Source: an uncultured virus (IMG/VR IMGVR_UViG_3300043777_000336)
Lineage: Duplodnaviria > Heunggongvirae > Uroviricota > Caudoviricetes
IMG/VR virus record: IMGVR_UViG_3300043777_000336
Direction: 5' to 3' (one strand)
Length of the DNA: 64,000 nt
The notes beneath the pieces are model-generated. The model saw only the letters and a list, made by a program, of their open reading frames with translations, was not told the origin of the DNA and searched no databases. Below, one piece after another: positions 1-64,000 of the stretch (positions within the stretch are counted from its first letter, which is position 1; every line of letters starts with the position of its first letter). The translations under genes and the position numbers were made by a program.

Positions 1-2
1 CT

Positions 3-908
3 CCTCTCAACCTCCATTGGCGAACATTCAAAATCCTCCCCGCGACCGTCTCCGAAGACCGTGTCACGTTACCTCTCGTCGAAGAGGACAGCACTCCGCT
101 CAATCTCCACTGGAGAACGTTCCATGTCTCCTTTGAGACCGTATCCGAAGAGCGTGTTACGTTACCTCTCGTTGAAGAGGAGCCCGGTCAGGTGGCTCCT
201 CGACTCCACCGGCAACTTCTTCAGTCTCCGCAGAGCGAAGAGTGGATCCCTAAGCCAGTTCCTCCTCCACCTCCTCCGCCACCCCCAACACCGGCCAAGC
301 CGCAAGCGGGCGGAGCGGCGACTGGATTCAACTTTGGCAACTGGTGGCGATGGAAAGCTGAAGAAGCCTGGAAGCACCCGTTCAGTCCACCGGACTACGA
401 TAAGCTCAAAAAGCAGGTCGATGAAACTGACGATTATGCGGAAGAGCCGAAAGACGAGCCCGCGTTCGAACCGGCCTACTACGTTGTCGAAAAGCCGGTT
501 TATGTCGCTGTCGAGACCAAGGGCCGAGAGACATTCACGGTCATCGAAGTTCCGGCCGAACCGTCCGCAGAGCCCATTGTCGAGTACGCGCCTTTTCCTC
601 TACCTCTGGATGCTACGACGCCGGTTCTCAACGAAGAGCAGCGACATGCGATCCTCGAAGCGAGCGACGCATTCTTGGGAATGGTGAGAGACGAGCTCAG
701 CGCTCCGCTACCGGTCCCAACAGCACCGAAGATCCCGCTTTGGGTATGGGTCGCTGGAGGCGCGCTCGTCATGGCGGCCGGAATTGCGATCGGTGTGGCT
801 CTTTCGCAACCGAAGCCAGACGTGCGCAGGCTCCCGAAGGCAAACCCAGTGAGACGGAAGCGCCCGACAAAGAAGTTTCGGAAACCGGTGAAAAAACGGA
901 AGCGCTGA
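3..908 (+). CDS. Partial (5'-truncated) Pro-rich protein with 31-aa tandem repeat, C-terminal TM helix and basic ANP-containing tail
   Basis: Frame is open from position 3: PLNLHWRTFKILPATVSEDRVTLPLVEEDST / PLNLHWRTFHVSFETVSEERVTLPLVEEE; TM LWVWVAGGALVMAAGIAIGVAL; tail PKANPVRRKRPTKKFRKPVKKRKR. Confidence 0.7.
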   Translation, partial: PLNLHWRTFKILPATVSEDRVTLPLVEEDSTPLNLHWRTFHVSFETVSEERVTLPLVEEEPGQVAPRLHRQLLQSPQSEEWIPKPVPPPPPPPPPTPAKPQAGGAATGFNFGNWWRWKAEEAWKHPFSPPDYDKLKKQVDETDDYAEEPKDEPAFEPAYYVVEKPVYVAVETKGRETFTVIEVPAEPSAEPIVEYAPFPLPLDATTPVLNEEQRHAILEASDAFLGMVRDELSAPLPVPTAPKIPLWVWVAGGALVMAAGIAIGVALSQPKPDVRRLPKANPVRRKRPTKKFRKPVKKRKR

Positions 909-970
909 GGTACGCTCACGGCGGGATGACTGCTTCGACATCACCACGCTCAGGGCATCAGGTCGGCATC

Positions 971-1162
971 ATGGCCGACTCGCTCTACAAAAAAGCGGCT
1001 GAGCGCGACGCCAGGGACCGCGGCAAGCGCGAACGCATCTGCGTCGGGTGTGTCGAAGACGACGACAAAGTTCTTGGCGGCATCTGGAGTGAGCTCGAGT
1101 GCATGCGGTGCCATGCCAAACCGTGCGTAGGAGCTATTGTCGTCGTCGACGAGAGAGGATAG
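971..1162 (+). CDS. Small Zn-finger-like protein
   Basis: CVGC...CMRC...C motifs; ATG at 971. Confidence 0.5.
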   Translation: MADSLYKKAAERDARDRGKRERICVGCVEDDDKVLGGIWSELECMRCHAKPCVGAIVVVDERG

Positions 1163-1171
1163 TCTTCGCTC

Positions 1172-1519
1172 ATGGCTCGACGACGCTACCATCGCCGCAA
1201 TCCGACTCAGATGATGCAACTCTCGACCGTGGATACCGTCGTCTTGGGCGGCGTCATGTTGGGCATCATCGGTGCCGTGGTTCTCGTCGCTGCGAATGCC
1301 TCGGCATCGACGAGTGCTCCTACGTCTGCACCTACGCCGGGCGGTGGCGGAGGTGGTAGTGCGACCGCACCTGCGCCTGCACCCCCTGGCTCGACGGCAC
1401 CTGTACCGTCGGCAACAGGACCAGCGAATCAGACGGTCCAGTACGCGCCAGGACAGTGGGCGACCTACGACAGCAATGGTAACCTCGTCGGCAACACGAA
1501 CTTTCCGCCCGGCGGATGA
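1172..1519 (+). CDS. NP-leader single-TM protein
   Basis: MARRRYHRRNP-TQMMQLSTVD-TM, then S/T/P/G-rich tail; TAGTCT 6 nt before ATG. Confidence 0.8.
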   Translation: MARRRYHRRNPTQMMQLSTVDTVVLGGVMLGIIGAVVLVAANASASTSAPTSAPTPGGGGGGSATAPAPAPPGSTAPVPSATGPANQTVQYAPGQWATYDSNGNLVGNTNFPPGG

Positions 1520-1905
1520 CCCCCGGTACGGTCCGGTTCGAGAACGGCGCGACCGTGCGCGTCGACATCGTGAGCGAGCCGACCGAAATGGCGTACGGGC
1601 TCATGGACCGGACTTCGCTGCCCGAAAACGCTGGGATGCTCTTCTGGTTTGGGTCACGTGAAGATCACGTCTTCTGGATGCGCCGTACGCGGATACCACT
1701 TGATCTCGTCTTCGTGGATCGTGACCTTCGCGCAGCCCGGGGACCGCTCTTTGGAGTCGTCGTAGGTGTCCTCACCCTCGAGCCCCTTGATGAGCGACAG
1801 CACTCGATAAAACGGCCTTCGACGTGCGTGCTTGAGGTCAACGGCGGCTGGACGGCCCGACACGGGGTCGCTGTAGGGCAGAAGGTGACCGTTTCCGCGG
1901 ACTAG
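1516..1905 (+). CDS. DUF192 family protein
   Basis: GLMDRTSLPENAGMLF, FWMRRTRIPLDLVFVD, VLEVNGG motifs. Confidence 0.85.
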   Translation: MTPGTVRFENGATVRVDIVSEPTEMAYGLMDRTSLPENAGMLFWFGSREDHVFWMRRTRIPLDLVFVDRDLRAARGPLFGVVVGVLTLEPLDERQHSIKRPSTCVLEVNGGWTARHGVAVGQKVTVSAD

Positions 1906-1969
1906 GGTAGTCTCCTAAGCACGGCCGCGAGAGCGGTCAACCCTCTGTTTTCGACCCCAGGAGAGACCC

Positions 1970-2284
1970 ATGAGAAGGCCGACCGTCAAGAGCGCAGCGT
2001 ATTACCGCGCCAATCCTTTGAGCACTGTCGAGATGGTGGCTGGAGGGCTCGTTGGAGCTGCCATCCTCGGAATTGGTGGCTACCTGCTCTATCAGCACTA
2101 CAACGCGCCAGCTACGACCGCTACGACGGCTCAGCAGCTTGCGCAGCCAGGCCAGTTCGGCAGCGCTAACCCGGCTCCGTACGGCTACGACGCGAACGGC
2201 AACCCGTACCCGTCGCAGAATGCCGCTGACGCCGCGAACCTCACGGGCATCTACACGGTGCCTCCGATGCCCGCGGGCGGTTGA
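1970..2284 (+). CDS. NP-leader single-TM protein
   Basis: YYRANP-LSTVE-MVAGGLVGAAILGIGGYLLY; AGGAG RBS. Confidence 0.8.
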   Translation: MRRPTVKSAAYYRANPLSTVEMVAGGLVGAAILGIGGYLLYQHYNAPATTATTAQQLAQPGQFGSANPAPYGYDANGNPYPSQNAADAANLTGIYTVPPMPAGG

Positions 2285-2315
2285 TTCGCTCACGTCGACG
2301 TGAAGCTGAATCGAC

Positions 2316-2651
2316 ATGGACCCGAACGCAGCTTGGGAGCGTTGGATCATCGCCGTCGCCGACGGTGATCTGCCGGAGGCGCGCGATGCGCACACCGATC
2401 TCACGAGTTGGCTTCGCAGCGGAGGGTTCGAGCCAGATTGGACGCCGCGGGAACGTGCGCAGTTCATGGCATGGCGTGGAGGGCGACGGCTCCCACGCGC
2501 GCCACTGCCCTTGGGTCCGGATGGCGAAGAACCCGCTCGACGGAGAGGGCTGGTTTCGCATTGCGGTAGGAGTCGTGGCCGTTGTCGCGGTTGGAGCAGC
2601 GCTTTGGAGCAAATCGCAAACCGGTTGAGGTCGGGAGGAGAACTTCGATGA
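2316..2651 (+). CDS. Small phage protein (MDPxA...WLxxGGFxP type), overlapping an NP-TM ORF in another frame
   Basis: MDPNAAW...LTSWLRSGGFEPDW resembles 20216..20404 MDPDANL...LNKWLHNGGFLPEAW. Confidence 0.6.
   Translation: MDPNAAWERWIIAVADGDLPEARDAHTDLTSWLRSGGFEPDWTPRERAQFMAWRGGRRLPRAPLPLGPDGEEPARRRGLVSHCGRSRGRCRGWSSALEQIANRLRSGGELR
2521..2628 (+). CDS. Minimal NP-leader TM peptide (35 aa)
   Basis: MAKNPLDGEGWFRIAVGVVAVVAVGAALWSKSQTG. Confidence 0.55.
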   Translation: MAKNPLDGEGWFRIAVGVVAVVAVGAALWSKSQTG

Positions 2652-2914
2652 AAAAGAAGAGGAGCACTGGGTTGGTCATTCACATCGAGCCGGACGCGTA
2701 CGTCGTTTGTACGAAAGGCGGTCGGAAGATCAAAAAGTGTCGGACCATGGAGTCGGCGAAGCGATTCGCCGCCAGTCACATGGAAAAGACCGGGGGTCGT
2801 AGCCTCAGCGTGAAAGGTGCTCGATTCCGGTACGTGCCGGCGGCGAAAGTGCAGGCACGAGCGACGAAGAAGAGGCCGGCGAAGCGGCGCGCGAAGAGGC
2901 GTGGGCGTCGGTAG
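2648..2914 (+). CDS. Highly basic small protein (possible nucleic-acid condensing protein)
   Basis: GGAGG RBS; K/R-rich, ends ATKKRPAKRRAKRRGRR. Confidence 0.65.
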   Translation: MKKKRSTGLVIHIEPDAYVVCTKGGRKIKKCRTMESAKRFAASHMEKTGGRSLSVKGARFRYVPAAKVQARATKKRPAKRRAKRRGRR

Positions 2915-2916
2915 TC

Positions 2917-3276
2917 GTGACCAGGAGGAATCCATACGTCGACGCGCCCAGTGAGGCACTCATCAACCGAGCTCGAAGGATGTTGGGAGCGGGCGCTTCG
3001 GTTCAAGATGTCCACGACGCCTTTGCCGAAGACGGCGTGCCCGAGGAGCAGATCTACCTCGCGATTCAGGCAGCGGAGCAGCTATTGCGCAATCCCATCG
3101 ACGATATTACCGCTCTGGAGCTCATCGTCGGCGGTATTGCAGCGGTCGTATTGACCGGGTTCGGCGGCTACCTCGTCTACACGGCTCTGAATCCGCCGGG
3201 GAGTACTCCTCAGGACACGGCAACGACGCTCGGGGAGGCTTCGTCTTTGGCCACGCTTACGGCGGTGGTGATGTGA
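2917..3276 (+). CDS. NP-leader TM protein with a helical cargo between two NP motifs
   Basis: MTRRNP...~50 aa...LLRNP-IDDITALE-TM ending GYLVY. Confidence 0.8.
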   Translation: MTRRNPYVDAPSEALINRARRMLGAGASVQDVHDAFAEDGVPEEQIYLAIQAAEQLLRNPIDDITALELIVGGIAAVVLTGFGGYLVYTALNPPGSTPQDTATTLGEASSLATLTAVVM

Positions 3277-3304
3277 TGAACCACGCCCTCGCGATGGAGA
3301 GCCA

Positions 3305-3808
3305 ATGAACCTCAGCAATATTCGTCGCGGCTACGGCGAACGAGAACGTCTCGCGATGGCCGGGATGCTTCGACGAGCCGGCTATCCGGAGCCAGGACTG
3401 ACCGCCAAACAACTTCAGCAAGAGGGAATGGATCCGAACGAACTTGCTTGGCGTCTTCGAACCGGACAAACGATCGATCCTAGCGGCGGCGGACCCATGT
3501 GCCGTAATCCTCTCGGTCTCTCGGGTACCGATCTCGTTCTCATCGCAGGAGGTGTCGCTGCGTTCGGCTTCGTAGGGTTTCTCATCTGGAACCAGATGCA
3601 GGTCAACCAAGAGCAGGCGACGGCCGCCGCGAACGGGTATCCCGGACCCGTCATCCAGCCCGCTTCCGCCGCACTCAATCAGTCCGGCGTTCTCGCGTCG
3701 AGTCAAGTCCTCCTCGGTGCGTCGAACATCCTGCCGCCCCCGGGGACGCCCGTAGTGCCACCCGTCTACGTCCCTGGTGCTCCTCCGCTTCTGGTGGCGC
3801 CCACATGA
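3305..3808 (+). CDS. Cargo-fused NP-TM protein
   Basis: ...GGGPMCRNP-LGLSGTD-TM ending GFLIW. Confidence 0.8.
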   Translation: MNLSNIRRGYGERERLAMAGMLRRAGYPEPGLTAKQLQQEGMDPNELAWRLRTGQTIDPSGGGPMCRNPLGLSGTDLVLIAGGVAAFGFVGFLIWNQMQVNQEQATAAANGYPGPVIQPASAALNQSGVLASSQVLLGASNILPPPGTPVVPPVYVPGAPPLLVAPT

Positions 3809-4215
3809 AAGAGCCTGTCTTCATCTCGGTCCGTCCCGGTGGACGCACGGTGCGCTATGAAAAGATTGGCCGGCGCTGGGAAGTCATGCGTAGTAATCCA
3901 ATCGAGGTCACGGGCATGGACTTGTTACTGATTGCGGGCGGTGTCGTTGCGCTCGGAGTTGTCGGATATTTCATCTGGACTGCCACGCAGAATTTGCAGC
4001 CTACGGTAAACGCGTCGGGCGGCGAAGGAAACGCACCTGAAGCTACCGATAGCTCGCAGGGACAATTCATCAACGTCAACGGTCAGCCTTTAGGGCCGTC
4101 CGCGAGCACTTCAGGAATTGATTTTTCTCAGCTGCAACCGGTAGCGCCAACTGCGCCAGCTCTCAGTCCTCTACTATCCAGAGGACCCCCTCCTCCGCTA
4201 CCAGCAGGATTTTGA
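3805..4215 (+). CDS. Cargo-fused NP-TM protein
   Basis: ...EVMRSNP-IEVTGMD-TM ending GYFIW. Confidence 0.8.
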   Translation: MKEPVFISVRPGGRTVRYEKIGRRWEVMRSNPIEVTGMDLLLIAGGVVALGVVGYFIWTATQNLQPTVNASGGEGNAPEATDSSQGQFINVNGQPLGPSASTSGIDFSQLQPVAPTAPALSPLLSRGPPPPLPAGF

Positions 4216-4688
4216 TGAAGACTGAAGCGCAAATACGACGATGGGAGCGAAACCCGCTCCCGCTCGGACTTACCCCCGTCGAGCTCGGACTGATTGCGGC
4301 AGGCGTCGGCGTCGCGGGCTATATCGCCTACCTGTTCTATAGTGCGTCACAAGCCGCATCCGTGCCCTCGAGTCCCACCATCAGCGTTGCCGCTGGAGAA
4401 CCGGGTACGGTTCAGGCCCCCACCTGGACCGGTGCCATCCTCGGCTCTGGTTATTTCTGGGGCGATCAGGGTAACGTGCAGCCACCCGCGCTGCTCGGCA
4501 CGGTCAAAGCTCTCGCGATGACCTCGTACGGCCTCGCGTCGACGATCACCGGCACGGTCTACATCCCCCTATCGCCGGCCGGCAATGTTTCGTTCTTCGT
4601 GACCGGACAGACGCCCGAGGATCCAAATAGCGGTGTCTCGTACGGACAGGCCATCACGCTACCTCTTTCGTATGTGAGCGCGGCGTAG
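4215..4688 (+). CDS. NP-leader TM protein with beta-rich C-terminal domain
   Basis: RRWERNP-LPLGLTPVE-TM ending GYIAYLFY. Confidence 0.8.
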   Translation: MKTEAQIRRWERNPLPLGLTPVELGLIAAGVGVAGYIAYLFYSASQAASVPSSPTISVAAGEPGTVQAPTWTGAILGSGYFWGDQGNVQPPALLGTVKALAMTSYGLASTITGTVYIPLSPAGNVSFFVTGQTPEDPNSGVSYGQAITLPLSYVSAA

Positions 4689-4696
4689 GAGCGAGC

Positions 4697-5593
4697 ATGA
4701 AAGTTATCCAAGACGATTTGTGGCTTTGCCAAGACTGCACCATCTACTCGGTCAATGGGGATACGTCTGGTATCGACTCCGAGGAGCGCGAGAAGGAAGT
4801 CGTCGAAGGTGTCAATGCGCTCGGGCCGCATCTCGTACCGGACTTCGACTCCGAGACGAACGAAGGTATCGAAGAGTTCTCGCGGCGACAGTGCGACGCA
4901 TGCGGTACGCGCCTCGGCGGTTCACGGGACCGGTTTGCGATCCTGGGTGAAGAGAGTCCCGAGGACGATCATCAGCGACACCGTATCGGGGCTCGACGGC
5001 CGCGAAAGTCACGGGAAAATGTGAAAGTCATGAGCGCAGAGAATCCTATTTCCGATCTGTCATGGGGGGAGATTGCGCTTATCACCGCTGGTGTTGGCGT
5101 CCTGGGGTACATCGTTTATTCCCTCTGGAATGCGACCGACTCGTCCGGAGCGGATGCGGCTCAGGCTTGGCAGGAGTCGCAGGCCACAGGTGCATCGGGT
5201 TTGCCGCAGGGTGTTGGGCAGTTCCAACAGATTGCCGGAGGGACTGCTCCCGTAGGAGGGACGGACTGGGCTACACAACAAACTTACGGGCCAGGGAATC
5301 CTGTCACAGTCGAGACGATTTCAGCATCAGACAGTCGCGTTTGCGGAAACGGAGGAACGACAGGATATTGTGATCAAGATCAGGGCAATACGACCGTTCC
5401 GTCTGTCGGCGATACCGTTGCTATCATTCTCCAAAATGAAGCCACAGGAAATACGTATCCGTTCCATGGTACCGTGCAATCGACAGACGGACAGACAGTC
5501 ACGTTCGTAGATTCGCAGGGCATCGGTTGGAATTATCCTCTTTCTTTCGTTCTGTCGGGTCCTGCCCTTGTCGCAGCGTACGTTGGTCTATGA
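4697..5593 (+). CDS. NP-TM protein with Zn-finger cargo and C-terminal domain
   Basis: CQDC...CDAC cargo; MSAENP-ISDLSWGE-TM ending GYIVYSLW. Confidence 0.8.
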   Translation: MKVIQDDLWLCQDCTIYSVNGDTSGIDSEEREKEVVEGVNALGPHLVPDFDSETNEGIEEFSRRQCDACGTRLGGSRDRFAILGEESPEDDHQRHRIGARRPRKSRENVKVMSAENPISDLSWGEIALITAGVGVLGYIVYSLWNATDSSGADAAQAWQESQATGASGLPQGVGQFQQIAGGTAPVGGTDWATQQTYGPGNPVTVETISASDSRVCGNGGTTGYCDQDQGNTTVPSVGDTVAIILQNEATGNTYPFHGTVQSTDGQTVTFVDSQGIGWNYPLSFVLSGPALVAAYVGL

Positions 5594-5799
5594 AAACCGA
5601 CGCGCAAATCCTTCGCGGACAGATCCCTTGCTGCAAATGTGGCAAGGCGATTGCTGAGAACGCGGCGCGCATGATCTTGTACGCCTCGCCTCTGATTTTT
5701 TCGGCCGCCTGCATTCCGTGCGCTCAGAACGAAGCCGGGCTGAATCATGAGCTCGTGAAATTGCCGGTTCCGAGGCCAGGAACGATTCTGAGGCCGTGA
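5590..5799 (+). CDS. Small Zn-finger protein
   Basis: CCKC...CIPC; ATGA coupling. Confidence 0.55.
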   Translation: MKTDAQILRGQIPCCKCGKAIAENAARMILYASPLIFSAACIPCAQNEAGLNHELVKLPVPRPGTILRP

Positions 5800-6113
5800 T
5801 GCGCTCTCGCCGAAACCCCGACAGCATCCTCTCGCAAATCGCGGTCAACACGACCCAGGACATCGTCCTGGCCGCGCTCGGTGTCGCGATCGTCGGCGGT
5901 GTCATCTACCTCGTTTACAAGAAGTCGACGGATGCCGGTACGTCGGTTGGCGAAGCTCTTGCGACCGAGGCGTCTTTTTGGTCGAGCACGCTCTTCCCAG
6001 GGCAGGGCGCGCAAGTCGAGCAGACTACGCCCTACGGCACGCTCGCTGAACAAGGTCCCGGCGCTTCCGTCCAGGGTGGTGCAGCTGTCACGGAAGGAGG
6101 CGGGTCGTCGTGA
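5796..6113 (+). CDS. NP-leader single-TM protein
   Basis: MRSRRNP-DSILSQIAVNTTQD-TM; close paralog of 6334..6639. Confidence 0.8.
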   Translation: MMRSRRNPDSILSQIAVNTTQDIVLAALGVAIVGGVIYLVYKKSTDAGTSVGEALATEASFWSSTLFPGQGAQVEQTTPYGTLAEQGPGASVQGGAAVTEGGGSS

Positions 6114-6337
6114 GTCCGCTCGGACAGGCCATTTTGGATCAGTGCGCCGTGCTTGCGGCGCTCAAGCCCTATTGCGACGAAGCGCCGACCGCCGCGGACG
6201 CGAAGCAGGAGGAGATCTCTGACGAAGACCTCACCGAGTGGCAAGCCCGCGCCAAGGTCGCGCGCCCTGCGTGGAAACGTGCGCTCGCGCGGCTCATGGA
6301 CATGTTGGACGGATACTCGGGGGAACCCACCCCATGA
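6110..6337 (+). CDS. Hypothetical protein
   Basis: GTGA/ATGA-coupled ORF between two NP genes. Confidence 0.55.
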   Translation: MSPLGQAILDQCAVLAALKPYCDEAPTAADAKQEEISDEDLTEWQARAKVARPAWKRALARLMDMLDGYSGEPTP

Positions 6338-6639
6338 AGCGCAAGCGTAATCCAACGACTGTTCTTCAACAGGTCGAGGTGAATCTCATCCAAGATGCCG
6401 TGCTTATCACGGCCGGCGTCGTGATCGTGGGCGTCGTCGGCTACCTCATCTACCAGAAGCTTCAGAGTGCAGTGCCTACCGTCCGAAATACTCTGCCTCT
6501 CCTGTTGTCAACGACTCCGGGCGTGGACCCGCTACCGCCTATCGACATGCCGGGTCGAGGAAGCGAGACCGTGCCCTTCACCAGCGACGCGAGCGGGACC
6601 ACCAGCGGGCCCGACAACACTCTCGTCGCGATCGGTTGA
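6334..6639 (+). CDS. NP-leader single-TM protein
   Basis: MKRKRNP-TTVLQQVEVNLIQD-TM ending GYLIY. Confidence 0.8.
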   Translation: MKRKRNPTTVLQQVEVNLIQDAVLITAGVVIVGVVGYLIYQKLQSAVPTVRNTLPLLLSTTPGVDPLPPIDMPGRGSETVPFTSDASGTTSGPDNTLVAIG

Positions 6640-6876
6640 AGTGCATCACGAAAGGCCGCACCCGAACTGGCCCATGACTTTGCACGTGCACCCCGACGGC
6701 TCGGTCATTGCCACCGCGAGGCTCTCCGATGGCCGGGTCATGCGTGTTGTTGGTCTACGTGCCAGTGCTCGAGAGAGCAGCGTCTCCGCAATCCGAGAAG
6801 CGCAGGAAGCGCGACGAAAGCACGAGCCGTGCGACGAGCTCTACAAGACGATCTTTCTGTTAGGATGGAGACCGTG

Positions 6877-7353
6877 ATGGAGAAAGACTTTGCGTTTCCG
6901 CAGTACGCCGTTCGAGGGTTGGGGCAGCCGTCGGATACTCAGCAGCCGCCCCCGGGAGGACACATCGCGGCGGCTCCTCCGTCCAAGAAGCCGCAGAAGC
7001 CCGCTACGCCTCCCGCGCACCAACCTGCCACGCCTCCCGCTGTGCACAAAGTGCCCGAGTCGTCTGCGCCCGAGCTAAGCAGCCACGGCTTCTGGTACGC
7101 GAAGTCAAAAAACCCTCCTTCCGGTTCGCCTCAGCACGGAGGTACTGGCGTATGGATTCAGCCGGAGGGTCACACGGGCTATTGGGTTTGGTATCCGAAA
7201 GAGAACCAGGCCACCAACATCGCGGCTCCGGGTCACCTGGCCATGACTTCCAACATAAAACCGAAGCCCATCGGCGGAAAAGACTGGAAAAAGCTCTTCT
7301 CAGGACCTGATTACTGGGTCTTGGAAGGTGAGACATATCCTCTTACGAAATGA
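6877..7353 (+). CDS. RGLGQ-leader Pro-rich protein with WVWYP domain
   Basis: YAVRGLGQ; GVWIQPEGHTGYWVWYP. Confidence 0.7.
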   Translation: MEKDFAFPQYAVRGLGQPSDTQQPPPGGHIAAAPPSKKPQKPATPPAHQPATPPAVHKVPESSAPELSSHGFWYAKSKNPPSGSPQHGGTGVWIQPEGHTGYWVWYPKENQATNIAAPGHLAMTSNIKPKPIGGKDWKKLFSGPDYWVLEGETYPLTK

Positions 7354-7363
7354 AGAGTCAGTT

Positions 7364-7564
7364 ATGCCCCAGCCCGTCAACCTCTCGGCCTGCGCTGTAC
7401 GCGAATACACCGCCGACGCAAAGCCTGCGGGCCGGTGCTGGTTTCATCTCGAAGGGAATCGCTGTCCTCGGCACGGGGACGTCTCAAAGGTCCAAGAGAA
7501 CTATCGCGCGACCGGACGATTGACGGACGAAATAGACCTGCCGAATTGGAAGAGAAATAAATGA
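7364..7564 (+). CDS. Small Cys/His protein
   Basis: C...CWFH...CPRHG; coupled to next ORF. Confidence 0.5.
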   Translation: MPQPVNLSACAVREYTADAKPAGRCWFHLEGNRCPRHGDVSKVQENYRATGRLTDEIDLPNWKRNK

Positions 7565-8094
7565 TCGGCTGTCAACACTGCGGCTCAACGAAGGGTTACG
7601 ATCGCACGTACGGACGTTGCTCGGATTGCGGAGAGCCCTATCAGGCGGGTACGACCGGCGCGCACTTCTTTACGAAGCGACCTCCCCCACCCGAGTTCTT
7701 CGAAAGGTTCAAGGGTCTTGGCAAGATTCCCGTTGTGCCTGTCATCGCCGGGACATGGCCGTGGGGAGACGTGTTCCCGTCGACGGTGCAGTTCAGCGAT
7801 GGACCTCTCACCGGTCGAACGTTCAACACAGCAACCTGGGCGTGGCCCCTCTACTCCGGAGTAGTCGCACAGTATCGAGAGGCCGTCGCTGCAAATGCAA
7901 TGCATCTCATGATCTACAGAAATGGAATGTACGAGGTCACTCACGTCGACGAAATTTCGCCGGACCTAGGCAATCCGATTCAGCATGCGATCGTAGACGC
8001 GCCTCTTGCGACGACGATCGCATGCGGCGTGCTAGGATTTGGAGTAGGACTTGTGACCGGGTTGTTCTTGTTTCGCTCGGGAGCCTCAGAATGA
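7561..8094 (+). CDS. Zn-ribbon + KGLGK + C-terminal TM protein
   Basis: CQHC...CSDC; FKGLGK; C-terminal IACGVLGFGVGLVTGLFLF. Confidence 0.65.
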   Translation: MIGCQHCGSTKGYDRTYGRCSDCGEPYQAGTTGAHFFTKRPPPPEFFERFKGLGKIPVVPVIAGTWPWGDVFPSTVQFSDGPLTGRTFNTATWAWPLYSGVVAQYREAVAANAMHLMIYRNGMYEVTHVDEISPDLGNPIQHAIVDAPLATTIACGVLGFGVGLVTGLFLFRSGASE

Positions 8095-8534
8095 ACCCGA
8101 ACCGTCCGCCGATTCAGCGCATCCAGCAGCTCATTGCGCTCGCGACGGACCCGGCCGCGAGCGAAGAAGAGGCGCGCACCGCGGCGCTCCAGGCCGCCCG
8201 CAGCATCCGACAGCACGGGTTGCAGCTGACGCCACAGGAAGCAGCTTGGGCGGCGGAGGATGGGCACTATGCTCCGGTCCAGCCTCAGCACCCATACGGC
8301 ACCGCCGTGACGCCTCAGAGCCGACAAATGGGCTCAGGAACGCCTCGGTTACCTTCCCCACACTCCACCGCGCTCGCGCGACCGTCATCCTGGCAAGCGG
8401 AGTCACAGCTGGGACGGCCCGGCGCGCCACGATTTCACGTCTTGAATTTGGACTTCAAAGACGAGGTCGCCGAGGCTCGTCCGAATTTCGCATTTCCTCA
8501 GGCGCTTCTGAACGCACTCAGGAGATCGACGTGA
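8091..8534 (+). CDS. DUF2786-like domain protein
   Basis: RIQQLIALATDPAASEEEARTAALQAARSIRQHGL pattern. Confidence 0.65.
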   Translation: MNPNRPPIQRIQQLIALATDPAASEEEARTAALQAARSIRQHGLQLTPQEAAWAAEDGHYAPVQPQHPYGTAVTPQSRQMGSGTPRLPSPHSTALARPSSWQAESQLGRPGAPRFHVLNLDFKDEVAEARPNFAFPQALLNALRRST

Positions 8535-8851
8535 GCGGACTGAAGCTCCCAAGCAATTGGGAAGAGAATATGCAGTACCTCGCCCAGGTGGGACACTTTC
8601 TCGGCGGCGCGCTCGTCGTCGTGGTCGCAGCGATGTTCTCGATCGTGCTAGGTGCCGGGTGGCTTCCCATCCTCGTCGTGCTCGGCATCGGTGTTGTCGC
8701 GGCGGCCGTGAAGGAGTTCTACCTTGACCGGCGCCCACCCGAGAGCGATTCGCTCGCGAACAGCGTCATGGACTTCGAGTTTTATATGCTCGGTGCTGCT
8801 GTTGCGGTGGGGCTCGTTGCGTTCGCGATGTTCCTGCTACACCGGTATTGA
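8531..8851 (+). CDS. 3-TM membrane protein (HFxGG...KE..D type), paralog of 9537..9962
   Basis: WEENMQYLAQVGHFLGG...KEFYLD...DSLANSVMDFEFYMLG. Confidence 0.75.
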   Translation: MSGLKLPSNWEENMQYLAQVGHFLGGALVVVVAAMFSIVLGAGWLPILVVLGIGVVAAAVKEFYLDRRPPESDSLANSVMDFEFYMLGAAVAVGLVAFAMFLLHRY

Positions 8852-9123
8852 TTCGAAGCGACTACCCGCCGTCCTGACCCGGAGGCTGTGGTTTCTCCAG
8901 AAAACGCGCGTGCAAAGGACGTTGCGAGCCGAGGCAGTGAATCGCTGCTGTCGCTGGTCGGCCGTTGCGTACGGCAGTTCCACCCGTGCCGCCCGTCGAC
9001 TTTTGGATCGCGTCTTGGACCTTTTGATTGAAAGCGATTTCCTGCGAGCGATGCCGGTGTCGGGTCCGCATGACGCTTAGTTTACACGTCTCCCAAGGGA
9101 GAGTCACCTTGCCTGCGAAGGCC

Positions 9124-9489
9124 CTAGAATGAGCTGAACGGCCGGGATTGCGTCGGTGGAGGTAGCGGCGCGACCTTCGGAGGCCCGGCGTCGGAGCTGA
9201 TGGCAAGAATCGCCGCGCGCCCCGTCCCCGCGTCGGGATGCTCGACGATGATGGCCTCGTGCGCGTTCTGGTGCTCGTCGATGTACTTCTGGAGCGCTTC
9301 GAGCTGTTCGTGCGTCGTGGCGACCGCTTGCTGATTCTGCACGATCGCCTTGTCGTGCTCCTCGTAGGCGGCCTTCGTGGTGTCCTTGCCCTTGAGCGCG
9401 GTCACGAAGGCCGCAGCTGCGAAGAGAATGCTTGCGACGGAGCCGAGAACTTGAGCCCATTCCTTGAGCTTGGTGCGATTGAGAGGCAT
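9124..9489 (-). CDS. TM + coiled-coil protein (possible lysis accessory)
   Basis: N-terminal TM then heptad-like stretch; TAGGGT 7 nt before ATG. Confidence 0.6.
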   Translation of the reverse strand: MPLNRTKLKEWAQVLGSVASILFAAAAFVTALKGKDTTKAAYEEHDKAIVQNQQAVATTHEQLEALQKYIDEHQNAHEAIIVEHPDAGTGRAAILAISSDAGPPKVAPLPPPTQSRPFSSF

Positions 9490-9536
9490 CGATCCCACCC
9501 TATCACCGTGACCGAAGACGAGGTAGGCTCGATCGC

Positions 9537-9962
9537 GTGAACGGGAACGCGCCTAACCTCACTACGTGGGAGGACAATCCGCAGTACCTCAGTCAAGCGG
9601 GTCACTTCCTTGGTGGTACGTCCGTCATGTTGACCGCGGCGCTGTTCTCTATGGCTCTCGACGCGGGATGGGATCCTATCCTCATCACCTTTGGAGCCGG
9701 AACGGTAGTGGCTGCGTTCAAAGAGTTCTATCTCGATTTGCGCAAACCCGAAGACGATACGCTCCCCGACAGTCTGATGGACTTCAGCTTCTATGTGCTG
9801 GGCGGCACCGTCGGACTCGGACTCGCAGCGCTCGCGATGTCCTATCGAAGCACGCCCAACCCTAGCGGTACGCCGCCGGCAAGGTCTGCTTTGCACCGGG
9901 GTAGAAAAACGCGTTCAGCGTCCATGGCTCGACGCCGACGAAGTACGCGTAGCCCCCGCTGA
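9537..9962 (+). CDS. 3-TM membrane protein, paralog of 8531..8851
   Basis: WEDNPQYLSQAGHFLGG...KEFYLD...DTLPDSLMDFSFYVLG. Confidence 0.75.
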   Translation: MNGNAPNLTTWEDNPQYLSQAGHFLGGTSVMLTAALFSMALDAGWDPILITFGAGTVVAAFKEFYLDLRKPEDDTLPDSLMDFSFYVLGGTVGLGLAALAMSYRSTPNPSGTPPARSALHRGRKTRSASMARRRRSTRSPR

Positions 9963-10443
9963 CGCGCTGAATCTCCGCGATGGCCGCGCCAGGGTCGCTC
10001 ACGTACTCGAGGACACACGAGCAGAAGATGACGACGCTGTTGTCGGCGAAGGGCAGCGGCTGCGTCACGTCGAGTTGCATCGCGTTCGGGCATGAGCTGG
10101 GTAAGAGATCGATCGTCACGTCGCCGCATCCGTAGCCCGACGTCGTGCCCCCATCCGGAGCTCCGATGACGACGAGTGGTCGACCGAGTTGCTGCGCAGC
10201 GCTCTGTGCTTTCTCGAAGACGTCGGCGCGCCGTTGCCGGCGAATCACCCACCAGAGAGCTTCCCAGATTGAGACGGAAGCGAAGACACCGGCCCCGGCG
10301 AGCAGTGCATCCTCTTCCACGCTGTCTTTGCCTCGAAGAGACTGCACCGCGAACGTCCCGAGCGCTGCGAGCGCGGGCAAGCCGACGATCGCTCCGGCGA
10401 GCTTCCACGGGAATCCGCGTCCGCAGTCGTCGCTCACGCTCAC
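9862..10443 (-). CDS. Membrane-anchored class I SAM methyltransferase-like protein
   Basis: Two N-terminal TMs; DVTQPLPFADNSV..CSCVLEYVSDPGAAIAEIQRV resembles Methyltransf_11 motifs. Confidence 0.6.
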   Translation of the reverse strand: MSVSDDCGRGFPWKLAGAIVGLPALAALGTFAVQSLRGKDSVEEDALLAGAGVFASVSIWEALWWVIRRQRRADVFEKAQSAAQQLGRPLVVIGAPDGGTTSGYGCGDVTIDLLPSSCPNAMQLDVTQPLPFADNSVVIFCSCVLEYVSDPGAAIAEIQRVSGGYAYFVGVEPWTLNAFFYPGAKQTLPAAYR

Positions 10444-11009
10444 CCTCCTGGTGTCGACGGCACGTCTTCGAGCCAGTAGGCGTCGAGGTCGGGCAGCTCC
10501 CATCGAAACCCGTGCGCGATCATGTCCTGCCACGCGTAGGCTTTCGACCAGCCAGACATCACCATTCCGATACGTGCGCGCAGGAAGGACGTTCGGTCGC
10601 GTCCGTGGACGCAATGATGCACTACAATCTTGCCCGCAGCGTGCGCCACGATGATGATCTGCTCGGCGCGATGGACGTCGGCAACGGCGGGCAGAACGAA
10701 CACGGACCACGGCTTGTCGTCCTCGGGCGGGATCGGAATTCGAACGACCTCCCAGCCAAGAATCTTCTCCGCGTAGTCGTCGCTGCCCTCGGTCTCGTCG
10801 TCGAGCTTGACGACCACGACGTTCTTGCTGTTCGTCGGGTCGATGCGCGCTGCGAGCTCTCGCCACGCTGCATCGCTGGGCGGCTGTCCCATGCGCCACA
10901 TCCTCGGGGCATACTCGGAAAGGTTCGGTACGCCCCCTGGCGTCGTCGTATCGACGAACCGTGGTATGCAGCCGAAGAGGCCGAGGAGGAGCAGCCAGAG
11001 CTTTTTCAC
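10440..11009 (-). CDS. Lipoprotein with CX5R protein-tyrosine/dual-specificity phosphatase domain
   Basis: MKKLWLLLLGLFG-C lipobox; HCVHGRDRTS active-site loop. Confidence 0.8.
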   Translation of the reverse strand: MKKLWLLLLGLFGCIPRFVDTTTPGGVPNLSEYAPRMWRMGQPPSDAAWRELAARIDPTNSKNVVVVKLDDETEGSDDYAEKILGWEVVRIPIPPEDDKPWSVFVLPAVADVHRAEQIIIVAHAAGKIVVHHCVHGRDRTSFLRARIGMVMSGWSKAYAWQDMIAHGFRWELPDLDAYWLEDVPSTPGG

Positions 11010-11010
11010 G

Positions 11011-11484
11011 TCAGTACCCCGGGTTCGAAGGACTGACGGGTTGCACGGGTGTGGGCGTCGGTACGGGAGCGACGGGAGCGCTCACAACCGTCGAGACGGT
11101 CGACTTGATCGACCAGTACGCGAGCACGCCGAGGACGACCGTGGCTCCGCCGACGACTGCTGCCGCTTCCCAGGGGGAGAGCCCTGCTCCACCGACGGCG
11201 ACGCGCGACGAGTAGTCGAACAGCTCGGGGGAGGTGGGGTTCGCTCCTCGATGGTATGGGTCGGCGGGGTCGGGATCGTGGCGATGGATCTCGTAGTAGA
11301 GCTCCGTGGCTTTGCGCTGGTGGTAGCGCGCCTGCTTCATGTCGCCGGCTTCCTTAAATGCGAGGGAAGCCTGCGCGTGGAGCTGACGCGCTTCCCGCAG
11401 TTGCTTCTCGGAACCTGTGCGACGCCCCTGGTCAGCTCGAAGCTCGGCGCGAAGAGCGAGCGAGTGCGCTCGACGGAGGCTCAT
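11011..11484 (-). CDS. Cargo-fused NP-TM protein
   Basis: Helical cargo, HRGANP...LSPWE-TM ending LAYW, P/T-rich tail. Confidence 0.7.
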   Translation of the reverse strand: MSLRRAHSLALRAELRADQGRRTGSEKQLREARQLHAQASLAFKEAGDMKQARYHQRKATELYYEIHRHDPDPADPYHRGANPTSPELFDYSSRVAVGGAGLSPWEAAAVVGGATVVLGVLAYWSIKSTVSTVVSAPVAPVPTPTPVQPVSPSNPGY

Positions 11485-11686
11485 CGCGGTCCCCTTGTGG
11501 CTTGGAGCGTCTCCCGAGGCACGAGAGCTACCCTATCACCGACCGAAGCGGTCGAAACCGTCTCGTGCACGCCACTGAGCTATTTCGGGGACGAGCGCGT
11601 CCGAGAGTGGTCGATTGGCGCCCATGATCCGCGTCTTCGGGAGCTGTCGGCGAGCTTGCGAGAGGCCCTCGGAAGGGCTATTTCTG

Positions 11687-11714
11687 ACTCTCAGGAAGGG
11701 ACATTATGGCGAGT
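11687..11714. promoter_or_regulatory. Candidate 11-6-11 tyrosine-recombinase core site overlapping the recombinase start codon
   Basis: ACTCTCAGGAA-GGGACA-TTATGGCGAGT; arms are imperfect inverted repeats (7/11). Confidence 0.4.
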
Positions 11715-12809
11715 CAGCCACCCGCATTCCCGGTCACCGATCCGGAGCTCGACGCGCCCGACGGCGCTGTCGTCGACGGTTACGAGCGCGTCGGCGACCA
11801 ATGGGTACAGCGTGACGGGCTCACCACCGCGGGTCCGTCTGCGCTCGCACTCGCGGATCTCGTCGCGAAAACCGAGGAACTTGCTCGAGAAGCTAAGGCA
11901 AACAGCACTCGAGCGGCCTACAGGACCGACTGGGACGCGTTTTCGGAGTGGTGCACGACGATGAGGTTCACCGCGCTGCCGGCGAGCCCAGAAACGGTCG
12001 CGATGTACCTGACCCACCTGTCCGAAACACCGCCGAAAAACAGCCCAGACGAGAAGCGTAAGGTCTCCACGATTGCCCGAGCTATGGCGGCTATTTGCCA
12101 CGCACACTCGCGCGCCGGCATCGACCCGCCCCCGACGCGCACGGCGCGCGTGAAGGAGACCATGGCCGGGCTCCGTCGTCGCCTTGGGGTCGCGCCGAAG
12201 CGCAAGACGGCTGTGCGAGCGGAGCATGTGCTCGGAATGGTGGCGCAGGTCCCCCAAACGCTCGTGGGTCTGCGCGACCGAGCTATCCTACTCGTCGGAT
12301 TTGCCGGCGCTTTCCGACGATCGGAGCTGGTGGGGCTCGACGTTGGCGATCTGGAGTTCGCGGAAGGTCGCCTGAAGGTCACCTTGCGCCGGAGCAAGAC
12401 CGATCAGGAGGGAAAGGGTCGTAAGGTCGGCATCCCGCGTGGCTCATCGAACGAAACCTGCCCCGTCTTCGCGCTCCAGGCGTGGCTGGAAACTGCCGAA
12501 ATTACTAACGGACCTGTCTTCCGAGCGGTCAACAGGCACTGGAAGGTGAGCGAGAGCCGTTTGACGGCCCCCGTCGTCGCGCTCGTCGTGAAACGGTACG
12601 CGGCGGCGATCGGGCTCACCACGAAGGAACAGCTCCGAACCGTCGCGGGGCACTCCCTTCGCTCCGGACTGGTGACCTCGGCGGCGCGGGCGAAGAGGGG
12701 GGACCGCTCCATCCGTGGGCAAACAGGGCATAAAGACTCGAGAATGGTCGACATTTACGTCCAAGACGAGTCCCTCTTCGAGGACAACGCCGCCGAGGGG
12801 CTTCTGTGA
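11706..12809 (+). CDS. Cre-like tyrosine recombinase/integrase
   Basis: N-terminal TRAAYRTDW core-binding domain; RDRAILLVGFAGAFRRSEL, SKTDQ, HSLRSG, QTGH, Y catalytic residues. Confidence 0.93.
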   Translation: MASQPPAFPVTDPELDAPDGAVVDGYERVGDQWVQRDGLTTAGPSALALADLVAKTEELAREAKANSTRAAYRTDWDAFSEWCTTMRFTALPASPETVAMYLTHLSETPPKNSPDEKRKVSTIARAMAAICHAHSRAGIDPPPTRTARVKETMAGLRRRLGVAPKRKTAVRAEHVLGMVAQVPQTLVGLRDRAILLVGFAGAFRRSELVGLDVGDLEFAEGRLKVTLRRSKTDQEGKGRKVGIPRGSSNETCPVFALQAWLETAEITNGPVFRAVNRHWKVSESRLTAPVVALVVKRYAAAIGLTTKEQLRTVAGHSLRSGLVTSAARAKRGDRSIRGQTGHKDSRMVDIYVQDESLFEDNAAEGLL

Positions 12810-13069
12810 CCCGCCGAAAGCTCCCCGTGCGCCCCGCAGAGCCCGCAAAGCGCATCGTGGAGGACCCGACGGCGCGCGAGATCATCGCGAAGCTCCGCGG
12901 CGGTGCCGTCATGTCTCCCGCGATGGTCGCCGACGTCATCGAGAGCTTCGTTCTGGAGCTCGAAGAGCGCGATCGGCTCCTCGCGCGCATCCGGGGGCGC
13001 GTGGACGTCATCACAGCGCGCTTTCCCGAGCCGTTCGACCTATCCCGCTACCTTTCCCCCGAGGTATGA
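12806..13069 (+). CDS. Hypothetical protein
   Basis: GTGA-coupled to the recombinase. Confidence 0.55.
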   Translation: MTRRKLPVRPAEPAKRIVEDPTAREIIAKLRGGAVMSPAMVADVIESFVLELEERDRLLARIRGRVDVITARFPEPFDLSRYLSPEV

Positions 13070-13070
13070 C

Positions 13071-13830
13071 GGAGCTAACCGAGCTAACCATGGACAAAGA
13101 GACTCGAAAACAGGTCCGAAACGCCCGCGCGCTGGCGCTCGAATGGGCCGGATTCGCTCGGTCCCTGGTCCGGCACGCCGCAACGCGCCCGGAAAGCGAG
13201 CTAACCATGTGGGAAGACGCTATTTTTTAGCGGATCTGGCTCGCGCTCACCTATCGCGCCCGCGCTCGGGAGCTATCCGAGGCCACACGCGCAGCTGAAA
13301 ACGCGTCCTAGAGGCCGTCGGAGCGCCGCGTGGGGCTGTTTTCGCGAGCCCGCGGCGCCTGCAGAAGAGCGCGCGAGACCGCCGAGAACATCGATTTGGA
13401 GCTAGGCGCGAAAGATGCGAACCGGTAAAAAGCTACAGAAAACATAGCTTTTCGAGCTAAGCGCCTGGACGGCGAGGCCCGGCGGCGATCGTGGCACCCG
13501 CGGCGAGCTGTCCGCCGAGCTATCCGCCGGTCCAGCGCACCTGAAAAACAGCTCGCGCACCTGTTCCGCACCTATCCCGCGAGCTATCGAACAGCTCGAA
13601 CAGCTCGCCGAGCTATTCGCCGAGCTATCCGGCCCACACGTCGGCCCACACGTCCCGAGCGCACCCCGGCCGGCGCCCGGCGGCGCGGCCCTTCTTACGC
13701 CACAGGCCCCACACGGAAGGCCGCGAGACTCCACAAGTTATCCACACGTCCGATCGGCCGTCTACGTAAAATCGAGCCAAATCGGCCGGCGATGAACCAG
13801 GGCGGCCCACACGAGCCCCACACGAGGCGT
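13071..13830. repeat. Short-repeat-rich non-coding tract (GAGCTA and GCCCACACG repeats) with a perfect DnaA box; candidate origin
   Basis: GAGCTA near 13072, 13081, 13198, 13270, 13516, 13581, 13609, 13622; GCCCACACG near 13632, 13643, 13805, 13815; TTATCCACA at 13738-13746. Confidence 0.5.
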
Positions 13831-14028
13831 CGAGCGCGGCCTCACGGTCGACCGCCGCGCCGCGCGTGCGTCCTAGGCCATGATCCGGCGCGGGAACGCT
13901 GGTAAACAGGGCCGCCCGCGGTACGGCTCATGGCCGGCGCGTGGTATGGCCTAGGGTTGCGCTAGCCTCGTGCAAGTGTGCGACTCGGCTCGATTTGTGG
14001 GCAAGTAGTGGGCCATTTGTGGAGCACA

Positions 14029-14283
14029 CGGATCATGCATGATCCGATCCACAATGGCCATTGTCGCCAGATTGTGGACTCCAGGCCAGATCGGGACGTC
14101 GCCACAACGGGTGACAGAGAAAATGGTGACGCGTTGAATAAGGATCATACATGATCCGTCTACCTTGCGGTAGCAGGGTGAGAAGGAAAACAGAACGGAC
14201 TGTAAAAACAAGGGCGCCACTGGGCCGACACGGGCGCAAGTCGAGGCGCCGACCTTGACGGATCATGCACGAGACTACAGATT
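14029..14283 (+). promoter_or_regulatory. Operator-like palindromes and promoter of the early operon
   Basis: CGGATCATGCATGATCCG (14029-14046, perfect), GGATCATACATGATCC (14142-14157), CGGATCATGCAC overlapping TTGACG (-35, 14255-14260). Confidence 0.6.
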
Positions 14284-14323
14284 GACCGGCGGGGAGACTC
14301 CACGCCCGAAAGGACCCTAGGAC

Positions 14324-15901
14324 ATGAGCACGGAAGGCACTACGCGAGCCGCAGACGTTCCCGCGCTTCTCGCGAAGACGAAAGGGGCGATCGTCGCGGG
14401 CGACGTGACCGCGCTCTTAAAGGCGCGGAATACCGCGCTTTGGCTCTCCACGGTGGAAGAGTCGCGAGCGCTCGCCCTGCTCACGGACGCGAGTGCAGCG
14501 GCGAGCATGGATCCGCGCGTGTGGGATTACGCCCGCGGCATCACGGACGCACAGGGCCGCGTCATCACAGACGCGACGGATCCCACCGTGGCACTCGACT
14601 ACATCGCCACAACGAAAGACCGAGCGCTCTATATTATGCTCGATTTCCACAAGTTTTTGACCGATCCGCTTGTTCAGCGCAAGGTCAAGAATCTTGCCAG
14701 GACGCTAGAGAGCGCGCCGAAGGGAGAAATGCGCGCCCTGTGCGTGCTCTCCTACTCCGCCGACGTTCCCCCCGAGCTGACCGGGTGCGCGACCCTGGTA
14801 GATCTTCCCCTTCCGGACCGCGCCGAAATCGGCGCCATGTTGGACGATATCGTGCAGGCACGGCCCGACATGGCGCCGAGCAACGGCGCGCGAGACGCGG
14901 CAATCGGGGCCGCGTGCGGGCTCACTCTGAAGGGGGCCGAAAATTGCTTCGCCAAGTCACTGGCGACAAAGAAGCAAATCGACCCCGCGATTATCGCGCA
15001 AGAGAAGCGCCGGATCGTTTCCGGTATCCCGGGGCTCGAATGGTTCGACGTCGATTCGCGGGGCCTCGCCGCCATGGGGGGTGGGGACCTTCTCAAGCGC
15101 GCGACGGCGCTCCTAGCGAGTTGCTACTCACCCCGGGCGCGGGCTTATGGGCTCTCGGCGCCGAAGGGATACGTTTGCGTCGGTCCCCCTGGTACGGGAA
15201 AGACGCTCTTTGCTAAGTGCGTCGCCGCCGTCTTTGGGTGTCCACTACTGCGCGCCGATCTGAACGCGACGGCGGGCAAGTTTGTCGGCGACTCTGAAAA
15301 GGGCATCAGGCGCCTTTTCGCCACGGTGGACGCGGTCGGGCGGTGCGTGCTCCTACTCGACGAAATCGAGAAAATGTTTTCCAGCGGCCCCGCGGGCGCC
15401 GATGGGGGAGTCTCGGCGGATCGCCTCGGTCAGTTCCTCTCGTGGATGCAAGAGCGAAAAAGCGAAGTCTTCGTCATCGCGACGGCTAACGACGTCTCGG
15501 GACTCCCCCCGGAAATGTTGCGCAAGGGGCGATTTGACGACGTCTGGTTTGTCGACGTGCCCACACAGCGCGAACGCGTGGAAGTTGTCGGCGCCGCTCT
15601 CGCGCAGTACGGGCGCGACGCGACGACAATCGACGCGGCTGAAGTCGCCCGCGCTTGCTCGGGGTTTGTCGGCGCCGAGATCGCGTCCCTGGTCCCGTCG
15701 GCGATGCTCGTAGCGTTCGCCGACGGCGAGCGCCCCATCACCACGGGGGACCTTGTCGACGCGTCCCGTAACGTGGTCCCCCTCACGAAGACGGCCGGCG
15801 AGAAGATCGATCGCTTGCGCGCATGGGCGAAGGGCCGCGCCCGCCCGGCCTCCACCCCGGAAGAGACCACAGGGACTAGCTCACGACTCGCGGATCTCTA
15901 A
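14324..15901 (+). CDS. Ycf46-like AAA+ ATPase
   Basis: N-terminal TVEESRA / LDFHKFL / PPEL domain; GPPGTGKT, LLLDEIEK, ATAN, LPPEMLRKGRFDD. Confidence 0.9.
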   Translation: MSTEGTTRAADVPALLAKTKGAIVAGDVTALLKARNTALWLSTVEESRALALLTDASAAASMDPRVWDYARGITDAQGRVITDATDPTVALDYIATTKDRALYIMLDFHKFLTDPLVQRKVKNLARTLESAPKGEMRALCVLSYSADVPPELTGCATLVDLPLPDRAEIGAMLDDIVQARPDMAPSNGARDAAIGAACGLTLKGAENCFAKSLATKKQIDPAIIAQEKRRIVSGIPGLEWFDVDSRGLAAMGGGDLLKRATALLASCYSPRARAYGLSAPKGYVCVGPPGTGKTLFAKCVAAVFGCPLLRADLNATAGKFVGDSEKGIRRLFATVDAVGRCVLLLDEIEKMFSSGPAGADGGVSADRLGQFLSWMQERKSEVFVIATANDVSGLPPEMLRKGRFDDVWFVDVPTQRERVEVVGAALAQYGRDATTIDAAEVARACSGFVGAEIASLVPSAMLVAFADGERPITTGDLVDASRNVVPLTKTAGEKIDRLRAWAKGRARPASTPEETTGTSSRLADL

Positions 15902-15942
15902 AAGACCCACGATTACCCTCTAACCGAAAGGACCATATTACC

Positions 15943-16794
15943 ATGAGAACGTCAATTCTGCGCCCTGGGTTTCTCGTTATCGTCAATTCACACGTCGCCG
16001 CGGGCATCACCTACGAACGGCGCGACCTGGACGCGCCGGCCGACGGGACGGTACGGGATACCTCGGTCGTCACCCGATGGGAGACCACGAAGGTCGTTCC
16101 GGACCCCACCGAAAAGAAGCGCGCCGACGACGCGCGTACGAAGGCGTGCGCGGAGCTCTACCGGCTTTGCGTCAAGTCGCGTTACGCGTACGTCTGCCCC
16201 GTCGAGTGCGAGGCGGAGCTAGATGAGGCCGACAAGCGAGCGCGGGCGATCGTCGACGCGCACAACGCGACGGCGGTAACCACCCGGATCGACTTCTACA
16301 CGCTTAAGGGCCTCATGGCCGACAAGAGTGAAGAGACGATCGCGAAGATTTCACAGGAAATGGTCGATCTGATTTCCGACATGTCACGCGGCATCGACCG
16401 CGCCGACGTCAAGGCGATCCGTGAGGCCGCCACACGCGCCGATGAAATGGCCGGCATGCTCGGCGCGGAGCAAGTCAAGGCCGTTGCTGATGCCGTCGAA
16501 CAAGCGCGCAAGGCTGCGCGCGACATCACGGCGCGAATTGGCAAAAAGGGCGAAGACGTCGCCGCTGTAATCGCCTCGGTCCAACGTGGCGCAATCGAGC
16601 GCGCCCGGTTCGCATTCATCGACACAGACGAGGCGCCGGCCCTCGCTGCTGGGGAGTCCATGCCACAGGGCAACGTCCAGCGCTTCGCCGATCTGGAGTG
16701 TGACGAGGCGCCCACCGTTGCGAGCGCCGAGACGAGCGCGACCGAGACGGCCGGCGAGGCGCCGAGCGGTGAGGAGGTGGCGGCGAGCGCGTGA
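15943..16794 (+). CDS. Helical protein co-encoded with the Ycf46-like ATPase
   Basis: GAAAGGA RBS; long ORF with coiled-coil character. Confidence 0.75.
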   Translation: MRTSILRPGFLVIVNSHVAAGITYERRDLDAPADGTVRDTSVVTRWETTKVVPDPTEKKRADDARTKACAELYRLCVKSRYAYVCPVECEAELDEADKRARAIVDAHNATAVTTRIDFYTLKGLMADKSEETIAKISQEMVDLISDMSRGIDRADVKAIREAATRADEMAGMLGAEQVKAVADAVEQARKAARDITARIGKKGEDVAAVIASVQRGAIERARFAFIDTDEAPALAAGESMPQGNVQRFADLECDEAPTVASAETSATETAGEAPSGEEVAASA

Positions 16795-16881
16795 TAGGCT
16801 CGTGAGTCGACCCCCGGCCGGCTTAGGCTAGATCGGGGGTCGGAGCACGAAGTGTACAAATCATCGAAAGGACCGTGAACC

Positions 16882-17217
16882 GTGGCCTGTGAATCAATGC
16901 GTCAACCGGGGCAAACGCTATCGGAACGGATCGATCAAGTCAAGCGCGCGATCAAGCGCCTAGAGGCGGCAATCCAGGCCGGGCGAGTCAAGCTCGCAAT
17001 CGCCCCCAACGGCGCAATCTCGTTTGCGGGGTGGGCCGACCGGGACAACGTCACGGACGCGTGCGCGTATAGGACGTTATCCGCGTCCAATAGTGTCGCA
17101 CTGCGCCGGGCCGTCATGCAGGCCGAGGCCATGTCCGGCCGAAAGGTGAACGCGCACGCAATCGCCGCCGGGCATCATTCGCACGACGGCGGTAAAACTT
17201 GGGAACCTGGCCACTAG
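16882..17217 (+). CDS. Hypothetical protein of the AAA module
   Basis: GAAAGGA RBS; ends HSHDGGKTW. Confidence 0.7.
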   Translation: MACESMRQPGQTLSERIDQVKRAIKRLEAAIQAGRVKLAIAPNGAISFAGWADRDNVTDACAYRTLSASNSVALRRAVMQAEAMSGRKVNAHAIAAGHHSHDGGKTWEPGH

Positions 17218-17264
17218 CAGCTAATCACATGAGCGCCCGTCGAGGGGGCGCGGAAAGGTCAACC

Positions 17265-17495
17265 ATGAATAGTGAGCAAAAGTCGCCGCCGGGACGCATG
17301 GTGCGAGTCACGTTCACGATCGACGCGAGCGATCCGGCGAGCGAAGCGGATCTCAAGCATGGCCTCGCACTTCTCATCAGCATGGGAGAGGCTCTCGCCG
17401 AGCACGGGCATCAGAATATGGTGCAAGTCGAGACGATGGGAGAGGAGGAGAGAGAGACGGCGCCGAGGACAGCGGCCGATTCGAGCCTGAACTAG
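17265..17495 (+). CDS. Hypothetical protein
   Basis: Hairpin + GAAAGGT RBS before ATG. Confidence 0.6.
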   Translation: MNSEQKSPPGRMVRVTFTIDASDPASEADLKHGLALLISMGEALAEHGHQNMVQVETMGEEERETAPRTAADSSLN

Positions 17496-17513
17496 GCATG
17501 GCACCTCCGGGGC

Positions 17514-17582
17514 GAGCTTCCCCGGAGCCGAGCGCGGTACGGGACTGGTCCTTTCGGGCCGCGCTCGCCTCGGGGGAAGCTC
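17514..17582. promoter_or_regulatory. Long intergenic hairpin
   Basis: GAGCTTCCCC/GGGGAAGCTC and CGAGCGCGGT/GCCGCGCTCG pairing. Confidence 0.65.
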
Positions 17583-17605
17583 CAAAGTCACGAGAAAGGT
17601 CAATC

Positions 17606-17791
17606 ATGATTCACCTAGTCATCGCAAACCCGGACATCCGGCGATCGTCGATTGGAACGGGCGAGAGGTGGCACGTGCTCCACCCGGGCAACGACGCAAT
17701 CCTCGCGTACTGCAATACGGAAGAGGAAGCCAAGCTAGTGTGCAAGGGTTTGAACGATCTTGCTGCCGAGCTGGCGAAGGCGTCCAAATGA
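17606..17791 (+). CDS. Hypothetical protein
   Basis: GAAAGGT RBS. Confidence 0.6.
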   Translation: MIHLVIANPDIRRSSIGTGERWHVLHPGNDAILAYCNTEEEAKLVCKGLNDLAAELAKASK

Positions 17792-18177
17792 AAACGATAC
17801 TCCTTGCCTCGTTCCTCACGTGCGTTGCATGCGCCGCCGGCTCAGACCCCGTCGACAAGGTGCCCACATCGCCAACATTCCCTGAGTTGTCGATCGAACA
17901 CTGTATTACCGGCGATTTGTACGCCGTGAAAACATGCACCTTCGCGAGCGGTAGGAAGAGCGCTACGCGCGAGGCGTGCGGAAACAATCAGACCGTCACG
18001 TCATGCCCTCCCGAGGCTCCGCTAGGGTGCTGCACGCCTAACCGTCTGCTCGGGGGACTCTACGACACCTATACTTGCTTCTACCCGATTGCCGGCGAGT
18101 ATACGGGCAGCACCGAAGCGAGCGCCCGCGCGGGGTGCAACACAATCAACGGTACATGGTCGGCGGTGGCGCCATGA
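17788..18177 (+). CDS. Cys-rich lipoprotein
   Basis: MKTILLASFLTCVAC signal/lipobox; multiple Cys. Confidence 0.65.
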   Translation: MKTILLASFLTCVACAAGSDPVDKVPTSPTFPELSIEHCITGDLYAVKTCTFASGRKSATREACGNNQTVTSCPPEAPLGCCTPNRLLGGLYDTYTCFYPIAGEYTGSTEASARAGCNTINGTWSAVAP

Positions 18178-21131
18178 GTCGTGCGAGCGCGCGCCGATTG
18201 CCTCCTACCGTTCCCCATTCCCAATGGGGCGCTCCAGTAATCGCTACGCACGGAACGTATGATTGCACTTCGCCCGCGTGCACACGAAGCGAGTGGTCCG
18301 GGGAGAACATTTACAGCGGTGGTAGCGTCCGCTGCACTGCCGCGCCACATTGGGACGCGATCGTGGCAGAGGCCGAACGCGTAGGTTGGCCGGTTCAATA
18401 TCGATGCGACCTGTACGTGCACGATCGCGAGTATCTCAATCAGCTTGACCCGTCGATACCGTTCGTATGGATCCTTCGCGAGAGCGGTACGCATCTAAAC
18501 GATGTTACGTACGTCGACGGTGTTGGGCATGATGCGGTGCATTTCGCGGAAAGCGTCCCGCGGATTTTTACGCCTCACGAGTGCCTCATCTACACGTGGG
18601 ACGGCCGCTACCTGCACAAGCATCAAACCCCTGAGACCGCGGCTGACGCGATCCGCGTGCTCAAAGCACGACATGAGGCGAAAGGGGCTTGACCGGCAAA
18701 CGCATCGAACGTATCATGCAAAATACTGGGAGCGCGGGTCGAGCCGCGGAAAGGTCAAATCCCAATGAGCAACGAACACACCGAGTGTACGGTAGACGTC
18801 CAAATTACAGGGTCCATGGGACTCTACGCGATTCTTCCGCTCACCGTGAACGGTACCGTTTGGATCGCGAAAAATTGCTCTATCGGTCGCCGGACGTGGC
18901 AAGCGGGTGCACTCATGTGTGAGGGCGGCGAGCAGTGCCGTGAAATCGTGCGCGGGATGGATCGTGACGGACTTTCCGTCACCGTCAACGGAACGGACAT
19001 GGCCGGCTTCAGCCGAAAGGCGGCATCGTGAGACCTGGATTCGTCTCTAGGGGAACGCGCGCCTACGTCGGTCAGTCTCTTATGACTGGCAAGCTCGCGA
19101 TCTTTCATTCCGACGTTCTCCCGAGTGAGAGAACCCACGGCGACCGGTTCAAGTTTGCAATAGGACCCTTCGAGACGGAAGCCGGCGCGCGCCTCATGAT
19201 CAAGTGCATCGAAAACCGGCTATTCGCGGTCACCATCGAAGATTGCGAGCATTTCGTGCGGATACGTGCGCCGCAAGAGATACCGGTGTCAACATGAAGC
19301 CTACTATCCGCAAGGTCAAAACCGTCCGCGGGCGCCTCGAAGGCTACAAGGCGACCTTCGGTCCGGTCGAATCGGGTACGCGCAAGACTCCGAAAGAAGC
19401 GGCGCTCTCGTGTGAGCACGAAGCGCTCTCGGCGCTCGGGAGACTGGACCGAGGCACACGCGTTTTACGGTGGCGTGGACATACCGCCGTCATCATGCCG
19501 ACGATCAGCGGGTGGTCGTACTGGATCGACACGGCAAGCCGCTCGGACATTATCCAAGGAACAAGTTCGACAGACCGCGAGGGCGCGGAAAACGCCGCGC
19601 TGCATCACCTGGCGCAGAACGTTTGGACGCCGGAGGTCGCGGACGATGAAGCATTTCTGAGAGCGGAACCTAGTGCGGACGAGTGCGGCCTACCGTACAT
19701 CGTCCGCGATGTGCTCCGACCGTGGTTCAATTTCCAGCGCGCCTACGTCGCATTGCGGAAAGATGGTTACTCCGACGTCGAGGCGCACCGTCTCGCCGGG
19801 GAAGCGAGGTCCGCGTGACAACGCCGCGCTCCACGCCGCGCTCCACGTCTACCGTGTCCCATCTCGCATCCTGCACCTTGCCTACTCACGTCTGGTTTAT
19901 TGACCTTTTCCGGGGGTGCGTGGGCAAGGTCCAGTATTCGAGAGACCATTTCGGCGAAGATGTCACCCGCCTCGTCATACGTTATCCGCGAGGTCGAGCC
20001 GTTCGATCGGAAGGCCAGCGGTGTCATGGGAGCGCTACGGAGTTCTGCCACGCTGAGGCGACGCGGTGTGAGTTTCGCTCGATAGGTCGACCGCGCGCCT
20101 ACTACTGCGATCGACACTGGATTACCGCCGGCTTTGACGGTACCTCGCCGCGTGACCGCGCGTGGGTGACGTACGAAGGACCGCGCGAGTTCCCGGAACC
20201 GAAAGAGGTCAAATAATGGATCCTGATGCGAATCTGTCTGAGCAATTGGACCTTGCCAAAGTCATCATCGACAACATCGACGCCGGTACCGAACCGGATA
20301 CCGATGACGTTGCACGACTTGCGGAGCTAGTTCTCGCGCTCAACAAGTGGCTGCACAACGGTGGTTTTCTACCCGAAGCTTGGAAGGGCGCCAGTAGGCC
20401 ATGACCGCCGCTGTCCTCACCGAGGAAGAGCGCCGCCGCAAGGCCCGCCGTCGGCGAAACGAGCGCGTACCGTTCGACTGGCAAATCGTCAAGGTCGAGC
20501 AAACAGGCATGTGCGATGAAGGATGGATCGCCGAGAGCAAGATCAAAACCTGCGGCGTCTTCTACCTGTTTGACCGAAATCGGCACGTGCATATCTGTTC
20601 GTTCGAGCCGCTCTACGAGTGTTTCCCAATCTGCGGTTACGCAGAGTCGACCATTCCGCTCGGCGTCATGACCGACAAAGAGTCCGAAGAATTGGGCGAC
20701 TTCGAGCTCGAAATGCTCAATTCGGAAGAGAACGCGTGCGCCTACATGGGCGTCCCGGAGACCGACCGCATGCCGCGCCAGCCGGTGCACTGTGCTCTCA
20801 AGCGCGAACCTGAGGAAGATTGCGAGACGTACTACAACCGTGCTGTCGAGGAAATGCTCGAAGACCTACGAGGGAACCCGCCATGGTTTTGAGAAAAGGA
20901 CAGCCCGGCGACGTCGCCCTTATCCGTAACGCCCTCTTCCACCTGCGTACGGCTCGCGATCTACTGCGCAGGGTTGGCGCCAAGAAATCACTCGACCGTG
21001 TACGTCACGCACTCAAAAGCGCCGAAGGCGCCGAGCGCCATGCCTACCGCTGCGATCCGGCCCGCGAGGCGGAACGAACCGCCGTTCAACGCGGTCGCCG
21101 CCCGTACCCAACAGAGAACGAAGTCCAATGA
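18174..21131 (+). other. Array of small coupled hypothetical phage genes (18174-18692, 18765-19031, 19028-19297, 19294-19818, 19815-20216, 20216-20404, 20401-20892, ~20889-21131)
   Basis: Consecutive + strand ORFs with ATGA/GTGA overlaps. Confidence 0.65.
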
Positions 21132-23071
21132 ACGCCACCGTCGAAACCTCACTCCCCACCATGAGCGCATCTTATTCGCCGGAGGACAATAAAATCCGCC
21201 TGCGTGCGTCGTCGCGGCTCCCCAAAGAGCTGTATGAGCGCGTCAAGACCGCCGGCTTCCACTGGGCCCCGCGGCAAGAACTATTCGTCGCTCCCATGTG
21301 GACCCCCGAGCGCGCCGACCTGGCGATCGAGCTGTGCGGCGACATCGGCGACGAGGATACGTCGCTCGTCGAGCGCGCCGAGGAGCGCGCAGAGCGGTTC
21401 GAGGAGTACGGTGAGCATCGCGCCGAAGACGCCGAGCGCGCACACGCCGCGGTCGCACGCATTGCGGATAATATCCCCCTCGGTCAACCGATCCTCGTCG
21501 GCCACCATTCCGAGCGCCACGCCCGCAAAGACGCTGAGAAGATCCGAAGCGGCATGGCCCGCGCCGTCAAAATGTGGGAAACGTCGAAATACTGGGAGGC
21601 TCGCGCGAAGGGTGCGCTTCACCACGCCAAGTACAAGGAAGACCCGGGCGTGCGTCACCGACGGATCAAGGGATTGGAGGCCGACCTGCGCAGGCACGAG
21701 AAAGACCGGGATAGGTCGCTCGCGGGCGTCGAGGTCTGGTCGAGCGCGCCGGGCCAGCAGCCGGTTACGCGTGAACGTGCCCTCATGCTTACAAACTACG
21801 ATCGCACCGTGCCCTTCGGTACACATTCCGCGCTCGACAAGAACGAGATCACGGTCGAAGAAGCAACCCGCCGCGCCGTCGAGGCGCATAAACGCTTCCT
21901 CACGTGGGCCGAGCGATGGATCGCACACGTTCAAAACCGCCTGACGTACGAGCGCGCCATGCTCGGCGAGACAGGTGACATCGCTGTCCACCGCGAGGGA
22001 TTTGACGTGAAGCCCGGCGGGCAGATATCCGTACGCCGCGGATGGGACGGGTGGGCTGTAGTCCTGCGCGTCAACAAGTCGGGCGGCGAGATCAACTCGT
22101 ACACGGTCAAGGGCCGCTTTGGACGGCATAAGGTCGGCATCGAAGAGGTCACAGACTACAAGCCACCGAGCGAGGAAGATGCCGCGAAGGTCGCCGCCGC
22201 GACGAAGCTGTCGCCACTCGTCAACTACCCCGGCGAGGGCTTCCGGCACATGACGAAAGCGGAATGGGACTCGCGCGCCCGGTGCTCGGATTTCTACCAC
22301 GTTGCACGTATGGTCGCGACGCCCGGAGTGGGCGCGCACCGTCAGCGCGTGACGATCAAGGGTGGCGGTGACTTCTCCAACGTCAGCGTCTACATCACGG
22401 ACATTCCCGGGAAGGGTCTGCCGGCACCGGCGCCACGCGGCGAAAAGCCGGAACTGCCGGCACGATTGCCGCCCGCGCCCCCCGTGTTTGGAGTTATCAA
22501 AACCACCTCGCAAGTCACGACGCATCCCGAGCTGTTCGATAAGTTCGACGCAATGAAAGCGTCGCTCAAAGTCGGCGTTCAAGTCGTCTCGGCGGACCAG
22601 CTCTTCCCGACGCCGCCCGACCTGGCGGCGCGCATGGTGCGCCTCGCGGGCATCGGTGATGGTGACCGCGTCCTCGAGCCCAGCGCCGGCACGGGAAACA
22701 TCGTCCAGGCGATTCGAGCGCGGGGCGGCATCGTTACGGCGGTGGAGATCAATCCTAGCCTCGCCAAGTTGACGGATGCTCACTGCGCCGACTTTCTCGA
22801 TTTCGTCGGTCCGGAGGCGGAAGGTGCCCCGTTCGAGTTCGACGCCGTCGTCATGAACCCGCCATTCAAAGACGCGGTCGACGTCATGCACGTCATGCGC
22901 GCTCGAACGTTCCTGAAGCCCGGCGGTCGACTCGTCGCCATCTGCGCCGGAGGTCCGCGACAAGCCGAGAAGCTCAAGCCGCTGGCCGAGACGTGGGAGG
23001 AGTTACCGGCCGGCACGTTCGACGGGACCGGAGTGCGAACTGTACTGCTCACGATGCGGGGGCCGTCGTGA
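21128..23071 (+). CDS. DUF3560-domain protein fused to an N6-adenine-type methyltransferase
   Basis: IPLGQPILVGHHSERHARKD (DUF3560); FPTP, VLEPSAGTG (motif I), MNPPF (motif IV). Confidence 0.85.
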   Translation: MNATVETSLPTMSASYSPEDNKIRLRASSRLPKELYERVKTAGFHWAPRQELFVAPMWTPERADLAIELCGDIGDEDTSLVERAEERAERFEEYGEHRAEDAERAHAAVARIADNIPLGQPILVGHHSERHARKDAEKIRSGMARAVKMWETSKYWEARAKGALHHAKYKEDPGVRHRRIKGLEADLRRHEKDRDRSLAGVEVWSSAPGQQPVTRERALMLTNYDRTVPFGTHSALDKNEITVEEATRRAVEAHKRFLTWAERWIAHVQNRLTYERAMLGETGDIAVHREGFDVKPGGQISVRRGWDGWAVVLRVNKSGGEINSYTVKGRFGRHKVGIEEVTDYKPPSEEDAAKVAAATKLSPLVNYPGEGFRHMTKAEWDSRARCSDFYHVARMVATPGVGAHRQRVTIKGGGDFSNVSVYITDIPGKGLPAPAPRGEKPELPARLPPAPPVFGVIKTTSQVTTHPELFDKFDAMKASLKVGVQVVSADQLFPTPPDLAARMVRLAGIGDGDRVLEPSAGTGNIVQAIRARGGIVTAVEINPSLAKLTDAHCADFLDFVGPEAEGAPFEFDAVVMNPPFKDAVDVMHVMRARTFLKPGGRLVAICAGGPRQAEKLKPLAETWEELPAGTFDGTGVRTVLLTMRGPS

Positions 23072-23385
23072 CGAACAACGGACATGTGGATGCCATGGTG
23101 GGTCGTATCTACTGGCATTATAAAGGCGGTAGGTATCTAGTCGACTGCCTCGCAGAGACACATCACCATAACGGTGACATCGACGTCATCTACATCTCTC
23201 TCACGAATGGTAAATACGTTACTCGGCCACTCAGGAGAGATTCTCGTAATGAGGACTCTTGGACGGATCCCATCACGTGGCCAGACGGCAAGATCCGCAA
23301 TCGCTTCACGTACGTCTCAGAGATCAGCGACGAAGACTCCGCAGCGCTTCAGCGTCTAGGTCCCCACCAGGCGGCGCCGTTATGA
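23068..23385 (+). CDS. DUF1653-like protein
   Basis: YWHYKGGRYLV...VIYISL...TRPL...RF. Confidence 0.7.
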   Translation: MTNNGHVDAMVGRIYWHYKGGRYLVDCLAETHHHNGDIDVIYISLTNGKYVTRPLRRDSRNEDSWTDPITWPDGKIRNRFTYVSEISDEDSAALQRLGPHQAAPL

Positions 23386-23840
23386 GCAACCCGCTGCTGA
23401 TGAAAGCGCCTCCTCCGCCACGCGTTCGAAAAATTTCAGCACCCGTCAATCACTTCATGTCTATCGGTGGACGTCGATTCACGCTTTCGCGCGGCGAGCA
23501 CTTGGAGCACTACAAGAACGATGTTCACTGGAACGACCAGTGGCCCATTCTTTACCTGGGGAAACGCGCCGGAACCTTGGTTCGTGACTTGAACTACGGA
23601 CTGACGACCGCCGGCAAACCACGCTGGCGCGCGTCGACGCGTGAGCTGTACTGGAAACACGCCCCCGACGCACCTACCGGAATCGGTTTCGACGTTGCCG
23701 CGTTCGACACGGCTCGCGAGGCCCTCATCGCATGGGGGCGCAGCGCAGACCAGATACTCGATTGGGAAGAGGGCAAACCCATTCGAAGCGTCTACTCAAA
23801 AACCGGCGTCTATCAGCGCCTACCAAAAGAGGCTTCATGA
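23382..23840 (+). CDS. Hypothetical protein
   Basis: Coupled ORF. Confidence 0.6.
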   Translation: MSNPLLMKAPPPPRVRKISAPVNHFMSIGGRRFTLSRGEHLEHYKNDVHWNDQWPILYLGKRAGTLVRDLNYGLTTAGKPRWRASTRELYWKHAPDAPTGIGFDVAAFDTAREALIAWGRSADQILDWEEGKPIRSVYSKTGVYQRLPKEAS

Positions 23841-25258
23841 TCACCGTCCGTTCTGCCGTCCTCGTAGGCATCGAATCCCGCCCGGTCACCATCACGGCCG
23901 AGGTCAGCATGAGCCCCGGCGGTCTCATGATCACCGGGCTATCGGCGCCCGCGATGCGCGAGGCTCGCGTGCGAGTCAAGTCGGCACTCGCCCAGTGCGG
24001 CATCGAGGCCGGCAACGTCGACGTCACCGTGACGCCCGAGGTCGCCGCCTATCCGGGGAGCCTCGACCTGGCCATCGCGATTGCAATTGCTACGTTGCGA
24101 GGCAAATGTACTACCGCTCGACGTGACGTCACCGTCATCGGCGAACTGGCGCTCGACGGACACGTGCATCAGGTGCGTGGTGTCGTCGCGCACGCTCGCG
24201 CAGCGGGGACGGGACACATCATCGTGCCGGCCGGAAACGCTACCGACGCGGCGGTGACAAAGGCTCAAGTGCTGTACTGCGATACGCTCGAAAAGGCGAT
24301 TGCTGGCGAATACTCCGTCATGTCGATCATGCCGCATCGCGACCTGAATCGCTTGGAGTCTCAGCGTAACGACGCACTCGACATCGCCGACATCCCATCT
24401 CCCACGGTTCGTCGTGCTCTCGAAATCTCCGCGGCCGGTCGTCACCCGCTTTTGCTCGTCGGAGCTCCGGGTTCCGGCAAGACGATGGCTGCGCGACGTC
24501 TCGCCGGCATTCTGCCGAGTCTCACGGCCGACGAAGCGCTCGACGTGCTCACCATTCACGACGCGGCGGGCCTACGCGGCGGTGGATGGGGGCAAGCCTT
24601 GAAAGGCGCCCCGGTCTCCCGACCCTTCCGCGCTCCCCATCACACCGTCTCGGAAATCGGGCTCCTAGGGGGCGGCGACGCACCGAGGCCGGGGGAGGTC
24701 ACGCTCGCACATCACGGCGTGCTCTTCCTCGACGAAGTGCACGAGTTCCGAAAGAGTGCGCTCGAAGCGCTCGGAAGGGTACTCGCCGAGGGCAAAGTCA
24801 CTCTGCGCCGGACGGCGACGATGCCGGCCTCGCCGCTGCTCGTCGGCGCGACGAACCCGTGCGGGTGCGGGCCGTCGTACGTTACGGGGTGCAAGTGCAC
24901 ACCCGAGCGACTCAAGAGCTACCGCGACCGAGCCGTAGCGTACGAGTCACTTTTCGCGATGCGCGTCGACCCAGGCAACATGGCGCACATCGCGTCGGGC
25001 CGGATACCGGTCGGGACGGAAACTAGCGCAACCGTCCGGGCGCGCGTCGAGGCGGCGAGGAAGATCCTCGCGTCGACGGTGCCGGGTATCTCACCCGAGG
25101 CGCAACGCTTGTTCGACAAGACATCCACAACGGCGCTGTTCGTCGAGTACGGCCGGACCGTTTCGCGCGTCGCCCGCACCATCGCCGCGCTTGACGGCAC
25201 GGACATCATCACCGGCCCGCACATGGCCGAGGCGCTCTCATTTCAGGTGCGACCATGA
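23837..25258 (+). CDS. comM: ComM/YifB Mg-chelatase-like AAA ATPase
   Basis: REARVRVKSAL, DLAIA, IGELALDG, GAPGSGKT, RPFRAPHHT, PGEVTLAHHGVLFLDE, ATNPCGCG. Confidence 0.88.
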   Translation: MITVRSAVLVGIESRPVTITAEVSMSPGGLMITGLSAPAMREARVRVKSALAQCGIEAGNVDVTVTPEVAAYPGSLDLAIAIAIATLRGKCTTARRDVTVIGELALDGHVHQVRGVVAHARAAGTGHIIVPAGNATDAAVTKAQVLYCDTLEKAIAGEYSVMSIMPHRDLNRLESQRNDALDIADIPSPTVRRALEISAAGRHPLLLVGAPGSGKTMAARRLAGILPSLTADEALDVLTIHDAAGLRGGGWGQALKGAPVSRPFRAPHHTVSEIGLLGGGDAPRPGEVTLAHHGVLFLDEVHEFRKSALEALGRVLAEGKVTLRRTATMPASPLLVGATNPCGCGPSYVTGCKCTPERLKSYRDRAVAYESLFAMRVDPGNMAHIASGRIPVGTETSATVRARVEAARKILASTVPGISPEAQRLFDKTSTTALFVEYGRTVSRVARTIAALDGTDIITGPHMAEALSFQVRP

Positions 25259-26110
25259 CCCGTGCCGACGCTCACCTGTTGAACACGATCCGCGAGATCA
25301 TGGGGAAAGCGCCCATCCCGGACATCGGCCGAGACGCGGGAGAGCGACGTCCTGCACGAAGCAGGGTCGACGACGGCGACCACCGAGTCATCACGGATTT
25401 CCGGTTCCTACAAAACTTGGCCCAATTCGAAGGAGACGGTAACAGGCGGACACCGCGAAAGGCCGGTGCACTGTGAAAATCTACAGGTACCGACTCGAAA
25501 TCGAAGACGTGCAGGTAATCGACGTCCCTCGTCGCTTCAAAGCGCTGTCTGCCGACGTCCAAAACGGCCAACTCACCGTGTGGATGCTCGTCGACGAAAC
25601 GGAGGAAGTTGTCCCTGTTCGTTTCTTCATCGTCGGAACAGGCAATCCGGCCGACCACGTGTTCAAGTTCGATAACGGAACACTCAAACCGCTCATGCAA
25701 TTCGCCGGCACGGTGCAGATGCCGCCGTTCGTTTGGCACGTCTTCGTAGAGGGTGTCTTCGGCGGCACCGTAGAGGACGTTTCGTGATCCACTACAAGCT
25801 CGACTCAAAGACTCATGCCGTCGAGCCCTGCTCCTTTTTGGAGAGTGCGGCTCAGGAGAACAGGGTCGACGAAACTTTCATTGGGACCGTTCATGTCTCG
25901 ACCATTTTTCTCGGTCTCGCTCACGGTCTCGATAGCAACGATCGACCCATCCTGTTCGAAACGATGATCCTCGGCGGGTCCGCGGACGGTCACCAAGTTC
26001 GCTCTTGCACATGGGACGAAGCTGTCCTTGCCCACGCAGAGGCCGTCGTCATCGCCAAAACGCACGAAAACGCAACCCGGATGACGACCCTCCTAAAGGA
26101 TCTCTCATGA
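25255..26110 (+). other. Three small hypothetical genes (25255-25476, 25473-25787, 25784-26110)
   Basis: Coupled ORFs; IVGTGNP...GTVQMPPFVWHVF and VSTIFLGL...FETMILGG look like phage protein motifs. Confidence 0.6.
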
Positions 26111-27093
26111 AGAAGCGACTCTTCCCAAAGCGTCTCTTCCCCGGCGAGACCAAACGTCTCACCGACAAGCAGCGCCGCGCTCGGTTCAATGACATCTTCA
26201 TCGCGCTCTTCTCGGGCACTCCCGGAGATCCTCCAGTCGGATCGGACGCCGGCTTCTTGTGCTCGGACTGTATGCCGCTCGAAACCGATATTTCGTCTAC
26301 CGACGTCGAGGTCTGGCGAGAATGTTCTCACGGATGGACCGGGCCGGTCATCTGTAGCGAGTGCCATCTGTCCATTCCGGTCTACGTCGACGCGCACGAA
26401 GACAGGAAACCGCCGCCGGGAGGCCGTCCACTTTGTCGTTTCTGTCAGCAACCCGCTGGCACGTCGGCCGACTGCGGCAACTGTCAGTACGTCGCGAGAC
26501 AAGCGGGGCTACCGCCGCCAAACGGAAACGTTATCCACGGTACCTTCGACCACATAGGTGCAACCGAAGCATTCAACCGCGCGTCGGAGCTGGACAGTGA
26601 TCCAAAGACTTACGAGGCTGCCGAAGAGCTCTATCGCAAAGCTCTGCGTCTGGACCCGAGCTTCAGCGAGGCCATAATCAACCTTGGAAACCTCCGGCAC
26701 CGCCGTCGCGACTCGTTCGAGGCCATCGAATGCTACCAGGCCGCCATCAAGATCAACTCCAGACAAGTCGAACCGTTCTATAACATCGGCTGCATATATG
26801 CCGAAAGCGGCACTCCCGCGCGAGCGATACCTTATTACAAGACAGCGCTCGTCGCTTGTGGCCTTGTAGAGCATGACAAAGAGCTACGCGCGGACGTTCA
26901 TTACATGCTCGCTATCTCACTGGACGAAACCGGCGACGTAAGCGCCGCGAGAGAGCATTGGCAGCACTATATCGACCTGTTACCGCGTGGAGAATGGGCC
27001 GAAATGGCGCGACAGTGGCTCATCAATACCGCGTCACTGGTCGAAAGAAAATCAAAGCCACAACTTGTGGCCATCCGGGGAGGAAAAGCATGA
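26107..27093 (+). CDS. Zn-finger + TPR protein
   Basis: Several CxxC pairs; TPRs AEELYRKALRLDPSFSEAIINLG, FYNIGCIY. Confidence 0.8.
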   Translation: MKKRLFPKRLFPGETKRLTDKQRRARFNDIFIALFSGTPGDPPVGSDAGFLCSDCMPLETDISSTDVEVWRECSHGWTGPVICSECHLSIPVYVDAHEDRKPPPGGRPLCRFCQQPAGTSADCGNCQYVARQAGLPPPNGNVIHGTFDHIGATEAFNRASELDSDPKTYEAAEELYRKALRLDPSFSEAIINLGNLRHRRRDSFEAIECYQAAIKINSRQVEPFYNIGCIYAESGTPARAIPYYKTALVACGLVEHDKELRADVHYMLAISLDETGDVSAAREHWQHYIDLLPRGEWAEMARQWLINTASLVERKSKPQLVAIRGGKA

Positions 27094-29423
27094 AAAGATC
27101 CAATACGAAGCCCGCCACACCCAAAGCCATCACCCTCAAAGTGACGGTGGCCGACATCGTCTACAAACACCGCGTCGTCGAGTTCCCCTCGGTCTGCCCT
27201 GGCTGCAAAGCCGACCTTACGCAACCGGGTGCCATGGACGGTGTGGAGTATTCCTCCGAAGAGCGCCCCATGATCGTCGAGGACGATGACGTCGACTACG
27301 ATCCGGACAACGGCCCGTCGTGTTTCGACGGCGCTGGGAGCATCGGCTGGCTGTTCATCAGCTGCCGCAGGTGCTGTAGGACTCTCGCCGAGGGAAGCGA
27401 GACGGACGAGACGGAGAAAACGGAGAAGCCCGCTCTCGCTGGCACCGGCACATGATCCATCGCCACTGCAACAGGGCCACCCTCATGGGCCGCATCCGAG
27501 CGAGCCGCGTCGTCTACGCGACGCTCGCTCAAGTGAATACCGAGCCGACCGACGCCGAGGTCCGTGCGTGCCGTATCTCACTGGGCCGTGAGGCCATCGA
27601 CCGGCTCATCGAGTCGGCCTCGTGTCCCAACTGCCACGCCATTCACTATCCCGAGATCGCCAGCTCGTTTCGACTTCTCCAAGAGGGCTGGAACGCTCTC
27701 ACCGAAGACGCGAAAGCCGCACGCACGGCTCTACGCAAAGAACGCGAAGAAAGGAACCCGAAGTGACGCCCAAGGTCTTCGATCCCGTCGACTCGTTCGT
27801 GCGACTGCTCCACAGCATCGCCGACCATATGGCCGGCTGGCAGCTCGACCGCTCTACGGACTCCCAACGAGGCTCGCTTACCACGGCGGCCGTTCACGTG
27901 CGCCAGGCCGCCAAGCACTTCCTGCGCGCCAACGGCCGCAAAGTGCCAGAGGACCCGTCATGAGGACGAGTGGAGGAGGTCTTCTTCGAATCGTTGTCGC
28001 CGCGCCGAAGAAACAGGCCATCATCAAGACGATCCCGAACACACTAGAGGCAATCACCGCAGAAATCAGCGGCCCTCTAGAGCTGATTCGCCTCGACGGC
28101 TTACGGCCGCGAGGCATCCACTGCTACATCAACGAAAATGGGAAGCTCACGAATCCGCCACTAGCTCCGAACCTCGCCATTCCGGGCGACACGGTGGTCG
28201 GAAACATCGTCGCGTCCAAGAGTAACACCGAAGGCGAGGAGGTTGGGCTCACTGAGCGCGAAGCGAAGTTCACCTGCATCTATCTCAACGCACTGCGAGG
28301 GCTTTCATGAAGTACGCCGAGAACACGTCCGTCCCCGTCGAGAAGTCCAAGATGGAGATCGAGCGCATCCTCCGGCGCTACGGCGCGACGTGCTACGCCT
28401 CGGGGTGGGACGACACCCGAGCGACCGTCCTTTTCGAGGCGCACAAACGGCGAATCAAGTTCGTTCTGCCCCTCCCTCCAAAAGATGAGTACACGAAGAC
28501 CCCCGAGGGTCGCACCCGGCACAAGGCCGACATGATCGAGCTGGCCTGGGAACAGGGCTGCCGTTCGCGGTGGCGGGCGCTCGCGCTCGTCATCAAGGCC
28601 AAACTCGAGGCCGTCGAAAGCGGCGTATCGCTCTTCGAGCACGAGTTCGGAATGCAAACCGTCATGCCCAACGGCAAGACGGTGGGCGAGACCGTCATCC
28701 CGCAAATCGACGAGGCGTACAAGACCGGCAAGATGCCGCCGATGTTGGGGATGGGATCATGAAAAACACCGCACGTCGCGCCGCACCTCGCCCGTCGGAA
28801 ACCGCACTCGCGGAGAAGGTTCGAATCTACGAGGCCGCACTCAACAGTCTCGCGTGCTGGAGCGAGACCGGATATCGAGAAACTAACCAGCTCTCCGGTC
28901 TCGACGAACCGAGTGCAGCGGGCATGGCCCGCGCTGCACTGAAGGAAGCTGGGGCCGAGATTCCCATTCCTGCGCCGAAAATTGACCCAGCAAAGGCCGT
29001 CGACGCCATCCGTCAGATTCGAGAGCTACTCGCCTCAAAACGGTCGAGCATGATTCTTGGATCGGACAGCTTCGAAAAACTCCACAAGATCGTCGATTCA
29101 ACAAGAACGGGGCGGCAATGAGCTTCGACCCTACCCCGGCCGATGTCGAATGGATGACCGAGCGAGCCATGAAACTCGGCGACGAACGCCTGGCCAAACT
29201 CGGCAAGGGAGCCCGGCTCTGCGCGGACGAATGGGACACCATCCTCCGGCAAGCCCTCGTTGACGGCGAGAAGCACGCTCGCGAGGTCGAGGAACGCAAA
29301 GAGCACCAGGCGCTCATGGACCAGCGTAAGCGTGACGAGCAGGACCGCGCCGCGGGCAAGCCGACTTTGCGCGCGTCGTTCGCGGATCTGCTCGCGGCGA
29401 AAGGAATTACGAGGGTCAAATGA
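27090..29423 (+). other. Array of small hypothetical genes, including a DUF3846-like ORF (27960-28310) and a phage-type protein (28307-28762)
   Basis: Coupled ORFs; PNTLEAI...YINENGKL...PN...VGNIV; WRALALVIKAKLEAVESG. Confidence 0.6.
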
Positions 29424-29947
29424 AGTACGCATCTCTTCTCTGTTTCTGCGCTTGCGGTGCCCCGTTCGAATCGGCACATCACGTCCCCGCCGAAGGCGGT
29501 CTCGAAGGCTCTCACCCAGACGGAACCGCGCCCGAGGCCGGCAAGGACGCTCACGGCGAAGCGACGCCACCCGTCGACGCACCACCTCCGACCGACGCCG
29601 GGCACGACGTCGTCCCACCGCCATTCGACGCCGCGCACGATGCTCCGGCACCTCCCGTCGACTCCGGCCATGACACCGGCTGCACGCCATTCGGCACCGC
29701 AATGGTCACGTGCCCGGACCTGACTCCGATCTCCACGACCCCGACCAACTACTGCGTCTACGACAGCACGTCCGGCGTCAGCACACTCGCCACGACGCCG
29801 GCAGAGTGCCAGTGCAAGAGTACATACAGCTGCGCCTGCCTGGAAGGGTCCGTAACCGTCCCTGGCCAGCTCTGTAAAGCAACCCAAGTCTATGCCGGAT
29901 GCACCGTGGTCGGCGGCGCTCCGCTCGTGACGTGCGAGGACCCGTGA
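29420..29947 (+). CDS. Myxobacterial-style Cys-rich lipoprotein with DAG/DA repeats
   Basis: LLCFCACG lipobox-like; PPVDAPPPTDAGHD...DAAHDA...DSGHDTG; Cys-rich C-terminus. Confidence 0.7.
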   Translation: MKYASLLCFCACGAPFESAHHVPAEGGLEGSHPDGTAPEAGKDAHGEATPPVDAPPPTDAGHDVVPPPFDAAHDAPAPPVDSGHDTGCTPFGTAMVTCPDLTPISTTPTNYCVYDSTSGVSTLATTPAECQCKSTYSCACLEGSVTVPGQLCKATQVYAGCTVVGGAPLVTCEDP

Positions 29948-30158
29948 AAGACTTTGCTTTCCCACAGCTACTACCGGTACCGCACGTCCGCACCACCGCG
30001 CCCGTCGTACCGCCAGAGCTGAATCCAAGACTCCTCGGCGACCTCGCACAGCTCTGTCGCGTCGAAAGCACCCGAGCCAGGACCATCGACGATTACACGC
30101 ACCTCAACTGGATCGCCGCGGACCTCGACCGGCGGTGGAGGAAGGCGGTAGACAACCG

Positions 30159-30479
30159 ATGATCTGGAAACCCATCATCGACTTTCCCGCATACGAGATT
30201 TCGAATGAGGGGCTCGTACGCAGCAAACTCAGCGGCTTGCGCATCGCTGCGGTCCGAAACTACGGATTCCAGCGCGTTCGCCTCATTCGCGATGGTAAGG
30301 CTCACGACCGACGAATCAACGTGCTAGTCCTCGAAGCCTTCGTTGGCCGTCGACCGTCGCTGCGATTCCGCTGCGTGTTTCTCGACGGTGACAAAACCAA
30401 CATGCACGTCAAGAACCTCCGCTGGGCGCTGCGCGTACCGCCGCGTGTACCCCAGATGACCGGAACGAGGAAGAAGTGA
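30159..30479 (+). CDS. NUMOD4/HNH-like protein, probably catalytically degenerate
   Basis: WKPIIDFPAYEISNEGLVRS; LVLEAFVG; CVFLDGDKTNMHVKNLRW lacks the first His. Confidence 0.7.
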   Translation: MIWKPIIDFPAYEISNEGLVRSKLSGLRIAAVRNYGFQRVRLIRDGKAHDRRINVLVLEAFVGRRPSLRFRCVFLDGDKTNMHVKNLRWALRVPPRVPQMTGTRKK

Positions 30480-30541
30480 ATCGTACTGAACCCTACACAA
30501 CCGCCCGGCTTTACCGCTGGGTTAGACCGAAGAGGAATCCC

Positions 30542-30883
30542 ATGGCTAACGTCATCGACAAGAACGAGAACGAGAATGAGCAGGACAACGACGACACGCT
30601 CGTCGATTCCTGGGAGACCGAAAACGGTCTCGTCTTCGAACTGCACTGCATTCCCGATGGGAGCAAGACGCACGACGAACTGATCGTCATCGAGCCCGAG
30701 GATGAAAATGAGCCGGCCCCCAAGCGAGACGACAACGATCAAATCGTAGGACTCGCACTCAACCTCGAAGATCTCGACGAAGCGATGGGGATTCTGAATG
30801 AGATCCGCGAGAAGATGGTCGAACGCCAGTCCCAGCAAGCGCCGCCCAAGCCTCGCCTCGTCAAGGCCGCCGCCAAGAAGTGA
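30542..30883 (+). CDS. Acidic hypothetical protein
   Basis: GAGGA RBS; D/E-rich. Confidence 0.65.
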   Translation: MANVIDKNENENEQDNDDTLVDSWETENGLVFELHCIPDGSKTHDELIVIEPEDENEPAPKRDDNDQIVGLALNLEDLDEAMGILNEIREKMVERQSQQAPPKPRLVKAAAKK

Positions 30884-30926
30884 CTTGATCTAGACCGTAT
30901 ACACTCGTATTACGAAAGACGCCACC

Positions 30927-32027
30927 ATGGACATCCCCAAAGAGGTTTTCCCGGAAAACAAGCTCGATCCGACTGTCGACAAGAACGTCGCAATGAGCGT
31001 CGAGCAGACAATGGGCGTCGTGAACCACCTCAAGGTGGTGACGAGAAAGCGCCGCCAGAACTGGCGCTATCTCGTTCAAGCCGACGGTACCGCGGCGGCC
31101 GTCCGAAAGTTCTACGAGCTCCCCGAGAACGCTCCCGTCATCCAGCAAGGCAACGAATGGGCAGCATGGGCTGGCACCGGCGAACCCGATGTCGAACCAT
31201 TCGATCCTGTCGAGGTGGTACCGGAAGAGACCACGGCTACGGTCCTGGCCGAAGTTCTCGCAAACGCACCGCCGGGGACGGTTACAGAGATGTGGGATCC
31301 TCGAACAGCTACCGAGAAAATGAATGCGGACAAAACGGCTCTGAAGGAAGCTGCCGCGAGGATGGCCGCCTATGAGCGCGCCCGAGCCGGACGTATCGGA
31401 AAGCCGGACGTCTCGAAAGAGACTTGGGCGTACTCTACAAATCTACCACCTACAGCCGAAGCCATCGAGGCCATGCGAGAGCGCTATGGAGCCAGCGCCG
31501 ACGCGCCGATCGAACAGCATCCGGACGGTGACATCGTCGCTATTTGGCTCGGTAAGGGTGCTCCGCCGCGATCAGCTTTCCCCGAGGTCCAGCGTGCTCC
31601 AGCAGGTCTGCTGCGGATACCTGACACAGGGACCGTGACGGTACACTCTTTCCCGGTTGAAGGCGAAGGCCCTTTTCCAGCCAACACTAACCCGGTTCCC
31701 GGCGTCATCGGTGCGCTCCTACAGGACGCGCGAGATGCGCGAGACGCGAAAGCCAACGGTGGCAACGGTAACGTCACGACTCCTGCGCCCGCTCCAGCCA
31801 TGACCGAACCGCCGCCCGACCTACCCAAGAAGGTCAAGATCATCGTCCCCGAGACAACCCTGCACGATATGGCGCTCAGGCTCTATGGCATGAGCCAAGA
31901 GAGCTGCTTCAACGAGCCGCTGAGGAAGTTCCTTCTCCACGTGTCGGACTCGCTTCACGCCGAGGCCGGCAAACTCGAGGTCGCCAAAGTACGATCGAAC
32001 TTCAATCAACGATACGGGGCCAAGTAA
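30927..32027 (+). CDS. Hypothetical Pro-rich protein
   Basis: 366-aa ORF coupled to next gene. Confidence 0.7.
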   Translation: MDIPKEVFPENKLDPTVDKNVAMSVEQTMGVVNHLKVVTRKRRQNWRYLVQADGTAAAVRKFYELPENAPVIQQGNEWAAWAGTGEPDVEPFDPVEVVPEETTATVLAEVLANAPPGTVTEMWDPRTATEKMNADKTALKEAAARMAAYERARAGRIGKPDVSKETWAYSTNLPPTAEAIEAMRERYGASADAPIEQHPDGDIVAIWLGKGAPPRSAFPEVQRAPAGLLRIPDTGTVTVHSFPVEGEGPFPANTNPVPGVIGALLQDARDARDAKANGGNGNVTTPAPAPAMTEPPPDLPKKVKIIVPETTLHDMALRLYGMSQESCFNEPLRKFLLHVSDSLHAEAGKLEVAKVRSNFNQRYGAK

Positions 32028-32269
32028 TGGCCAGCGGCAATCCTCACCTCTCCGCGCTCTGGGTCGTCGACCCGGAGGAGGCCACCGCGGTCGTCGCCGG
32101 GGCGCTCCGGCGCAACGACGGAAACGTCACGGCCACCGCCGCTGAGCTCAACGTCATCAAGGCCACCATCTACCGCTGGATGCGCGAGCACAAGATCCTC
32201 GTGCGCGTTCGCGACATGGCGCAGCACCAGGCCGTCGAGCGCGATAAGCGAGAGGGGAGGGTGGAGTGA
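32027..32269 (+). CDS. Fis-type HTH protein
   Basis: ALRRNDGNVTATAAELNVIKATIYRWM. Confidence 0.75.
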   Translation: MASGNPHLSALWVVDPEEATAVVAGALRRNDGNVTATAAELNVIKATIYRWMREHKILVRVRDMAQHQAVERDKREGRVE

Positions 32270-32270
32270 G

Positions 32271-32588
32271 ATGGGAGTTCCGGGAATGCCGCGCCGGCAG
32301 GCGAAGGTACGGCTGGGATCAGCGATGCGGTCGACGGGAGCGACTGGAGCCTTCGAGCTTCAACACAAACGTCCGATCGCTGCCGGGCTAGACCCCGCAG
32401 GCGCGGAGGACAAGGCGTGGCTTCGCGGCTTCGGGCTCGCGCTCGCCGAGATTCGACGTCTCTACGACTGTTCGTCCGTTATCGAGATGGTCATGCGTAA
32501 TGCGAGCGTGACGCCCACTATGCTGGCCGAAGCTGGACTCGAAGACTTCGATCTCAACGAGATCAAGAAGTGCTGGCGTGTACGATGA
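32271..32588 (+). CDS. Hypothetical protein
   Basis: Coupled ORF. Confidence 0.5.
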   Translation: MGVPGMPRRQAKVRLGSAMRSTGATGAFELQHKRPIAAGLDPAGAEDKAWLRGFGLALAEIRRLYDCSSVIEMVMRNASVTPTMLAEAGLEDFDLNEIKKCWRVR

Positions 32589-34231
32589 AGCTTCACGTCC
32601 GAATGGAGTTTCTCAAGAGCCTCAAGAGCGAGAGGCTCAACGGTCTCGGCCGCTTCCGGACCGACGAAGATCTCGTCGACGTCAAGGCCGACTCACTCAC
32701 TGACGATCAGCTCGACAAGATCTTCAAGCTCGCCAAGGCGAAGCCGGATTTGAACGGCTCGCGCGGCCTCGTGATGAAGATCACGAGCTATCGCAACGTT
32801 CGAGCTGCACCGACCGGGAAGTCGATTGGCCGACTGGAGATCCTGGCCACCGCGTTGCGGGCCTACATCGAGCCGTCACCGAACAAGTGGCTCTTCCACG
32901 AAGAAAAGGACGGCAACGCCGTCCCGTACTTCGTGAAGGAAATCGAATTCAGCAAAGGTGGCCGGAACAGTCCGCCTTCAACTCGTATCGAGCTTGAGTC
33001 AGTTTGCCGACGAGAACGGGATTCGGAGCATGTCACGTTTCGACAAGAAGACCTGGGGAAAGATGTCGTCTCTTTGCTACACGAAAAAGGCTGGTATCTG
33101 GAGACGCCGGCCGCCGTGGCGCGATACTTCGAAGACATCGAGATCTACAAGAAGTACGTCCCCATGACCGGGATTCAATTTCGCGCCATCGGGAAAGGGA
33201 TTCCGCTCGAAGGGTACGGATACGACATACGATCCATGGAGCGAGACGGCGTTGCTGCCACGGTCGTGATCGACGATCTGCATCCCGACGGAGCGAGTAG
33301 TCGATCTGGAGACAACGCGTCCGGGTCAACATCGAGCAGTAAATTCTGGGGCAAGATTACTCACGACGACGAAGACGACGAAAGCGACAACGAAGACGAC
33401 GAAACGGTCGTCACTCCCGTCCAGCCCTACCTGAAGATCTTCGACCTCCAGCGGCACGAGTTCGTGCTCATCCACGTCCGAAATCTCACTCCCTACGTTT
33501 ACGACAAGTCGGCCATCGCCAAACTCGTCCTCCCCGAGGACACGAAGTCTCTCGTGCAGATCCTCGTGCAGGGCTCGTCCGAGATCATGGACGACATCAT
33601 CCAGGGCAAGACGGGCGGCACCATCGTCATCGCCACGGGGCCGCCGGGCACCGGCAAGACGCTGACGGCCGAGGTCTTTTCGGAGGAGATCGAGAAGCCT
33701 CTCTACGTCGTGCAGTGCTCGCAGCTCGGCACGAACGAGAACAACGTCGAAAAGGAGCTCCAACACGTCCTCGATCGCGCATCGCGTTGGCGGGCCATCC
33801 TTCTCATCGACGAGGCCGACGTCTACGTGCACGAGCGCGGCGACTCGATTCAGCAGAACGCTATCGTAGGCGTCTTCCTTCGGGTGCTCGAGCACTACCG
33901 AGGCGTGCTCTTTCTCACGAGCAACCGGTCGACCATCATCGACGACGCCGTCATGTCCCGGGCGACGGCGTGGATTCGCTACGACTATCCGAACCCGGAA
34001 CACCTCACGAAAATTTGGCAGGTGCTCTCCAAACAGTACAAGGCCGAGTTGAGCGATCAGCTGATTGGGCAGCTCGTTCGCGAGTTCCCGAAGGTGTCCG
34101 GCCGGAACGTCAAGAACCTGCTCAAGCTCGCCAAGATGCTGGCGAAGTCGAGAAAGAACCCGGAGGCCGACCTCGCGCTGTTCAAGTACGTGTCCGGCTT
34201 CCTCGACCTGAGATTGGAGAAGGAAAAATGA
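32585..34231 (+). CDS. AAA+ ATPase
   Basis: GPPGTGKTLTAE, LLIDEADVY, VFLRVLEHYRGVLFLTSNR, IDDAVMSR. Confidence 0.9.
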   Translation: MKLHVRMEFLKSLKSERLNGLGRFRTDEDLVDVKADSLTDDQLDKIFKLAKAKPDLNGSRGLVMKITSYRNVRAAPTGKSIGRLEILATALRAYIEPSPNKWLFHEEKDGNAVPYFVKEIEFSKGGRNSPPSTRIELESVCRRERDSEHVTFRQEDLGKDVVSLLHEKGWYLETPAAVARYFEDIEIYKKYVPMTGIQFRAIGKGIPLEGYGYDIRSMERDGVAATVVIDDLHPDGASSRSGDNASGSTSSSKFWGKITHDDEDDESDNEDDETVVTPVQPYLKIFDLQRHEFVLIHVRNLTPYVYDKSAIAKLVLPEDTKSLVQILVQGSSEIMDDIIQGKTGGTIVIATGPPGTGKTLTAEVFSEEIEKPLYVVQCSQLGTNENNVEKELQHVLDRASRWRAILLIDEADVYVHERGDSIQQNAIVGVFLRVLEHYRGVLFLTSNRSTIIDDAVMSRATAWIRYDYPNPEHLTKIWQVLSKQYKAELSDQLIGQLVREFPKVSGRNVKNLLKLAKMLAKSRKNPEADLALFKYVSGFLDLRLEKEK

Positions 34232-35448
34232 ACAAAGCTCGTCGACGTCTTCAGAAGCAGCGGCGCAAGAATCGGAGTCTCGCCAGTCTCCGCCTCGCGT
34301 CCCGTGCACACCTTGTACCTCCGGCGGCGGCTCCTGCACGTCCACGGAGCAAGCCTTCATCTCTCAAAGCAAAGCCGGAACCGAAGCGGAAGCGGTCATG
34401 ACTTACGCGCTCTGCTTCCTTCTCGGCGCTCTTGTCGGCTGGCTTAGCTACAAAGCCGAGGTCGAACACGAGCGACGCCGGAGCGCGGCGCTGTCGAAGG
34501 TCTTCGAAAAGAGGGAGCGAGGATGAAATACGACGCGCCGCAAACCGAATACACGCAGGCCGAGCTCGACGTCATGCTCGCCAAGATGCAGCAGGCCTCG
34601 GCCATGTTCTACAACAGCGCAACCCAGATCGGTAATCATCCATTTATCGAATTTTGCGGCCTAATGAACGAGTACATTACCGTTTGCCACAAAGCGCGTG
34701 AGCAGGGCATCGACTTCGCTCTGGCGAGCACGCACACGGGCAAGGGCCTCCCCTTCGAGCACTACAACGCCGCGTATCTGGCCGAGAAGCTGAACTGCAT
34801 CTACGGCCCATCGCTTCTCCAGAACGAAGAGCTACGCGACGCGTTCATCGGCACGCTCTTCGGAGGGGAGTACGTACTCAGGCCGAGCATCGAAAAGCTC
34901 GCTGCGGAGCAGGTTGAGTATACCGAGTTCAGGTGGCTAGAAGACCTCTACCGACGAGTCATGCAGCCGACAGACATTCCTAACTTCGCGGGCTGGTTCA
35001 CGGTCCGACTGTTCGACGGCATGGACGGATGCTGGTGCGATCTCGACGAAGCAACGAACGTCACGGGTGATGTGGCGCTCAAGGTCTGGAGTAAGAAGAC
35101 CAAGAAGGGAACGAAGAAAGTTGCGTTCTCCGAGATTGACTACTTCCGTATTTTCCCAGAAGACACTCGAATGACCTGGGACGGCTCTGAAGGACGGGAG
35201 ATGTTTCGTTGAACCCGCACAACAGCATCGTCGCGCTCAGCCCGCCCGGGATCAAGAACCGACGGTGGAAGTGTCGATACTGCGGCGAGGAGGGCTCATG
35301 CGACGACCTCATGGGACCGGAGCAGAAGAACCCGTGCTCTCACGTCTACCCGCCCTGCAAGTTCTGTGGCCAGACCCCGACGTGCGCGGCAAACTGCACC
35401 GGCATCGCGGCAGCGCTCAGCTCTCCTGACGTTCGGGTGATCTCGTGA
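34228..35448 (+). other. Hypothetical genes (34228-34401 basic, 34523-35212, 35209-35448 Cys-rich)
   Basis: Coupled ORFs. Confidence 0.55.
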
Positions 35449-35480
35449 CTCTCGTGGCCGAGCGCCGGTATACTCGGCCC

Positions 35481-36140
35481 ATGCGAAAAATCCGCGGCCT
35501 CGGCCAATTCAACCCGCCCTCCTACTTCGACGCCGGCTGGGCTTCGGTCTTCGTGGCCGGCTGCCAGGCGCTCGGCATCGACCCGAGCGATGCCGCCGGT
35601 CTCATCATCGGCGAATCGAGCTGGATGCCTACGGCGCAGAATTCGATGGGCTGCGTCGGGCTAAACCAAATCTGTCCCGTCTCGCAGGGTATTTTCACGA
35701 GCCAGGGTTACAGCGTATCGGACTACCTGGCACTTCCGGTGAGTCAGCAGCTCCAGGTCGGGGTTTTCCCGTACTGGACTCAGATGATGCAGAACGCGGG
35801 ACTCAGCACCATCTCGGGTCGAGACCTCTACTGGCTCAACTGGGTACCCGCGCTCTTCGTACCCAACTCACCCGACTCCTACGTCATCCAGAACCAAGGC
35901 GACCCATACTACTCGGCCGACCTCGACATCGGCGGTAAGGGCTACATCACGGCCGGTGATCTCCAGACGCGCCTCAACAACATGGAAACGAACAACCCCG
36001 ACCTCTGGTCCTACCTCCAGGGACAAATCTACGCGGCCGGCGGCATCCTTCCCTCGACGACCACGATGGTGTGGGGCGGGCTCATCGTTGGGTTCTTGGG
36101 CTACTTCGGGTGGCAGAAGTGGCGGAGGCGCGCCGCATGA
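35481..36140 (+). CDS. Lytic transglycosylase-like protein with RGLGQ leader and C-terminal TM
   Basis: MRKIRGLGQ; GIDP...IIGESS...AQN..GCVGLNQ (SLT motifs); TM + WRRRAA; TATACT 6 nt before ATG. Confidence 0.75.
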   Translation: MRKIRGLGQFNPPSYFDAGWASVFVAGCQALGIDPSDAAGLIIGESSWMPTAQNSMGCVGLNQICPVSQGIFTSQGYSVSDYLALPVSQQLQVGVFPYWTQMMQNAGLSTISGRDLYWLNWVPALFVPNSPDSYVIQNQGDPYYSADLDIGGKGYITAGDLQTRLNNMETNNPDLWSYLQGQIYAAGGILPSTTTMVWGGLIVGFLGYFGWQKWRRRAA

Positions 36141-38149
36141 GAAAGAGTCTTCTCCAAGCTGTCGAAAGCGACGTTCCGACCCCTCGACAGCCAACCCCTG
36201 GAGAAACCGTTCTCGGTTGCATCCATCAGCCCAATATACGTGCTTGTCACTACTATCACTTAGGGTCTCCAGGCATTCGATTCACTCGGCCCGACAACGT
36301 ATCCGGTACGGCCGATTGGCTGCTCATCTGCGACGCCTGCTTCGTGAAGTTCGGAGATGGTGTCATCGACGCGCTCGCAAACAAAACGTTCCCCATCGGA
36401 TGCGATATGCAGTGGCCAAAAAACGTCGACGTCGTGTACGAGAAGAACTAGCCGCAAATGAACGTGACAGACAACTTCGATCCCGAGGCTCCTTACGGAC
36501 GTCATCGCGACGGAACACCCATGCCACAGGAAGAATGGGCGGTTCGCCAGAATCTGGAAGATATGGTCAAGAAGTGCGCCTCTCTCATAGAGAAGCTCGC
36601 ACTCGCGCAATGCTCCGGCATCCTCCTTCCCGGCTTCGACTGCTCGAATCCAGACTGTCGCGCGTTCAACGGCACAGCCAAGGAGGAGCGTGCGACCTGC
36701 CGATGCTGTGGTACGCCCCGGCCCATCAATCTCGAAAAGACGATGCTGGAGAACCTGACGAGCGTGCAAGCTCGATGCACCGAGCTCCTATTGGAAAACA
36801 GAGAGCTAAAACTACAACGCGACGTCGCTCGCGGAGAGATCAATATGCTCCTTAGCGCCGCTGCCTCTCATCGTCCGACGAGTGGTCAATGACCTATCTC
36901 TACTACTGGTTCGCTTCGGGCGCGGCGGGTCTGGCGCTCGATGTGTTTTTCGCTCTTCTCGGCTTCGGATACGTGCACCGAAGCATGCAGAGGGTCAAGA
37001 TTCCCAACCTTCCGAAGAAATACGTCTTCGCCGTTTTCGTCGTTGGCGTCGTCGTCGGATCAACCTCATCCATGCTGCTCGGGCCCATTCGAATTGCCTT
37101 CGCGCTGGCGATGGCGAGGAGAGACAGGCTAGGGAAATGGAAATGACCGCGCCCGTCCGTTGCCGCTGCTACGACGAGCCCGACCCGCCCGTCCGCGCAA
37201 GGTGTCGTCTCTGCGGTCGCCTCGCGGGTCCCGAGCCCAAGCACGAATGCCACGCGACGGGCTGCAACGCTGCTGTTCCACCCAAGATGCTCATGTGCCT
37301 CAAGCACTGGCGGATGGTTCCTCGAGTTCTCCAGCGCCGCATCTGGGCCACGTATGTGCCGGGACAGGAGATCCGCAAGAACCCGACCGCCGAATACATG
37401 GAAGCGCAGCGGGCGGCGGTGCGAGCTGTCGAGGAGAGGGAGGGGCGAGCGTAATGGCCATCCTCGACTACAAGGAACCATGGACACCTCTTCCGTGGCA
37501 ATTCCGGTTAGGTGCATACCTAAGCATTGCTCCTGACTCGTTTATCGAATTCGTCAAGGTATCACACATCGGTCTTCCGGGGTACGACATCATTTCTCTC
37601 GAATGGATTCGCCGATTCAAGCTGCGCGAAGGAGACATGAATGGGTAGTACAATCCGAAGCGATCGTCGCGGATGGGACGAGGCTCAACACCGTGAGAGC
37701 GGCTTCGGTGTTTCGTGCTCCGTTCCAAATGAGATCTCCGCTGAGCGAGGCAGTCAGCTCACGAAGCTTGTAGAGCCTATGCTCAAGGAGCTTTTCCAGA
37801 TTCCAGTCGCGGATCGCCTCGACACTCTCGCTATCCTCATCGACTTTTACATTCGGCTTGAAATGGCCGGCGGCCTTTCCGAAGAAGAGAAACGAGCTCA
37901 GCCCGTTCTCGTCAACTACGAGGATCGATTCCGATGACGCCCGACGATCGCGCCCGCCGCCGTTTCGCTGCGCTCACATGCCGCCGACAAGTCCTGCGTA
38001 ACGCCTGGCAGGTCGGTCGATACCGTCGATCGCTGAAGCTCCCCGGCGCCGAGCTGAAGTTGCAGCTCAAAGAAATCAGCCAACTCGTTCCGGAACGGTG
38101 GCGCAGCGTCTGGTTCAGGAATGCAAAGAAAGCAGGGCTAGGGTGCTAA
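36137..38149 (+). other. Array of small hypothetical genes, several Zn-finger or TM
   Basis: 36137-36451, 36458-36892, 36889-37146, 37143-37454, 37641-37937, 37934-38149. Confidence 0.55.
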
Positions 38150-38799
38150 CGACCCGTTGGCCGAACAGGCTCAGTAAAGGCTCGTCTGAGGGTCCAGTGA
38201 TTCACGCGATACCACAACGTACGAACCGACATTCTAAGCTCAGTAGCCCAATCTGCGAGGATCATCTTCCTCCCAGCGTATGTGATCCAACGATTGGTTC
38301 GCTTATTTCGAGTTTGTTCCTTCACGGTCGCCCATCGACAGTTAGCTTCCCAACCATTCTTCACACACTCCGCGCATTTGCCGCACGAGTAGTGCAGATT
38401 GTTCTTCTTCCTCTCAATAGAGTACCCGGCTGGTCTCCGGCCCATGTCCCGAAGAAACCTCTCGTACGACCTTCTCCACGCCGCGCAAACGCGAATTCCT
38501 CTCCCTCCGTAACGGTAATAATTCGGGCTAATTCGATTGCAGCACCTTTGTTTCATAGACTTCCAAACGGTGTATTCGCCTTTCCGCTCGCCGTGCGTTC
38601 GGTTTCCGTCACCAATCGCCACCTTCCAGTTACATCCACACGACTTGGTGAAGCCTTGCCTAAGGTTCCCGTCGTAGACAACGACCTCAGTGCCGCAGAT
38701 ACACTTGCAGAGCCACAAGTCGATGTAGTGCTTCCGGCCGACGCACTTGATCGCGGTCAGCCTCCCAAAAACATCGTCTTTGTGTATTCTGGTTCCCAT
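38146..38799 (-). CDS. HNH-type homing endonuclease-like protein (YGGRGI family), antisense insertion
   Basis: FGRLT, WLCKCICG, KSCGC, WKSMKQRC, YGGRGIRVC, SIER, NCRWAT; lower GC. Confidence 0.85.
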   Translation of the reverse strand: MGTRIHKDDVFGRLTAIKCVGRKHYIDLWLCKCICGTEVVVYDGNLRQGFTKSCGCNWKVAIGDGNRTHGERKGEYTVWKSMKQRCCNRISPNYYRYGGRGIRVCAAWRRSYERFLRDMGRRPAGYSIERKKNNLHYSCGKCAECVKNGWEANCRWATVKEQTRNKRTNRWITYAGRKMILADWATELRMSVRTLWYRVNHWTLRRAFTEPVRPTGR

Positions 38800-38881
38800 C
38801 GCCGACCTCCGACAAGGTTTGCGGTCACGACCGCGGGACGCCTGGCAGCGTCGTCGCGGTCATTTCTTTCAGGAGGATACC

Positions 38882-39700
38882 ATGCCTAATCCGGTTGGCC
38901 TCGGGGTCTTTTGTTGGGAGTGGTCGCAGTGCGAAGGCGGAAACATCGACGCCATCATCGCCAAGACAAAGCGCTGCGGCATCGCCTGGCTTACCGTTCA
39001 CATGGACGACATCACCACGGTCCGTGTGACGCAGCTTCATGCGGCCGGGCTCTACGTCGCCGCGTGGAAATACTGCGTCCCTGGCGTCTCCGAGACGGCC
39101 GACTTCATCCATCACGCAGTTCTCTGCCGAGACTCCGGATGCGACGCCATTCTCCCTGACTGCGAAATCGAGTGGGAGACTCGAAAAACGCCAGACGGCA
39201 GCGTCGTTCCAAGCGACCGTCGACCCGAGGCCAAGATCTTCGCCCAGCAACTCCGCACTGCCCTCGGCGATGACTATCCGATCGGAAACTGCGGAGCCTG
39301 GCAATGGCCCTCACGCCACCCAATTTACCCAGATCACGCATTTGGCGCTTCATGGAGCTTCGCCGATCCAGAGAGGTACTGGACGATGTTCTCCTCTACA
39401 GAGCCTGCCTCGGCTGCGCTCGACGAAAGCGAAAAAGAGTGGGCCGACACGATGAACGCCGGGGCTTACAAGGCGCTCATTCCCATCGGCAGCGCGTTCG
39501 ACGGCAGCGCGCAAGGCGGCCAGCCTCTTCGTCCCGCGGACGTCACGAACTTCCTCGACCGACAGGAAACCTGTGCTCTCTGGTCGTGGCAACACTGTCC
39601 CGACACCATCTGGGCGCTCCTCGAGCAGCGGGCACAGGCCGCGTCTAACACCGCAGAGGTCTCACCCATCGCCTCCACGGACCGGCCGCCTACGACATGA
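38882..39700 (+). CDS. GH25-like TIM-barrel glycoside hydrolase (putative endolysin)
   Basis: AGGAGG RBS; LHAAGLYVAAWKY, ILPDCEIEWE (DxE), ALWSWQH. Confidence 0.55.
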   Translation: MPNPVGLGVFCWEWSQCEGGNIDAIIAKTKRCGIAWLTVHMDDITTVRVTQLHAAGLYVAAWKYCVPGVSETADFIHHAVLCRDSGCDAILPDCEIEWETRKTPDGSVVPSDRRPEAKIFAQQLRTALGDDYPIGNCGAWQWPSRHPIYPDHAFGASWSFADPERYWTMFSSTEPASAALDESEKEWADTMNAGAYKALIPIGSAFDGSAQGGQPLRPADVTNFLDRQETCALWSWQHCPDTIWALLEQRAQAASNTAEVSPIASTDRPPTT

Positions 39701-40457
39701 CGGTATTGGTTCAGGTGGAGAGCTTCGAGGAGGAGTGGCGGACCCACACACGCCGCGTTCAGGGTGGGCTGCACGGTCGACAGGTAAGGGTAAGCTACGG
39801 ACGCGCGTGCTTGTGGGTACGTCTTCAGTGCGGACACCACGTCCAGAGGATGGTCACCCTGGATCGAGAGGGCCGATTCATTGAGCCAGTCAAAGCTCGC
39901 TGTTCAGAGTGCTGATACGCTACGAGAAAGACAACGATGCCTAGAGATCACAACGCTCGACGCTCGAACGGCATGGTCCGCGCCGTCAACTCGGACGTAA
40001 CCGCCAAGCTCGATCTGCTCATCGAGGCCGCCATCGCACGCGGACGTGTCCGGAGCTCCGAGACTCTTCAAGAGCTCGACTCGGCCGCCATCGCCTACTA
40101 CAAGGTCTCGAAGGCTGCGACCATGGAGCGAGAGCACCAGCTCGGCGTCTGCAACGAGCTGTCGTGCCCGTTCTGCAAGCGCGCCAGAGAGCGAGCGGGA
40201 GAAGAAGAGGTCGAGGAGAAGAGTGCGTGAAGAGGGGGGACCGCCCGAGAATCTGTCGGCACTGCGGGAAGTCACGTAGTAGGCATCGAGCACGACTCAA
40301 CGGAAAAGGTCTTCGCTGTCCGGGATACAAGACCTTTTTCGAATCACCGCCAGGAGTGGCCAGTGAAGAAGACAAAATCGCAAAAGCCCTCGAAGCCACG
40401 AGACAGCGAAACGCGAGGACTCGTCACAAGGAGTGGTCCCCGTCTCGCGAGGAGTAA
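39697..40457 (+). other. Small Cys-containing hypothetical genes (39697-39915, 39937-40230, 40227-40457)
   Basis: Coupled ORFs. Confidence 0.5.
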
Positions 40458-40555
40458 GCAGCCGGTCGTCGTCTACCTCATGAAGGGCGAGGCGCGAAAT
40501 ACGCTGCAATCCTGACCTCTTGACGATTTTGTGCCTGATGCACCAAAAGTACCTA

Positions 40556-40590
40556 TTGACTCCTCAGGTGCCTATTGCTACAAGAGTGAC
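40556..40590 (+). promoter_or_regulatory. Sigma70-like promoter of the Ro60 gene (likely leaderless)
   Basis: TTGACT-17 nt-(TG)TACAAG, 6 nt before ATG 40591; CCTATTG direct repeat. Confidence 0.55.
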
Positions 40591-42261
40591 ATGACTCGTT
40601 ACTCGCAGCACGTCAGCGCGCTCGCTACGCCGCAGAGCGAGCAGGCCCGCCCGGAGCAAGTGAAGAACAACGCGGGCGGCTACACGTTCGCCCTCGACAA
40701 GTGGAAGCGGCTGGACCGTTTTCTCGTGCTCGGCTCCGAGGGCGGGACCTACTACGTCGGCGAGCGCGAGCTCACACGTGACAACGCCAAGTGCATCGAC
40801 GAGTGCATCGCCGAGGACGGTCTCCGTACCGTCAAGCGCATCGTCGAGATTAGCGATGCCGGCCGCGCTCCCAAGAACGACCCGGCCATTTTCGCGCTCG
40901 CCATGTGTGCAGGTGCCAAGGACTCAGCAACCCGAGTCGCCGCGCTCGCGGCGCTGCCGAAGGTTTGCCGTATCGGCACGCACCTCTTTCACTTCGCGCA
41001 GGACGTCGAGGGCTTCCGGCGTTGGGGCCGTTCTCTGCGGCGTGCTGTCGGCGCCTGGTACACGGACCGCAAGGTCGAGTCGCTCGCGCTTCAGGCGATC
41101 AAGTACCAGCAGCGCGACGGTTGGTCGCATCGTGATCTGCTGCGTCTCTCCCACCCGAAGGCGCCGACGCCAGAGCACGACGTCGTGCTGCGCTGGATCA
41201 CGGCTCAGGGCGATGTCACCAAGGAGACCAAGCGCGGCAAGGCGCTCGATCCGGACAAGCTCCCGAGCCTCATCCAGGCTTTCGTCGAGATCATGCGTCC
41301 GGGCGTCGATCCTCAGCGCGCCATCCAGCTCATCGCTGCGCACAAACTCCCGCACGAGTGCGTGCCCAACGAGCTCAAGGGCAACCCGAAAACCTGGGAA
41401 GCACTCCTCGACGGCATGGGCATCACGGCGGTCATCCGTAACCTCGCCAAGATGACGGCTGTGGGTCTGCTCAAGCCGATGTCTCAGGCCACGCAGCGCG
41501 TCGCTGCGCTGCTCACCGACACGCCCAAGCTCTTCGCCGGACGCGTTCACCCGCTCACCGTTCTCTTCGCGCTCAAGACCTACGAGAGCGGTCACGGCCT
41601 CAAGGGCTCGCTCTCGTGGGAGCCGGTCCGCGAGATCGTCGATGCCCTCGACGAGGCGTTCTACCTGTCGTTTCAGGCCATCGAGCCCACCGGCAAGCGG
41701 TTCTTGCTCGGACTCGACGTCAGCGGCTCGATGGTCGGCAACATGATCTCGGGCACGTCGCTCGACGCACGCCAGGCGTCCGCTGCCATGGCGATGGTCA
41801 CCGCGCGCAGCGAGAAGAACTGGCATGCGGTTGGGTTTGCCGCTGGAGCTCACGGCTACGGTGGCATGCACGGCGGCTCGCCGAGCAAGATGGTACCGGT
41901 CTCGATCTCGCCCAGGCAGCGTCTCGACGACGTCGTTCGCGCAATGGAAAAGATCCCCATGGGCGGCACCGACTGCGCGCTTCCCATGATCTACGCGCTC
42001 GAGCAAAAGCTCGAAGTCGACGCGTTCGTGATCTACACGGACTCGGAGACGTGGGCGGGCAACATCCATCCGTTCCAGGCGCTCCAACGCTACCGCCAGG
42101 CGATCGGAATCCCGGCCAAGCTCATCGTCGTCGGTATGACGGCAACCGAGTTCACTATCGCCGATCCGAACGACAATGGGATGTTGGACGTTGCCGGGTT
42201 CGACGCTGCGGTCCCCGGCATCATGGCGGACTTTGTCGCATCGCGGGAGGTGGTGTCGTAA
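40591..42261 (+). CDS. rsr: Ro60/TROVE-domain RNA-binding protein
   Basis: NNAGG, RFLVLGSEGGTYY, WGRSLRRAV, KYQQRDGWSHRDLLRLSHP, vWA DVSGSM, GGTDCALP, YTDSET. Confidence 0.95.
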   Translation: MTRYSQHVSALATPQSEQARPEQVKNNAGGYTFALDKWKRLDRFLVLGSEGGTYYVGERELTRDNAKCIDECIAEDGLRTVKRIVEISDAGRAPKNDPAIFALAMCAGAKDSATRVAALAALPKVCRIGTHLFHFAQDVEGFRRWGRSLRRAVGAWYTDRKVESLALQAIKYQQRDGWSHRDLLRLSHPKAPTPEHDVVLRWITAQGDVTKETKRGKALDPDKLPSLIQAFVEIMRPGVDPQRAIQLIAAHKLPHECVPNELKGNPKTWEALLDGMGITAVIRNLAKMTAVGLLKPMSQATQRVAALLTDTPKLFAGRVHPLTVLFALKTYESGHGLKGSLSWEPVREIVDALDEAFYLSFQAIEPTGKRFLLGLDVSGSMVGNMISGTSLDARQASAAMAMVTARSEKNWHAVGFAAGAHGYGGMHGGSPSKMVPVSISPRQRLDDVVRAMEKIPMGGTDCALPMIYALEQKLEVDAFVIYTDSETWAGNIHPFQALQRYRQAIGIPAKLIVVGMTATEFTIADPNDNGMLDVAGFDAAVPGIMADFVASREVVS

Positions 42262-42270
42262 ACAGGTACA

Positions 42271-42345
42271 GGTTCGGGCCGTTGAGACTGGGTTATCTAC
42301 CTAAGATTGACACTCCAGTTTCGCTTCTTTGTCCGAGCTATTTTT
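42271..42345 (+). ncRNA. Y-RNA-like RNA 1 (short)
   Basis: GGUUCGGGC/GUCCGAGCU terminal stem, CGUUG, AGACUGG/CCAGUUU stem, GUUAUC, U-run; directly after Ro60. Confidence 0.75.
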
Positions 42346-42349
42346 CTTC

Positions 42350-42476
42350 GGAGGTGGTCATTGCGGTACCCGAGACATCTCTAACCGGGTGTCTCGGTCT
42401 AGGAAATCTCGCGTCGCCGGAAACTGCAATGAGGTGACTCCTTGCGCCGGCCAAGGCTCTGAAGGAGCCGGTGTTG
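42350..42476 (+). ncRNA. Unidentified structured RNA between Y-like units
   Basis: UCAUUGCGGU/ACUGCAAUGA, CCGAGACAUCU/GGGUGUCUCGG, GCGCCGGC/GCCGGUGU stems. Confidence 0.45.
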
Positions 42477-42542
42477 TATTCGGGCCGTTGGGTTCGGTTA
42501 TCGGCTAAATTTCCGAGCCCGCTTCTTTGTCCGGACGTTTTT
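42477..42542 (+). ncRNA. Y-RNA-like RNA 2 (short)
   Basis: UUCGGGC CGUUG GGUUCGG UUAUC...CCGAGCC CGCUUCUUU GUCCGGA; same fold as unit 1 with compensatory changes. Confidence 0.75.
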
Positions 42543-42549
42543 CAGGCGT

Positions 42550-42691
42550 CGGTTCGGGTCGTTGGAATTGGGTTACCCTACGGAGGTCGAGGTCGTTGGT
42601 TCAAATCCAACACGTATGCCGCAAGGCCCGCGTTAGCTCAGTCTGGTAGAGCGCGAAAACCCCAGTCCCGTTTTTATCCGAACCGCTTTTT
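42550..42691 (+). ncRNA. yrlA: YrlA-type Y RNA with circularly permuted tRNA-like domain
   Basis: CGGUUCGGGU/AUCCGAACCG stem; T-arm GUUGG-UUCAAAU-CCAAC (42595-42611) precedes a GCAA-capped acceptor-like stem and D-arm GCUC-AGUCUGGUA-GAGC (42636-42652). Confidence 0.85.
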
Positions 42692-42706
42692 AGAAACGTT
42701 CGTGAA

Positions 42707-42907
42707 GTGAAGAAACCAAACGACAAATCCAATACGGGCCGATCCGACATTGATAGGTCCGACATCCTCCGACTCGCTGCCGAGTCGGGGATTGACCCAC
42801 GCACCGTAAAGCGCGCGATCGATCACGGCGTCGACTCGCTTCGAGCCGAGGTCGACCGACAGAGACTTCGCGACGCCGCCGCGAAGCTCGAGCTGAACAT
42901 CGGATGA
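42707..42907 (+). CDS. Small HTH protein, paralog of 57124..57294
   Basis: DILRLAAESGIDPRTVKRAIDHGVDSLRAEVDRQRLRDAA. Confidence 0.75.
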   Translation: MKKPNDKSNTGRSDIDRSDILRLAAESGIDPRTVKRAIDHGVDSLRAEVDRQRLRDAAAKLELNIG

Positions 42908-42928
42908 AGACGCGCTATCCTTGAGGGC

Positions 42929-43294
42929 ATGAACCTCAACCAGCTCATCGCCGACATCACCGCCCGAAAGTGGATCCTCGTCGCCGCCATTCTCGTCGGC
43001 GCCGTCGTTGCCCTCATGAAGCAGGGCTGGGCCTCTGCCTGGCTCGCCAAAAAGCTTCCACCGGCCGCGCTCCCCTACCTCGCTGTCGTACTCGGCGCGC
43101 TCGGCATGAGCGCAGCAGAAGTCGCCGCGGGAAAGCCTCTCGGTCAGGCCATCATCGACGGCATCCAGTCCGGTATCTTGGCCGTCTTCGGTCACGAGAC
43201 GCTCATCGAGGGCTTGCGCGGTGGGAAGGAGCTGGTACCTTCGCGGGCTCCAGCGGCTCCTCCGGCGCCGCCACCTGCCAAAGAGGCCGCATGA
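42929..43294 (+). CDS. Multi-TM holin-like membrane protein
   Basis: Three hydrophobic segments, charged C-terminus; TATCCT 7 nt before ATG. Confidence 0.55.
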   Translation: MNLNQLIADITARKWILVAAILVGAVVALMKQGWASAWLAKKLPPAALPYLAVVLGALGMSAAEVAAGKPLGQAIIDGIQSGILAVFGHETLIEGLRGGKELVPSRAPAAPPAPPPAKEAA

Positions 43295-43749
43295 CCCGCG
43301 CTCGCAAGACCCTTCTCGCCGTCGTCCTCCCACTCCTTGCCGCTGCGGTGCCCGTCGGAGGCGTCGCGGTCACGGCCGCAGTAGAGGAGGGGTGCAACGC
43401 TCTCCCCCCGACCAGTCCGATCACGGGCACGCTCCCTCCGCTGGGAATCTGCGTGGCTCAGGCCGCGATCGGCGACATCGTCGAGGCGATCTCGGATCCG
43501 GCAAGCCTCATCGGCGCGATCATCGCCGCCTGCTCGCAGTACGGTACGGCCACGGTCGAGCAGATCATCATGTGGATCGAGCAGGCTATCGCGAACCAAC
43601 CTGCCCTCGACGGCGGTAACGTCGCGCTCAACAAGGCCCGCCTGAACAAGGTCCGCTCCGCTGCCATCGCGATACAGCACGTCATCGTACCTGCCGCGAT
43701 TCCGCCGAGCGCCTCGGTCTCGACGCCCGCGCCAGCAGCTCATCCGTGA
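43291..43749 (+). CDS. Signal/TM-bearing Cys-containing envelope protein
   Basis: MTRARKTLLAVVLPLLAAAV...; coupled to the holin-like gene. Confidence 0.55.
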   Translation: MTRARKTLLAVVLPLLAAAVPVGGVAVTAAVEEGCNALPPTSPITGTLPPLGICVAQAAIGDIVEAISDPASLIGAIIAACSQYGTATVEQIIMWIEQAIANQPALDGGNVALNKARLNKVRSAAIAIQHVIVPAAIPPSASVSTPAPAAHP

Positions 43750-44027
43750 GCCCGGACGACACCCTCCCTTGCCCGGCATCGGTTCCACCGCCGGGTGAGG
43801 ACGCGGATGCTCGCGAAGAACGCGCGAAGGCAACCTACGCAGCATACTGCAACATGCGTTCGTTCCTCAAAGGACCGGCCCACATCCTTCGACCTTGGGA
43901 TGGGCTTCCCCCTGATGAGCGCGAGGCGTGGCGCGAGGCGGCTGACGTCGCCTACAACCACGTGATAGTGTCCTCATATGAACCACCACTACCACCGAGT
44001 TCACCCCCGTCTCCGCGGCGTCCGTAG
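43746..44027 (+). CDS. Hypothetical protein
   Basis: RAKATYAAY...PWDGLPPDEREAWREAA. Confidence 0.5.
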   Translation: MSPDDTLPCPASVPPPGEDADAREERAKATYAAYCNMRSFLKGPAHILRPWDGLPPDEREAWREAADVAYNHVIVSSYEPPLPPSSPPSPRRP

Positions 44028-45291
44028 CCTCGCCGCCTCGCCGAGCTTTCCCGCCGGCTCGCTCTCGCCCGCGCAGATCCTCACTGCGTACGGCTTCAAG
44101 CAAAACCAGTTCGCCGGAATCCAGAGCGTCAAGCTCGGCATCGGCAGTCTCGGCGGCGGCGTCGTACAGGCCGACATCGACAACTCGGTCGCGCGCTGGG
44201 GTATGGCTGCACCGAAGCTGACGGTGCGGACTGTCGACGGCGCGGTCAACGACCCGTCGTCCGATCAAGACTCGAACGTCGAGAACATGCTCGACATCGT
44301 GCCGACCATGGCATTTTGCTGGTGGTGGCTCACCGGAGCGCCTGCCGACATCACGATCTGCTTCGGCCCCAACGTCGGCGCAGGCATGGCGCTGGTAACC
44401 GAAGACCTCGTCGCGGCTGGCGTGGAAGTCATGAGCTGGTCGTGGGGCTCGGCAGCAGACCAGTGGGCCGCTTCCGATCGAGCCGCTCTCTCCAAAGCAT
44501 TTGCGGACGGAGTCGCCAAGGGCGTCACGTTCTTCGCGGCAGCCGGCGACAACTCGATCGACGACGGCGACTCCGCTCCATCGGCGGACTACCCGTGCTC
44601 CGATCCGAACGTCTGGGCCGTCGGTGGTACTCATCTCGTCATCGACGCGAGCGGAGCTCGATCGGACGAATCAGCCTGGGGAGACGGAAACCCGGGCGAC
44701 GAAGGCGGCGGCGGCGGATTCGATCCAACCGTACCTCAGCCATCCTTCCAGAACGGTATCGTACCCGGTACGAGTCGCGGCGTTCCAGATACTTCGGCAG
44801 ATGCCGATCCGAATTCCGGTTGGCAAATGTCCGCAAACGGCTCGTGGACCGTCATCGGCGGTACGAGCGCATCGTCACCGTTCACTGCTGCGTTATGCGC
44901 AATCGCTCGAGGCGTCGCGAAGGGCGCCATCAACGGTCGGCTCGTGGCGGACATCTACTCCGCTCGAACGACGGCGTGCAACGATATCACCAAGGGCTCA
45001 AACGGTGATCCGGCAACGGTTGGCTGGGATCCCGCGACCGGCCTCGGCTCACCAAACGGTCCGGCGTTCATCAGCGCTCTCTCGTCCGTGCCCATCACCG
45101 GACCCGCTCCCACTCCACCAATTCCTCCGCCCGTTCTACCTCCGCCTCCTACTCCTGCACCGACCGCAACACTGGGTCAGGCAGAGCAGTGGGCTATGCT
45201 CGGTTTACGAAATCACTGGGCCCCTCCAGCCACGCTCGCGCAAGCTCAGGAGTGGGCAAGCTTGGGATTGAAAAATCACTGGCCGAAATAA
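43978..45291 (+). CDS. S53 (sedolisin/kumamolisin) serine-carboxyl peptidase without recognisable propeptide
   Basis: ENMLD, SWSWG, AAAGDN, RGVPD, GGTSASSP, GWDPATGLGSP; duplicated C-terminal ATLxQAxxWAxLGLxNHW. Confidence 0.9.
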   Translation: MNHHYHRVHPRLRGVRSLAASPSFPAGSLSPAQILTAYGFKQNQFAGIQSVKLGIGSLGGGVVQADIDNSVARWGMAAPKLTVRTVDGAVNDPSSDQDSNVENMLDIVPTMAFCWWWLTGAPADITICFGPNVGAGMALVTEDLVAAGVEVMSWSWGSAADQWAASDRAALSKAFADGVAKGVTFFAAAGDNSIDDGDSAPSADYPCSDPNVWAVGGTHLVIDASGARSDESAWGDGNPGDEGGGGGFDPTVPQPSFQNGIVPGTSRGVPDTSADADPNSGWQMSANGSWTVIGGTSASSPFTAALCAIARGVAKGAINGRLVADIYSARTTACNDITKGSNGDPATVGWDPATGLGSPNGPAFISALSSVPITGPAPTPPIPPPVLPPPPTPAPTATLGQAEQWAMLGLRNHWAPPATLAQAQEWASLGLKNHWPK

Positions 45292-45295
45292 CCGG

Positions 45296-45360
45296 CCTCA
45301 CCTCACACCACATTGCCACGCCGCACCGCGACCTACCGTGCAGCCCGTACCGCGCCTGCC
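45296..45360. repeat. Degenerate 5-nt-period repeat tract
   Basis: cctca cctca cacca cattg ccacg ccgca ccgcg accta ccgtg cagcc cgtac cgcgc ctgcc. Confidence 0.55.
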
Positions 45361-45961
45361 AAGCACCAGCTCAGAAACATCGAGCTTGTCCGCGAGCTGG
45401 CGGCTCGCAATGCAAACCGTATCAACTGCAACAAGTGACGTCAAATGAGTATCGCCGAAGCGAACGCAGAAAATGTGTGCTTCTACTGCCGGCAGGGCCT
45501 CGGTAAAGAAGTCTCTGCTACGGCAACCGTCCACGATAGGCGTGGCTGCGTTCGCGTCTGCGCCGATCACGAGAGATGGCGCAAGACTACGTCTTTCATG
45601 ACTGGACATTCGAGGTGTCCTGACGGACCGCAGGCGTAGTCGTGTATCAAGGCTGGCTCACGAACAATCTTACGAACACCTCATACGGAGGCAATCATTG
45701 GCCTTCGGTCACGCTCAATTACTACCCTCTCGAAACAACTGTCGCACCGGGATGTACGCTCGGACCGGCCCCAACGCCACACTGGGGTCCGAAAGCAAAG
45801 CCGCCCGGACCTCCTCCCGTTCTCGTCGCGCTCGCGTCACGCCCGAGACTCCCGCGTAAGCTCCTTTCGTTCGAAGTCTTTGCGAGGCCTTTGCGCGCCC
45901 GGCTCGCCGCTCGACGTAGACGCCGGCCGCTACGAAGCCGACCGGGAGGGCGCAGGCGCTC

Positions 45962-47041
45962 ATGACCGTTGCGCTCTCTATGATCGTGAAGAACGAAGCG
46001 CAGGTCATTGCGCGCTGTCTCGCGTCAGTGAAGCCGTTCATCGACACGTGGGTCATCGTCGACACAGGCTCGACCGACAGTACGCAAGCTCTTATCAGCT
46101 TATGCATGCAAGCCATCCCAGGCGAACTCCATGAGCGACCATGGAGAGACTTTGCGAGCAACCGCAACGAGGCCATCGAGTTTGCGCGGAGCAAAGCCGA
46201 CTATCTCCTCGTGATGGATGCAGACGACGTACTCGTTATCCCGCCGGACTTCGTCATGCCGCCCCTTACAGCGGACTCCTACAAGCTTCGTATCGAGAAC
46301 GCCGGCACAACGTACTGGCGGACGCAGCTCTTTCGCTCGGACTCGGACTTTCACTACGAAGGCGTGCTGCACGAAATACTTCTAGGCGGCAAAACCGAAT
46401 CGCGCCTGGAGGGGCTCACCTACCTCTGTTCACGTGAGGGCGCACGCTCGACAGACCCGAAGAAGTTCGAGAAGGATGCCGCCGTACTCGAAACCGTCCT
46501 CGCTAGCGAGCCACCCGCGCACCTGCGTGCTCGGTACACGTTCTACCTCGCTCAGAGTTGGCGCGACGCGCATCAGCCCGACAAGGCTCTCGCTATGTAC
46601 GAGAAGCGCGCAGCCATGGACGACGGATTCGAAGAGGAAGCCTGGCACTCGCTACTCGAGGTAGCCAAACTAAGTGCGCGACTTGGACGCGGAAACGCTG
46701 CCGTCATCGATGCCTACCTGCGCGCGTACGAGCGTCGGCCGTCTCGCGCCGAGTCGCTCTGCTATCTCGCGGTGTACCTGCGTGAGCACGAACGCATCGC
46801 GGCAGGCTACCCGTTCGCCCGCATCGCAAACGAAACGCCTCGGCCCGACGACATTTTGTTCATCGACGACGCGGTCTACGCATGGCGTGCAAAGGACGAG
46901 TGCGCGGTGGCCGCCTACTGGACGGGTCGCTTCGAAGAGTCGTTCGCGCTGAATGCAGAGCTTCTCGAAGAGGGAGCTCTACCCGAAAACGAGAAGGAAC
47001 GCGTGCAGCACAATCTCGACTTCTGCCGAGAGCGGGTCTAG
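45962..47041 (+). CDS. GT2 glycosyltransferase with TPR C-terminus
   Basis: MIVKNEAQVIARCL, DTGSTD, NRNEA, MDADD (DxD), YEGVLHE, FYLAQS. Confidence 0.9.
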   Translation: MTVALSMIVKNEAQVIARCLASVKPFIDTWVIVDTGSTDSTQALISLCMQAIPGELHERPWRDFASNRNEAIEFARSKADYLLVMDADDVLVIPPDFVMPPLTADSYKLRIENAGTTYWRTQLFRSDSDFHYEGVLHEILLGGKTESRLEGLTYLCSREGARSTDPKKFEKDAAVLETVLASEPPAHLRARYTFYLAQSWRDAHQPDKALAMYEKRAAMDDGFEEEAWHSLLEVAKLSARLGRGNAAVIDAYLRAYERRPSRAESLCYLAVYLREHERIAAGYPFARIANETPRPDDILFIDDAVYAWRAKDECAVAAYWTGRFEESFALNAELLEEGALPENEKERVQHNLDFCRERV

Positions 47042-47051
47042 TCTTTTGCTC

Positions 47052-47315
47052 ATGCGAAACTACCGAGGCAACCCCATCTCGACCGGTCAGAAGGTCGCCA
47101 TCGCCGCAGTAGGCGTCGTCGCGGTCTCGCTCATCGGCTACCTCGTCTACGAGTCGACCGCCTCCGCGAGCACGTCAAGCACGGGAACAGGAGCCACAGG
47201 AGCGACCGGCGCGACCGGGAGTGCCGTCGGACTCACTGGAGCAACCGGGATGGGACGACTCCAAAGAGCTCCCGGTCCGGTAGGTTCGTCGGCGCCGGTT
47301 GGCGTTGGCGGCTGA
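47052..47315 (+). CDS. NP-leader TM protein with GAT repeats
   Basis: MRNYRGNP-ISTGQK-TM ending GYLVY; TGATGATGATG. Confidence 0.8.
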   Translation: MRNYRGNPISTGQKVAIAAVGVVAVSLIGYLVYESTASASTSSTGTGATGATGATGSAVGLTGATGMGRLQRAPGPVGSSAPVGVGG

Positions 47316-47386
47316 CGCGCAGCTCAAGCGCTGGGGCCTGGCGCTCAGTCCGAGGTCATGGGATCCTCTCCGCAGGGAGAGAAACC

Positions 47387-47545
47387 ATGAACATCTATTT
47401 GGCGCCGCTGGTTCTCGTCATCGCGATACTTCTCATGCTCTTCGGCAACGCGAAGGCGCAGCAGTTCACTCCGGCCATGTACTGGCTCGGCTGGGCATTC
47501 ACGCTCTACGAGTTCAGCTCGAAGGTCGCGCTGTCAATTCACTAG
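47387..47545 (+). CDS. Small 2-TM protein
   Basis: MNIYLAPLVLVIAILLMLFG...; GGGAG RBS. Confidence 0.55.
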   Translation: MNIYLAPLVLVIAILLMLFGNAKAQQFTPAMYWLGWAFTLYEFSSKVALSIH

Positions 47546-48120
47546 AACGTGATCGTTCCTGGGCTCGAGCTCACCACTATCTCGGGCGGCGCGACGAACG
47601 GGTGCGCCTTGATCCAATCGGCAGCCATCCCCGAGCGCCGATCGGCTTGCTCTTCGTGCTCGACGCAGTGGCCAACGGTATATCCGCTGAGATCGTGGCA
47701 GGTCTTGTACGACGCGCGGATGTGCCGCAGACCGGCACGCAGGCAGCTCGGGCGGTCGGTGACGACTTCCCCGGGCCAGAGATGGAGTTGAAGCAAACAT
47801 TTCGCATGTCCGTTGTCCCCGAGCTTGACCAGCATGTCGACGTCCTCGCGGTATCCGCCGCTCTCGAATCTGGCGACGCTCGCAAGGAGCACAGCAGTCT
47901 TCACGCGCCCGTCGAGCTCTCTAGTTTGCTTCTCGACCGTGGCACTCCGGAAGACGGGAGGCTCGTCGGGGTCGAGCGATACGTCGGCGATGTCGGCTGC
48001 GATGTCGCTGTAGCGAGCCAGCGTGTACTCGTCGCTGACACCCAAGAAACGGTGGTTTGCGACAGGGTAGTGAGCGGTCATGAAGGCGAGGATGTAGGCT
48101 TTCAGGGCTAGATTCAGCAT
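47542..48120 (-). CDS. Lysozyme-fold/lytic transglycosylase-like protein
   Basis: LLASVARFESGG...GDNGHAKCLLQLH. Confidence 0.6.
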   Translation of the reverse strand: MLNLALKAYILAFMTAHYPVANHRFLGVSDEYTLARYSDIAADIADVSLDPDEPPVFRSATVEKQTRELDGRVKTAVLLASVARFESGGYREDVDMLVKLGDNGHAKCLLQLHLWPGEVVTDRPSCLRAGLRHIRASYKTCHDLSGYTVGHCVEHEEQADRRSGMAADWIKAHPFVAPPEIVVSSSPGTITF

Positions 48121-48194
48121 TCGGCGACCCTCGCGCGAACCGGAGCCAAGGTCAATCTCGACGCGTCGGAGATGGTAGGATACTCTGGCTGCTC

Positions 48195-49013
48195 ATGGCG
48201 AAGAGCTCTGTCAAGGCCACTGCAATACGTCGCGCCCGGAAGTTCGAGGACGTCGCCCGGTACTACTACGATCACGGCGACTTGGCCCAGGGCGACCAAT
48301 ACCAGGCTCGAGCCAATCAGTATTGGCGGGACGGCGGAAAGCCTCAGATGATCAAGGCTCTCCAAGGCAGCTCGGCGGCGAACCCCGTCCAGTACGACTA
48401 CTCCGAACGGACCGGACGCTACGAACGCGTAAGTCCGCCCGTCCCTCCGGTGGGTCGAATCGACTTTCACCGCATACCACTCAATCAGGGCGGCTACGAC
48501 CGACGCGGCGAATACTTCGGTCAGGGTGCTCCTCTCTACGAATGGTACGACGAGGAGTCTCAAAGAAGTTACTTCACCCGAGCGAGCTCTCGCGCCCAAG
48601 CCAAAACGTACTTCGAAAATGTACGCCGACATCTTGTCGAATACGGCGGCCACGGATGGTGGGGACAGAAGAACCCAGGAAAAGGAAATCCCATGCGAAC
48701 CTATCAAGGCAATCCCATCTCTGACGGTCAGAAGATCGCCATTGGCGCGGCAGCCGTCGCGGTACTCGGACTCGTCGGCTACTTCATCTACCAGCAGACG
48801 TCGTCCTCATCCTCGCAGGCCGCCGCGGGCAGTGGAGGAGGCACCATTTCGAGCGGCCAGCAGCCCTACCAGCTCGGTACGTCGACATCGACGAGTATGC
48901 CGGCCGCAAGCGCTCAGGGAACCATCGACTACTCGACCTCGACAGCGTACGCGCCGGGCTACTCAGCCGCGAACCCACCTCCTCCCGCAGCGGTCAACCT
49001 CGGCGACGTCTGA
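48195..49013 (+). CDS. Polyprotein-like NP-TM protein with two cargo domains
   Basis: SAANP, QKNP, KGNP, QGNP; cargo 2 contains LNQGGYDRRGEYFGQGAPLY; TM ending GYFIY. Confidence 0.8.
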   Translation: MAKSSVKATAIRRARKFEDVARYYYDHGDLAQGDQYQARANQYWRDGGKPQMIKALQGSSAANPVQYDYSERTGRYERVSPPVPPVGRIDFHRIPLNQGGYDRRGEYFGQGAPLYEWYDEESQRSYFTRASSRAQAKTYFENVRRHLVEYGGHGWWGQKNPGKGNPMRTYQGNPISDGQKIAIGAAAVAVLGLVGYFIYQQTSSSSSQAAAGSGGGTISSGQQPYQLGTSTSTSMPAASAQGTIDYSTSTAYAPGYSAANPPPPAAVNLGDV

Positions 49014-49022
49014 GGTCACGAC

Positions 49023-49592
49023 GTGTCGTTCAAGCACAAGAGCACCGTCATCTATAAGGTCCATCCCGAGCCGGGTGGTGGCGAGCGTTCGGGCCACGTT
49101 AGCGTTCGGACCGATCGACACGCGAAGGGCGGCTGGTGGACCGTCAGCAATAAGGCCATCGTCCAAGCCCTTGTCGACGGCAGCTATTTGAACAGCTGGA
49201 TGATCGCAGACGATGTCGTCATCGAAGGAGACGACGACGGCGTCTTGTTTATTACATACTACAAGAGAGGTAGAGAAGAGCCACTCTACCAACTCGAGTA
49301 CGAACGACACCATCACATCGACGAACCGTCCAAAAGCTTCTTCGGGAGCGAACCTTCCAAACCAAACCCAACCTCCGATTCATCGACTCTCCAGACCGTA
49401 GGCTGGATCGCGTTCGGCGTTACGGTTGTAGGGCTCGCCGGGTGGTGGCTCTACTCGACCTCGAAAGCGAACACGGCTGCGACGCAGGCTCAGAACGTTC
49501 TACTACCCGCACAGCCCGCGCAGACGCCGCAGACGCAAGATCAAGTTCCACCGTTCATTCCATCTGACGTGTCACAGCCGATTGGAGTTTGA
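49023..49592 (+). CDS. Cargo-fused NP-TM protein
   Basis: ...SKPNP-TSDSSTLQ-TM ending GWWLY. Confidence 0.75.
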   Translation: MSFKHKSTVIYKVHPEPGGGERSGHVSVRTDRHAKGGWWTVSNKAIVQALVDGSYLNSWMIADDVVIEGDDDGVLFITYYKRGREEPLYQLEYERHHHIDEPSKSFFGSEPSKPNPTSDSSTLQTVGWIAFGVTVVGLAGWWLYSTSKANTAATQAQNVLLPAQPAQTPQTQDQVPPFIPSDVSQPIGV

Positions 49593-50008
49593 CCATGCGT
49601 AGAAGGTCTCGACGAGAGTACGACCGAACAAATCCGACCGGTTCCCCTCGGGCCGGCCTCTACGTTGCGCCAGGCCCGCTCTCAACCGGCGAGAAGGTCG
49701 GTCTCGTCGCGGCGGGTGCTGCTGTGCTCGGAATCGTCGGCTACCTCATCTACAAGAGCTCGTCCTCGACAGCCGCTGCGACCCCACCCGCCACGACCGC
49801 AAATCCAACGGCAAACTACCCCGTTGTGCAGACGCCGATCGCCCAGCCTCCCAACATCCTTGCCGGCGGCCCCGTCAATCCGACCGGCGGCCAGATCTAC
49901 GACCCGAACTTCGGTGTAACAGGTCCGACGAGCGAAACGACAATCGGCGGCCAGGTCTACGATCCGAACCTCGGCGGCAGCGGCGCCATCATGCCGAGCG
50001 GAGGCTAA
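49589..50008 (+). CDS. NP-leader TM protein
   Basis: RRRSRREYDRTNP...LSTGE-TM ending GYLIY; GGQxYDPN twice. Confidence 0.8.
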   Translation: MTMRRRSRREYDRTNPTGSPRAGLYVAPGPLSTGEKVGLVAAGAAVLGIVGYLIYKSSSSTAAATPPATTANPTANYPVVQTPIAQPPNILAGGPVNPTGGQIYDPNFGVTGPTSETTIGGQVYDPNLGGSGAIMPSGG

Positions 50009-50011
50009 ATC

Positions 50012-50581
50012 GTGGCCCGAACTGTCGTCATGCTCGGTCGTGGTGTATCCGTTGAGAGAGCTGCTGGATCAAAGGACTGGTACGTCTATCACACACGTCG
50101 AACCGGCATGTGGACATGGACCCCAAATGAACGGATCTCAGGCCCCTTTCGAGACAAACAACAGGCCATTCTCAGCGCGCAAGACATCAGTAGCCGAGTC
50201 CCGATTCCGTGGGGAGAACCTGACTATAAATACGTCCCGGGCGATGGTCCTCATGGCGATCCACGCCACGCATACCCCGGCGACGACGTTCCACTGACGA
50301 TAGGAGAACCCATGCGTCGATATCGCCGAAGAAACCCTCTCACCTCGACTGAGGATCTCGTCATCGCCGGCTTCGGGCTCGCCGTGGCGGGGCTCATCGG
50401 CTACGCCATTTACTCGAAGGGACAAGCGACGGCAGCTGCACCTGCAAACCCGAACATCTCGACGGCGCCGAGCCAGGCCCAGCAGGAAGCCTACGATACC
50501 TGGGTCATGCAGCAGATTCAGCTAGGAAACGTCTCGCCGGCTCAAGCCTCAGCCGCCGGAGCGATTCCGTCGGGAGGCTAA
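50012..50581 (+). CDS. Cargo-fused NP-TM protein with internal start at 50312
   Basis: ...GEPMRRYRRRNP-LTSTED-TM ending GYAIY; AGGAG before internal ATG. Confidence 0.8.
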   Translation: MARTVVMLGRGVSVERAAGSKDWYVYHTRRTGMWTWTPNERISGPFRDKQQAILSAQDISSRVPIPWGEPDYKYVPGDGPHGDPRHAYPGDDVPLTIGEPMRRYRRRNPLTSTEDLVIAGFGLAVAGLIGYAIYSKGQATAAAPANPNISTAPSQAQQEAYDTWVMQQIQLGNVSPAQASAAGAIPSGG

Positions 50582-50584
50582 GTC

Positions 50585-51100
50585 GTGCCTGAGCTATTCA
50601 AGTTCGCCAAGTGGAGTGACGTCCTCGCATACGCACGTAGTGGCGGCCCGCTCTACTACCAGGCACCGTTGGACGCTCGACCGACGAAGCTCTATCCAAA
50701 GACCTATAGCGGGTGCGAATCATGCTACTTGGTTCGCGCCCGTACGATTCGTATCTGGCCGTACGGATCGGTTGGCCGTAGTCGAAGACGTACTTCCGAC
50801 CCGTTCACTGCTGACGTCGATCACCTAGAGCGGTTCAGCGCCCCTGAAGAGCCGATGCTTGGCGACGACTCTTTTCGAAACCCACTCACACAGTCCACGG
50901 ACGCCGAGCACCTCAAGATGACCACCATGGTCGTCGGTGGACTCGCTGCCGCGGGCATCGTCGGCTACATCATCTACAAGGTCAGCCAACCTGCAACGCC
51001 CGTCGTCTCCGCAGCGATGCCGCCCGGCATCCTCGGACCGGGTGGATCGACGACGCCAGTGGGTCCCGTAGCGAACCCGACCGGACCACAAGGAAGCTGA
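50585..51100 (+). CDS. Cargo-fused NP-TM protein
   Basis: ...SFRNP-LTQSTDAE...TM ending GYIIY. Confidence 0.8.
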   Translation: MPELFKFAKWSDVLAYARSGGPLYYQAPLDARPTKLYPKTYSGCESCYLVRARTIRIWPYGSVGRSRRRTSDPFTADVDHLERFSAPEEPMLGDDSFRNPLTQSTDAEHLKMTTMVVGGLAAAGIVGYIIYKVSQPATPVVSAAMPPGILGPGGSTTPVGPVANPTGPQGS

Positions 51101-51102
51101 CC

Positions 51103-51324
51103 ATGAAAAGACGAACAAGTCGCAATCTCGCCCACTGCTGCGAAAACCCACTCACCACGTTCACGACCGAACAGGCCATCTACCTCACGGTCGGCGGCAT
51201 CGTGGCGGCTAGCGTCTTCGGCTACCTCCTCTACAATGCCGGCAAGAGCACACAGCAGATCGCCGACCTGCAAGCCTACCAGGCCGGAACGTTCGGACAG
51301 GCCACGACGACCGCGGGAGGCTGA
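51103..51324 (+). CDS. NP-leader TM protein
   Basis: MKRRTSRNLAHCCENP-LTTFTTEQ-TM ending GYLLY. Confidence 0.8.
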   Translation: MKRRTSRNLAHCCENPLTTFTTEQAIYLTVGGIVAASVFGYLLYNAGKSTQQIADLQAYQAGTFGQATTTAGG

Positions 51325-51325
51325 C

Positions 51326-51574
51326 ATGGCGAATCTCGGTTACCCCATCGAAGTCGGTTCTCTAGGCGCGGTTCTGGGTATCGGCGCGGCCATTCTCTCG
51401 AGCGGTGGCGACTCGCGCAAGATCGCGCAGATCGGCGGCATGACCGCGGCTGGCGCCGGACTCGGTATGGCCCTCGACCCCGAAGGCGGCGAAGCCGAGG
51501 CCATCGCGGGAACACTCATCGCGATCGGTGGCATCATCGCGGCCGTCTTCATGGGGAACGGGGCGCGATCGTAG
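51326..51574 (+). CDS. Gly-rich multi-TM protein
   Basis: GxxxG-rich hydrophobic segments; GGAGG RBS. Confidence 0.65.
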   Translation: MANLGYPIEVGSLGAVLGIGAAILSSGGDSRKIAQIGGMTAAGAGLGMALDPEGGEAEAIAGTLIAIGGIIAAVFMGNGARS

Positions 51575-52360
51575 TCAAACCCTACTCGATAGCGGCGCAT
51601 TTCTAGGAAGTCCTTGTAACTCCAAGGCCTGTCTCGCGTCTCTGGGAAGACCCAACTGCCTATTCTTGAAACGCTGTATGGCAGAATATAGTCCTTGAAC
51701 GGACATCTCGAATTGTGCCGACAGCTCACTTACCGAGACTCCGATTGAAATAAGTTTCAGTATTCGATTCATGTCTTCATCGGAGATTCTAGACTTGTGC
51801 CGGACAGTTGTACCGTTGAGTCTAGACGTCTCCCAAGCCTTACGAGCCGCCGCGCGCAAGGTCTCTGGTCCCTTAGTCGCAATCGCTTTGTTGACAGATT
51901 TGGTCCGTTCCTCTTTTGGAATTCTCGATTTTGCTGATCGAAGAATCTCGCTCAGCCCAGGAACGGTAACTGCACACTGACCGCCTGGCGCAACGTTATA
52001 ACCACGAGGTGATCTGCTATCTAGTTTCGAAATCCAAAATCTCTCTCGTTCATTCGCTTCAGACCTGCCGATAACCTCTTCTAAAAGCTCGTGTCTAAAA
52101 CTGTCGGCGCCGAACTTACATATAGCTTGTTGCAGTTTAGTGAGTCTTCCATTTCGTCGAGACGTATTGACCTCGTCTCGCCACCGCCGCAGCACCGATC
52201 GAGCCGACACATCCGCATATTTCAGCTCCTTCGTTCGATGCTTCACTTGTCCCACGTACCGTTTCCCATCGTTAGGTCGAGTGCCCGAACCGCGCGGATC
52301 AGCATCGTTAGTGCGAACGTAAATCGAGAAGATCTCGATGTTGTTTCCTGCGCCTTCCAC
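51575..52360 (-). CDS. GIY-YIG homing endonuclease-like protein (start uncertain), antisense insertion
   Basis: SIYVRTN...RYVGQ, R, ANERERFWI...GYNVAPGG; C-terminal HTH; lower GC. Confidence 0.85.
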   Translation of the reverse strand: MEGAGNNIEIFSIYVRTNDADPRGSGTRPNDGKRYVGQVKHRTKELKYADVSARSVLRRWRDEVNTSRRNGRLTKLQQAICKFGADSFRHELLEEVIGRSEANERERFWISKLDSRSPRGYNVAPGGQCAVTVPGLSEILRSAKSRIPKEERTKSVNKAIATKGPETLRAAARKAWETSRLNGTTVRHKSRISDEDMNRILKLISIGVSVSELSAQFEMSVQGLYSAIQRFKNRQLGLPRDARQALELQGLPRNAPLSSRV

Positions 52361-52376
52361 AGGTAGACTGTACCCC

Positions 52377-52679
52377 ATGGCACGTCGGTTTCGGAAGCCA
52401 AACCCGCAGCAAGAAGACGGGATCTCTACGAACACGATCTTGATCCTCGGCCTAGGGACCGCCCTACTCGGTGCCATCGCGTACGCCGTGTACCAGATCA
52501 GCCAGACCAACGCTGCCATCGCCGATGCTTCACAATCCGCAGCCGGAGTCGGCGAGCAGATCGGATCCGCGGCAGTAAGTGGGCAATCGGCCGCAGATCA
52601 GATTGCCGCTCTGAATCAACAGATTCAAGACATCCAAAACAGTGCCCTCTACCAACGATTGAACCAGGGGCTCCAATGA
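52377..52679 (+). CDS. NP-leader TM protein with coiled-coil tail
   Basis: MARRFRKPNP-QQEDGISTN-TM ending AYAVY. Confidence 0.8.
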   Translation: MARRFRKPNPQQEDGISTNTILILGLGTALLGAIAYAVYQISQTNAAIADASQSAAGVGEQIGSAAVSGQSAADQIAALNQQIQDIQNSALYQRLNQGLQ

Positions 52680-52930
52680 GACGACGAAAGAACCCTATGG
52701 CCGTTCCGGTATACGACGCGGCTATTCTCATCGGCATTGGCGTGGTCGTAGGTGGTGTCGCGTACTTTCTCTACTCCAAGAGCCAATCAAACTCGTTGGT
52801 TACCGACACCGGAGGACCGCAGCAGGTACCCGGCGCATCTCCAGGCGTAGTCAACCTCGGCCAAGGTGGGACGAGCGGAAACCTACCACTCGGTCAAGAA
52901 TCGACTCAGACGGGCCCCGCAGGGACGTGA
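52676..52930 (+). CDS. NP-leader TM protein
   Basis: MRRRKNP-MAVPVYD-TM ending AYFLY. Confidence 0.8.
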   Translation: MRRRKNPMAVPVYDAAILIGIGVVVGGVAYFLYSKSQSNSLVTDTGGPQQVPGASPGVVNLGQGGTSGNLPLGQESTQTGPAGT

Positions 52931-53013
52931 TGCGTCGCCGCAACCAATCAGGGCGCTACTTCAACTACCGCCAGCATGGTCCCAATCCTCTCGTAGCGGT
53001 CGCGGCCGGGTGA
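52930..53013 (+). pseudogene. Truncated NP-family ORF (27 aa)
   Basis: MRRRNQSGRYFNYRQHGPNPLVAVAAG* stops at the start of the hydrophobic segment. Confidence 0.4.
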
Positions 53014-53029
53014 TAGGCTAGGAGACGTC

Positions 53030-53479
53030 ATGGAAACGTGCGTAAAGTGCGGACGACGCATCGGACTGAACGGACTGCCTGAGGGCGTGGGAGCAACCGC
53101 CGTACCGGGCGCAAAGCCTGGAAAGCCTCTCTGGTCTCTCTACGCACCCTGGTGGGCTTTGACCGTGCCCTACAGCTGGCGTTTTTTCGGCATTGGACCC
53201 AAGACCATCTACGGAGCTCCCGCATGGGGTCCGACCACGAACGGTCTATGGGTTCGACCTGAGCCGACAGGAGGTCTATTTGGACCACTCGGCGGCATGC
53301 CGTGGGTTTGGTATCCTTCTCCCGGATCTTCGATGCTCATTCACGGGCGCCTCGTAGCTTCCGGTCCCATTCCTAAGTCCGGCGTCGTCACACAGACGCT
53401 TCCCGGCTACTGGGTCAGCGGCGGAGGTCTGACGCCAAACGCTCCGCCTCCACCTGATCCTGCATACAACCCATCATGA
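53030..53479 (+). CDS. Trp/Pro/Gly-rich WVWYP-domain protein
   Basis: GLWVRPEP...PWVWYPSPG. Confidence 0.7.
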   Translation: METCVKCGRRIGLNGLPEGVGATAVPGAKPGKPLWSLYAPWWALTVPYSWRFFGIGPKTIYGAPAWGPTTNGLWVRPEPTGGLFGPLGGMPWVWYPSPGSSMLIHGRLVASGPIPKSGVVTQTLPGYWVSGGGLTPNAPPPPDPAYNPS

Positions 53480-53703
53480 CCGCTCCCGCCACCCTCATCC
53501 CTGCCGGCGTCGCGGGTCTTGCTGGCGCCGCGTACGCGTACTCGGAACACGAGAACGAAGAAGAGACTCTCGTACTCGCCGGCAGCGCGGCTGCTGTGGG
53601 ACTTGGGGCCTCGTTGCTCTACAACGAATCCAACTATTGGGCTGGGATCCCGCTCATTCTGGCCGGCGGTCTCGCCGCGATGATGGCACTGAAGAGGAGA
53701 TGA
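53476..53703 (+). CDS. Small Gly/Ala-rich 3-TM protein
   Basis: Three hydrophobic segments, KRR end. Confidence 0.65.
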   Translation: MTAPATLIPAGVAGLAGAAYAYSEHENEEETLVLAGSAAAVGLGASLLYNESNYWAGIPLILAGGLAAMMALKRR

Positions 53704-54221
53704 TCATGGGACGAATTGCGGTGAGACAGGCTGGCGTTGGGAGACGACCGCGCGGCCTCGGACAGGTGCTTCCCACGTGTGCGAGCCTCGACGCGTCGCA
53801 GAACATCCCGCAGGGAATTCTCGTTGCCGGTGGAGGTCTCGCGACGCTCGTAGGGGTCATCGGCGCCATCTTCTCCGACCAGTACCGCAAGCAGTTCGCT
53901 ATCGCGGCGGGCGCAGGCATCGTCTCGAGCTTCATCGGCGGGCTTTGGGCGGGTAGCACGTTCACGTTCTCGCCGCAGTGTACCGGACCCGGCATGCCGT
54001 CGCTCGGCGCCGCCTCGGTCAATCCAGACCAGTCCACGCCCGCAGGACAGCAGCCCGGACTCTTCGGACCCTCCACGCCCACGCCATCAGTGCTGCAAGC
54101 CACAGCTGCCAACCCTCAGGTCACAGACGCTCAAGGCAACGTGTGGTCTCAACCGACTCCACCGCAACCACTCACGCCCGCGCAGCAAGCCCAGATGAAT
54201 TACGCTGCCAGTTTGCCGTAA
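53700..54221 (+). CDS. RGLGQ-leader 2-TM protein, tandem paralog of 54232..54744
   Basis: RRPRGLGQ-VLPTCASLD...PQGILVAGGGLATLVGVIGAIFS...PQCTGPG. Confidence 0.8.
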   Translation: MIMGRIAVRQAGVGRRPRGLGQVLPTCASLDASQNIPQGILVAGGGLATLVGVIGAIFSDQYRKQFAIAAGAGIVSSFIGGLWAGSTFTFSPQCTGPGMPSLGAASVNPDQSTPAGQQPGLFGPSTPTPSVLQATAANPQVTDAQGNVWSQPTPPQPLTPAQQAQMNYAASLP

Positions 54222-54231
54222 AGAGGAAACC

Positions 54232-54744
54232 ATGCTCAAGCGAACACGAAGAGGTTTCGGTCAAACGCCTGGCGCGACAGCCGGAGCGATCATGACCCCG
54301 GGCTACGCGCCACCAACGCCCCCAACGCAGTCGACCGTGGGCTTGCCCACGTGCGCGAGCATCGACTACTCGACGACCGTTCCACAGGGTATCCTCATCG
54401 CTGGAGGGGGTATCGCCACGCTCGTCGGTGTCATTGGCGCGATCTTCTCTGAAGACTACCGGAAGGAATTCGCCGTCGCGGCAGGTGCCGGGCTCGTCTC
54501 GAGCCTCCTCGGTGGTATCTGGGCAGCAGCGTCGATGCCACAGCTCATCCAGAACCAGTGGAACCCGCAGTGTACGGGTCCCGGGGTCGCATGGCTCGAC
54601 GGCGCCTCGGTGAATTCGGACCAGACGACGCCACCAGGGCAGGTTCCGACTGGCACGAATTGGGGTCAGAGCGTAGGAGGCGCAGATCCGAACTTTTACG
54701 CCAACCCGGCCAACCAAAGCACAACGTCGTCCGCTGGCGTCTAG
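54232..54744 (+). CDS. RGFGQ-leader 2-TM protein
   Basis: RTRRGFGQ...LPTCASID...PQGILIAGGGIATLVGVIGAIFS...PQCTGPG. Confidence 0.8.
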   Translation: MLKRTRRGFGQTPGATAGAIMTPGYAPPTPPTQSTVGLPTCASIDYSTTVPQGILIAGGGIATLVGVIGAIFSEDYRKEFAVAAGAGLVSSLLGGIWAAASMPQLIQNQWNPQCTGPGVAWLDGASVNSDQTTPPGQVPTGTNWGQSVGGADPNFYANPANQSTTSSAGV

Positions 54745-54847
54745 CTATACACACTTAAACGACCTCTGGATCAAACTGGGTCTGGCGTTCGTCGTCGCGG
54801 TCATGGTGATTGCGGCCGTCTATTTGAGCGGCCGAGGAAAGTAGAAC

Positions 54848-55207
54848 ATGCATCCCATCATTGGACTCGGACTCGTCGGACTCGGACTCGTTGGAGTCGC
54901 TCAAGCCAAAAAGCCGTCTATGGCTCTACCTGTCTTCCGGCCCGGCTTCGGCTGGTTCAAGATAGGGAGGCGACCAACTCGCGCACCTCAAAGCGGAAAC
55001 GGTTCGTGGCTTCAGACCTCCATCGGTTGGGTCTGGTATCCCGCTCCCGGGACGATGCTGCTCATGAACGGGAACGTGTGGGTCGCCAACACGATGACGA
55101 CACCTGCGCCTCCTCCTGGCGCGAATGGCGGGAGCTGGCGACCGGTGACAGCAGGGCCCGGTCCCAACCGATACTGGACGTGGACACCGACACATCGAGG
55201 AGGCTGA
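54848..55207 (+). CDS. WVWYP-domain protein with hydrophobic N-terminus
   Basis: IIGLGLVGLGLVGVAQA; GSWLQTSIGWVWYPAPG. Confidence 0.7.
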   Translation: MHPIIGLGLVGLGLVGVAQAKKPSMALPVFRPGFGWFKIGRRPTRAPQSGNGSWLQTSIGWVWYPAPGTMLLMNGNVWVANTMTTPAPPPGANGGSWRPVTAGPGPNRYWTWTPTHRGG

Positions 55208-55208
55208 G

Positions 55209-55547
55209 ATGAGAAGGGCAACCTACGATCGAGAAAATCAATTGTCGACCACGGAAGGGGTGCTCATCGCTGCCGGTGTCGTCGTTTTGATCCTTGTGGG
55301 CTACGGCATCTACATCTCGGCCAGCGGCGCAAGCAGTCTCATGAACGCTTTCATCGCGGCCAACCCAGGAGTACCCGCTACCTCGGCGAATCTTCAGGCG
55401 TGGCTTCAGACCCCTGCGGGGCAACAGGCTCTCACGACGAATGCGCCGTCCTATCTTCCACCGCCGACACCTCAGACTCCGCCCGTCACACCTCCGGTTG
55501 CCCCTACTTCGTTCATGGGACCGGCTTACGGCGGATCTCCGGTGTAG
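55209..55547 (+). CDS. NP-family variant (NQ) TM protein
   Basis: MRRATYDRENQ-LSTTE-TM ending GYGIY. Confidence 0.75.
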   Translation: MRRATYDRENQLSTTEGVLIAAGVVVLILVGYGIYISASGASSLMNAFIAANPGVPATSANLQAWLQTPAGQQALTTNAPSYLPPPTPQTPPVTPPVAPTSFMGPAYGGSPV

Positions 55548-56640
55548 TCACTCCCCGTCCTTCTTTCCAGGCACTCCGGTCTTCGCCTTCTCCAAGATCT
55601 CGCCGACCCTAGCGAATGGCTTCGTCGCTGGCAGCGATCCGCTCGAAACACGACGCGCCGGCTCGGTCGGAGTCTCTTCCTGCGAATCGAAATTTCCGAG
55701 CTCGATTCGATCGAGACGGCGAGCGAACACGTCGAGCAATTCCCACAGAGCTTGAGGAACACTCGCCTCGTTACGAAGCCTCTGGATGAGATCCGTGGTC
55801 AGCGCCCGAAGCTCTTCCCTCTCCATGCCCCCGAGAATAGCTCAGCCGGGCGGCACCTTCGACCGGAAGATGAGCCGCGGGAAGATCGAGTAGAGCACGG
55901 CCTCGAAGCGCGAAAATTGCGCTCGACGCAAATACAGGTACCAGCGGTACGGACGCCAGGTCATGGGATTGGAAAATGCGAGGCCCCGCAGACGCTCTGA
56001 GGCGCGAGGCCCAGGAACGCGAGATCGTGGATCGCAAGACGGAAGTAGCGGTCCTCTTCTACGTGCGCGGCCAGAAAGCGCCAGGTGTTCGCGTTGCCGC
56101 GAAACGTCTCGGCTCTCTCCTTCGCCATCGCGATGCCGAGCGCAAGCATCCGTTGCTCGTCGTACCCCGGCGGCATGTACCCTCCTCCCATGACACCGGG
56201 AGGAACGATGGGTCGAATCGGCCGGACGTTCTCAGGAAGATTCGCCTTCTCCGCTTCGGCTTCGGCGCGCTCTGCCATCTTGATCAAGAGCGACTGGATC
56301 TCTTGGCCACGCAGACAGAACACGAGAATGTCTGGCGACGCTGCGTGCGCTGCGCCCAAGACCTCTTTCATCTTTTCCGCGAAACGGTCCTGATCGTCTT
56401 CGATGCTCATTTGCTGATCGCCTTCTTGGCAGCGCTGATCGCCTTCTTCAACTCTCTCGCGCTCAACCCGTCGTGCTTCGCAAGGCGCTTGGCGCAGCGA
56501 ACGATCAACGCCCCAACCGGACGCATGGGACTTCTCTGAAGTCCAAGTCCGAACGCCAGAAGGAACGCGTCCTGTGTAACCTTCCGCCTGATCTTGCCCG
56601 CGATTTTCACGGCCGCATTGAATTCGATCTTATCCATCAT
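55548..56640 (-). other. Minus-strand hypothetical genes (55548-55826, 55961-56410, 56407-56640)
   Basis: Coupled minus-strand ORFs downstream of the RHH gene. Confidence 0.6.
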
Positions 56641-57017
56641 TCTCCCACCGCCGTCTGCCGCTCCTGACGTTGAACCGTCTTCCTCGAAATGTACTCGAGC
56701 GCGACGGCTCTAGCCCAAAGTCCAAACGGCACGCCTTCTTGCGCGGCGATGCGGGCCGCACGCTTGTACTCGGGGGGACGGAACCTGATGGAAATCGGAG
56801 CGCCGACGACGCCGTTCGACGTGTACCGGAGTCTCGGCACGCTCAGGTCCGACTCGATGGACACGACGCGCATCATGACAAGCTCGCGAAGAAATACGGT
56901 GGCACCTTCACCTTGCTTCGCGGCAACAAGCCGTAACGCCTCGAGATCCTGAGGTCGGAAGCGAATGCAGAGCGGCGTCAATGCGCGCTCGGTCACGGTC
57001 GGTTTTTTCCTTACCAT
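56637..57017 (-). CDS. Tandem ribbon-helix-helix-like regulator
   Basis: PLCIRFRPQDLEALRLVAAKQG...FLRELV and PISIRFRPPEYKRAARIAAQEG...WARAVA. Confidence 0.7.
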   Translation of the reverse strand: MVRKKPTVTERALTPLCIRFRPQDLEALRLVAAKQGEGATVFLRELVMMRVVSIESDLSVPRLRYTSNGVVGAPISIRFRPPEYKRAARIAAQEGVPFGLWARAVALEYISRKTVQRQERQTAVGE

Positions 57018-57123
57018 GGGTCACGAATCTATCTGGTACACGGGCGTATTGCAAACCGACGGCCGTGACGTCGATTCGACTTGCATCAGGTTTCCTTTGG
57101 ATACATAATGCAGCAAGAGCGAA
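57018..57123. promoter_or_regulatory. Divergent sigma70-like promoters
   Basis: Minus strand TTGCAA-17-TAGATT, 8 nt before ATG 57017; plus strand TTGCAT(57081)-17-CATAAT. Confidence 0.6.
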
Positions 57124-57294
57124 ATGAAGAAAACCATCGATAAGACGGACATCCTAAGGCTCGCCGCCGAAGCGCAGATCGACCCGCGGACCGTGAAGCG
57201 CGCTCTCGATAACGGCATCGACTCGCTTCGAGCCGAGGTCGATCGTCAACGACTCCGCGACGCCGCAAAACGACTCGGACTGAGTGTTGGGTAA
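57124..57294 (+). CDS. Small HTH protein (56 aa, below the ORF-track cutoff), paralog of 42707..42907
   Basis: MKKTIDKTDILRLAAEAQIDPRTVKRALDNGIDSLRAEVDRQRLRDAAKRLGLSVG. Confidence 0.8.
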   Translation: MKKTIDKTDILRLAAEAQIDPRTVKRALDNGIDSLRAEVDRQRLRDAAKRLGLSVG

Positions 57295-57295
57295 C

Positions 57296-57469
57296 ATGAA
57301 AAAGACGCTCACCGTGAAGCTCGTACCTACGAGTCGCACCGACCTACCCTGCGTTGCATGCGGCGGTTTCCAGACCCAGTTGGCCGTTATCGTCCCGGGC
57401 GTGCCTGTCGAGGATGCACAGAACGGGATTCATCGCGTTTGTCTACCGAGCCGAAAGAGGAAGTCGTGA
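57296..57469 (+). CDS. Small Zn-finger protein
   Basis: CVACG...HRVC; GTGA-coupled to rtcB. Confidence 0.6.
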   Translation: MKKTLTVKLVPTSRTDLPCVACGGFQTQLAVIVPGVPVEDAQNGIHRVCLPSRKRKS

Positions 57470-58869
57470 GCCTCAAATATACTGTCCAGAAGGTCTCCCC
57501 CAACCACTACGTACTCCCGAAGACCGGCGGCATGCAGGTGGACGTACACGCGTTTCTGTCCGAGGAGCTCTACAATGCGTCGGAAGAGGGCGTCTGGTCT
57601 CAAATCACGAACGGCGCCTCGTTCCCCGGAGTGATCGGCGCGTATCTACTGCCGGACACCCATATCGGCTACGGCATCCCGGTCGGCTCGGTCATCGTCA
57701 CCGACGAGACGCTCATCCAAGGCGGTAGCGGCTACGACATTTCGTGCGGCGTACTCGCTATGCGGGCCGACATCAGCGCGAACTCGGTGCGAAGCAAAGA
57801 GAAGCGACGTCGCTGGGTTACGGAGGTCGAGAAGCGCATCGCTACCGGTAAAGGACACCACCGGCCGACGTTCATGCCGTCGTTCACGCGCGCCCAGGGC
57901 GACGAAATCCTTCGTCATGGGGCCCTAGCGCTCGGCGTGAACGCTGAACTCTGCGAGCGCCAGTACATTCCGGTAGCCGACGAAACAGACTTCGCCAAGG
58001 TCGAGAAGGCTTACAAGAGCGTCGTTCCGCAGCTTGGATCCGTCGGCGGAGGCAACCACTTCGTCGAGCTGCAAGCCGATCGCGATACGGGCGAGGTCTT
58101 CATCATGGTCCACTGCGGCAGTCGCGGGTACGGCTGGCAGGTCGCTAATCACTTCTTCTACGAAGGCGCGCTCGTGCGCGGACTATCAAGCAACCGACGC
58201 GAGGAATCTTGGCTTCGCGTCAACGAACCGCTCGGCAAAGAATACTGGGCCTACCACAACAGCGCCGCTAACTTCGCCGTAGCCAACCGCCACATCATCG
58301 TCAACGGCATCCGCGAAGCGACCCAAGAGGTCTTCGGAGCCGACGTGCGCGTGTACTACGAAATCAGTCACAATCTCGTGCAGGAAGAGACGCTCCGACT
58401 TCCAGACGGCACGACCAAGCGTGGGTTCGTGCATCGCAAAGGAGCAACGCGTGCGTTTCCTGCGGGTCACCCAGACCTCGTCGGGACCGTCTGGGAGAAG
58501 ACGGGGCATCCCTGTCTGATTCCGGGCTCAATGTACGAAGGAGCAGCCATCTTGTTCGCGCAGCCGGGGGCGTATGCGACAGCGTGCTCCGTCAACCACG
58601 GCTCGGGTCGCATCATGGCGCGCGGAGCGGCGAAACGGAAGCTGGAGCATAAGCAGCTACGTATCGACGAGGAGATGGATCGCGTTCAGCGGACGTTCGC
58701 TGGCGTATCGATCGAAGGGATTCTCTCTAACCATCGGCATGTACCCTTGGATGAGTGCGGGCATGTCTATAAAGACCTCGACACCGTTCTATCGGTTCTC
58801 GAGGCCGAGGGAATCGCGAAGGTCACGCGGCGGCTCTATCCGTTGGCGAACGTCAAGGGAGCGGACTGA
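57466..58869 (+). CDS. rtcB: RtcB RNA ligase
   Basis: LPDTHIGYGIPVG, GYDISCG, LGSVGGGNHFVE, VHCGSRG, SHN, VHRKGAT, IPGSM, NHGSGR, NVKG. Confidence 0.95.
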   Translation: MSLKYTVQKVSPNHYVLPKTGGMQVDVHAFLSEELYNASEEGVWSQITNGASFPGVIGAYLLPDTHIGYGIPVGSVIVTDETLIQGGSGYDISCGVLAMRADISANSVRSKEKRRRWVTEVEKRIATGKGHHRPTFMPSFTRAQGDEILRHGALALGVNAELCERQYIPVADETDFAKVEKAYKSVVPQLGSVGGGNHFVELQADRDTGEVFIMVHCGSRGYGWQVANHFFYEGALVRGLSSNRREESWLRVNEPLGKEYWAYHNSAANFAVANRHIIVNGIREATQEVFGADVRVYYEISHNLVQEETLRLPDGTTKRGFVHRKGATRAFPAGHPDLVGTVWEKTGHPCLIPGSMYEGAAILFAQPGAYATACSVNHGSGRIMARGAAKRKLEHKQLRIDEEMDRVQRTFAGVSIEGILSNHRHVPLDECGHVYKDLDTVLSVLEAEGIAKVTRRLYPLANVKGAD

Positions 58870-61800
58870 TGAAACGCCCCCGGAAACCCGATCCCGAGAC
58901 CGCCGCTCTCCTCGCCCGTGCACGAGCCGGGGAGTGGCTTACCGAAGCGGAGAAGCACCAGCTCCTCAGCTTCAACCACGACTACGTCTTCCGTTTCTTC
59001 TACAAGGGATCCGACGTTTCGGGGCACATCACGAAAGAGCAGCTGAGTCCCGATCTCGAGCCGGAAGACGTTCCGTGGCGCATGATCGGCCGAACCGAGC
59101 CCATCGTTCACGAGGACGAAGGCTTACTCCTCTCCGTGTGGAAGGACAGTAAGGGACGCGGTTGGTACTGGGGCGTCATGATCGACGCGTGTGCGGTCGT
59201 AGAGGGCTACGAACCAACTCCCGAGGAAGCTGCTCGTAGAGGCGGTGATGCCTTCGCGATGGAGCTGTTCAAACGAGAGCCTGTCGATCCACCCGACTAC
59301 ACGGCCATCGAAAATGCCAAAAAGAAAGGAGAGCCTCCGCCTTGCTCCGTCTGCGGAAAGCCTCCTCAATCCTTCTGCCCAAAGTGTTTACACACTTTTT
59401 GCGGAACGACCTGCTGTCCGAAGCAACCATTGGCAACTCGCGACTCGTGCTTCTTCTGCGACGGTCTCGTAGTCGTCGAGCTCATCAAAGGAGCTGCGGA
59501 ATAATGATTACCCTCCGCGTGAAAGCCGAAGCGCTTCTCTTCGCTGCCCAGTCCATCGAGGACGAGAACTATTTCGACGACGTCACTGCCGAAGAGCAGC
59601 GCCGCCTCGAAGCGGTCGTGAGTGGGGTTCGTGCGGCGGCCAACCTGCTCATACTCCACGTCAATGATATCGATCGGCAGGCGGCATCTTTCGACGAGTT
59701 CCGGTCGAAGCGCAAGATCCTGCCACGTCCATCGGGAAAACGAAAGCCAACGAAACTGAGGGTGGTCAAATGAAGTACGCCGCGAAAGACCTGCGAGTCC
59801 CGATGAAGATTGATTTCGCGCGCCAGGACTATGACGGAGACCATCTCGTCGAGACGGTGCTGATTCAGATCAGCGGCCCGGGGTTCGGACAGGGCTTCGG
59901 TCCCTTCTGCATGAATAGCAAGACCCAGGCTCGACAACTTCTCTTGGAGATCTGCGCGACGTTCGACTGCGCCGATCCCGAGCGTATGGCGGGTCAGGAG
60001 TGCATCGCGCTCTATTCGGATAGCCCGCACAGCGACATCGAGGGTCTCGAGTCGCCGACGACAGGCAAGCGCTTCACCATCCGAGGCTGGCGGCGCGTGC
60101 ATTACCCGGATCATGCGAAGACTCCGACCGAAGCAAGGCGAGAGCAGCTCAAGCGCGATATCTCGCACCACGAATGCCGACTCGCGGATGCCCGCACCGA
60201 GCTGGAGAACCTCGGCGAGCTGGTGGACTGGGAGACGATGCCTCCATGGACTGAGCCGTGATCATCGAGACCGCCATCATTGCCACCGCGGCGGTTATCG
60301 TCTCGTCGCTAGGGTTCGCGGACCGCGTACTGAAGAGGCAAGCAAAGCGAGACGCGGAAAACGACCCCACGTAACGAACGCCGCCGAGTTCTCGAGCGCC
60401 AACGTGCTCAGTGGATCAAGGTCGCCAATGATGCCTCGGCTAGTTACGAGGCAGCTTTTCGACAGCAATATCTCCTGAACGCAGCGGAAATTGATCGAGA
60501 GCTCATCAAGCTCGCCGAGGACAACAAATGAGAGACGATCCGAGCCCCAACTTCTGGCACACCACTCGGCCACACGATGACGAGTGCGAAAAGGCACGCG
60601 CCATCGCTAAGCAGGCAAGCCTCCCTATGCCTCCTTGCGTACCTGGCTGCCGCGTAGGTCAGCCTTGGCCGACGTGTCGACTCGACGATGCGCGTCGACC
60701 GAAAGACGCACATGACAAAACGTAAGATCAATAAGTGCCGGTGCGGGCGCCTACTAGATAAATGGGGATGCCATGACGAAGCGTGTCTGCCCCATATGAC
60801 CTCTACAGGATGGTGGGACGGGAAGAATCGAATTCCAATCAACGAATCGCCTCTAGTCACCAATATCCTCGACGCAGCCGAAGCGGTCATCGTTTGGTGG
60901 GAAATCGAGTGTGGCTGGGGCAAAGACGGCTACGACGCGGTTCCAAAGCAGCTACGGAAAGCTGTACTCGCACTCAAGGCAGCCAAGAAAAAGGTGAAGT
61001 CATGACCGACATGAAACGCTGGGGACTGAAACATGAGGGTCGCGACTTCATCGTCTATCAGGAGACGAAAGAAAAGGCCGTCGCGCTCTTCGCGAAGGAG
61101 CTCGGCGATGCCTTCCGTCTCACTGCGCCTCCGCTCATCGAGGACATCGACGCTGCTATTCACGAACTGGGCCTCCATGAGGGCGAGGGGCGCGTCCTCG
61201 TCGACAATAACCCAGCGAGGGAGACGCGGCAGGCGCACGTCGAACCAGGGCCATTGGCGAAGATCATCGACAACACCATCACGGCTTGCAACGGCGTCGC
61301 TAAGCAACTCGAGGAACATCTGGCTAACGGCACGAGCGAACATGGACCGCTCGCCAGCATGATGGGCGGTGCGGCGCTTGAACGCATGAAGAATCGAGCC
61401 AAGGGCAACCCATGAACTGGGCCGAGATCCTCGAAGAGAAGAACGCGCTCATCGCGAAACTCGAGGAGCAACTCGCAAATCGACACAAAGAGCCAGTCGC
61501 CACCGATACAGAAAAGCAACTTGCCACCGCCAACAAGCTTATCCAGTGGGCGTTCGACGCGCTGAAACCTCCCATACAAATGACGGCAGACAACAAACTT
61601 CCCGCCTTGCGAGCGGTACGTGAACGACTCGGGAAGTACCTGGAGAAGAAATGACTGATAGCGCCGAGACCGAGATAGTGAGGTTGCGCAAGTCTCTCCG
61701 GGAACTTGAGGACCGATTCTATCAGACGCTGCTCCATGGAGCTCCTCCGGGAGATGTCCTAGGCGAATTGCGTCTACGCGCTCTCTTCTACGAGAGCGTC

Positions 61801-64000
61801 ATGCAGCACCAGCCGCCTCATGAGATAGCCAGCCGGGAGTGCAAAATCGCCAAGGCCGCCGGACGTACGTGCTGCAATCCCAAGTGCAACGGCGAATGGG
61901 GGACCGGTTGCTGGTGTTGCCACGCCTTGAGCTTTGCCGTCGATGCGGAGCTCGAGACGATGAAAGCTCATCTCGCACTGAGCGCGACTCCCGACTCCAG
62001 CGCAGCCACCAAACAGGCAGAGATCGTCGGATGGCTTCGCGCCCAGGTAGGCAAGTCCAGAAAAGCGGCCGGCGACGGAGCCGCCGACTGGCTTCTTGAG
62101 CTCATCGACCGCATCGAAGCGGGCGAGACGAAGAGGGCACCGTGACCGCGAAAGAGTTGACACCGGAACGTCTCGCGTACCTCGACTTGTTGAATGAGGA
62201 TGAGGTAGACCTACGCGAAGCCCTCGATGGCCTCGCCTTCGAGCGCAATAGGAACATCTGTGATGCCTGCGCTGGCACTGGTACGCCCACGAGCGGTCCA
62301 GGCTGTATGTGCGGCGGCTCCGGTCGCATGAGCGATGCCGCGTACTACCTCCGCGAACGGTACGCCGCGGAGAAGATTCGGGCGGACAAGCTCGTGAAAG
62401 AGCTGGAAGCGGCGAAGATCGTTGTCACAAACGGCGCCATGGTGAAGTGCGTGGCATGTGGCTCCGACGCGTTCAATCTGTGCACGCACCTCCTCGCGAA
62501 TATGGTGGCCGCTCCGGTTGAGCGCGATGCGGCGAGGAAAGAACTGACGGAGACGAAAGAGCTAGCTGCAACGATCGTCGCCTGCGCAAAAAGTGACGCC
62601 GAGACGGCCCGCGCCGAGAACGCGGCGCAGAAGCGGCTGCTCGAGTCGGACGCACGGTCCAACGATTCTCCAGAGTCCCGTGCGTGGGCTCTTCTTCATC
62701 GCATAGGCGCCGACGTCCGAGCTCACGATGACACGTTGCGAGCCGAAGGCGCCGCCGCCGAGCGCGCCAGGATCGTGGCGTGGATTCGAGGGGAGGTGCT
62801 CGACGACATCAACCGTCGACAAGCCGATCCGGAACGAGGTCCGGTAATGTGGCTAGCCGATATTATCGAGAAGGGAGCCATCCATGGTTGAATTCAAAGC
62901 GCTGAAAACCTGCGAAGTCTGCGGCGAGACGAGTGAGGGCGGCCATCTTCATAACCAGACATTTCACCGACTGGACAATCGCATCTCCGCTTTTGAGCGG
63001 CCCGGTCCCACGAACGAACCGACCGAAGGGACGGCTGTGCGTGCCGGATTTCGTCTAGCGCCCGACCTGTTGGGCGTGCCGACGTTCTGGTGCATCGAGT
63101 GCGGTCGTGACTCAGGCTTTCATTATTCGAAATGCTCGAAGTCGTCAGACGCAGAGAAGCACGCAACGGCCGAACGTGAGCGCATCCTCGCACTATTCCT
63201 GACCGACGAAGCTAAAGCCGAAGTCGCATCGCGCTTGAAGCTCGGCGAGGCGGATATCTATCTGCTTATCGCCGCGATTCGGCGGGTCGTTCGCGGTGGA
63301 CCAGAGGGTGGCCGCCAGTGGAAGGAAACGCGCGTAGAGCAAACCTCGGTTCCAAATGCCCATCCTTCCCAAGGAGAGCCTGCTCCTCCCGTACGTTGGT
63401 TTCACTGGCCGGCAACGTGCTCGTGCCCGCTCTGCGTACCAGGCAAGCCGATGGGACCCGTCATCGAAGAAGAGCTCGAGTGCTCCGGTTGCGTTGACGC
63501 CGCCGGACAATGGATAGGACCGTGCGAGGACGGCCGCCAACATCGCACATGGTGCAGTACCGGAATTCGCGAACTCCGGAAACGGACCGGATCACCCATG
63601 GATGACCTCGTGTGCGCGCCCATGGTACCGAAGCGCAGGGATCCGGCGCCGAGCCACGTACCCCCTGAACTCGACGCTCTACTTCACGTTCTCTGGACAC
63701 GCGCCGTCGGGACGCCTGGATACGTGAAGAGCGACTGGAGAGACCTAGAACACGCCATCTACAAACTGGGCACGCCATGAGCGACCTCGCCAAACGAGCG
63801 CGTGACTGGTGGTTACGGGGCGACCCGACGCGTCCAGACTTCGTGGAGTCCCTCACAGCGCTTCTCGAAAGCGTCGCCGCTGAGGCCGCACCAAAGATAG
63901 ACGCGACCCACGAAAAGGCAGCGCTTGCCTGGCTGGGTCCCGATTGGGGCGATCTCGCAGCAGCAGAGTCGCTCGCTGCCTTGCTCGCCGCCAGCGAGGC
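58869..64000 (+). other. Array of coupled small hypothetical genes, many with CxxC motifs; last ORF (63777..) runs off the window
   Basis: 58869-59504, 59504-59773, 59770-60261, 60712-61005, 61002-61415, 61412-61654, 61651-62145, 62142-62891, 62884-63780. Confidence 0.6.

Follow-up and report, generated by a model that had tools for sequence, protein, structure and literature searches.

Tripartite sorting signals (LPXTG with sortase, PEP-CTERM with exosortase) combine a short motif with a membrane helix and a basic cluster, and are common to many proteins with divergent, often low-complexity passengers. The internal-membrane phages PRD1 and PM2, with genomes of 10–15 kb, have a jelly-roll capsid protein, no tail genes, and several small, mostly single-pass virus-encoded membrane proteins that insert first into the host cytoplasmic membrane; in PRD1-type assembly, the viral membrane turns its cytoplasmic face towards the capsid. 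To our knowledge, these membrane proteins have no common module or motif and show no paralogous expansion. FlhB-type switch proteins carry the autocleavage motif NPTH. The anti-sigma factor RsgI also cuts itself at a conserved Asn-Pro, beside its membrane helix, as do reovirus mu1 and aquareovirus VP5 at Asn42-Pro43, where an acidic side chain polarizes the Asn (PMC10328401).

Here, we show that about 20 small genes of an uncultured soil virus encode one undescribed family of single-pass membrane proteins. The window, i.e., the whole analyzed stretch of DNA, is 64,000 nucleotides long. It is syntenic, at 67–95% nucleotide identity, with G001, a complete 127.5-kb relative with direct terminal repeats; a further relative, G004, is 73 kb long.

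Results

Family members in the window

All 1215 stop-to-stop frames of at least 30 aa were scanned with a family profile built from 20 copies (alignment A1). This yields 21 matches at E ≤ 6.8e-6, namely, the 20 training sequences and the 2521 protein from outside the training set, while the next-best match (E = 0.023) is a TM-only likeness at 53476–53703; hence, the list of a preliminary description, beyond which no member was found, is complete. The translations of its 20 listed open reading frames, the NQ variant (55209), and the short 2521 product agree with those described before. The gene calls are our own, and not every start codon is certain. The copies (NP, the family Asn-Pro) are:

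1172..1519, + strand: family member, 115 aa, beginning MARRRYHRRNP, Asn at residue 10 (profile E 4.4e-15)
1970..2284, + strand: family member, 104 aa, Asn at residue 15 (profile match); G001 orthologue 57% identical over 81 aa
2521..2628, + strand: short member, 35 aa, beginning MAKNP, stops soon past the helix (E 6.8e-6); G001 counterpart 51% identical
2917..3276, + strand: family member, 119 aa, family NP at residue 59 (profile match)
3305..3808, + strand: family member, 167 aa, conserved 67-aa N-terminal domain, NP at 68; orthologue aligns over residues 12–167 at 61%
3805..4215, + strand: family member, 136 aa, NP at residue 31 (profile and orthologue)
4215..4688, + strand: family member, 157 aa, with a TTG at 4212 as a further possible start; NP at residue 13
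4697..5593, + strand: family member, 298 aa, NP at residue 116 (profile match); Cys-rich N-terminal domain (matches phrog_3034), then NP, helix, and a 157-aa C-terminal part; orthologue aligns over residues 1–189 at 50%
5796..6113, + strand: family member, 105 aa, GTG start at 5796 or ATG at 5799, NP at residue 7
6334..6639, + strand: family member, 101 aa, NP at residue 6 (profile match)
11011..11484, − strand: family member, 157 aa, outside both clusters, NP at 82 (E 2.2e-11), 26-aa spacer from NP to helix; orthologue 71% identical from NP on
47052..47315, + strand: 87-aa family member that opens cluster 2 and was modelled with AF2
48195..49013, + strand: family member, 272 aa, 172-aa N-terminal part, NP at 173 (profile match); identical to database protein P0042
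49023..49592, + strand: family member, 189 aa, conserved N-terminal domain, NP (KPNP) at 115; orthologue aligns over residues 1–154
49589..50008, + strand: family member, 139 aa, ATG at 49595, NP at residue 15; a 17-aa insert separates NP from the LSTGE capping box
50012..50581, + strand: family member, 189 aa (GTG at 50012) or 89 aa (internal ATG at 50312), Shine-Dalgarno-like site at both candidate starts; orthologue aligns only from residue 101; database call P0003 is the short form
50585..51100, + strand: family member, 171 aa, or 81 aa (internal ATG at 50855); database call P0089 is the short form
51103..51324, + strand: family member, 73 aa, CCENP; orthologue 79% identical
52377..52679, + strand: family member, 100 aa (profile and orthologue)
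52676..52930, + strand: family member, 84 aa (profile and orthologue)
52930..53013, + strand: 27-aa remnant, MRRRNQ...GPNPLVAVAAG, then two stop codons (by eye)
55209..55547, + strand: family member, 112 aa, NQ instead of NP (E 8e-15)

The truncated copy at 52930 looks by eye like a remnant, its two stops falling just within the helix and no other frame carrying on, but it scores 2.3 bits against the profile, short of significance. The 2917 protein has a second arm-like TRRNP at residue 5, without a helix after it.

Anatomy and conservation of the module

All members have in common a homologous stretch of about 45 residues, the module. An Arg-rich arm leads to the invariant Asn with Pro after it; next come an [ST]xx[DEQ] box that caps the helix, the TM helix itself, which is rich in Gly, and a GYxx[YW]xxxQ collar; around the module stand variable N-terminal domains and uncharged A/G/T/P/S/Q-rich tails. 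The short linear motif at NP is [RK]-[RKE]-N-P-[LIT]-[STG], and the helix has a small-residue face with Gly at −8, −3, and 0 relative to GY.

The elements of the earlier description are present to a varying degree. In the window, the capping box is seen in 16/21 copies (the match in 2521, which sits past the helix, is uncounted), G[YF]xx[YW] at the TM end in 14/21, and at least two Arg/Lys within 10 residues before Asn in 14/21. The placement in an N-terminal leader fails for 9 of the 21 copies, where NP is at residues 31–173. Nor are the sequences otherwise divergent, as had been stated: the module is homologous over its whole length, with mean column identity of 27–30%.

NP precedes the helix in 20/21 copies, with NQ in the remaining one, vs. 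0/19 for hydrophobic segments of the other (crude) gene calls, where NP was sought 3–30 aa upstream. The share of NP among dipeptides is 0.36%. Asn is invariant in 41/41 window and G001 copies (alignments A1 and A2), and Pro and one Gly are present in at least 90% of aligned copies. Among single-domain relatives examined, Asn is present in 145/146, followed by Pro in 138/145 and by Gln, Ala, or Thr in 7/145. Synonymous codons are used freely (AAC 11 and AAT 10 for Asn; all four codons, about equally, for Pro), hence selection acts at the protein level, and the specific selection of NP suggested earlier is borne out.

Over 13 orthologue pairs, identity is 300/464 positions (65%) in the core, 178/588 (30%) in the N-terminal parts, and 277/822 (34%) in the tails; the N-terminal parts of the 3305, 3805, 4697, and 49023 proteins are conserved in G001. 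NP follows an N-terminal domain of about 20–175 aa in 57/145 relatives, with Asn at residues 22–175, and its distance to the helix end is 12–55 residues, with the mode at 22. The insertions in the 49589 and 11011 proteins sit between NP and the capping box, so that NP is part of the arm, not of the helix cap. An acidic residue or Gln is often seen within 4–8 residues after NP.

Relatives and database matches

G001 has 24 profile matches; a separate scan gives 23 copies, 22 of them with NP. In G004, there are 4 profile matches and about six copies by inspection, standing on both sides of a gene block common to G004 and G001; some copies in these genomes are inside or directly beside this conserved block. 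Among 1.84 billion proteins, 393 cluster representatives match at E ≤ 0.001, the profile containing NP and thus being biased towards sequences that retain it.

A match of the module to a described family was looked for in Pfam, NCBIfam, PHROGs, PADLOC, and GenBank phages, and none was found. The 21 window proteins give nothing above the Pfam cut-off (best E 0.0057, below cut-off) and no match (0/21) in PADLOC; in PHROGs, scanned with 20 of the 21 (all except 2521), only the 4697 N-terminal domain matches (phrog_3034). All NCBIfam matches of 10 window members and 10 relatives are below cut-off; in 67 relatives, the only Pfam match is DUF6582, in one N-terminal domain; and GenBank phages show no sequence match to the family.

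Topology and predicted structure

In relatives, the 10 residues before Asn contain on average 3.6 basic and 0.7 acidic residues, while the tails contain 0.4% Lys, 0.9% Arg, and 0.2% Cys. Given this charge bias, NP should be on the cytoplasmic side. By the positive-inside rule, the arm, NP, and any N-terminal domain would be cytoplasmic, the uncharged A/G/T/P/S/Q-rich tail would be outside, and the helix would be an uncleaved signal-anchor. In the AF2 model, the 47052 protein forms a single helix (residues 11–42; pLDDT 92–96 over 11–30), with NP (7–8) in an extended segment just ahead of the S10-T-G-Q13 cap; residues 1–10 have mean pLDDT 71, and no domain surrounds NP in this monomer. The predicted helix length, together with the aromatic collar of the hydrophobic stretch (about 20–23 residues), argues for an anchor rather than a Sec signal cut by signal peptidase past an AxA-type c-region.

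Type of virus

Scans of 51 G001 and 41 G004 proteins gave no terminase, portal, HK97 capsid, or tail family; tail-type matches were limited to collagen-like or Ig-like stretches. The most conserved protein of the host viruses belongs to no Pfam family, and its homologues number more than 400. Its model (m8d6a350bf461) is beta-rich, with pLDDT 82.7. The best full-length structural match is the PRD1 coat protein P3 with Z 5.3, below the trust mark of 8 (rmsd 6.3 over 166 residues, model 21–412 vs. chain 22–384), and the SPV1 capsid protein gives Z 5.4, also below this mark; unrelated double beta-sandwich enzymes (PHM) score the same, and Foldseek matches have TM ≤ 0.12. The same jelly-roll-like protein (43–44% identity) is present in a further virus, G002, which has no family member; hence, the family is inessential to that particle type. 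Double-jelly-roll viruses with an internal membrane have a packaging ATPase of the FtsK/HerA type; here, no ATPase families were matched among the G001 and G004 block proteins, and a simple-pattern search of frames of at least 80 aa in G001 (23–62 kb) and G004 (27–47 kb) gave no credible Walker A motif. These viruses encode integrases.

Discussion

The shared features most likely represent a common anchor or address module rather than a proven cleavage signal. With roughly even confidence, we favor the view that the genes form a virus-specific multigene family whose single-pass membrane products all carry one conserved anchor of about 45 residues. Judging from its context, this module would be the common address of a diversified protein set; the arm and the Asn-Pro turn may form a docking peptide for one common partner at the cytoplasmic face; and the Gly face may let the helices pack together or onto a viral membrane protein. 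With PRD1-type assembly, the family might populate the lipid membrane of a large virus without a tail and help to tether this membrane; a role of this kind is plausible. The lack of tailed-phage hallmarks in the scanned proteins and the jelly-roll-like protein (Z below 8) make a virion or host-membrane destination, as proposed earlier, reasonable.

As the two clusters lie away from the conserved block, action in the host membrane is, on this ground, equally possible. The proteins would then be not particle components but effectors in, e.g., superinfection exclusion, lysis timing, envelope remodelling, or surface decoration, with the module an efficient anchor inherited by duplication and NP a structural turn; overall, we consider this possible, if doubtful, for the location and for the roles alike. 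Most copies are indeed clustered off the block, near a glycosyltransferase, an S8-like peptidase (adjoining cluster 2), and other membrane proteins; the low-complexity tails evolve fast (34% vs. 65% in the core), as surface-exposed parts would; the candidate capsid protein occurs without the family in G002; and the integrases make lysogenic-conversion functions plausible. However, a plain anchor leaves the invariant Asn across hundreds of clusters unexplained, even the helix glycines being variable; some G001 and G004 copies are inside or directly flank the block; and no holin, defence, or exclusion family is matched above threshold in Pfam, PHROGs, or PADLOC.

The sorting or processing interpretation of the preliminary description, in which NP is a cleavage or recognition tag, is borne out in part only, cleavage and routing being unsupported: the distance of NP to the helix varies, and it often follows N-terminal domains. 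The presumably cytoplasmic NP, these domains, and the variable spacing match neither a classical N-terminal leader nor a fixed-geometry membrane-embedded peptidase. Still, NP might be processed by Asn side-chain self-cleavage or by a cytoplasmic protease, leaving a protein that starts at Pro, and such a cut would free the Arg arm or the N-terminal domain from the helix-anchored protein; both the cut and this outcome seem unlikely to us. Asn is the sole invariant residue and is mostly followed by Pro, an acidic residue or Gln is frequent 4–8 residues downstream, and Asn-Pro cleavage has precedents in FlhB-type proteins (NPTH) and in RsgI, mu1, and VP5 (PMC10328401). These known cases need a folded turn or helix end, while the AF2 model shows a short extended arm, although an oligomer or partner could supply the folded context; Pro is replaced in 7/145 relatives; and no specific protease tracks the family, the S8-like gene being present in G002, without the family, and missing from G004, with its about six copies. 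No other candidate enzyme co-occurs with the family in the relatives compared.

That the module is a known export signal (Tat, Sec-cleaved, lipoprotein, or prepilin), with the tail as a secreted mature protein, is highly improbable. The layout is signal-peptide-like (a basic n-region, after it a hydrophobic stretch and small residues, with Ala, Ser, and Thr common at +9 to +13 after GY), and RRNPL loosely resembles the Tat motif RRxFL. But there is no invariant twin arginine, position −2 being R in 85 and K in 16, and −1 R in 47, E in 42, K in 19, and P in 11 of 145 relatives; in the Tat consensus S/T-R-R-x-F-L-K, F and K give way to the near-invariant P and to S/G/T; the module stands behind N-terminal domains in 57/145 relatives; the hydrophobic stretch has its aromatic collar and a 32-residue helix in the model; and the "signal" is better conserved than the "mature" part (65% vs. 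34%). The lipobox is excluded by the Cys content of the tails (0.2%). A type IV prepilin leader (class III) has G|F/M at a fixed position and Glu at +5 of the mature end; this G-F...E pattern is missing, with no conserved Gly-Phe/Met ahead of the helix and a variable spacing between NP and the helix end. All matches to NCBIfam models of sorting signals fall under their cut-offs. The earlier remark that no Sec, Tat, lipobox, or prepilin consensus applies is supported, for the Sec signal by the often internal position of the module.

Comparison with known systems

The proposed address module can now be set against the systems introduced above. Tat signal peptides and uncleaved Tat signal-anchors likewise place a Gly-rich hydrophobic stretch behind an Arg-rich N-region; unlike Tat signals, the family has the invariant Asn and Pro, an often internal module, and a long, strongly hydrophobic helix. 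A conserved Asn-Pro dipeptide (Asn 145/146, Pro 138/145) is shared with FlhB/SctU, RsgI, and mu1/VP5; according to PMC10328401, NP is beside the membrane helix in RsgI, as in the family, and near the N-terminus of a membrane-active viral protein in mu1. In RsgI, mu1/VP5, and FlhB/SctU, however, Asn is positioned by a folded domain, while in the family it appears, from the model, to lie on a short Arg-rich arm, and there is no homology.

PRD1 and PM2 resemble these viruses in having several small, mostly single-pass membrane proteins per genome, for which the host cytoplasmic membrane may likewise be the first place of insertion, and, in the proteins scanned, no tail genes; a jelly-roll capsid is here a candidate shared trait (Z 5.3–5.4, below 8). 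They differ in that the family is paralogous and has one module, and in genome size (73–127 kb vs. 10–15 kb). No gene for a cognate enzyme of the family was found. As in LPXTG and PEP-CTERM proteins, a motif, a helix, and a basic cluster are carried by many divergent passengers; in the family, however, the arrangement is mirrored, on the N-terminal side, and the motif and basic cluster would both be cytoplasmic, beyond the reach of an outer-face transpeptidase.

Family Composition in the Window

The ORFs of the preliminary description, translated from their start coordinates (by which they are named here) into proteins of 27 to 298 aa, all show the proposed grammar of the NP-TM family: an Arg-rich arm, Asn-Pro (NP), a [ST]xx[DEQ] box, a Gly-rich transmembrane (TM) helix, and a GYxx[YW]xxxQ collar. 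The strongest hydrophobic 19-residue stretch of each ORF has a Kyte-Doolittle mean of 1.56–2.70, and NP is found ahead of each except 55209, which has NQ; the distance from Asn to the start of this stretch is 5–26 residues. The core segments of 20 window copies (alignment A1) align as one block with an invariant Asn, Pro and one Gly conserved at 90% or more, and a mean column identity of 27%. The G+C content of the window is 58–66%.

The profile census suggested earlier, with the A1 profile run over all 1215 stop-to-stop frames of at least 30 aa in the window, recovers the 20 training sequences and the untrained short copy 2521 (E 6.8e-6); no further family copies are seen below E 0.023. The 27-aa ORF 52930, described as a truncated copy, indeed ends shortly after the helix begins, and none of the other frames carries it further; its profile score is below significance, and it is probably a remnant. 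Two further arm-like segments are observed:

2917–2934 (+): second arm-like TRRNP at the extreme N-terminus of the 2917 protein, about 50 residues ahead of the family's own RNP and helix
3–908 (+): ORF running off the 5' end of the window, with two copies of an approximately 28-aa tandem repeat (PLNLHWRTF...VTLPLVEE); toward the C-terminus, a helix and then a strongly basic, ANP-containing tail mirror the arm-NP-helix order of the family

Distribution of the Family

The window belongs to a virus. Its relative G001 is a 127,529-bp IMG/VR record, rated 100% complete and bearing direct terminal repeats; synteny between the two extends over the whole window, at 67–95% nucleotide identity. G001 has 24 profile matches in three groups; our own scan yields 23, with NP in 22 of them. 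The relative G004 (73,439 bp, 64% G+C, rated 100% complete) has four profile matches and about six copies by inspection, including an NG variant. Conservation in related elements, set as a test by the preliminary description, is observed in G001, with Asn invariant in all 41 copies from the window and G001. The family is absent from G002 (116 kb, 67% G+C), where only C-terminal anchors with a similar helix and no arm are found.

A search of 1.84 billion cluster representatives with the A2 profile (41 window and G001 copies) yields 393 proteins at E <= 0.001, 31 of them at E <= 1e-10. Among the best 150 of the 393, four are repetitive Gly-rich proteins with several matches each; 145 of the 146 others have the Asn, and one is truncated before it. 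The next residue in these 145 relatives is Pro (138), Gln (4), Ala (2), or Thr (1), the counts being somewhat biased toward NP retention since the search profile contains NP. All ten clusters that were looked up come from metagenome collections and, where named, are "hypothetical," except for one source label, DUF533/YebE membrane protein.

No described family is matched above threshold in Pfam, NCBIfam, PHROG, or PADLOC (a match to phrog_3034 belongs to the N-terminal domain of 4697). GenBank phages contain no relative of the family member searched or of the jelly-roll-like candidate capsid protein, and single-protein searches with the database proteins P0004 and P0039 find no relatives among viral contigs. 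The A3 search finds only G001 in viral contigs; in metagenome contigs it yields 11 loci, with true members on 4 short contigs and TM-only likenesses or nothing on 7. A plasmid megablast with window positions 1–25000 and a PDB sequence search with the A4 profile return no matches; the ESM Atlas feature search gives no usable match, and the structural neighbors there rest on a low-confidence model. The A4 genome scan points only to small contigs of four MAGs (two Acidimicrobiales, one Binatia, and one Polyangiaceae). One of these MAGs has a single family member, on another small contig, and is the only match to the family profile among 401 genomes of its class (1/401, with at most 17 candidates scored per genome). 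The literature, as judged from search results, yields no description of such a family, which does not establish its absence from print. None of the libraries or collections covered here describes the NP-TM family.

Structure of the Module

Position tables were compiled over cluster representatives, with the arm and tail taken from the 145 with a located Asn, and the helix and collar from 125 of them, anchored at GY. The arm is rich in Arg (444 Arg vs. 83 Lys over the ten positions preceding Asn), and the linear motif is [RK]-[RKE]-N-P-[LIT]-[STG], separated by a spacer of varying length from the capping box [ST]-G-[ETQ]-x. The helix comprises about 20 residues, with Gly at positions -8 (104/125), -3 (110/125), and 0 relative to the GY anchor; the collar has Tyr at +1 (120/125), Tyr or Trp at +4 (123/125), and Gln at +8 (84/125). 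The tail, with a median of 53 residues, is composed of Ala, Gly, Thr, Pro, Ser, and Gln, and contains 0.4% Lys, 0.9% Arg, and 1.3% Glu. By the positive-inside rule, this charge distribution would place the arm in the cytoplasm and the tail outside.

The N-capping box is an established element of helix capping. In the AF2 model of the 47052 protein, computed from a 45-sequence alignment, one helix only is seen, spanning residues 11–42 (pLDDT 92–96 over 11–30), with S10-T-G-Q13 as the cap and N7-P8 in an extended segment just upstream. According to this model, the [ST]xx[DEQ] element of the preliminary description is a helix N-capping box, and NP itself is not the cap. NP belongs with the arm, since insertions in 49589 and 11011 fall between NP and the capping box.

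Selection on Asn-Pro

In the chance control, NP is found 3–30 residues upstream of none of the 19 hydrophobic segments of our other, crude gene calls (0/19); the NP share of dipeptides is 0.36%. Conservation is the more telling test, since the copies are paralogues. Asn is encoded by AAC in 11 and AAT in 10 window copies, and each of the four Pro codons is used five times; the codon spread in the G001 copies is the same. As every synonymous codon is in use, selection acts on amino acids, and a DNA-level motif was rejected. Free codon use and conservation hence show, at the protein level, the specific selection on NP that had been claimed.

We also compared 13 clear window–G001 orthologous pairs, leaving out the other 8 of 21 copies, which have no clear one-to-one partner. 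The family joins a conserved anchor module to variable N-terminal domains and variable tails.

Table. Identity between orthologues in 13 window–G001 pairs.
Part; identical residues; identity
Core module; 300/464; 65%
N-terminal parts; 178/588; 30%
Tails; 277/822; 34%

Position of Asn-Pro and N-Terminal Domains

The preliminary description speaks of a leader, but NP is often far from the N-terminus: Asn is at residue 20 or earlier in 88 of the 145 relatives and at residues 22–175 in the other 57; in the window, 9 of the 21 copies have it at residues 31–173. In 3305, 3805, 4697, and 49023, the part ahead of the module is a real domain: all four parts are kept in G001, and the one in 4697 also matches phrog_3034. 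Two ORFs have two plausible starts each:

50012–50581: GTG at the ORF start and internal ATG 7–8 residues before NP
50585–51100: GTG at the ORF start and internal ATG 7–8 residues before NP

A Shine-Dalgarno-like site stands ahead of each start, long or internal. Public gene calls take the short forms (P0003 for 50012 and P0089 for 50585), and the G001 orthologue of 50012 aligns from the internal Met onward only. It is possible that long and short isoforms of both proteins are made. A general internal Met start just before NP was rejected, Met being found within 12 residues in 17 of 57 long relatives vs. approximately 11 expected. A C-terminal P-x-G-G "second signal" was also rejected: it is the Shine-Dalgarno site (GGAGG, GGGAGG) of the next gene in the last codons. 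Family members ending in ...P-x-G-G, with a tightly packed next gene, are seen at the following positions:

1500–1519
49990–50011
50560–50584
51305–51330

Candidate Proteases and Partners

An S8-like peptidase gene (43978–45291; Pfam Peptidase_S8, 30.4 bits) lies just upstream of cluster 2, the gene group starting at 47052. The proposed co-occurrence with a specific protease is not observed: G002 has the S8-like gene without the family, and G004 has the family without the gene. Given this mismatch, the peptidase is not the dedicated enzyme of the family and was rejected as its cognate protease.

Table. S8-like peptidase and NP-TM family in the window and three relatives.
Genome; S8-like peptidase; NP-TM family
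Window; present; present
G001; present (85% identity); present
G002; present (71% identity); absent
G004; absent; present

The BLAST comparison of all G001 frames of at least 80 aa with G002 and G004 reveals only three genes that G001 and G004 have in common and G002 lacks: a GH25-type lysozyme, an HNH endonuclease, and a 145-aa basic block protein (P0279 family; 34 homologues, no Pfam family). The last is encoded as follows:

G001 L007:7544–8065 (minus): 145-aa protein directly after a family member
G004 L033:16928–17581: 145-aa protein fused behind a family-like helix, then ...ERDNP... and a basic stretch

The 145-aa protein is a possible partner of the arm, a lead from three genomes. A complex prediction combining the NP-TM core with the 145-aa protein and the candidate capsid protein, run without controls, gives no verdict (score 0.00). 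Three ATPases of the window do not track the family, since they have no counterpart in G004 or G002 in the BLAST of G001 frames:

14324–15901, 32570–34231, and 23732–25258: two AAA (PF00004) ATPases and a Mg-chelatase/ComM-like ATPase

The Virus and Its Candidate Capsid Protein

The replication genes of G001 and G004 encode a primase, helicases, a Sak4-like protein, and exonucleases. Among the 51 (G001) and 41 (G004) proteins scanned, none belongs to a terminase, portal, HK97-type capsid, or tail family, and the sole tail-type matches fall on collagen-like or Ig-like stretches. A packaging ATPase, another proposed correlate, was not recognized either in these proteins or by a simple Walker A pattern in frames of at least 80 aa from G001 23–62 kb and G004 27–47 kb.

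A colinear block of six proteins is common to G001 and G004. The best conserved of these, 413 aa in G001 (L007:4087–5328, minus), carries no Pfam domain; its homologues number more than 400 and lie on contigs as long as 198 kb. The AF2 model of this protein (pLDDT 82.7) consists almost entirely of beta strands, in two groups each having a short helix, and reads as a double beta-sandwich. Foldseek against PDB and BFVD gives no usable match (TM <= 0.12 for nearly all rows). VIA-align ranks the SPV1 capsid protein first (Z 5.4), followed by HHIV-2, HCIV-1, PRD1 P3, P23-77, FLiP, and PBCV-1 at Z 4–5, and a second look places PRD1 P3 first (Z 5.3, rmsd 6.3, 166 residues, end to end); all these jelly-roll values are below the tool's trust mark (Z 8), and unrelated beta-sandwich enzymes tie. 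A PDB sequence search with a 568-aa G001 protein gives chance-level matches only. On this basis, a large tailless jelly-roll virus with an internal membrane is plausible at most. The lineage, with complete records of 73–127 kb, may represent bacterial viruses of very large size and without tails; search results on prokaryotic jelly-roll viruses show nothing obviously on viruses of this size.

Given their integrases, these viruses are possibly temperate; the genomes searched yielded no integrated copy. Among sequencing runs, the probable source metagenome is the only one listed as containing the sequence, and no RNA run is. The tRNA scan finds no tRNA genes in the window, and the Rfam scan at the gathering threshold finds nothing there, including no Y-RNA-like family. 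Membrane proteins make up roughly 30 of about 110 window genes; those outside the family include two paralogues with QYL.Q.GHFLGG in common and, within cluster 2, several multi-helix proteins rich in Gly. Other features are:

11706–12809 (+): tyrosine integrase
G004 L034:14863–15981 (minus): tyrosine integrase
G001 L010:14791–14959: two tRNA-Arg genes (anticodons GCG and ACG)
40531–42261 and 57358–58869: Ro60/TROVE protein (45–50% identity to its counterparts in Gordonia and Mycobacterium phages) and RtcB RNA ligase
42707–42907 and 57124–57294: paralogous small helix-turn-helix-like genes with a near-identical stretch, DILRLAAE..IDPRTVKRA...SLRAEVDRQRLRDAA, each heading a gene run
8246–8851, 9537–9962, 51236–51574, 53476–53703, 54232–54744, 42929–43294, and 47387–47545: further membrane proteins

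Discussion

The new sorting or processing system proposed in the preliminary description is not demonstrated; the result is a conserved anchor module. Its helix would be an uncleaved signal-anchor, its small-residue face and aromatic/Gln stripe may provide specific helix packing, and the arm with an Asn-Pro turn could serve as a short linear motif for docking at the cytoplasmic side. In PRD1-type assembly, the side of the membrane patch that faced the cytoplasm comes to face the capsid; hence, a common arm could link a diversified set of membrane proteins with the shell or with an assembly factor.

Of the main rival explanations, a Tat, Sec, or prepilin signal is contradicted by the position tables, and Tat, Sec, lipoprotein, and prepilin signals were rejected on membership tests. 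Alternatively, NP may be a self-cleaving or protease-cut bond. FlhB is reported to have an NPTH autocleavage motif. Good precedent for Asn-Pro self-cleavage comes from RsgI and reovirus mu1/VP5 (PMC10328401); however, the AF2 model of 47052 has no folded context around NP. The family may also act on the host membrane rather than in the particle. That the module is a new virus-encoded membrane-protein sorting signal, i.e., a docking tag, possibly self-cleaving at Asn-Pro, by which dozens of diversified proteins are brought into an internal lipid membrane, and this membrane is tied to the shell, in a new lineage of bacterial viruses that are very large, tailless, and enclosed in a jelly-roll capsid, seems to us unlikely as a whole.

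The family offers a compact motif open to mutational testing, with 6 to 24 copies per genome and hundreds of sequence clusters, in viruses that have genomes of 73–127 kb and show no tailed-phage hallmark genes. If the module is an address or a self-processing tag, it would represent a new sorting principle and a handle on an uncultured virus group; if it is a conserved anchor only, this is still an undescribed, widespread family meriting a profile in public libraries. To our knowledge, the selection of lipid-layer proteins by membrane-containing viruses is poorly understood, and the classical models have no known shared sequence tag. The NP-TM family is a case of virus-encoded small membrane proteins that stands out for the number of its copies, the one module they share, and an invariant, presumably cytoplasmic Asn-Pro.

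Follow-up and report, generated by a model that had tools for sequence, protein, structure and literature searches.

The internal proteins of bacteriophage T4 carry a capsid-targeting sequence, a soluble N-terminal peptide that is removed inside the capsid by the prohead protease. Phages also encode membrane-anchored accessory proteins, such as p16.7 of phi29, which has one transmembrane helix and a soluble domain. Asn-dependent self-cleavage at an N|P bond is known from FlhB/YscU (within the sequence NPTH) and from reovirus mu1. Here we analyze a 64,000-nucleotide stretch of DNA from an uncultured virus (IMG/VR record IMGVR_UViG_3300043777_000336), called the window below, in which many small genes share a short module with an Asn-Pro motif and a transmembrane helix (NP-TM). 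In some copies, an unrelated domain is fused in front of the module, and these fused copies show how new membrane-tethered proteins are built.

The NP-TM module

A local HMM detects 21 NP-TM members in the window, 20 clear and 1 weak, and we quote their number as 20 to 21 paralogs. The module consists of a basic, Arg/Lys-rich leader as its N-terminal part, a core motif of an invariant Asn and then Pro, a short polar linker whose last residue is acidic, a Gly/Ala-rich transmembrane helix with G-Y-x-x-Y/W at its end, and an uncharged tail in which Ala, Pro, Gly, Thr, and Ser are abundant (K, 0.5%; R, 1.0%). In alignments A1 and A2 the N is invariant and the P is at least 90% conserved, and in 34 aligned members the Asn is invariant and the Pro nearly so. 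The local context (S)-(R/K)-(E/R)-N-P-(L/I/T)-(S/T/G) is also kept, the residues after NP being mostly L, T, or I, followed by S, T, or G. No family of Pfam, PHROG, or NCBIfam covers the module, and 392 database clusters match the family at E ≤ 1e-3. The best explanation as a whole is that the NP-TM unit probably represents a previously undescribed family of small bitopic membrane proteins that is heavily expanded. It is carried by a lineage of virus-like soil elements of roughly 125 kb, and the complete relative G001 (127,529 bp) has about 22 to 24 members in syntenic tandem arrays. The charge distribution by itself implies a predicted topology with a cytoplasmic N terminus and an external tail, so that the module would be a general membrane anchor; the 10 aa preceding NP hold 4.3 Arg/Lys residues in stand-alone members and 2.7 in fused members.

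All members in the window are on the plus strand, except for one fused member described below. Stand-alone members are found at 1172..1519 (MARRRYHRRNP..., tail ending in PPGG; HMM E value, 1e-14), 1970..2284 (...YYRANP..., with a G001 ortholog that is likewise stand-alone), 5796..6113 (MRSRRNP...), 52676..52930 (MRRRKNP...), and 55209..55547, in which NQ replaces NP; the last four are also HMM assignments. Codon usage places the true starts of two others, 6334..6639 (MKRKRNP...) and 52377..52679 (MARRFRKPNP...), and their apparent extensions from 6238 (6238-6333) and 52338 (52338-52376) were rejected, as their codon usage is noncoding in the anchor frame. The member at 4212..4688 has a longer C-terminal part with a PL(S/E)(F/Y)V motif that it shares with the fused member 4697 and one G001 member, and the member at 51103..51324 is the best conserved (89% amino acid identity to G001 after NP). 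Two more, 47052..47315 (MRNYRGNPISTGQK...) and 49589..50008, are considered below with the fused members to which they relate. The weak 21st member, 2518..2628 (...MAKNPLDGEGW..., then the transmembrane helix and a stop; E value, 2e-5), has an uncertain start and is given as 2230..2625 in the HMM listing; its G001 ortholog is a 64-amino-acid (aa) stand-alone gene.

Among 137 representatives with NP from the whole family, the distribution is bimodal: 81 have fewer than 20 aa before NP and 56 have at least 25 aa, a fused fraction of 41% (56/137) that may be inflated, since gene callers may over-extend some database N termini. The stand-alone members read M-R-R-R-R-...-R-R-N-P, followed by a hydrophobic stretch and then S/T/Q/A-rich sequence with AxA-like triplets, and Arg-Arg directly preceding NP is common among them (R at -2 in 70% and at -1 in 42%). 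This pattern would fit a Sec/Tat signal, either cleaved or a signal-anchor, in which case the real product would be the secreted low-complexity tail. However, the hydrophobic stretch of ~19 to 24 residues with its acidic start resembles an anchor, a folded domain of 25 to 172 aa precedes the supposed signal in the same, possibly inflated, 41% of members, and Glu occupies -1 in 50% of fused members, a loss of the twin Arg. We therefore regard an export signal as quite unlikely and continue to treat the module as a membrane anchor.

Members with N-terminal domains

Nine of the 20 to 21 members in the window have at least 30 aa before NP (range, 30 to 172 aa), and therefore the statement in an earlier note on this sequence that about half of the members carry extensions holds. 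The member at 2917..3276 (58 aa before NP) begins with a leader-like MTRRNP; a helical-looking cargo of ~50 aa separates this from a second NP at 3091, after which comes the transmembrane helix. In its G001 ortholog, only 24 aa precede NP, and no homolog of the cargo is found in G001. The next two members are 3305..3808, with a 67-aa cargo, an internal ATG at 3497, and NP at 3506, and 3805..4215, with a 30-aa cargo (PVFISVRPGGRTV...) that recurs in 5 database representatives, an internal ATG at 3886, and NP at 3895. The member at 4697..5593 (115 aa) has a cargo (residues 1 to about 90) with CxxC...CxxC pairs that are kept in its homologs, an ATG at 5030, NP at 5042, the transmembrane helix, and a C-terminal beta-looking domain that its G001 ortholog lacks. 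On the minus strand, 11011..11484 has an 81-aa helical-looking cargo and NP at 11241; its anchor is 74% identical to that of the G001 ortholog, the N-terminal part of which is unrelated.

The other four fused members lie close together. The member at 48195..49013 (172 aa) has a helical hairpin (residues 3 to 45), a beta/alpha domain (about residues 64 to 150), a KNP-GKGNP linker, an internal ATG at 48693, NP at 48711, the transmembrane helix, and a tail; the module and tail form a stand-alone protein in G001 and in L036. It is followed by 49023..49592 (114 aa), which has a beta-rich cargo (residues 1 to 100), NP at 49365, and no internal Met, and whose architecture is fused in 10 of 10 aligned homologs. 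The member at 50012..50581 (107 aa) has a 100-aa cargo, a Shine-Dalgarno (SD) sequence AGGAG, an ATG at 50312, NP at 50333, the transmembrane helix, and a tail, and 50585..51100 has a 98-aa cargo, Met 50855, and NP at 50879. The cargo types proposed earlier stand for 4697 (conserved CxxC pairs), 49023 (beta-rich in the AlphaFold2 model), and the hairpin of 48195, but the beta/alpha domain of 48195 had been missed.

Long chance open reading frames arise in GC-rich DNA, and the frames upstream of 6334 and 52377 are indeed noncoding. The extensions could thus be open frames upstream of the true starts, or joins made by assembly frameshifts, and the earlier note had itself named untranslated extensions as an alternative. 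Yet the annotated frame is the best of six by codon-usage score for 9 of 9 cargos, although the score of 50012 is modest (0.086 versus -0.127 for the next frame), and 6 of the 9 upstream starts have an SD energy of ≤-6. Four extensions are under purifying selection in comparison with G001: the pre-NP dN/dS is 0.21 for 3305, 0.29 for 4697, and 0.41 for 49023, and for 3805 pN is 0.24 and pS is 0.85. AlphaFold2 models two extensions with high confidence (49023 residues 1 to 100 at a pLDDT of about 90 and 48195 residues 90 to 150 at 83 to 91); fold searches with these two modeled cargos returned no function (best Z scores of 6.5 and 7.3, a range that the tool calls common). Furthermore, six extensions have homologs in independent contigs, and G001, L033, L035, L036, and many database clusters contain the same fusions. 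The artifact reading is largely refuted by these results and has very little chance of being right; 2917, 11484, and 50012 are the only members for which it could still hold. Taken together, the sequence signatures indicate that the upstream extensions are translated, with codon usage as the one line of evidence for those three, whose cargos have no homolog in any collection searched.

Capture of upstream domains

The earlier note had proposed that small effector genes are captured in front of an anchor gene and that homologs of the cargos should be sought as free-standing genes. Anchor-free homologs are found for three cargos: that of 4697 (Gordonia phage Fury gp90 and phrog_3034/8253; E value for phrog_3034, 2e-6), that of 48195 (P0004), and that of 50585 (P0156-P0159). 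The cargos of other representatives match PHROGs 2423, 16160, and 1915, which are of free-standing size, and Pfam DUF6582. Across the family, the 65 extensions form 36 groups that are unrelated by BLAST, and 27 of these are singletons. In addition, anchors that are the same by orthology have different N-terminal domains, or none, in relatives of 50012, 48195, 50585, 11484, and 2917. These comparisons support the capture of unrelated small domains in front of the NP-TM anchor.

The junction in 50012 is the most direct case. Its G001 ortholog is an 86-aa stand-alone gene that starts at the aligned Met; the junction reads acaTAGAGGAGccactcATG in G001, which is stop, SD, and ATG, and gacgATAGGAGaacccATG in the window, so that the ancestral stop-SD-ATG junction survives within the fused frame at 50312. 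At the other end of the gene, the GGAGG SD for GTG 50012 is formed by the last codons (GGA GGC TAA) of its upstream neighbor, 49589..50008. The junction alignment documents capture or replacement of the upstream gene for 50012, and we infer this route for the other fusions.

We propose that a small soluble domain is joined in frame ahead of the anchor in about 40% of members and would thereby be tethered to the host membrane on its inner face. Fusion would occur by capture or replacement of an upstream small gene in the packed, co-directional tandem arrays, and the N-terminal domain, anchor, and tail all appear to be rapidly shuffled among paralogs and related genomes. The anchored domains probably have accessory or host-interaction functions.

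Internal start codons

All six in-frame ATGs reported in the earlier note (3497, 3886, 5030, 48693, 50312, and 50855) are present, 3 to 8 codons before NP, as are the SD-like motifs AAGGA before 48693 and AGGAG before 50312 and the paralogy of the 48693 module to stand-alone 47052 (19 of 33 residues identical). A Met within 8 aa of NP occurs in 6 of 9 fused members in the window versus 9% expected (binomial P = 3.7e-5), and a Met before NP occurs in 20 of 56 family-wide versus 14% expected (P = 4e-5). The earlier note took these Mets as starts of short isoforms: if the retained start and ribosome-binding site were used, each fused gene would make two proteins, a long one with cargo and anchor and a short one with the anchor alone, and their ratio would matter for function. 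In addition to the family-wide enrichment, the well-spaced AGGAG at 50312 has a duplex energy of -7.3 kcal/mol, which is in the gene-start range, and the stand-alone G001 ortholog starts at the position aligned to this Met, the old junction being kept. Similarly, 48693 has -5.6 kcal/mol and a full leader (MRTYQGNP) like that of stand-alone 47052, and an independent fusion, P0012, retains ENP-MRRRFRKKNP.

On the other hand, the median energy is -2.65 for 146 internal in-frame ATGs of confident genes versus -6.1 for 22 confident gene starts; only 50312 reaches the gene-start level (top 9% of internal ATGs), and the four other internal Mets have weak energies of -2.1 to -5.0. Neither Met 3497 nor Met 3886 occurs in the G001 orthologs, the position of Met 5030 is shifted, and Met 50855 lies within MLGDDSF, the conserved end of the cargo. 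Moreover, the 12 aa before NP contain no Met in 36 of the 56 fused representatives, and a recent fusion alone would show retention, with no selection required. Thus, 50312 and, more weakly, 48693 are the only two of the six that resemble retained start codons: relatives encode both anchors as stand-alone proteins, and the ancestral SD and ATG are preserved at 50312. Dual isoforms as a general property are unlikely, and the simpler reading is that a Met just before NP is mostly a decaying relic of a former start codon. In the youngest fusions (50312 and perhaps 48693), the surviving old ribosome-binding site could still yield a putative anchor-only product.

The Asn-Pro motif

The earlier note also proposed that cleavage at NP releases cargo packaged in the particle. 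By this reading, autocatalytic Asn-Pro scission or a protease would free the cargo, possibly inside the particle, and the anchor would be a removable tag. The invariance of the Asn, the near invariance of the Pro, and the conserved local motif are compatible with such a site, as are the FlhB/YscU and mu1 precedents and a second NP at another domain border in 2917, 48195, P0002, P0003, and P0095. However, the 81 of 137 representatives with 3 to 19 aa upstream have nothing to release, yet their NP shows the same invariance, and the extra NPs in extensions (12 versus 7.1 ± 2.5 expected) are not clearly beyond chance. The NPTH context is absent (T at +2 in 15%, H outside the top residues), and X-Pro bonds are in general poor substrates for proteases. 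As for packaging, the soluble N-terminal peptide of T4 and a transmembrane anchor are opposites, and no capsid, terminase, or prohead protease was recognized in the complete relative G001. Neither part of the proposal is borne out, and we consider cleavage at NP highly improbable; the Asn-Pro is probably not a cargo-release site. Most likely, it is a juxtamembrane structural or interaction motif needed by every member. In the 49023 model, NP lies in a low-confidence linker rather than at the helix start.

Comparison with known systems

Like the T4 internal proteins, NP-TM proteins combine a short shared element with unrelated small phage payloads that vary among related genomes. In contrast to T4, NP-TM proteins have the shared element C-terminal to the payload; it contains a transmembrane helix and is as conserved in payload-free members, and no link to cleavage, a protease, or a capsid was found. 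The phage-encoded single-pass anchor, by which a small cytoplasmic domain would be held at the host membrane, resembles phi29 p16.7, but proteins of that type are single genes, whereas NP-TM proteins have ~20 paralogs per genome, at least 36 unrelated N-terminal domains, and their own invariant Asn-Pro. FlhB/YscU likewise are membrane proteins with an invariant Asn-Pro on their cytoplasmic side, but NP-TM proteins lack the NPTH tetrad and its folded context.

A short cytoplasmic N-terminal end, one transmembrane helix, and a Pro-rich low-complexity spacer outside are also features of TonB/TolA, and a small C-terminal beta domain is sometimes present as well (4697, 4212, and the G001 member at L024 reverse-complement 6147..6743). 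Unlike TonB/TolA, most NP-TM tails have no terminal domain, the N-terminal cytoplasmic domains are a feature of NP-TM and not of TonB, and the module has no sequence match to the TonB/TolA families in Pfam or NCBIfam. Finally, the N-terminal cargos of 4697, P0021, P0124, P0027, P0051, and P0141 match nearly the whole profile of phrog_3034/8253, phrog_2423, phrog_16160 (Pfam DUF6582), or phrog_1915. These profiles (52 to 141 positions) have no anchor, whereas in NP-TM members the same domains are joined to the module.

A family of small putative Asn-Pro membrane anchors

The open frames of the window and of G001, a relative in IMG/VR, were scanned with a family HMM built from the window members of the NP-TM module (a basic leader, Asn-Pro, a Gly-rich transmembrane [TM] helix and an uncharged tail). 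The model recognizes 21 open frames in the window. In G001 it recognizes about 22 to 24, which occupy the same two tandem arrays as those of the window, with a few extra at 48 to 51 kb of G001. In two core alignments of the module, A1 (20 sequences) and A2 (34 sequences), the Asn is invariant, the Pro is present in at least 90%, and the Gly-rich hydrophobic helix terminates in G-Y-x-x-Y/W. The A2 profile, searched against 1.84 billion representative proteins, matched 392 clusters at E ≤ 1e-3 and 41 at E ≤ 1e-10. The best 150 of the 392 clusters were taken on, and 5 polytopic proteins matching the helix alone were removed; among these best 150 matches, NP is present in 137 and is replaced by NQ, NT or NA in 8.

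The length preceding NP in the 137 representatives is bimodal, with <20 aa in 81 and 25 to 174 aa in 56 (41%). Stand-alone members have the motif M-R-R-R-R-(Y/R)-(Y/R)-R-(R/E/K)-N-P-(L/T/I)-(S/T/G), and fused members have …S-(R/K)-E-N-P-L-S, with Glu at position -1 in 50%; Arg occupies this position in 42% of stand-alone versus 12% of fused members. The 10 aa before NP contain 4.3 basic residues in stand-alone members and 2.7 in fused members. NP is followed by a polar linker of 0 to 19 aa (median, 5), a hydrophobic helix of 19 to 24 residues, and a tail (median, 47 aa) that is rich in A, P, G, T, and S and contains 0.5% K, 1.0% R, and 1.4% E. Because a basic stretch before NP is combined with a nearly uncharged tail, the positive-inside rule would place the N-terminal side in the cytoplasm.

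When 20 window members were compared with Pfam-A, PHROGs v4, and NCBIfam 20, no model scored above its cut-off over the leader-NP-TM region. The subthreshold matches are to unrelated TM segments, such as Phage_holin_10 (E of 0.03; 14.8 bits versus a cut-off of 27), and SecE models match window members at E values of about 1e-3, far under cut-off. A full-text literature search gave nothing on such a family, which may nevertheless have been published.

The C terminus of many members reads (P)-x-G-G (PPGG, PAGG, VGVGG, PSGG, PSGG, and TAGG; window positions 1505 to 1519, 2270 to 2284, 47301 to 47315, 49994 to 50008, 50567 to 50581, and 51313 to 51324). A GG terminus occurs in 15 of the 137 representatives, about seven times the prediction from a Gly content of 12%. 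The GGAGG ribosome-binding site of the following gene is supplied by the codons GGA GGC TAA at 50008 (for 50012) and at 50581 (for 50585), so translational coupling, and not protein function, may account for the GG ending.

Between the members of the second array lie other genes for small Gly-rich membrane proteins, which G001 also conserves (window positions 53637 to 54221, 54232 to 54744, 53476 to 53703, and 51326 to 51574). They include a paralog pair sharing …PQGILVAGGG.ATLVGVIGAIFS…YRK.FA.AAGAG… and two multihelix Gly-rich proteins, and the family HMM does not recognize them as NP-TM members. Midway through the second array, the opposite strand carries a homing-endonuclease-like gene (51575 to 52519, minus strand; phrog_314, E of 9e-14), which was not found at the corresponding site in G001; there, two members are directly adjacent.

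Evidence that the extensions before NP are translated

Nine window members (2917, 3305, 3805, 4697, 11484 on the minus strand, 48195, 49023, 50012, and 50585) carry 30 to 172 aa before NP. Apparent extensions from 6238 and 52338 were rejected as noncoding, since another frame scores better. When all six frames were scored with a codon-usage table trained on 20 confident genes, the annotated frame ranked first for all nine extensions (here called cargos), with modest scores (0.086 to 0.10) for 3305, 50012, and 50585. Compared with G001, the pre-NP parts of 3305, 4697, and 49023 have amino acid identities of 57%, 66%, and 49% and dN/dS ratios of 0.21, 0.29, and 0.41, respectively, and that of 3805 has 64% identity with a pN of 0.24 and a pS of 0.85. 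By these values, the four are conserved and under purifying selection. The upstream start has a Shine-Dalgarno (SD) duplex energy of ≤-6 kcal/mol in six of the nine fused members; the GGAGG of 50012 and that of 50585 are the final Gly-Gly codons of the preceding member.

AlphaFold2 predicts a beta-rich fold for residues 1 to 100 of 49023 (10-sequence alignment; pLDDT of about 90) and, for 48195 (7 sequences), a helical hairpin at residues 3 to 45 (pLDDT of about 86) and a beta/alpha domain at residues 90 to 150 (pLDDT of 83 to 91). Codon usage, selection, upstream starts, and these predicted folds all argue that the extensions are translated, as the earlier note had supposed. For the 49023 model, Foldseek returned nothing from the PDB at E ≤ 1e-3, and the best match in the wide VIA-align search has a Z of 6.5 (2i1s_B; rmsd of 3.7; 87 aligned). 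The 48195 model matches generic helical hairpins over residues 1 to 57 (Z ≤ 7.3), with the beta/alpha domain barely covered. Neither model has a match above the level that the tool calls common, and no function can be drawn from these best Z values of 6.5 and 7.3.

Cargos are mutually unrelated, and some exist without the anchor

BLAST at E of 1e-4 sorts the 65 extensions (56 from the representatives and 9 from the window) into 36 mutually unlinked groups, 27 of which are singletons, and orthologous anchors carry different fronts; the view that the cargos are mutually unrelated and mobile is thus borne out. The anchor and tail of 50012 are an 86-aa stand-alone gene in G001, and those of 48195 stand alone both in G001 and in the metagenome locus L036. 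The post-NP parts of 50585 and 11484 are 53% and 74% identical to G001, and their pre-NP parts are unrelated (26 to 27% in forced alignment). Member 2917 has 58 aa before NP versus 24 aa in G001. In a tblastn search against all of G001, five of the nine cargos have no match.

The notion that the cargos have free-standing homologs held for three of the nine (4697, 48195, and 50585). The 4697 cargo matches phrog_3034 (E of 2e-6; residues 11 to 82) and phrog_8253 (E of 2e-4), and the representative P0021 gives a profile match of E of 1.2e-9 in the same test. The CxxC…CxxC pattern of the 4697 cargo is conserved in the window, in G001, and in gp90 of Gordonia phage Fury; the match is to the C-terminal part of this 141-aa protein, whose end has no hydrophobic helix. 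Based on these PHROG matches and the two CxxC pairs, the 4697 cargo alone is classed by sequence as a Zn-ribbon-like small phage protein. The beta/alpha domain of 48195 is present in P0004 (181 aa, without a TM helix) and, in a different arrangement, in P0005. The 50585 cargo is present in P0156 to P0159 (79 to 120 aa), which stop shortly past the domain. Cargos of other representatives match the free-standing-size families phrog_2423 (52 positions), phrog_16160/DUF6582 (69/83), and phrog_1915 (141). The 50012 cargo has no homolog among database proteins of 55 to 175 aa, and the ESM Atlas gave no usable match to the 50012 protein; for the 2917 and 11484 cargos, neither G001 nor the set of 56 extensions from the listed fused representatives has a match.

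Three of the proteins P0156 to P0159 have Arg-rich leaders of their own, and those of P0156 to P0158 (such as …RRRYGR…) are similar to the leaders of stand-alone NP-TM members. Small proteins of this virus lineage may have Arg-rich N termini in general.

In locus L024 of G001, a free-standing gene for a 91-aa soluble protein (reverse complement, 7466..7741) lies between two family members and overlaps the start of the next member by ATGA, a layout of the type that could yield an in-frame fusion. Tails are also shared across members: the motif GGQVYDPNLGGSGAIMPSGG is common to stand-alone 49589 and the 49023-type proteins P0017 and P0024, and a C-terminal beta-looking domain is common to 4697, 4212, and one G001 member. 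We propose that the family would diversify by shuffling of all three parts, the N-terminal domain, the anchor, and the tail.

Internal start codons as probable traces of fusion

All six in-frame ATGs named in the earlier note (3497, 3886, 5030, 48693, 50312, and 50855) are present, 3 to 8 codons ahead of NP, as are the AAGGA and AGGAG motifs upstream of 48693 and 50312, respectively, and 47052 and 48693 are paralogs with 19 of 33 residues in common. A Met within 8 aa before NP occurs in six of the nine fused window members versus 9% expected (P = 3.7e-5), and a Met within 12 aa occurs family-wide in 20 of 56 versus 14% expected (P = 4e-5); the other 36 of the 56 fused representatives have no nearby Met.

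The proposal that these codons are retained starts fares differently from site to site. The stand-alone G001 ortholog begins at the residue aligned with the 50312 Met, the DNA ahead of this Met (gacgATAGGAGaacccATG) corresponds to the stop-SD-ATG junction of G001 (acaTAGAGGAGccactcATG), and its SD energy of -7.3 is in the range of gene starts; at the level of sequence, 50312 is a convincing retained start. At 48693, a complete stand-alone-type leader is kept and the module stands alone in two relatives, with a middling SD (-5.6). The Mets at 3497 and 3886 are absent from the G001 orthologs (QKTSRNP and WERANP), that of the 5030 ortholog is at a different position, and 50855 lies within the cargo end MLGDDSF, which is conserved in L036 and P0046; this Met lacks an SD (-2.1). 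The most plausible reading of the Met enrichment before NP is that a stand-alone anchor gene has been fused repeatedly and recently to upstream sequence, leaving a trace that decays slowly. In the youngest fusions the internal start may possibly be used.

The element and its relatives

The window (61% G+C) has the gene content typical of a large phage-like element. It encodes two AAA ATPases, one of which matches phrog_8638 (E of 1e-134) and is 40% identical to gp96 of Mycobacterium phage Corndog, as well as a tyrosine integrase, a DUF3560-methyltransferase, a ComM-like ATPase, Ro60/TROVE, RtcB, a subtilase, a GT2 glycosyltransferase, and the homing endonuclease. G001 is a single IMG/VR record of 127,529 bp with direct terminal repeats and a completeness rating of 100%, and it is syntenic with the window along the full length of the window at 68 to 93% nucleotide identity. 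Its replication genes include a helicase, a primase, Sak4, an exonuclease, ThyX, and a dCMP deaminase. A large terminase (PF03354, PF03237) and an HK97-type capsid (PF05065) were sought in G001 and neither was detected, despite the terminal repeats and many phage-type genes, and 35 open reading frames in its 22- to 60-kb region have no PHROG match. The virion module may be very divergent or absent.

The closest cellular RtcB homologs are from Polyangia/Myxococcota metagenome-assembled genomes (67 to 74% identity), which is a weak hint of a possible host. Five Polyangia-like genomes scanned for the family contain no member, the weak matches being to the TM segment alone, and they gave neither a prophage nor a host assignment. 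No match to known phages was obtained by megablast with window positions 44 to 56 kb, a search for related loci with member 51103 found G001 only, and a genome-contig profile scan with the ATPase alignment found no relative. A sigma-70 promoter scan over both arrays gave 0 sites. Among listed sequencing runs, the single one to contain the sequence is a soil DNA run that may be its source, and no RNA run contains it. Ro60/TROVE with a vWA domain (E of 9e-67) and RtcB (E of 4e-87) lie at 40531 to 42261 and 57358 to 58869; despite their presence, tRNA and Rfam scans of the whole window found no Y-RNA, tRNA, or other match.

A proposed role for the anchors

We propose that the family represents a new, expanded set of N-in/C-out anchors that would fix small captured domains to the cytoplasmic side of the membrane, with the uncharged tails displayed on its outer side. 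A single-pass anchor joined to a soluble domain is ordinary; the scale and clarity of the process here are unusual. One anchor type accounts for roughly a tenth of the genes in a 127-kb element, is absent from the curated libraries searched (Pfam, PHROG, and NCBIfam), and is found fused to dozens of small domains that are unrelated to one another. The 50012 junction is fresh, with the former stop-SD-ATG still visible within the new frame. The family is therefore a good natural series in which to study how new membrane-tethered proteins arise in phage-like elements by capture of neighboring small genes, and the anchored versions may point many small "hypothetical" phage proteins to the cytoplasmic face of the membrane.

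The Asn-Pro motif and comparison with known systems

For cleavage at NP and packaging of the cargo in the particle, which the earlier note had suggested, we found nothing in favor beyond the invariance of Asn-Pro. This invariance is no looser in the 81 representatives that have only 3 to 19 residues ahead of NP and no cargo, so the motif most likely acts for the anchor itself. AlphaFold2 places the NP of 49023 nine residues ahead of the predicted helix, within a linker of low confidence. A second NP is found at another domain border in 2917, 48195, P0002, P0003, and P0095; as a general rule that NP marks every domain border, this was rejected, since 12 extra NPs versus 7.1 ± 2.5 in shuffles is too weak an excess.

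In two proteins the arrangement is mirrored, with a Gly-rich hydrophobic helix followed by NP and a strongly basic C-terminal tail (window positions 192 to 908, plus strand, …SQPKPDVRRLPKANPVRRKRPTKKFRKPVKKRKR; G001 50757..50224, minus strand, …MKSNPLSIGHGTQRRFRRVRRAKPRRRAR). Either order relative to a membrane helix may therefore suit the NP/basic element.

We consider it very improbable that the basic leader and Asn-Pro are not a passive juxtamembrane motif but a processing or sorting signal, at which scission, whether by a dedicated enzyme or by self-catalysis like that at N|P of FlhB and of reovirus mu1, makes the anchor a removable membrane-targeting tag that first concentrates some 20 different small proteins at the membrane and then releases them. 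If this were true, the retained internal start of the youngest fusions would add an anchor-only isoform, and the Arg-rich leaders of P0156 to P0158 would belong to one shared addressing system of the lineage.

Proteins that cleave themselves at N|P are known with an NPTH context. The module differs from such an FlhB/YscU-type site in lacking the tetrad: position +2 is Leu in 43 to 48% and Thr in 9 to 15%, and position +3 is Ser, Thr, or Gly, with His outside the five commonest residues. Unlike a Tat signal (S/T-R-R-x-F-L-K-like), it has no near-invariant Arg-Arg (position -1 is Arg in 42% of stand-alone members and in 12% of fused ones, where Glu takes 50%), and it does not keep an N-terminal position, since 25 to 172 aa stand in front of it in 56 of 137 members. 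Stand-alone members share a short basic leader with type IV prepilin-like (class III) leaders, but the G|F-T-L-x-E motif is absent and a polar linker lies between NP and the hydrophobic core. As for T4-type internal proteins, neither PF05065 nor PF03354 or PF03237 was detected in G001, where the 35 open reading frames at 22 to 60 kb lack PHROG matches; the T4 targeting element is soluble and located at the extreme N terminus, whereas the shared module here follows its payload and contains a TM helix.

Follow-up and report, generated by a model that had tools for sequence, protein, structure and literature searches.

Asn-Pro motifs at the joints of membrane-anchored proteins in an uncultured virus and a candidate protease that may cut them

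A 64,000-nt stretch of DNA from an uncultured soil virus (IMG/VR record IMGVR_UViG_3300043777_000336; hereafter the window) encodes many proteins in which the dipeptide Asn-Pro (NP) lies close to a transmembrane (TM) segment, and in related genomes the presence of NP at such junctions tracks an unclassified gene, here called X. From these sequences it appears that the X product may cut at Asn-Pro and free membrane-tethered cargo inside the virion, a reading that we hold in roughly equal belief and doubt. If correct, it would name the enzyme and the signal of virion maturation for a large group of uncultured tailless bacterial viruses, would describe an easily evolved route by which proteins are loaded into a membrane-containing capsid, and would allow NP positions to predict mature protein ends across these genomes. 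Action at Asn-Pro would also be an unusual specificity for a protease. In the literature searched, consisting mainly of abstracts with few subscription journals and no supplements, the Asn-Pro motif, gene X and the virus group were undescribed.

NP motifs at the domain boundaries of ORF 48195-49013

The ORF at 48195..49013 (+ strand) encodes a 272-aa protein organized as cargo 1-NP-cargo 2-NP-NP-NP-TM followed by a S/T/P-rich tail. NP occurs at aa 63, 160, 165, 173 and 260, five occurrences against 0.6 expected, with Pro following five of the nine Asn residues. When scored with a codon model trained on the other window genes, the annotated frame gave the best score for all four segments of the ORF. 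An earlier sequence-only reading had described an ORF with NP at its domain boundaries; this ORF is real, with a hairpin-NP-domain 2-NP-NP-NP-TM layout and NP enrichment beyond chance. That reading had also named structure prediction as a check on whether NP lies in inter-domain linkers, and in an AlphaFold2 model covering aa 1-206 (alignment of 85 rows, deep for domain 2 only; mean pLDDT 78, pTM 0.42) the four boundary NPs lay outside folded elements. Domain 1 (aa 1-58; 48195..48368, +) was modelled as a helical hairpin with helices at 4-58 and then a low-confidence linker at 54-61. NP63 (48381..48386, +) marks the boundary between domains 1 and 2 immediately ahead of the first strand at aa 67, and corresponds to the N-terminal NP of the domain-2 proteins P0002, P0003 and P0007. 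Domain 2, with the signature LNxGGYD..G.Y.G.GAPLY, spans aa 65-149 (48387..48641, +), the fold itself consisting of strands and a helix at aa 67-149. No secondary structure was predicted for aa 150-176, the region holding NP160 (48672..48677, +), NP165 (48687..48692, +) and NP173 (48711..48716, +). NP160 closes the domain-2 module and is invariant in all five proteins of domain-NP-TM order, NP165 abuts an internal Met167 (48693) that marks the start of an older NP-TM gene and has an AGGA 6 nt 5' of its ATG, and NP173 is the TM module's own NP, as in the paralogue at 47052. The TM helix (48723..48794, +) starts at aa 177 and is basic on its N-terminal side, which would face the cytoplasm or virion interior. 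The fifth motif, NP260 (48972..48977, +), absent from the earlier reading, lies in the Pro-rich tail across the TM and not at a boundary, and is probably compositional.

A cargo-less paralogue of the C-terminal half, from Met167 onwards, is present at 47052..47315 (+; E 1e-12). The orthologue in G007, a 127.5-kb complete record with terminal repeats that is syntenic with the window and has homologues of 74 of the 121 window genes, is likewise a short basic-NP-TM gene without cargo. Together these suggest that cargo domains were added ahead of an NP-TM gene that was older and stood alone; the earlier term 'polyprotein' holds in this sense and not in that of an RNA-virus-style polyprotein. The proposed resemblance of domain 1 to the cargo encoded by the gene at 11011..11484 (-), a helical cargo-NP-TM gene whose G007 orthologue carries a different cargo, was not significant (BLASTP E 0.25; shuffle p 0.06; within-window phmmer E 2.5), and both look like generic helical hairpins. 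Neither proteins of 149-476 aa nor 12 related genomes yielded a homologue of domain 1, the best E in the genomes being 0.06, and a fold search gave no informative match. For the entire ORF, no match was obtained with Pfam or PHROG family scans, no usable match among Atlas features (structure rows with TM scores of at most 0.44) and nothing in Foldseek at E 0.001, a VIA fold search returning only generic helical-hairpin rows. Single-protein and close-alignment scans of viral sequences yielded no relative, and a metagenome scan found one 1.1-kb contig.

NP is enriched beside TM segments throughout the window

The 121 window genes called by a codon model comprise 32 with a TM and 89 without. In 19 of the 32 TM genes an NP was present within the 35 aa preceding the TM, compared with a mean of 2.7 and a maximum of 11 in 2000 shuffles. 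Overall, TM genes contain 39 NPs against 11.7 expected, and the non-TM genes show no excess (30 vs 24.8). The residue following NP is mostly L, I or T. The 25 junction NPs draw on both codons for Asn (AAC 13, AAT 12) and on each of the four for Pro. AAYCC occurs 40 times in frame compared with four times in the two other frames, indicating that selection acts on the protein. That NP is instead the by-product of a DNA-level feature, such as a recombination site or a ribosome-binding spacer (AAYCCC-ATG) involved in gene shuffling, is hardly credible. It would fit NP165 and an NP of locus L031, each directly ahead of a retained Met, and the frequent CCC or ACC before start codons in the window, and may explain such single NP-Met junctions; the codon and frame data largely refute it as a general account, and most NPs lie well inside reading frames.

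The NP lies on the more basic side of the TM in 17 of the 19 genes, the remaining two being ties. Under the positive-inside rule the basic side of a TM faces the cytoplasm, and so the NP side is predicted to do the same. In several sequences the Asn is retained while the next residue varies, as in LQQNP (G001) and LQENR (G006), LQENA, LQENF and RENQ (window 55209), as expected of a P1 residue.

NP-bearing TM genes are grouped. A first array of (cargo)-basic-NP-TM genes occupies 1172..6639 (+) and includes ORF 2917-3276, in which, as had been pointed out, a segment is bracketed by RRNP and LRNP. A second (cargo)-NP-TM array (49023..52930, +) follows ORF 48195-49013, and a member of opposite orientation, TM-NP-basic tail, lies at 192..908 (+). 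Comparison of window and G007 orthologues showed NP to be kept in 15 of 16 pairs, often with a different upstream cargo. The gene at 7561-8094, whose G007 orthologue has DP in place of NP, is probably an exception outside the NP signal set. The N-terminal cargo of the gene at 4697-5593 is a free-standing gene in G001 (E 7e-24), and by sequence similarity this gene appears to be a second instance in which a borrowed cargo has been joined to an NP-TM anchor. Genes resembling GIY-YIG and HNH homing endonucleases are present at 51575-52519, 38146-38799 and 30159-30479, one of them within an NP-TM array.

Domain 2 in other proteins

Domain 2 is a widespread small phage domain, with 2,086 representatives at E 0.001; neither Pfam nor PHROG has a family that it matches. 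A short gene of its own is its form in nearly all of 18 viral loci, with any NP present in 5 of 18, and it occurs as an unnamed protein in Caulobacter phages CcrPW and CcrColossus and in Achromobacter AchV4. From 152 proteins, 23 with a hydrophobic segment were picked as a TM-bearing set. NP lies between domain 2 and the TM in 19 of these, five in the order domain-NP-TM (including the query) and 14 in the order TM-NP-domain, and the four without an intervening NP are P0011, P0035, P0142 and P0151. NP also separates successive cargoes in P0019 and P0023 and is present in the soluble multi-domain proteins P0008, P0053, P0116 and P0149; domain joints without NP are the second of P0012 and the first of P0079. 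Within the domain-2 core there are 8 NPs per 8,288 aa, compared with 84 per 14,133 aa outside it. A small helical domain of MDPxA..-type, encoded in the window at 20216-20404 and 2316-2651, is fused to domain 2 in P0079 and P0116, which are NP-containing soluble proteins.

These data support the view that NP is more than just a piece of the membrane anchor. NP occurs on either side of the TM according to orientation and also far from any TM: P0002, P0003 and P0007 lack domain 1 and start with NP directly ahead of domain 2, and soluble multi-domain proteins carry it too. A candidate reader or protease gene that tracks NP (below) points the same way. That NP is a cut site is plausible, but the domain joints and TM proteins without NP speak against it, and an uncut docking tag would leave an identical pattern.

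The window derives from a probable tailless virus

The virion core module of G007, which maps upstream of the point where the window starts, comprises gene X, three capsid-like genes and genes for a transglutaminase (TGase)-like protein and for an Arg-rich core protein with several TMs. For the 403-aa capsid candidate of G001, a more distant relative, a homologue is present in G007 (E 9e-16) and not in the window. This candidate was modelled as a jelly roll with insertions (pLDDT 72.7), and its best viral match in VIA was SPV1 (6oj0_T; Z 5.9, 138 aligned, rmsd 3.7), followed by HCIV-1 (Z 5.3) and HHIV-2 (Z 5.1). These scores are middling, the viral rows being tied with cellular jelly rolls and a non-viral chain ranking first (Z 6.0), and Foldseek returned nothing at E 0.001. 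PHROG scans of 113 window genes and Pfam scans of 84 further G007 proteins detected no terminase, portal or HK97 capsid. The jelly-roll model, taken with this lack of tailed-phage families, suggests that the virus is likely tailless and membrane-containing.

Helvetiaviruses have an FtsK-like packaging ATPase. No Walker-A match was found in the virion modules of G001 or G007 and no FtsK/A32 Pfam match in G007, although a divergent ATPase might escape such a search. SPV1 (Portogloboviridae) has no packaging ATPase (PMC8812541), and SPV1, HCIV-1 and HHIV-2 are the viruses providing the best viral fold matches to the capsid candidate. The present group differs from these single-jelly-roll viruses in its genome size of 60-130 kb, its dozens of TM proteins, its TGase-like protein and gene X, and the literature searched held no NP system in viruses of the SPV1, HCIV-1 and HHIV-2 type. 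Neither the capsid candidate nor gene X identified a provirus in GTDB genome contigs, and capsid, TGase and gene X had no match in annotated phage records.

Gene X co-occurs with NP

Among related genomes the occurrence of NP near TMs is lineage-specific. In NP-rich genomes the gene immediately upstream of that for the basic core protein is X, encoding a soluble, unclassified His/Cys protein of 130-200 aa. It is absent from the window and its available 76.8-kb contig and is seen only in relatives, in G007 at 47544-47942 (-) with a provisional start. His143, Cys170, Cys73, Asp64, Tyr131 and Arg133 are invariant in 40 X sequences, 39 of them identified as homologues, and in 19 more diverse sequences the His and both Cys are still invariant. 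A profile of the 40 sequences had no PDB sequence match at E 10 and no match in Pfam or PHROG, and hence the proposed protease activity rests on the conserved His/Cys, residues that could instead bind metal.

With loci anchored on the capsid gene, NP was present at the junction of core arm and TM in 11 of 11 distinct X-bearing loci and 0 of 21 X-less loci. Excluded before this count were near-duplicates (L061, L064, L082, L086 and L090) and incomplete loci (L037, L073, L085, L094, L097 and L098), and L084 was scored by eye. When whole records were searched, X turned up in all six X+ records and in none of the 24 X- records, of which 18 were at least 90% complete; L088 was outside this search. 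Genome-wide, NP near TMs was more frequent than expected in six X+ genomes (65 vs 19.5) and not in six X- genomes (10 vs 12.2); of the X+ genomes, G036 alone showed no enrichment (2 vs 1.3). In quick capsid trees, the second built without near-duplicates, one fragment and four long-branch rows, 2-3 changes were needed and a single X-less clade was not rejected (AU p 0.72), so that the co-occurrence may rest on a single joint loss. Both X and NP are kept in the nearest X+ relative of the X-less clade (L070, G035).

These counts also bear on a purely structural reading, under which NP would form a turn or helix-cap, terminate basic stretches that bind nucleic acid or lipid, and hold domains away from the membrane, no partner being involved. 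Asn-Pro is a common turn and N-cap, and RR is enriched near TMs as much as NP. Core arms and TM proteins of the X-less relatives are nevertheless equally basic yet lack NP at the junction, and many NP sites have no adjacent basic run (e.g. SSAANP, YVLSNP and LQANP), making this account distinctly improbable.

Complex prediction for X with a 36-aa NP junction peptide scored 0.35 against 0.00 for the best control, with at least 64% of contacts agreeing between runs and a partner pLDDT of at least 44. Of 157 solved pairs 116 reached the mark used, as did 2 of 215 mismatched ones, and passes at 0.60 or under comprised 18 of the 157 solved pairs and both passing mismatches. The modelled complex may be taken as weak support, passes of this kind being wrong more often than right unless the interaction is likely beforehand. 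It bears on binding and not on cutting, and would suit the main rival reading, unlikely but tenable, in which NP is an uncut docking or packaging tag, x-x-N-P being bound by X, capsid or scaffold so as to gather membrane proteins and their cargo. Such a tag would explain the enrichment, linker position, inner-side location and co-occurrence with X just as well as cleavage. However, one tag per protein would be enough, yet NP recurs between successive cargoes and several times along basic arms (ORF 48195-49013, P0019, P0023 and P0068, and the core arms of G001 and G008 with five each), and X retains its invariant His/Cys pair.

Cleavage at NP by another agent, for which the TGase-like Cys protein, the S8 protease of the window (43978-45291), a host protease and Asn self-cleavage were considered, seems improbable. 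The TGase-like protein has an intact Cys-His-Asp in all seven genomes aligned, NP-rich and NP-poor alike (the G004, G005 and G007 members scoring above the Pfam cut-off), but it is equally present in X-less, NP-less genomes, and it was rejected as the NP reader as its presence does not track NP. An S8/S53-like protease of 437 aa without an obvious prodomain is encoded in the window and kept in G007, but searches of G001, G004 and G005 at E 1e-3 gave no S8 homologue. Self-cleavage has a precedent in the Asn-Pro autocleavage of FlhB-type proteins, where in FlhB/YscU the NPTH motif lies within a folded C-terminal domain; here no NPTH is present in the called window genes and the NP sites are in variable, disordered linkers.

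Units of the form (R/A/M)-E-[AST] recur in the Arg-rich arms of the L033-L035 and L070-L102 core proteins, and A-S/R-x-G-G-G-M often closes X-less cores ahead of the first TM. These elements may constitute a second processing motif, one on which the TGase-like protein perhaps acts. A swap of NP for E-[AST] repeats in X-less relatives was rejected, as the X-bearing cores L070 and L101 carry the repeats too.

Proposed mechanism and comparison with known systems

Returning to cleavage by X, the virus would infect bacteria and be large, tailless and membrane-containing, with dozens of single-pass membrane proteins in its virion. These would insert with the NP side inward and become enclosed by the virion membrane, Asn-Pro separating each anchor from the basic peptides or borrowed cargo on the inner side and likewise joining the Arg-rich, putatively DNA-condensing arm of the core protein to its membrane part. 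X would recognize x-x-Asn-Pro and cut during maturation, freeing domain 1, domain 2 and basic arms. The freed proteins would be delivered with the DNA, and the core's basic arm would be released onto it. New cargo could be gained by placing a domain plus NP beside an existing NP-TM gene, and by such 'tether and release' any domain, including early effectors from tailed phages, could be packaged as an NP-TM fusion. The joint claim that Asn-Pro-specific cysteine proteases form a new family founded by X, and that this modular scheme operates in a widespread, undescribed group of 60-130 kb jelly-roll membrane viruses, is put forward tentatively, with doubt somewhat outweighing belief. As gene X and its substrates are small, the hypothesis is directly testable in E. 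coli without virus or host.

The adenovirus protease (AVP), which acts in the maturation of core precursors, has a Gly-based consensus. X had no detectable sequence relation to AVP in PDB, Pfam or PHROG, and the adenain family had no match among 113 window and 84 G007 proteins. AVP is a His54/Cys122 protease acting on several core precursors, and the likeness lies in a small virus-encoded His/Cys protein and in short sites repeated in virion precursors that include a histone-like basic core (PMC4246237). That adenain-type trait, a repeated short site in basic core precursors, is present here as the NP junction of all 11 X-bearing loci; the differences are a bacterial virus, membrane-tethered substrates, an Asn-Pro site and a cleavage that is predicted. 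Prohead proteases of T4 and giant phages similarly act on a short motif repeated along the propeptides of many head proteins, as proposed here. The SPN3US protease gp245 cuts after AXE, a motif repeated in head-protein propeptides, and cleavage is tied to inner-membrane release and to cargo ejected with the DNA (PMC10052503). Those systems belong to tailed phages, of whose terminase, portal and HK97 capsid families no member was detected here, and in the genomes analysed every cargo has a TM anchor of its own, to which it is fused, and cargoes are exchanged from one genome to another.

Sorting-signal systems such as sortase LPXTG and those of archaeo- and exosortases also pair a short motif next to a TM helix with a dedicated Cys/His enzyme that recognizes it, the two co-occurring across genomes. 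Their motif sits on the outer side, ahead of a C-terminal TM that a basic tail follows, whereas NP occupies the basic side of TMs of either orientation and occurs in soluble proteins too. The 2A StopGo sequence is DxExNPGP; no NPGP is present in the called window genes, where different residues mostly follow NP.

Further features of the window and related genomes

The S8/S53-like protease gene adjoins a holin-like gene (42929). Ro60/TROVE (40531-42261) and RtcB ligase (57358-58869) genes form an RNA-repair pair in the window, neither being listed in G007. A conserved block upstream of the virion module in G007 (55359-59743), with equivalents in G004 and G005, encodes a long Gln/Pro-rich protein, a JAB/RadC-domain protein and a small beta protein. 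In the TM-rich virus record L008 (G002), domain 2 stands alone, NP is not in excess, X is absent and the capsid profile used gave no match. A second N-terminal motif, ending L-G, is found ahead of the outer domains of many TM proteins, as RGLGQ in the window and VxWLG in G001 and G006. It occurs in the window at 35481-36140, 6877-7353 and 53706-54744 and in virion genes of L001 and L037, and is possibly a separate export or processing signal.
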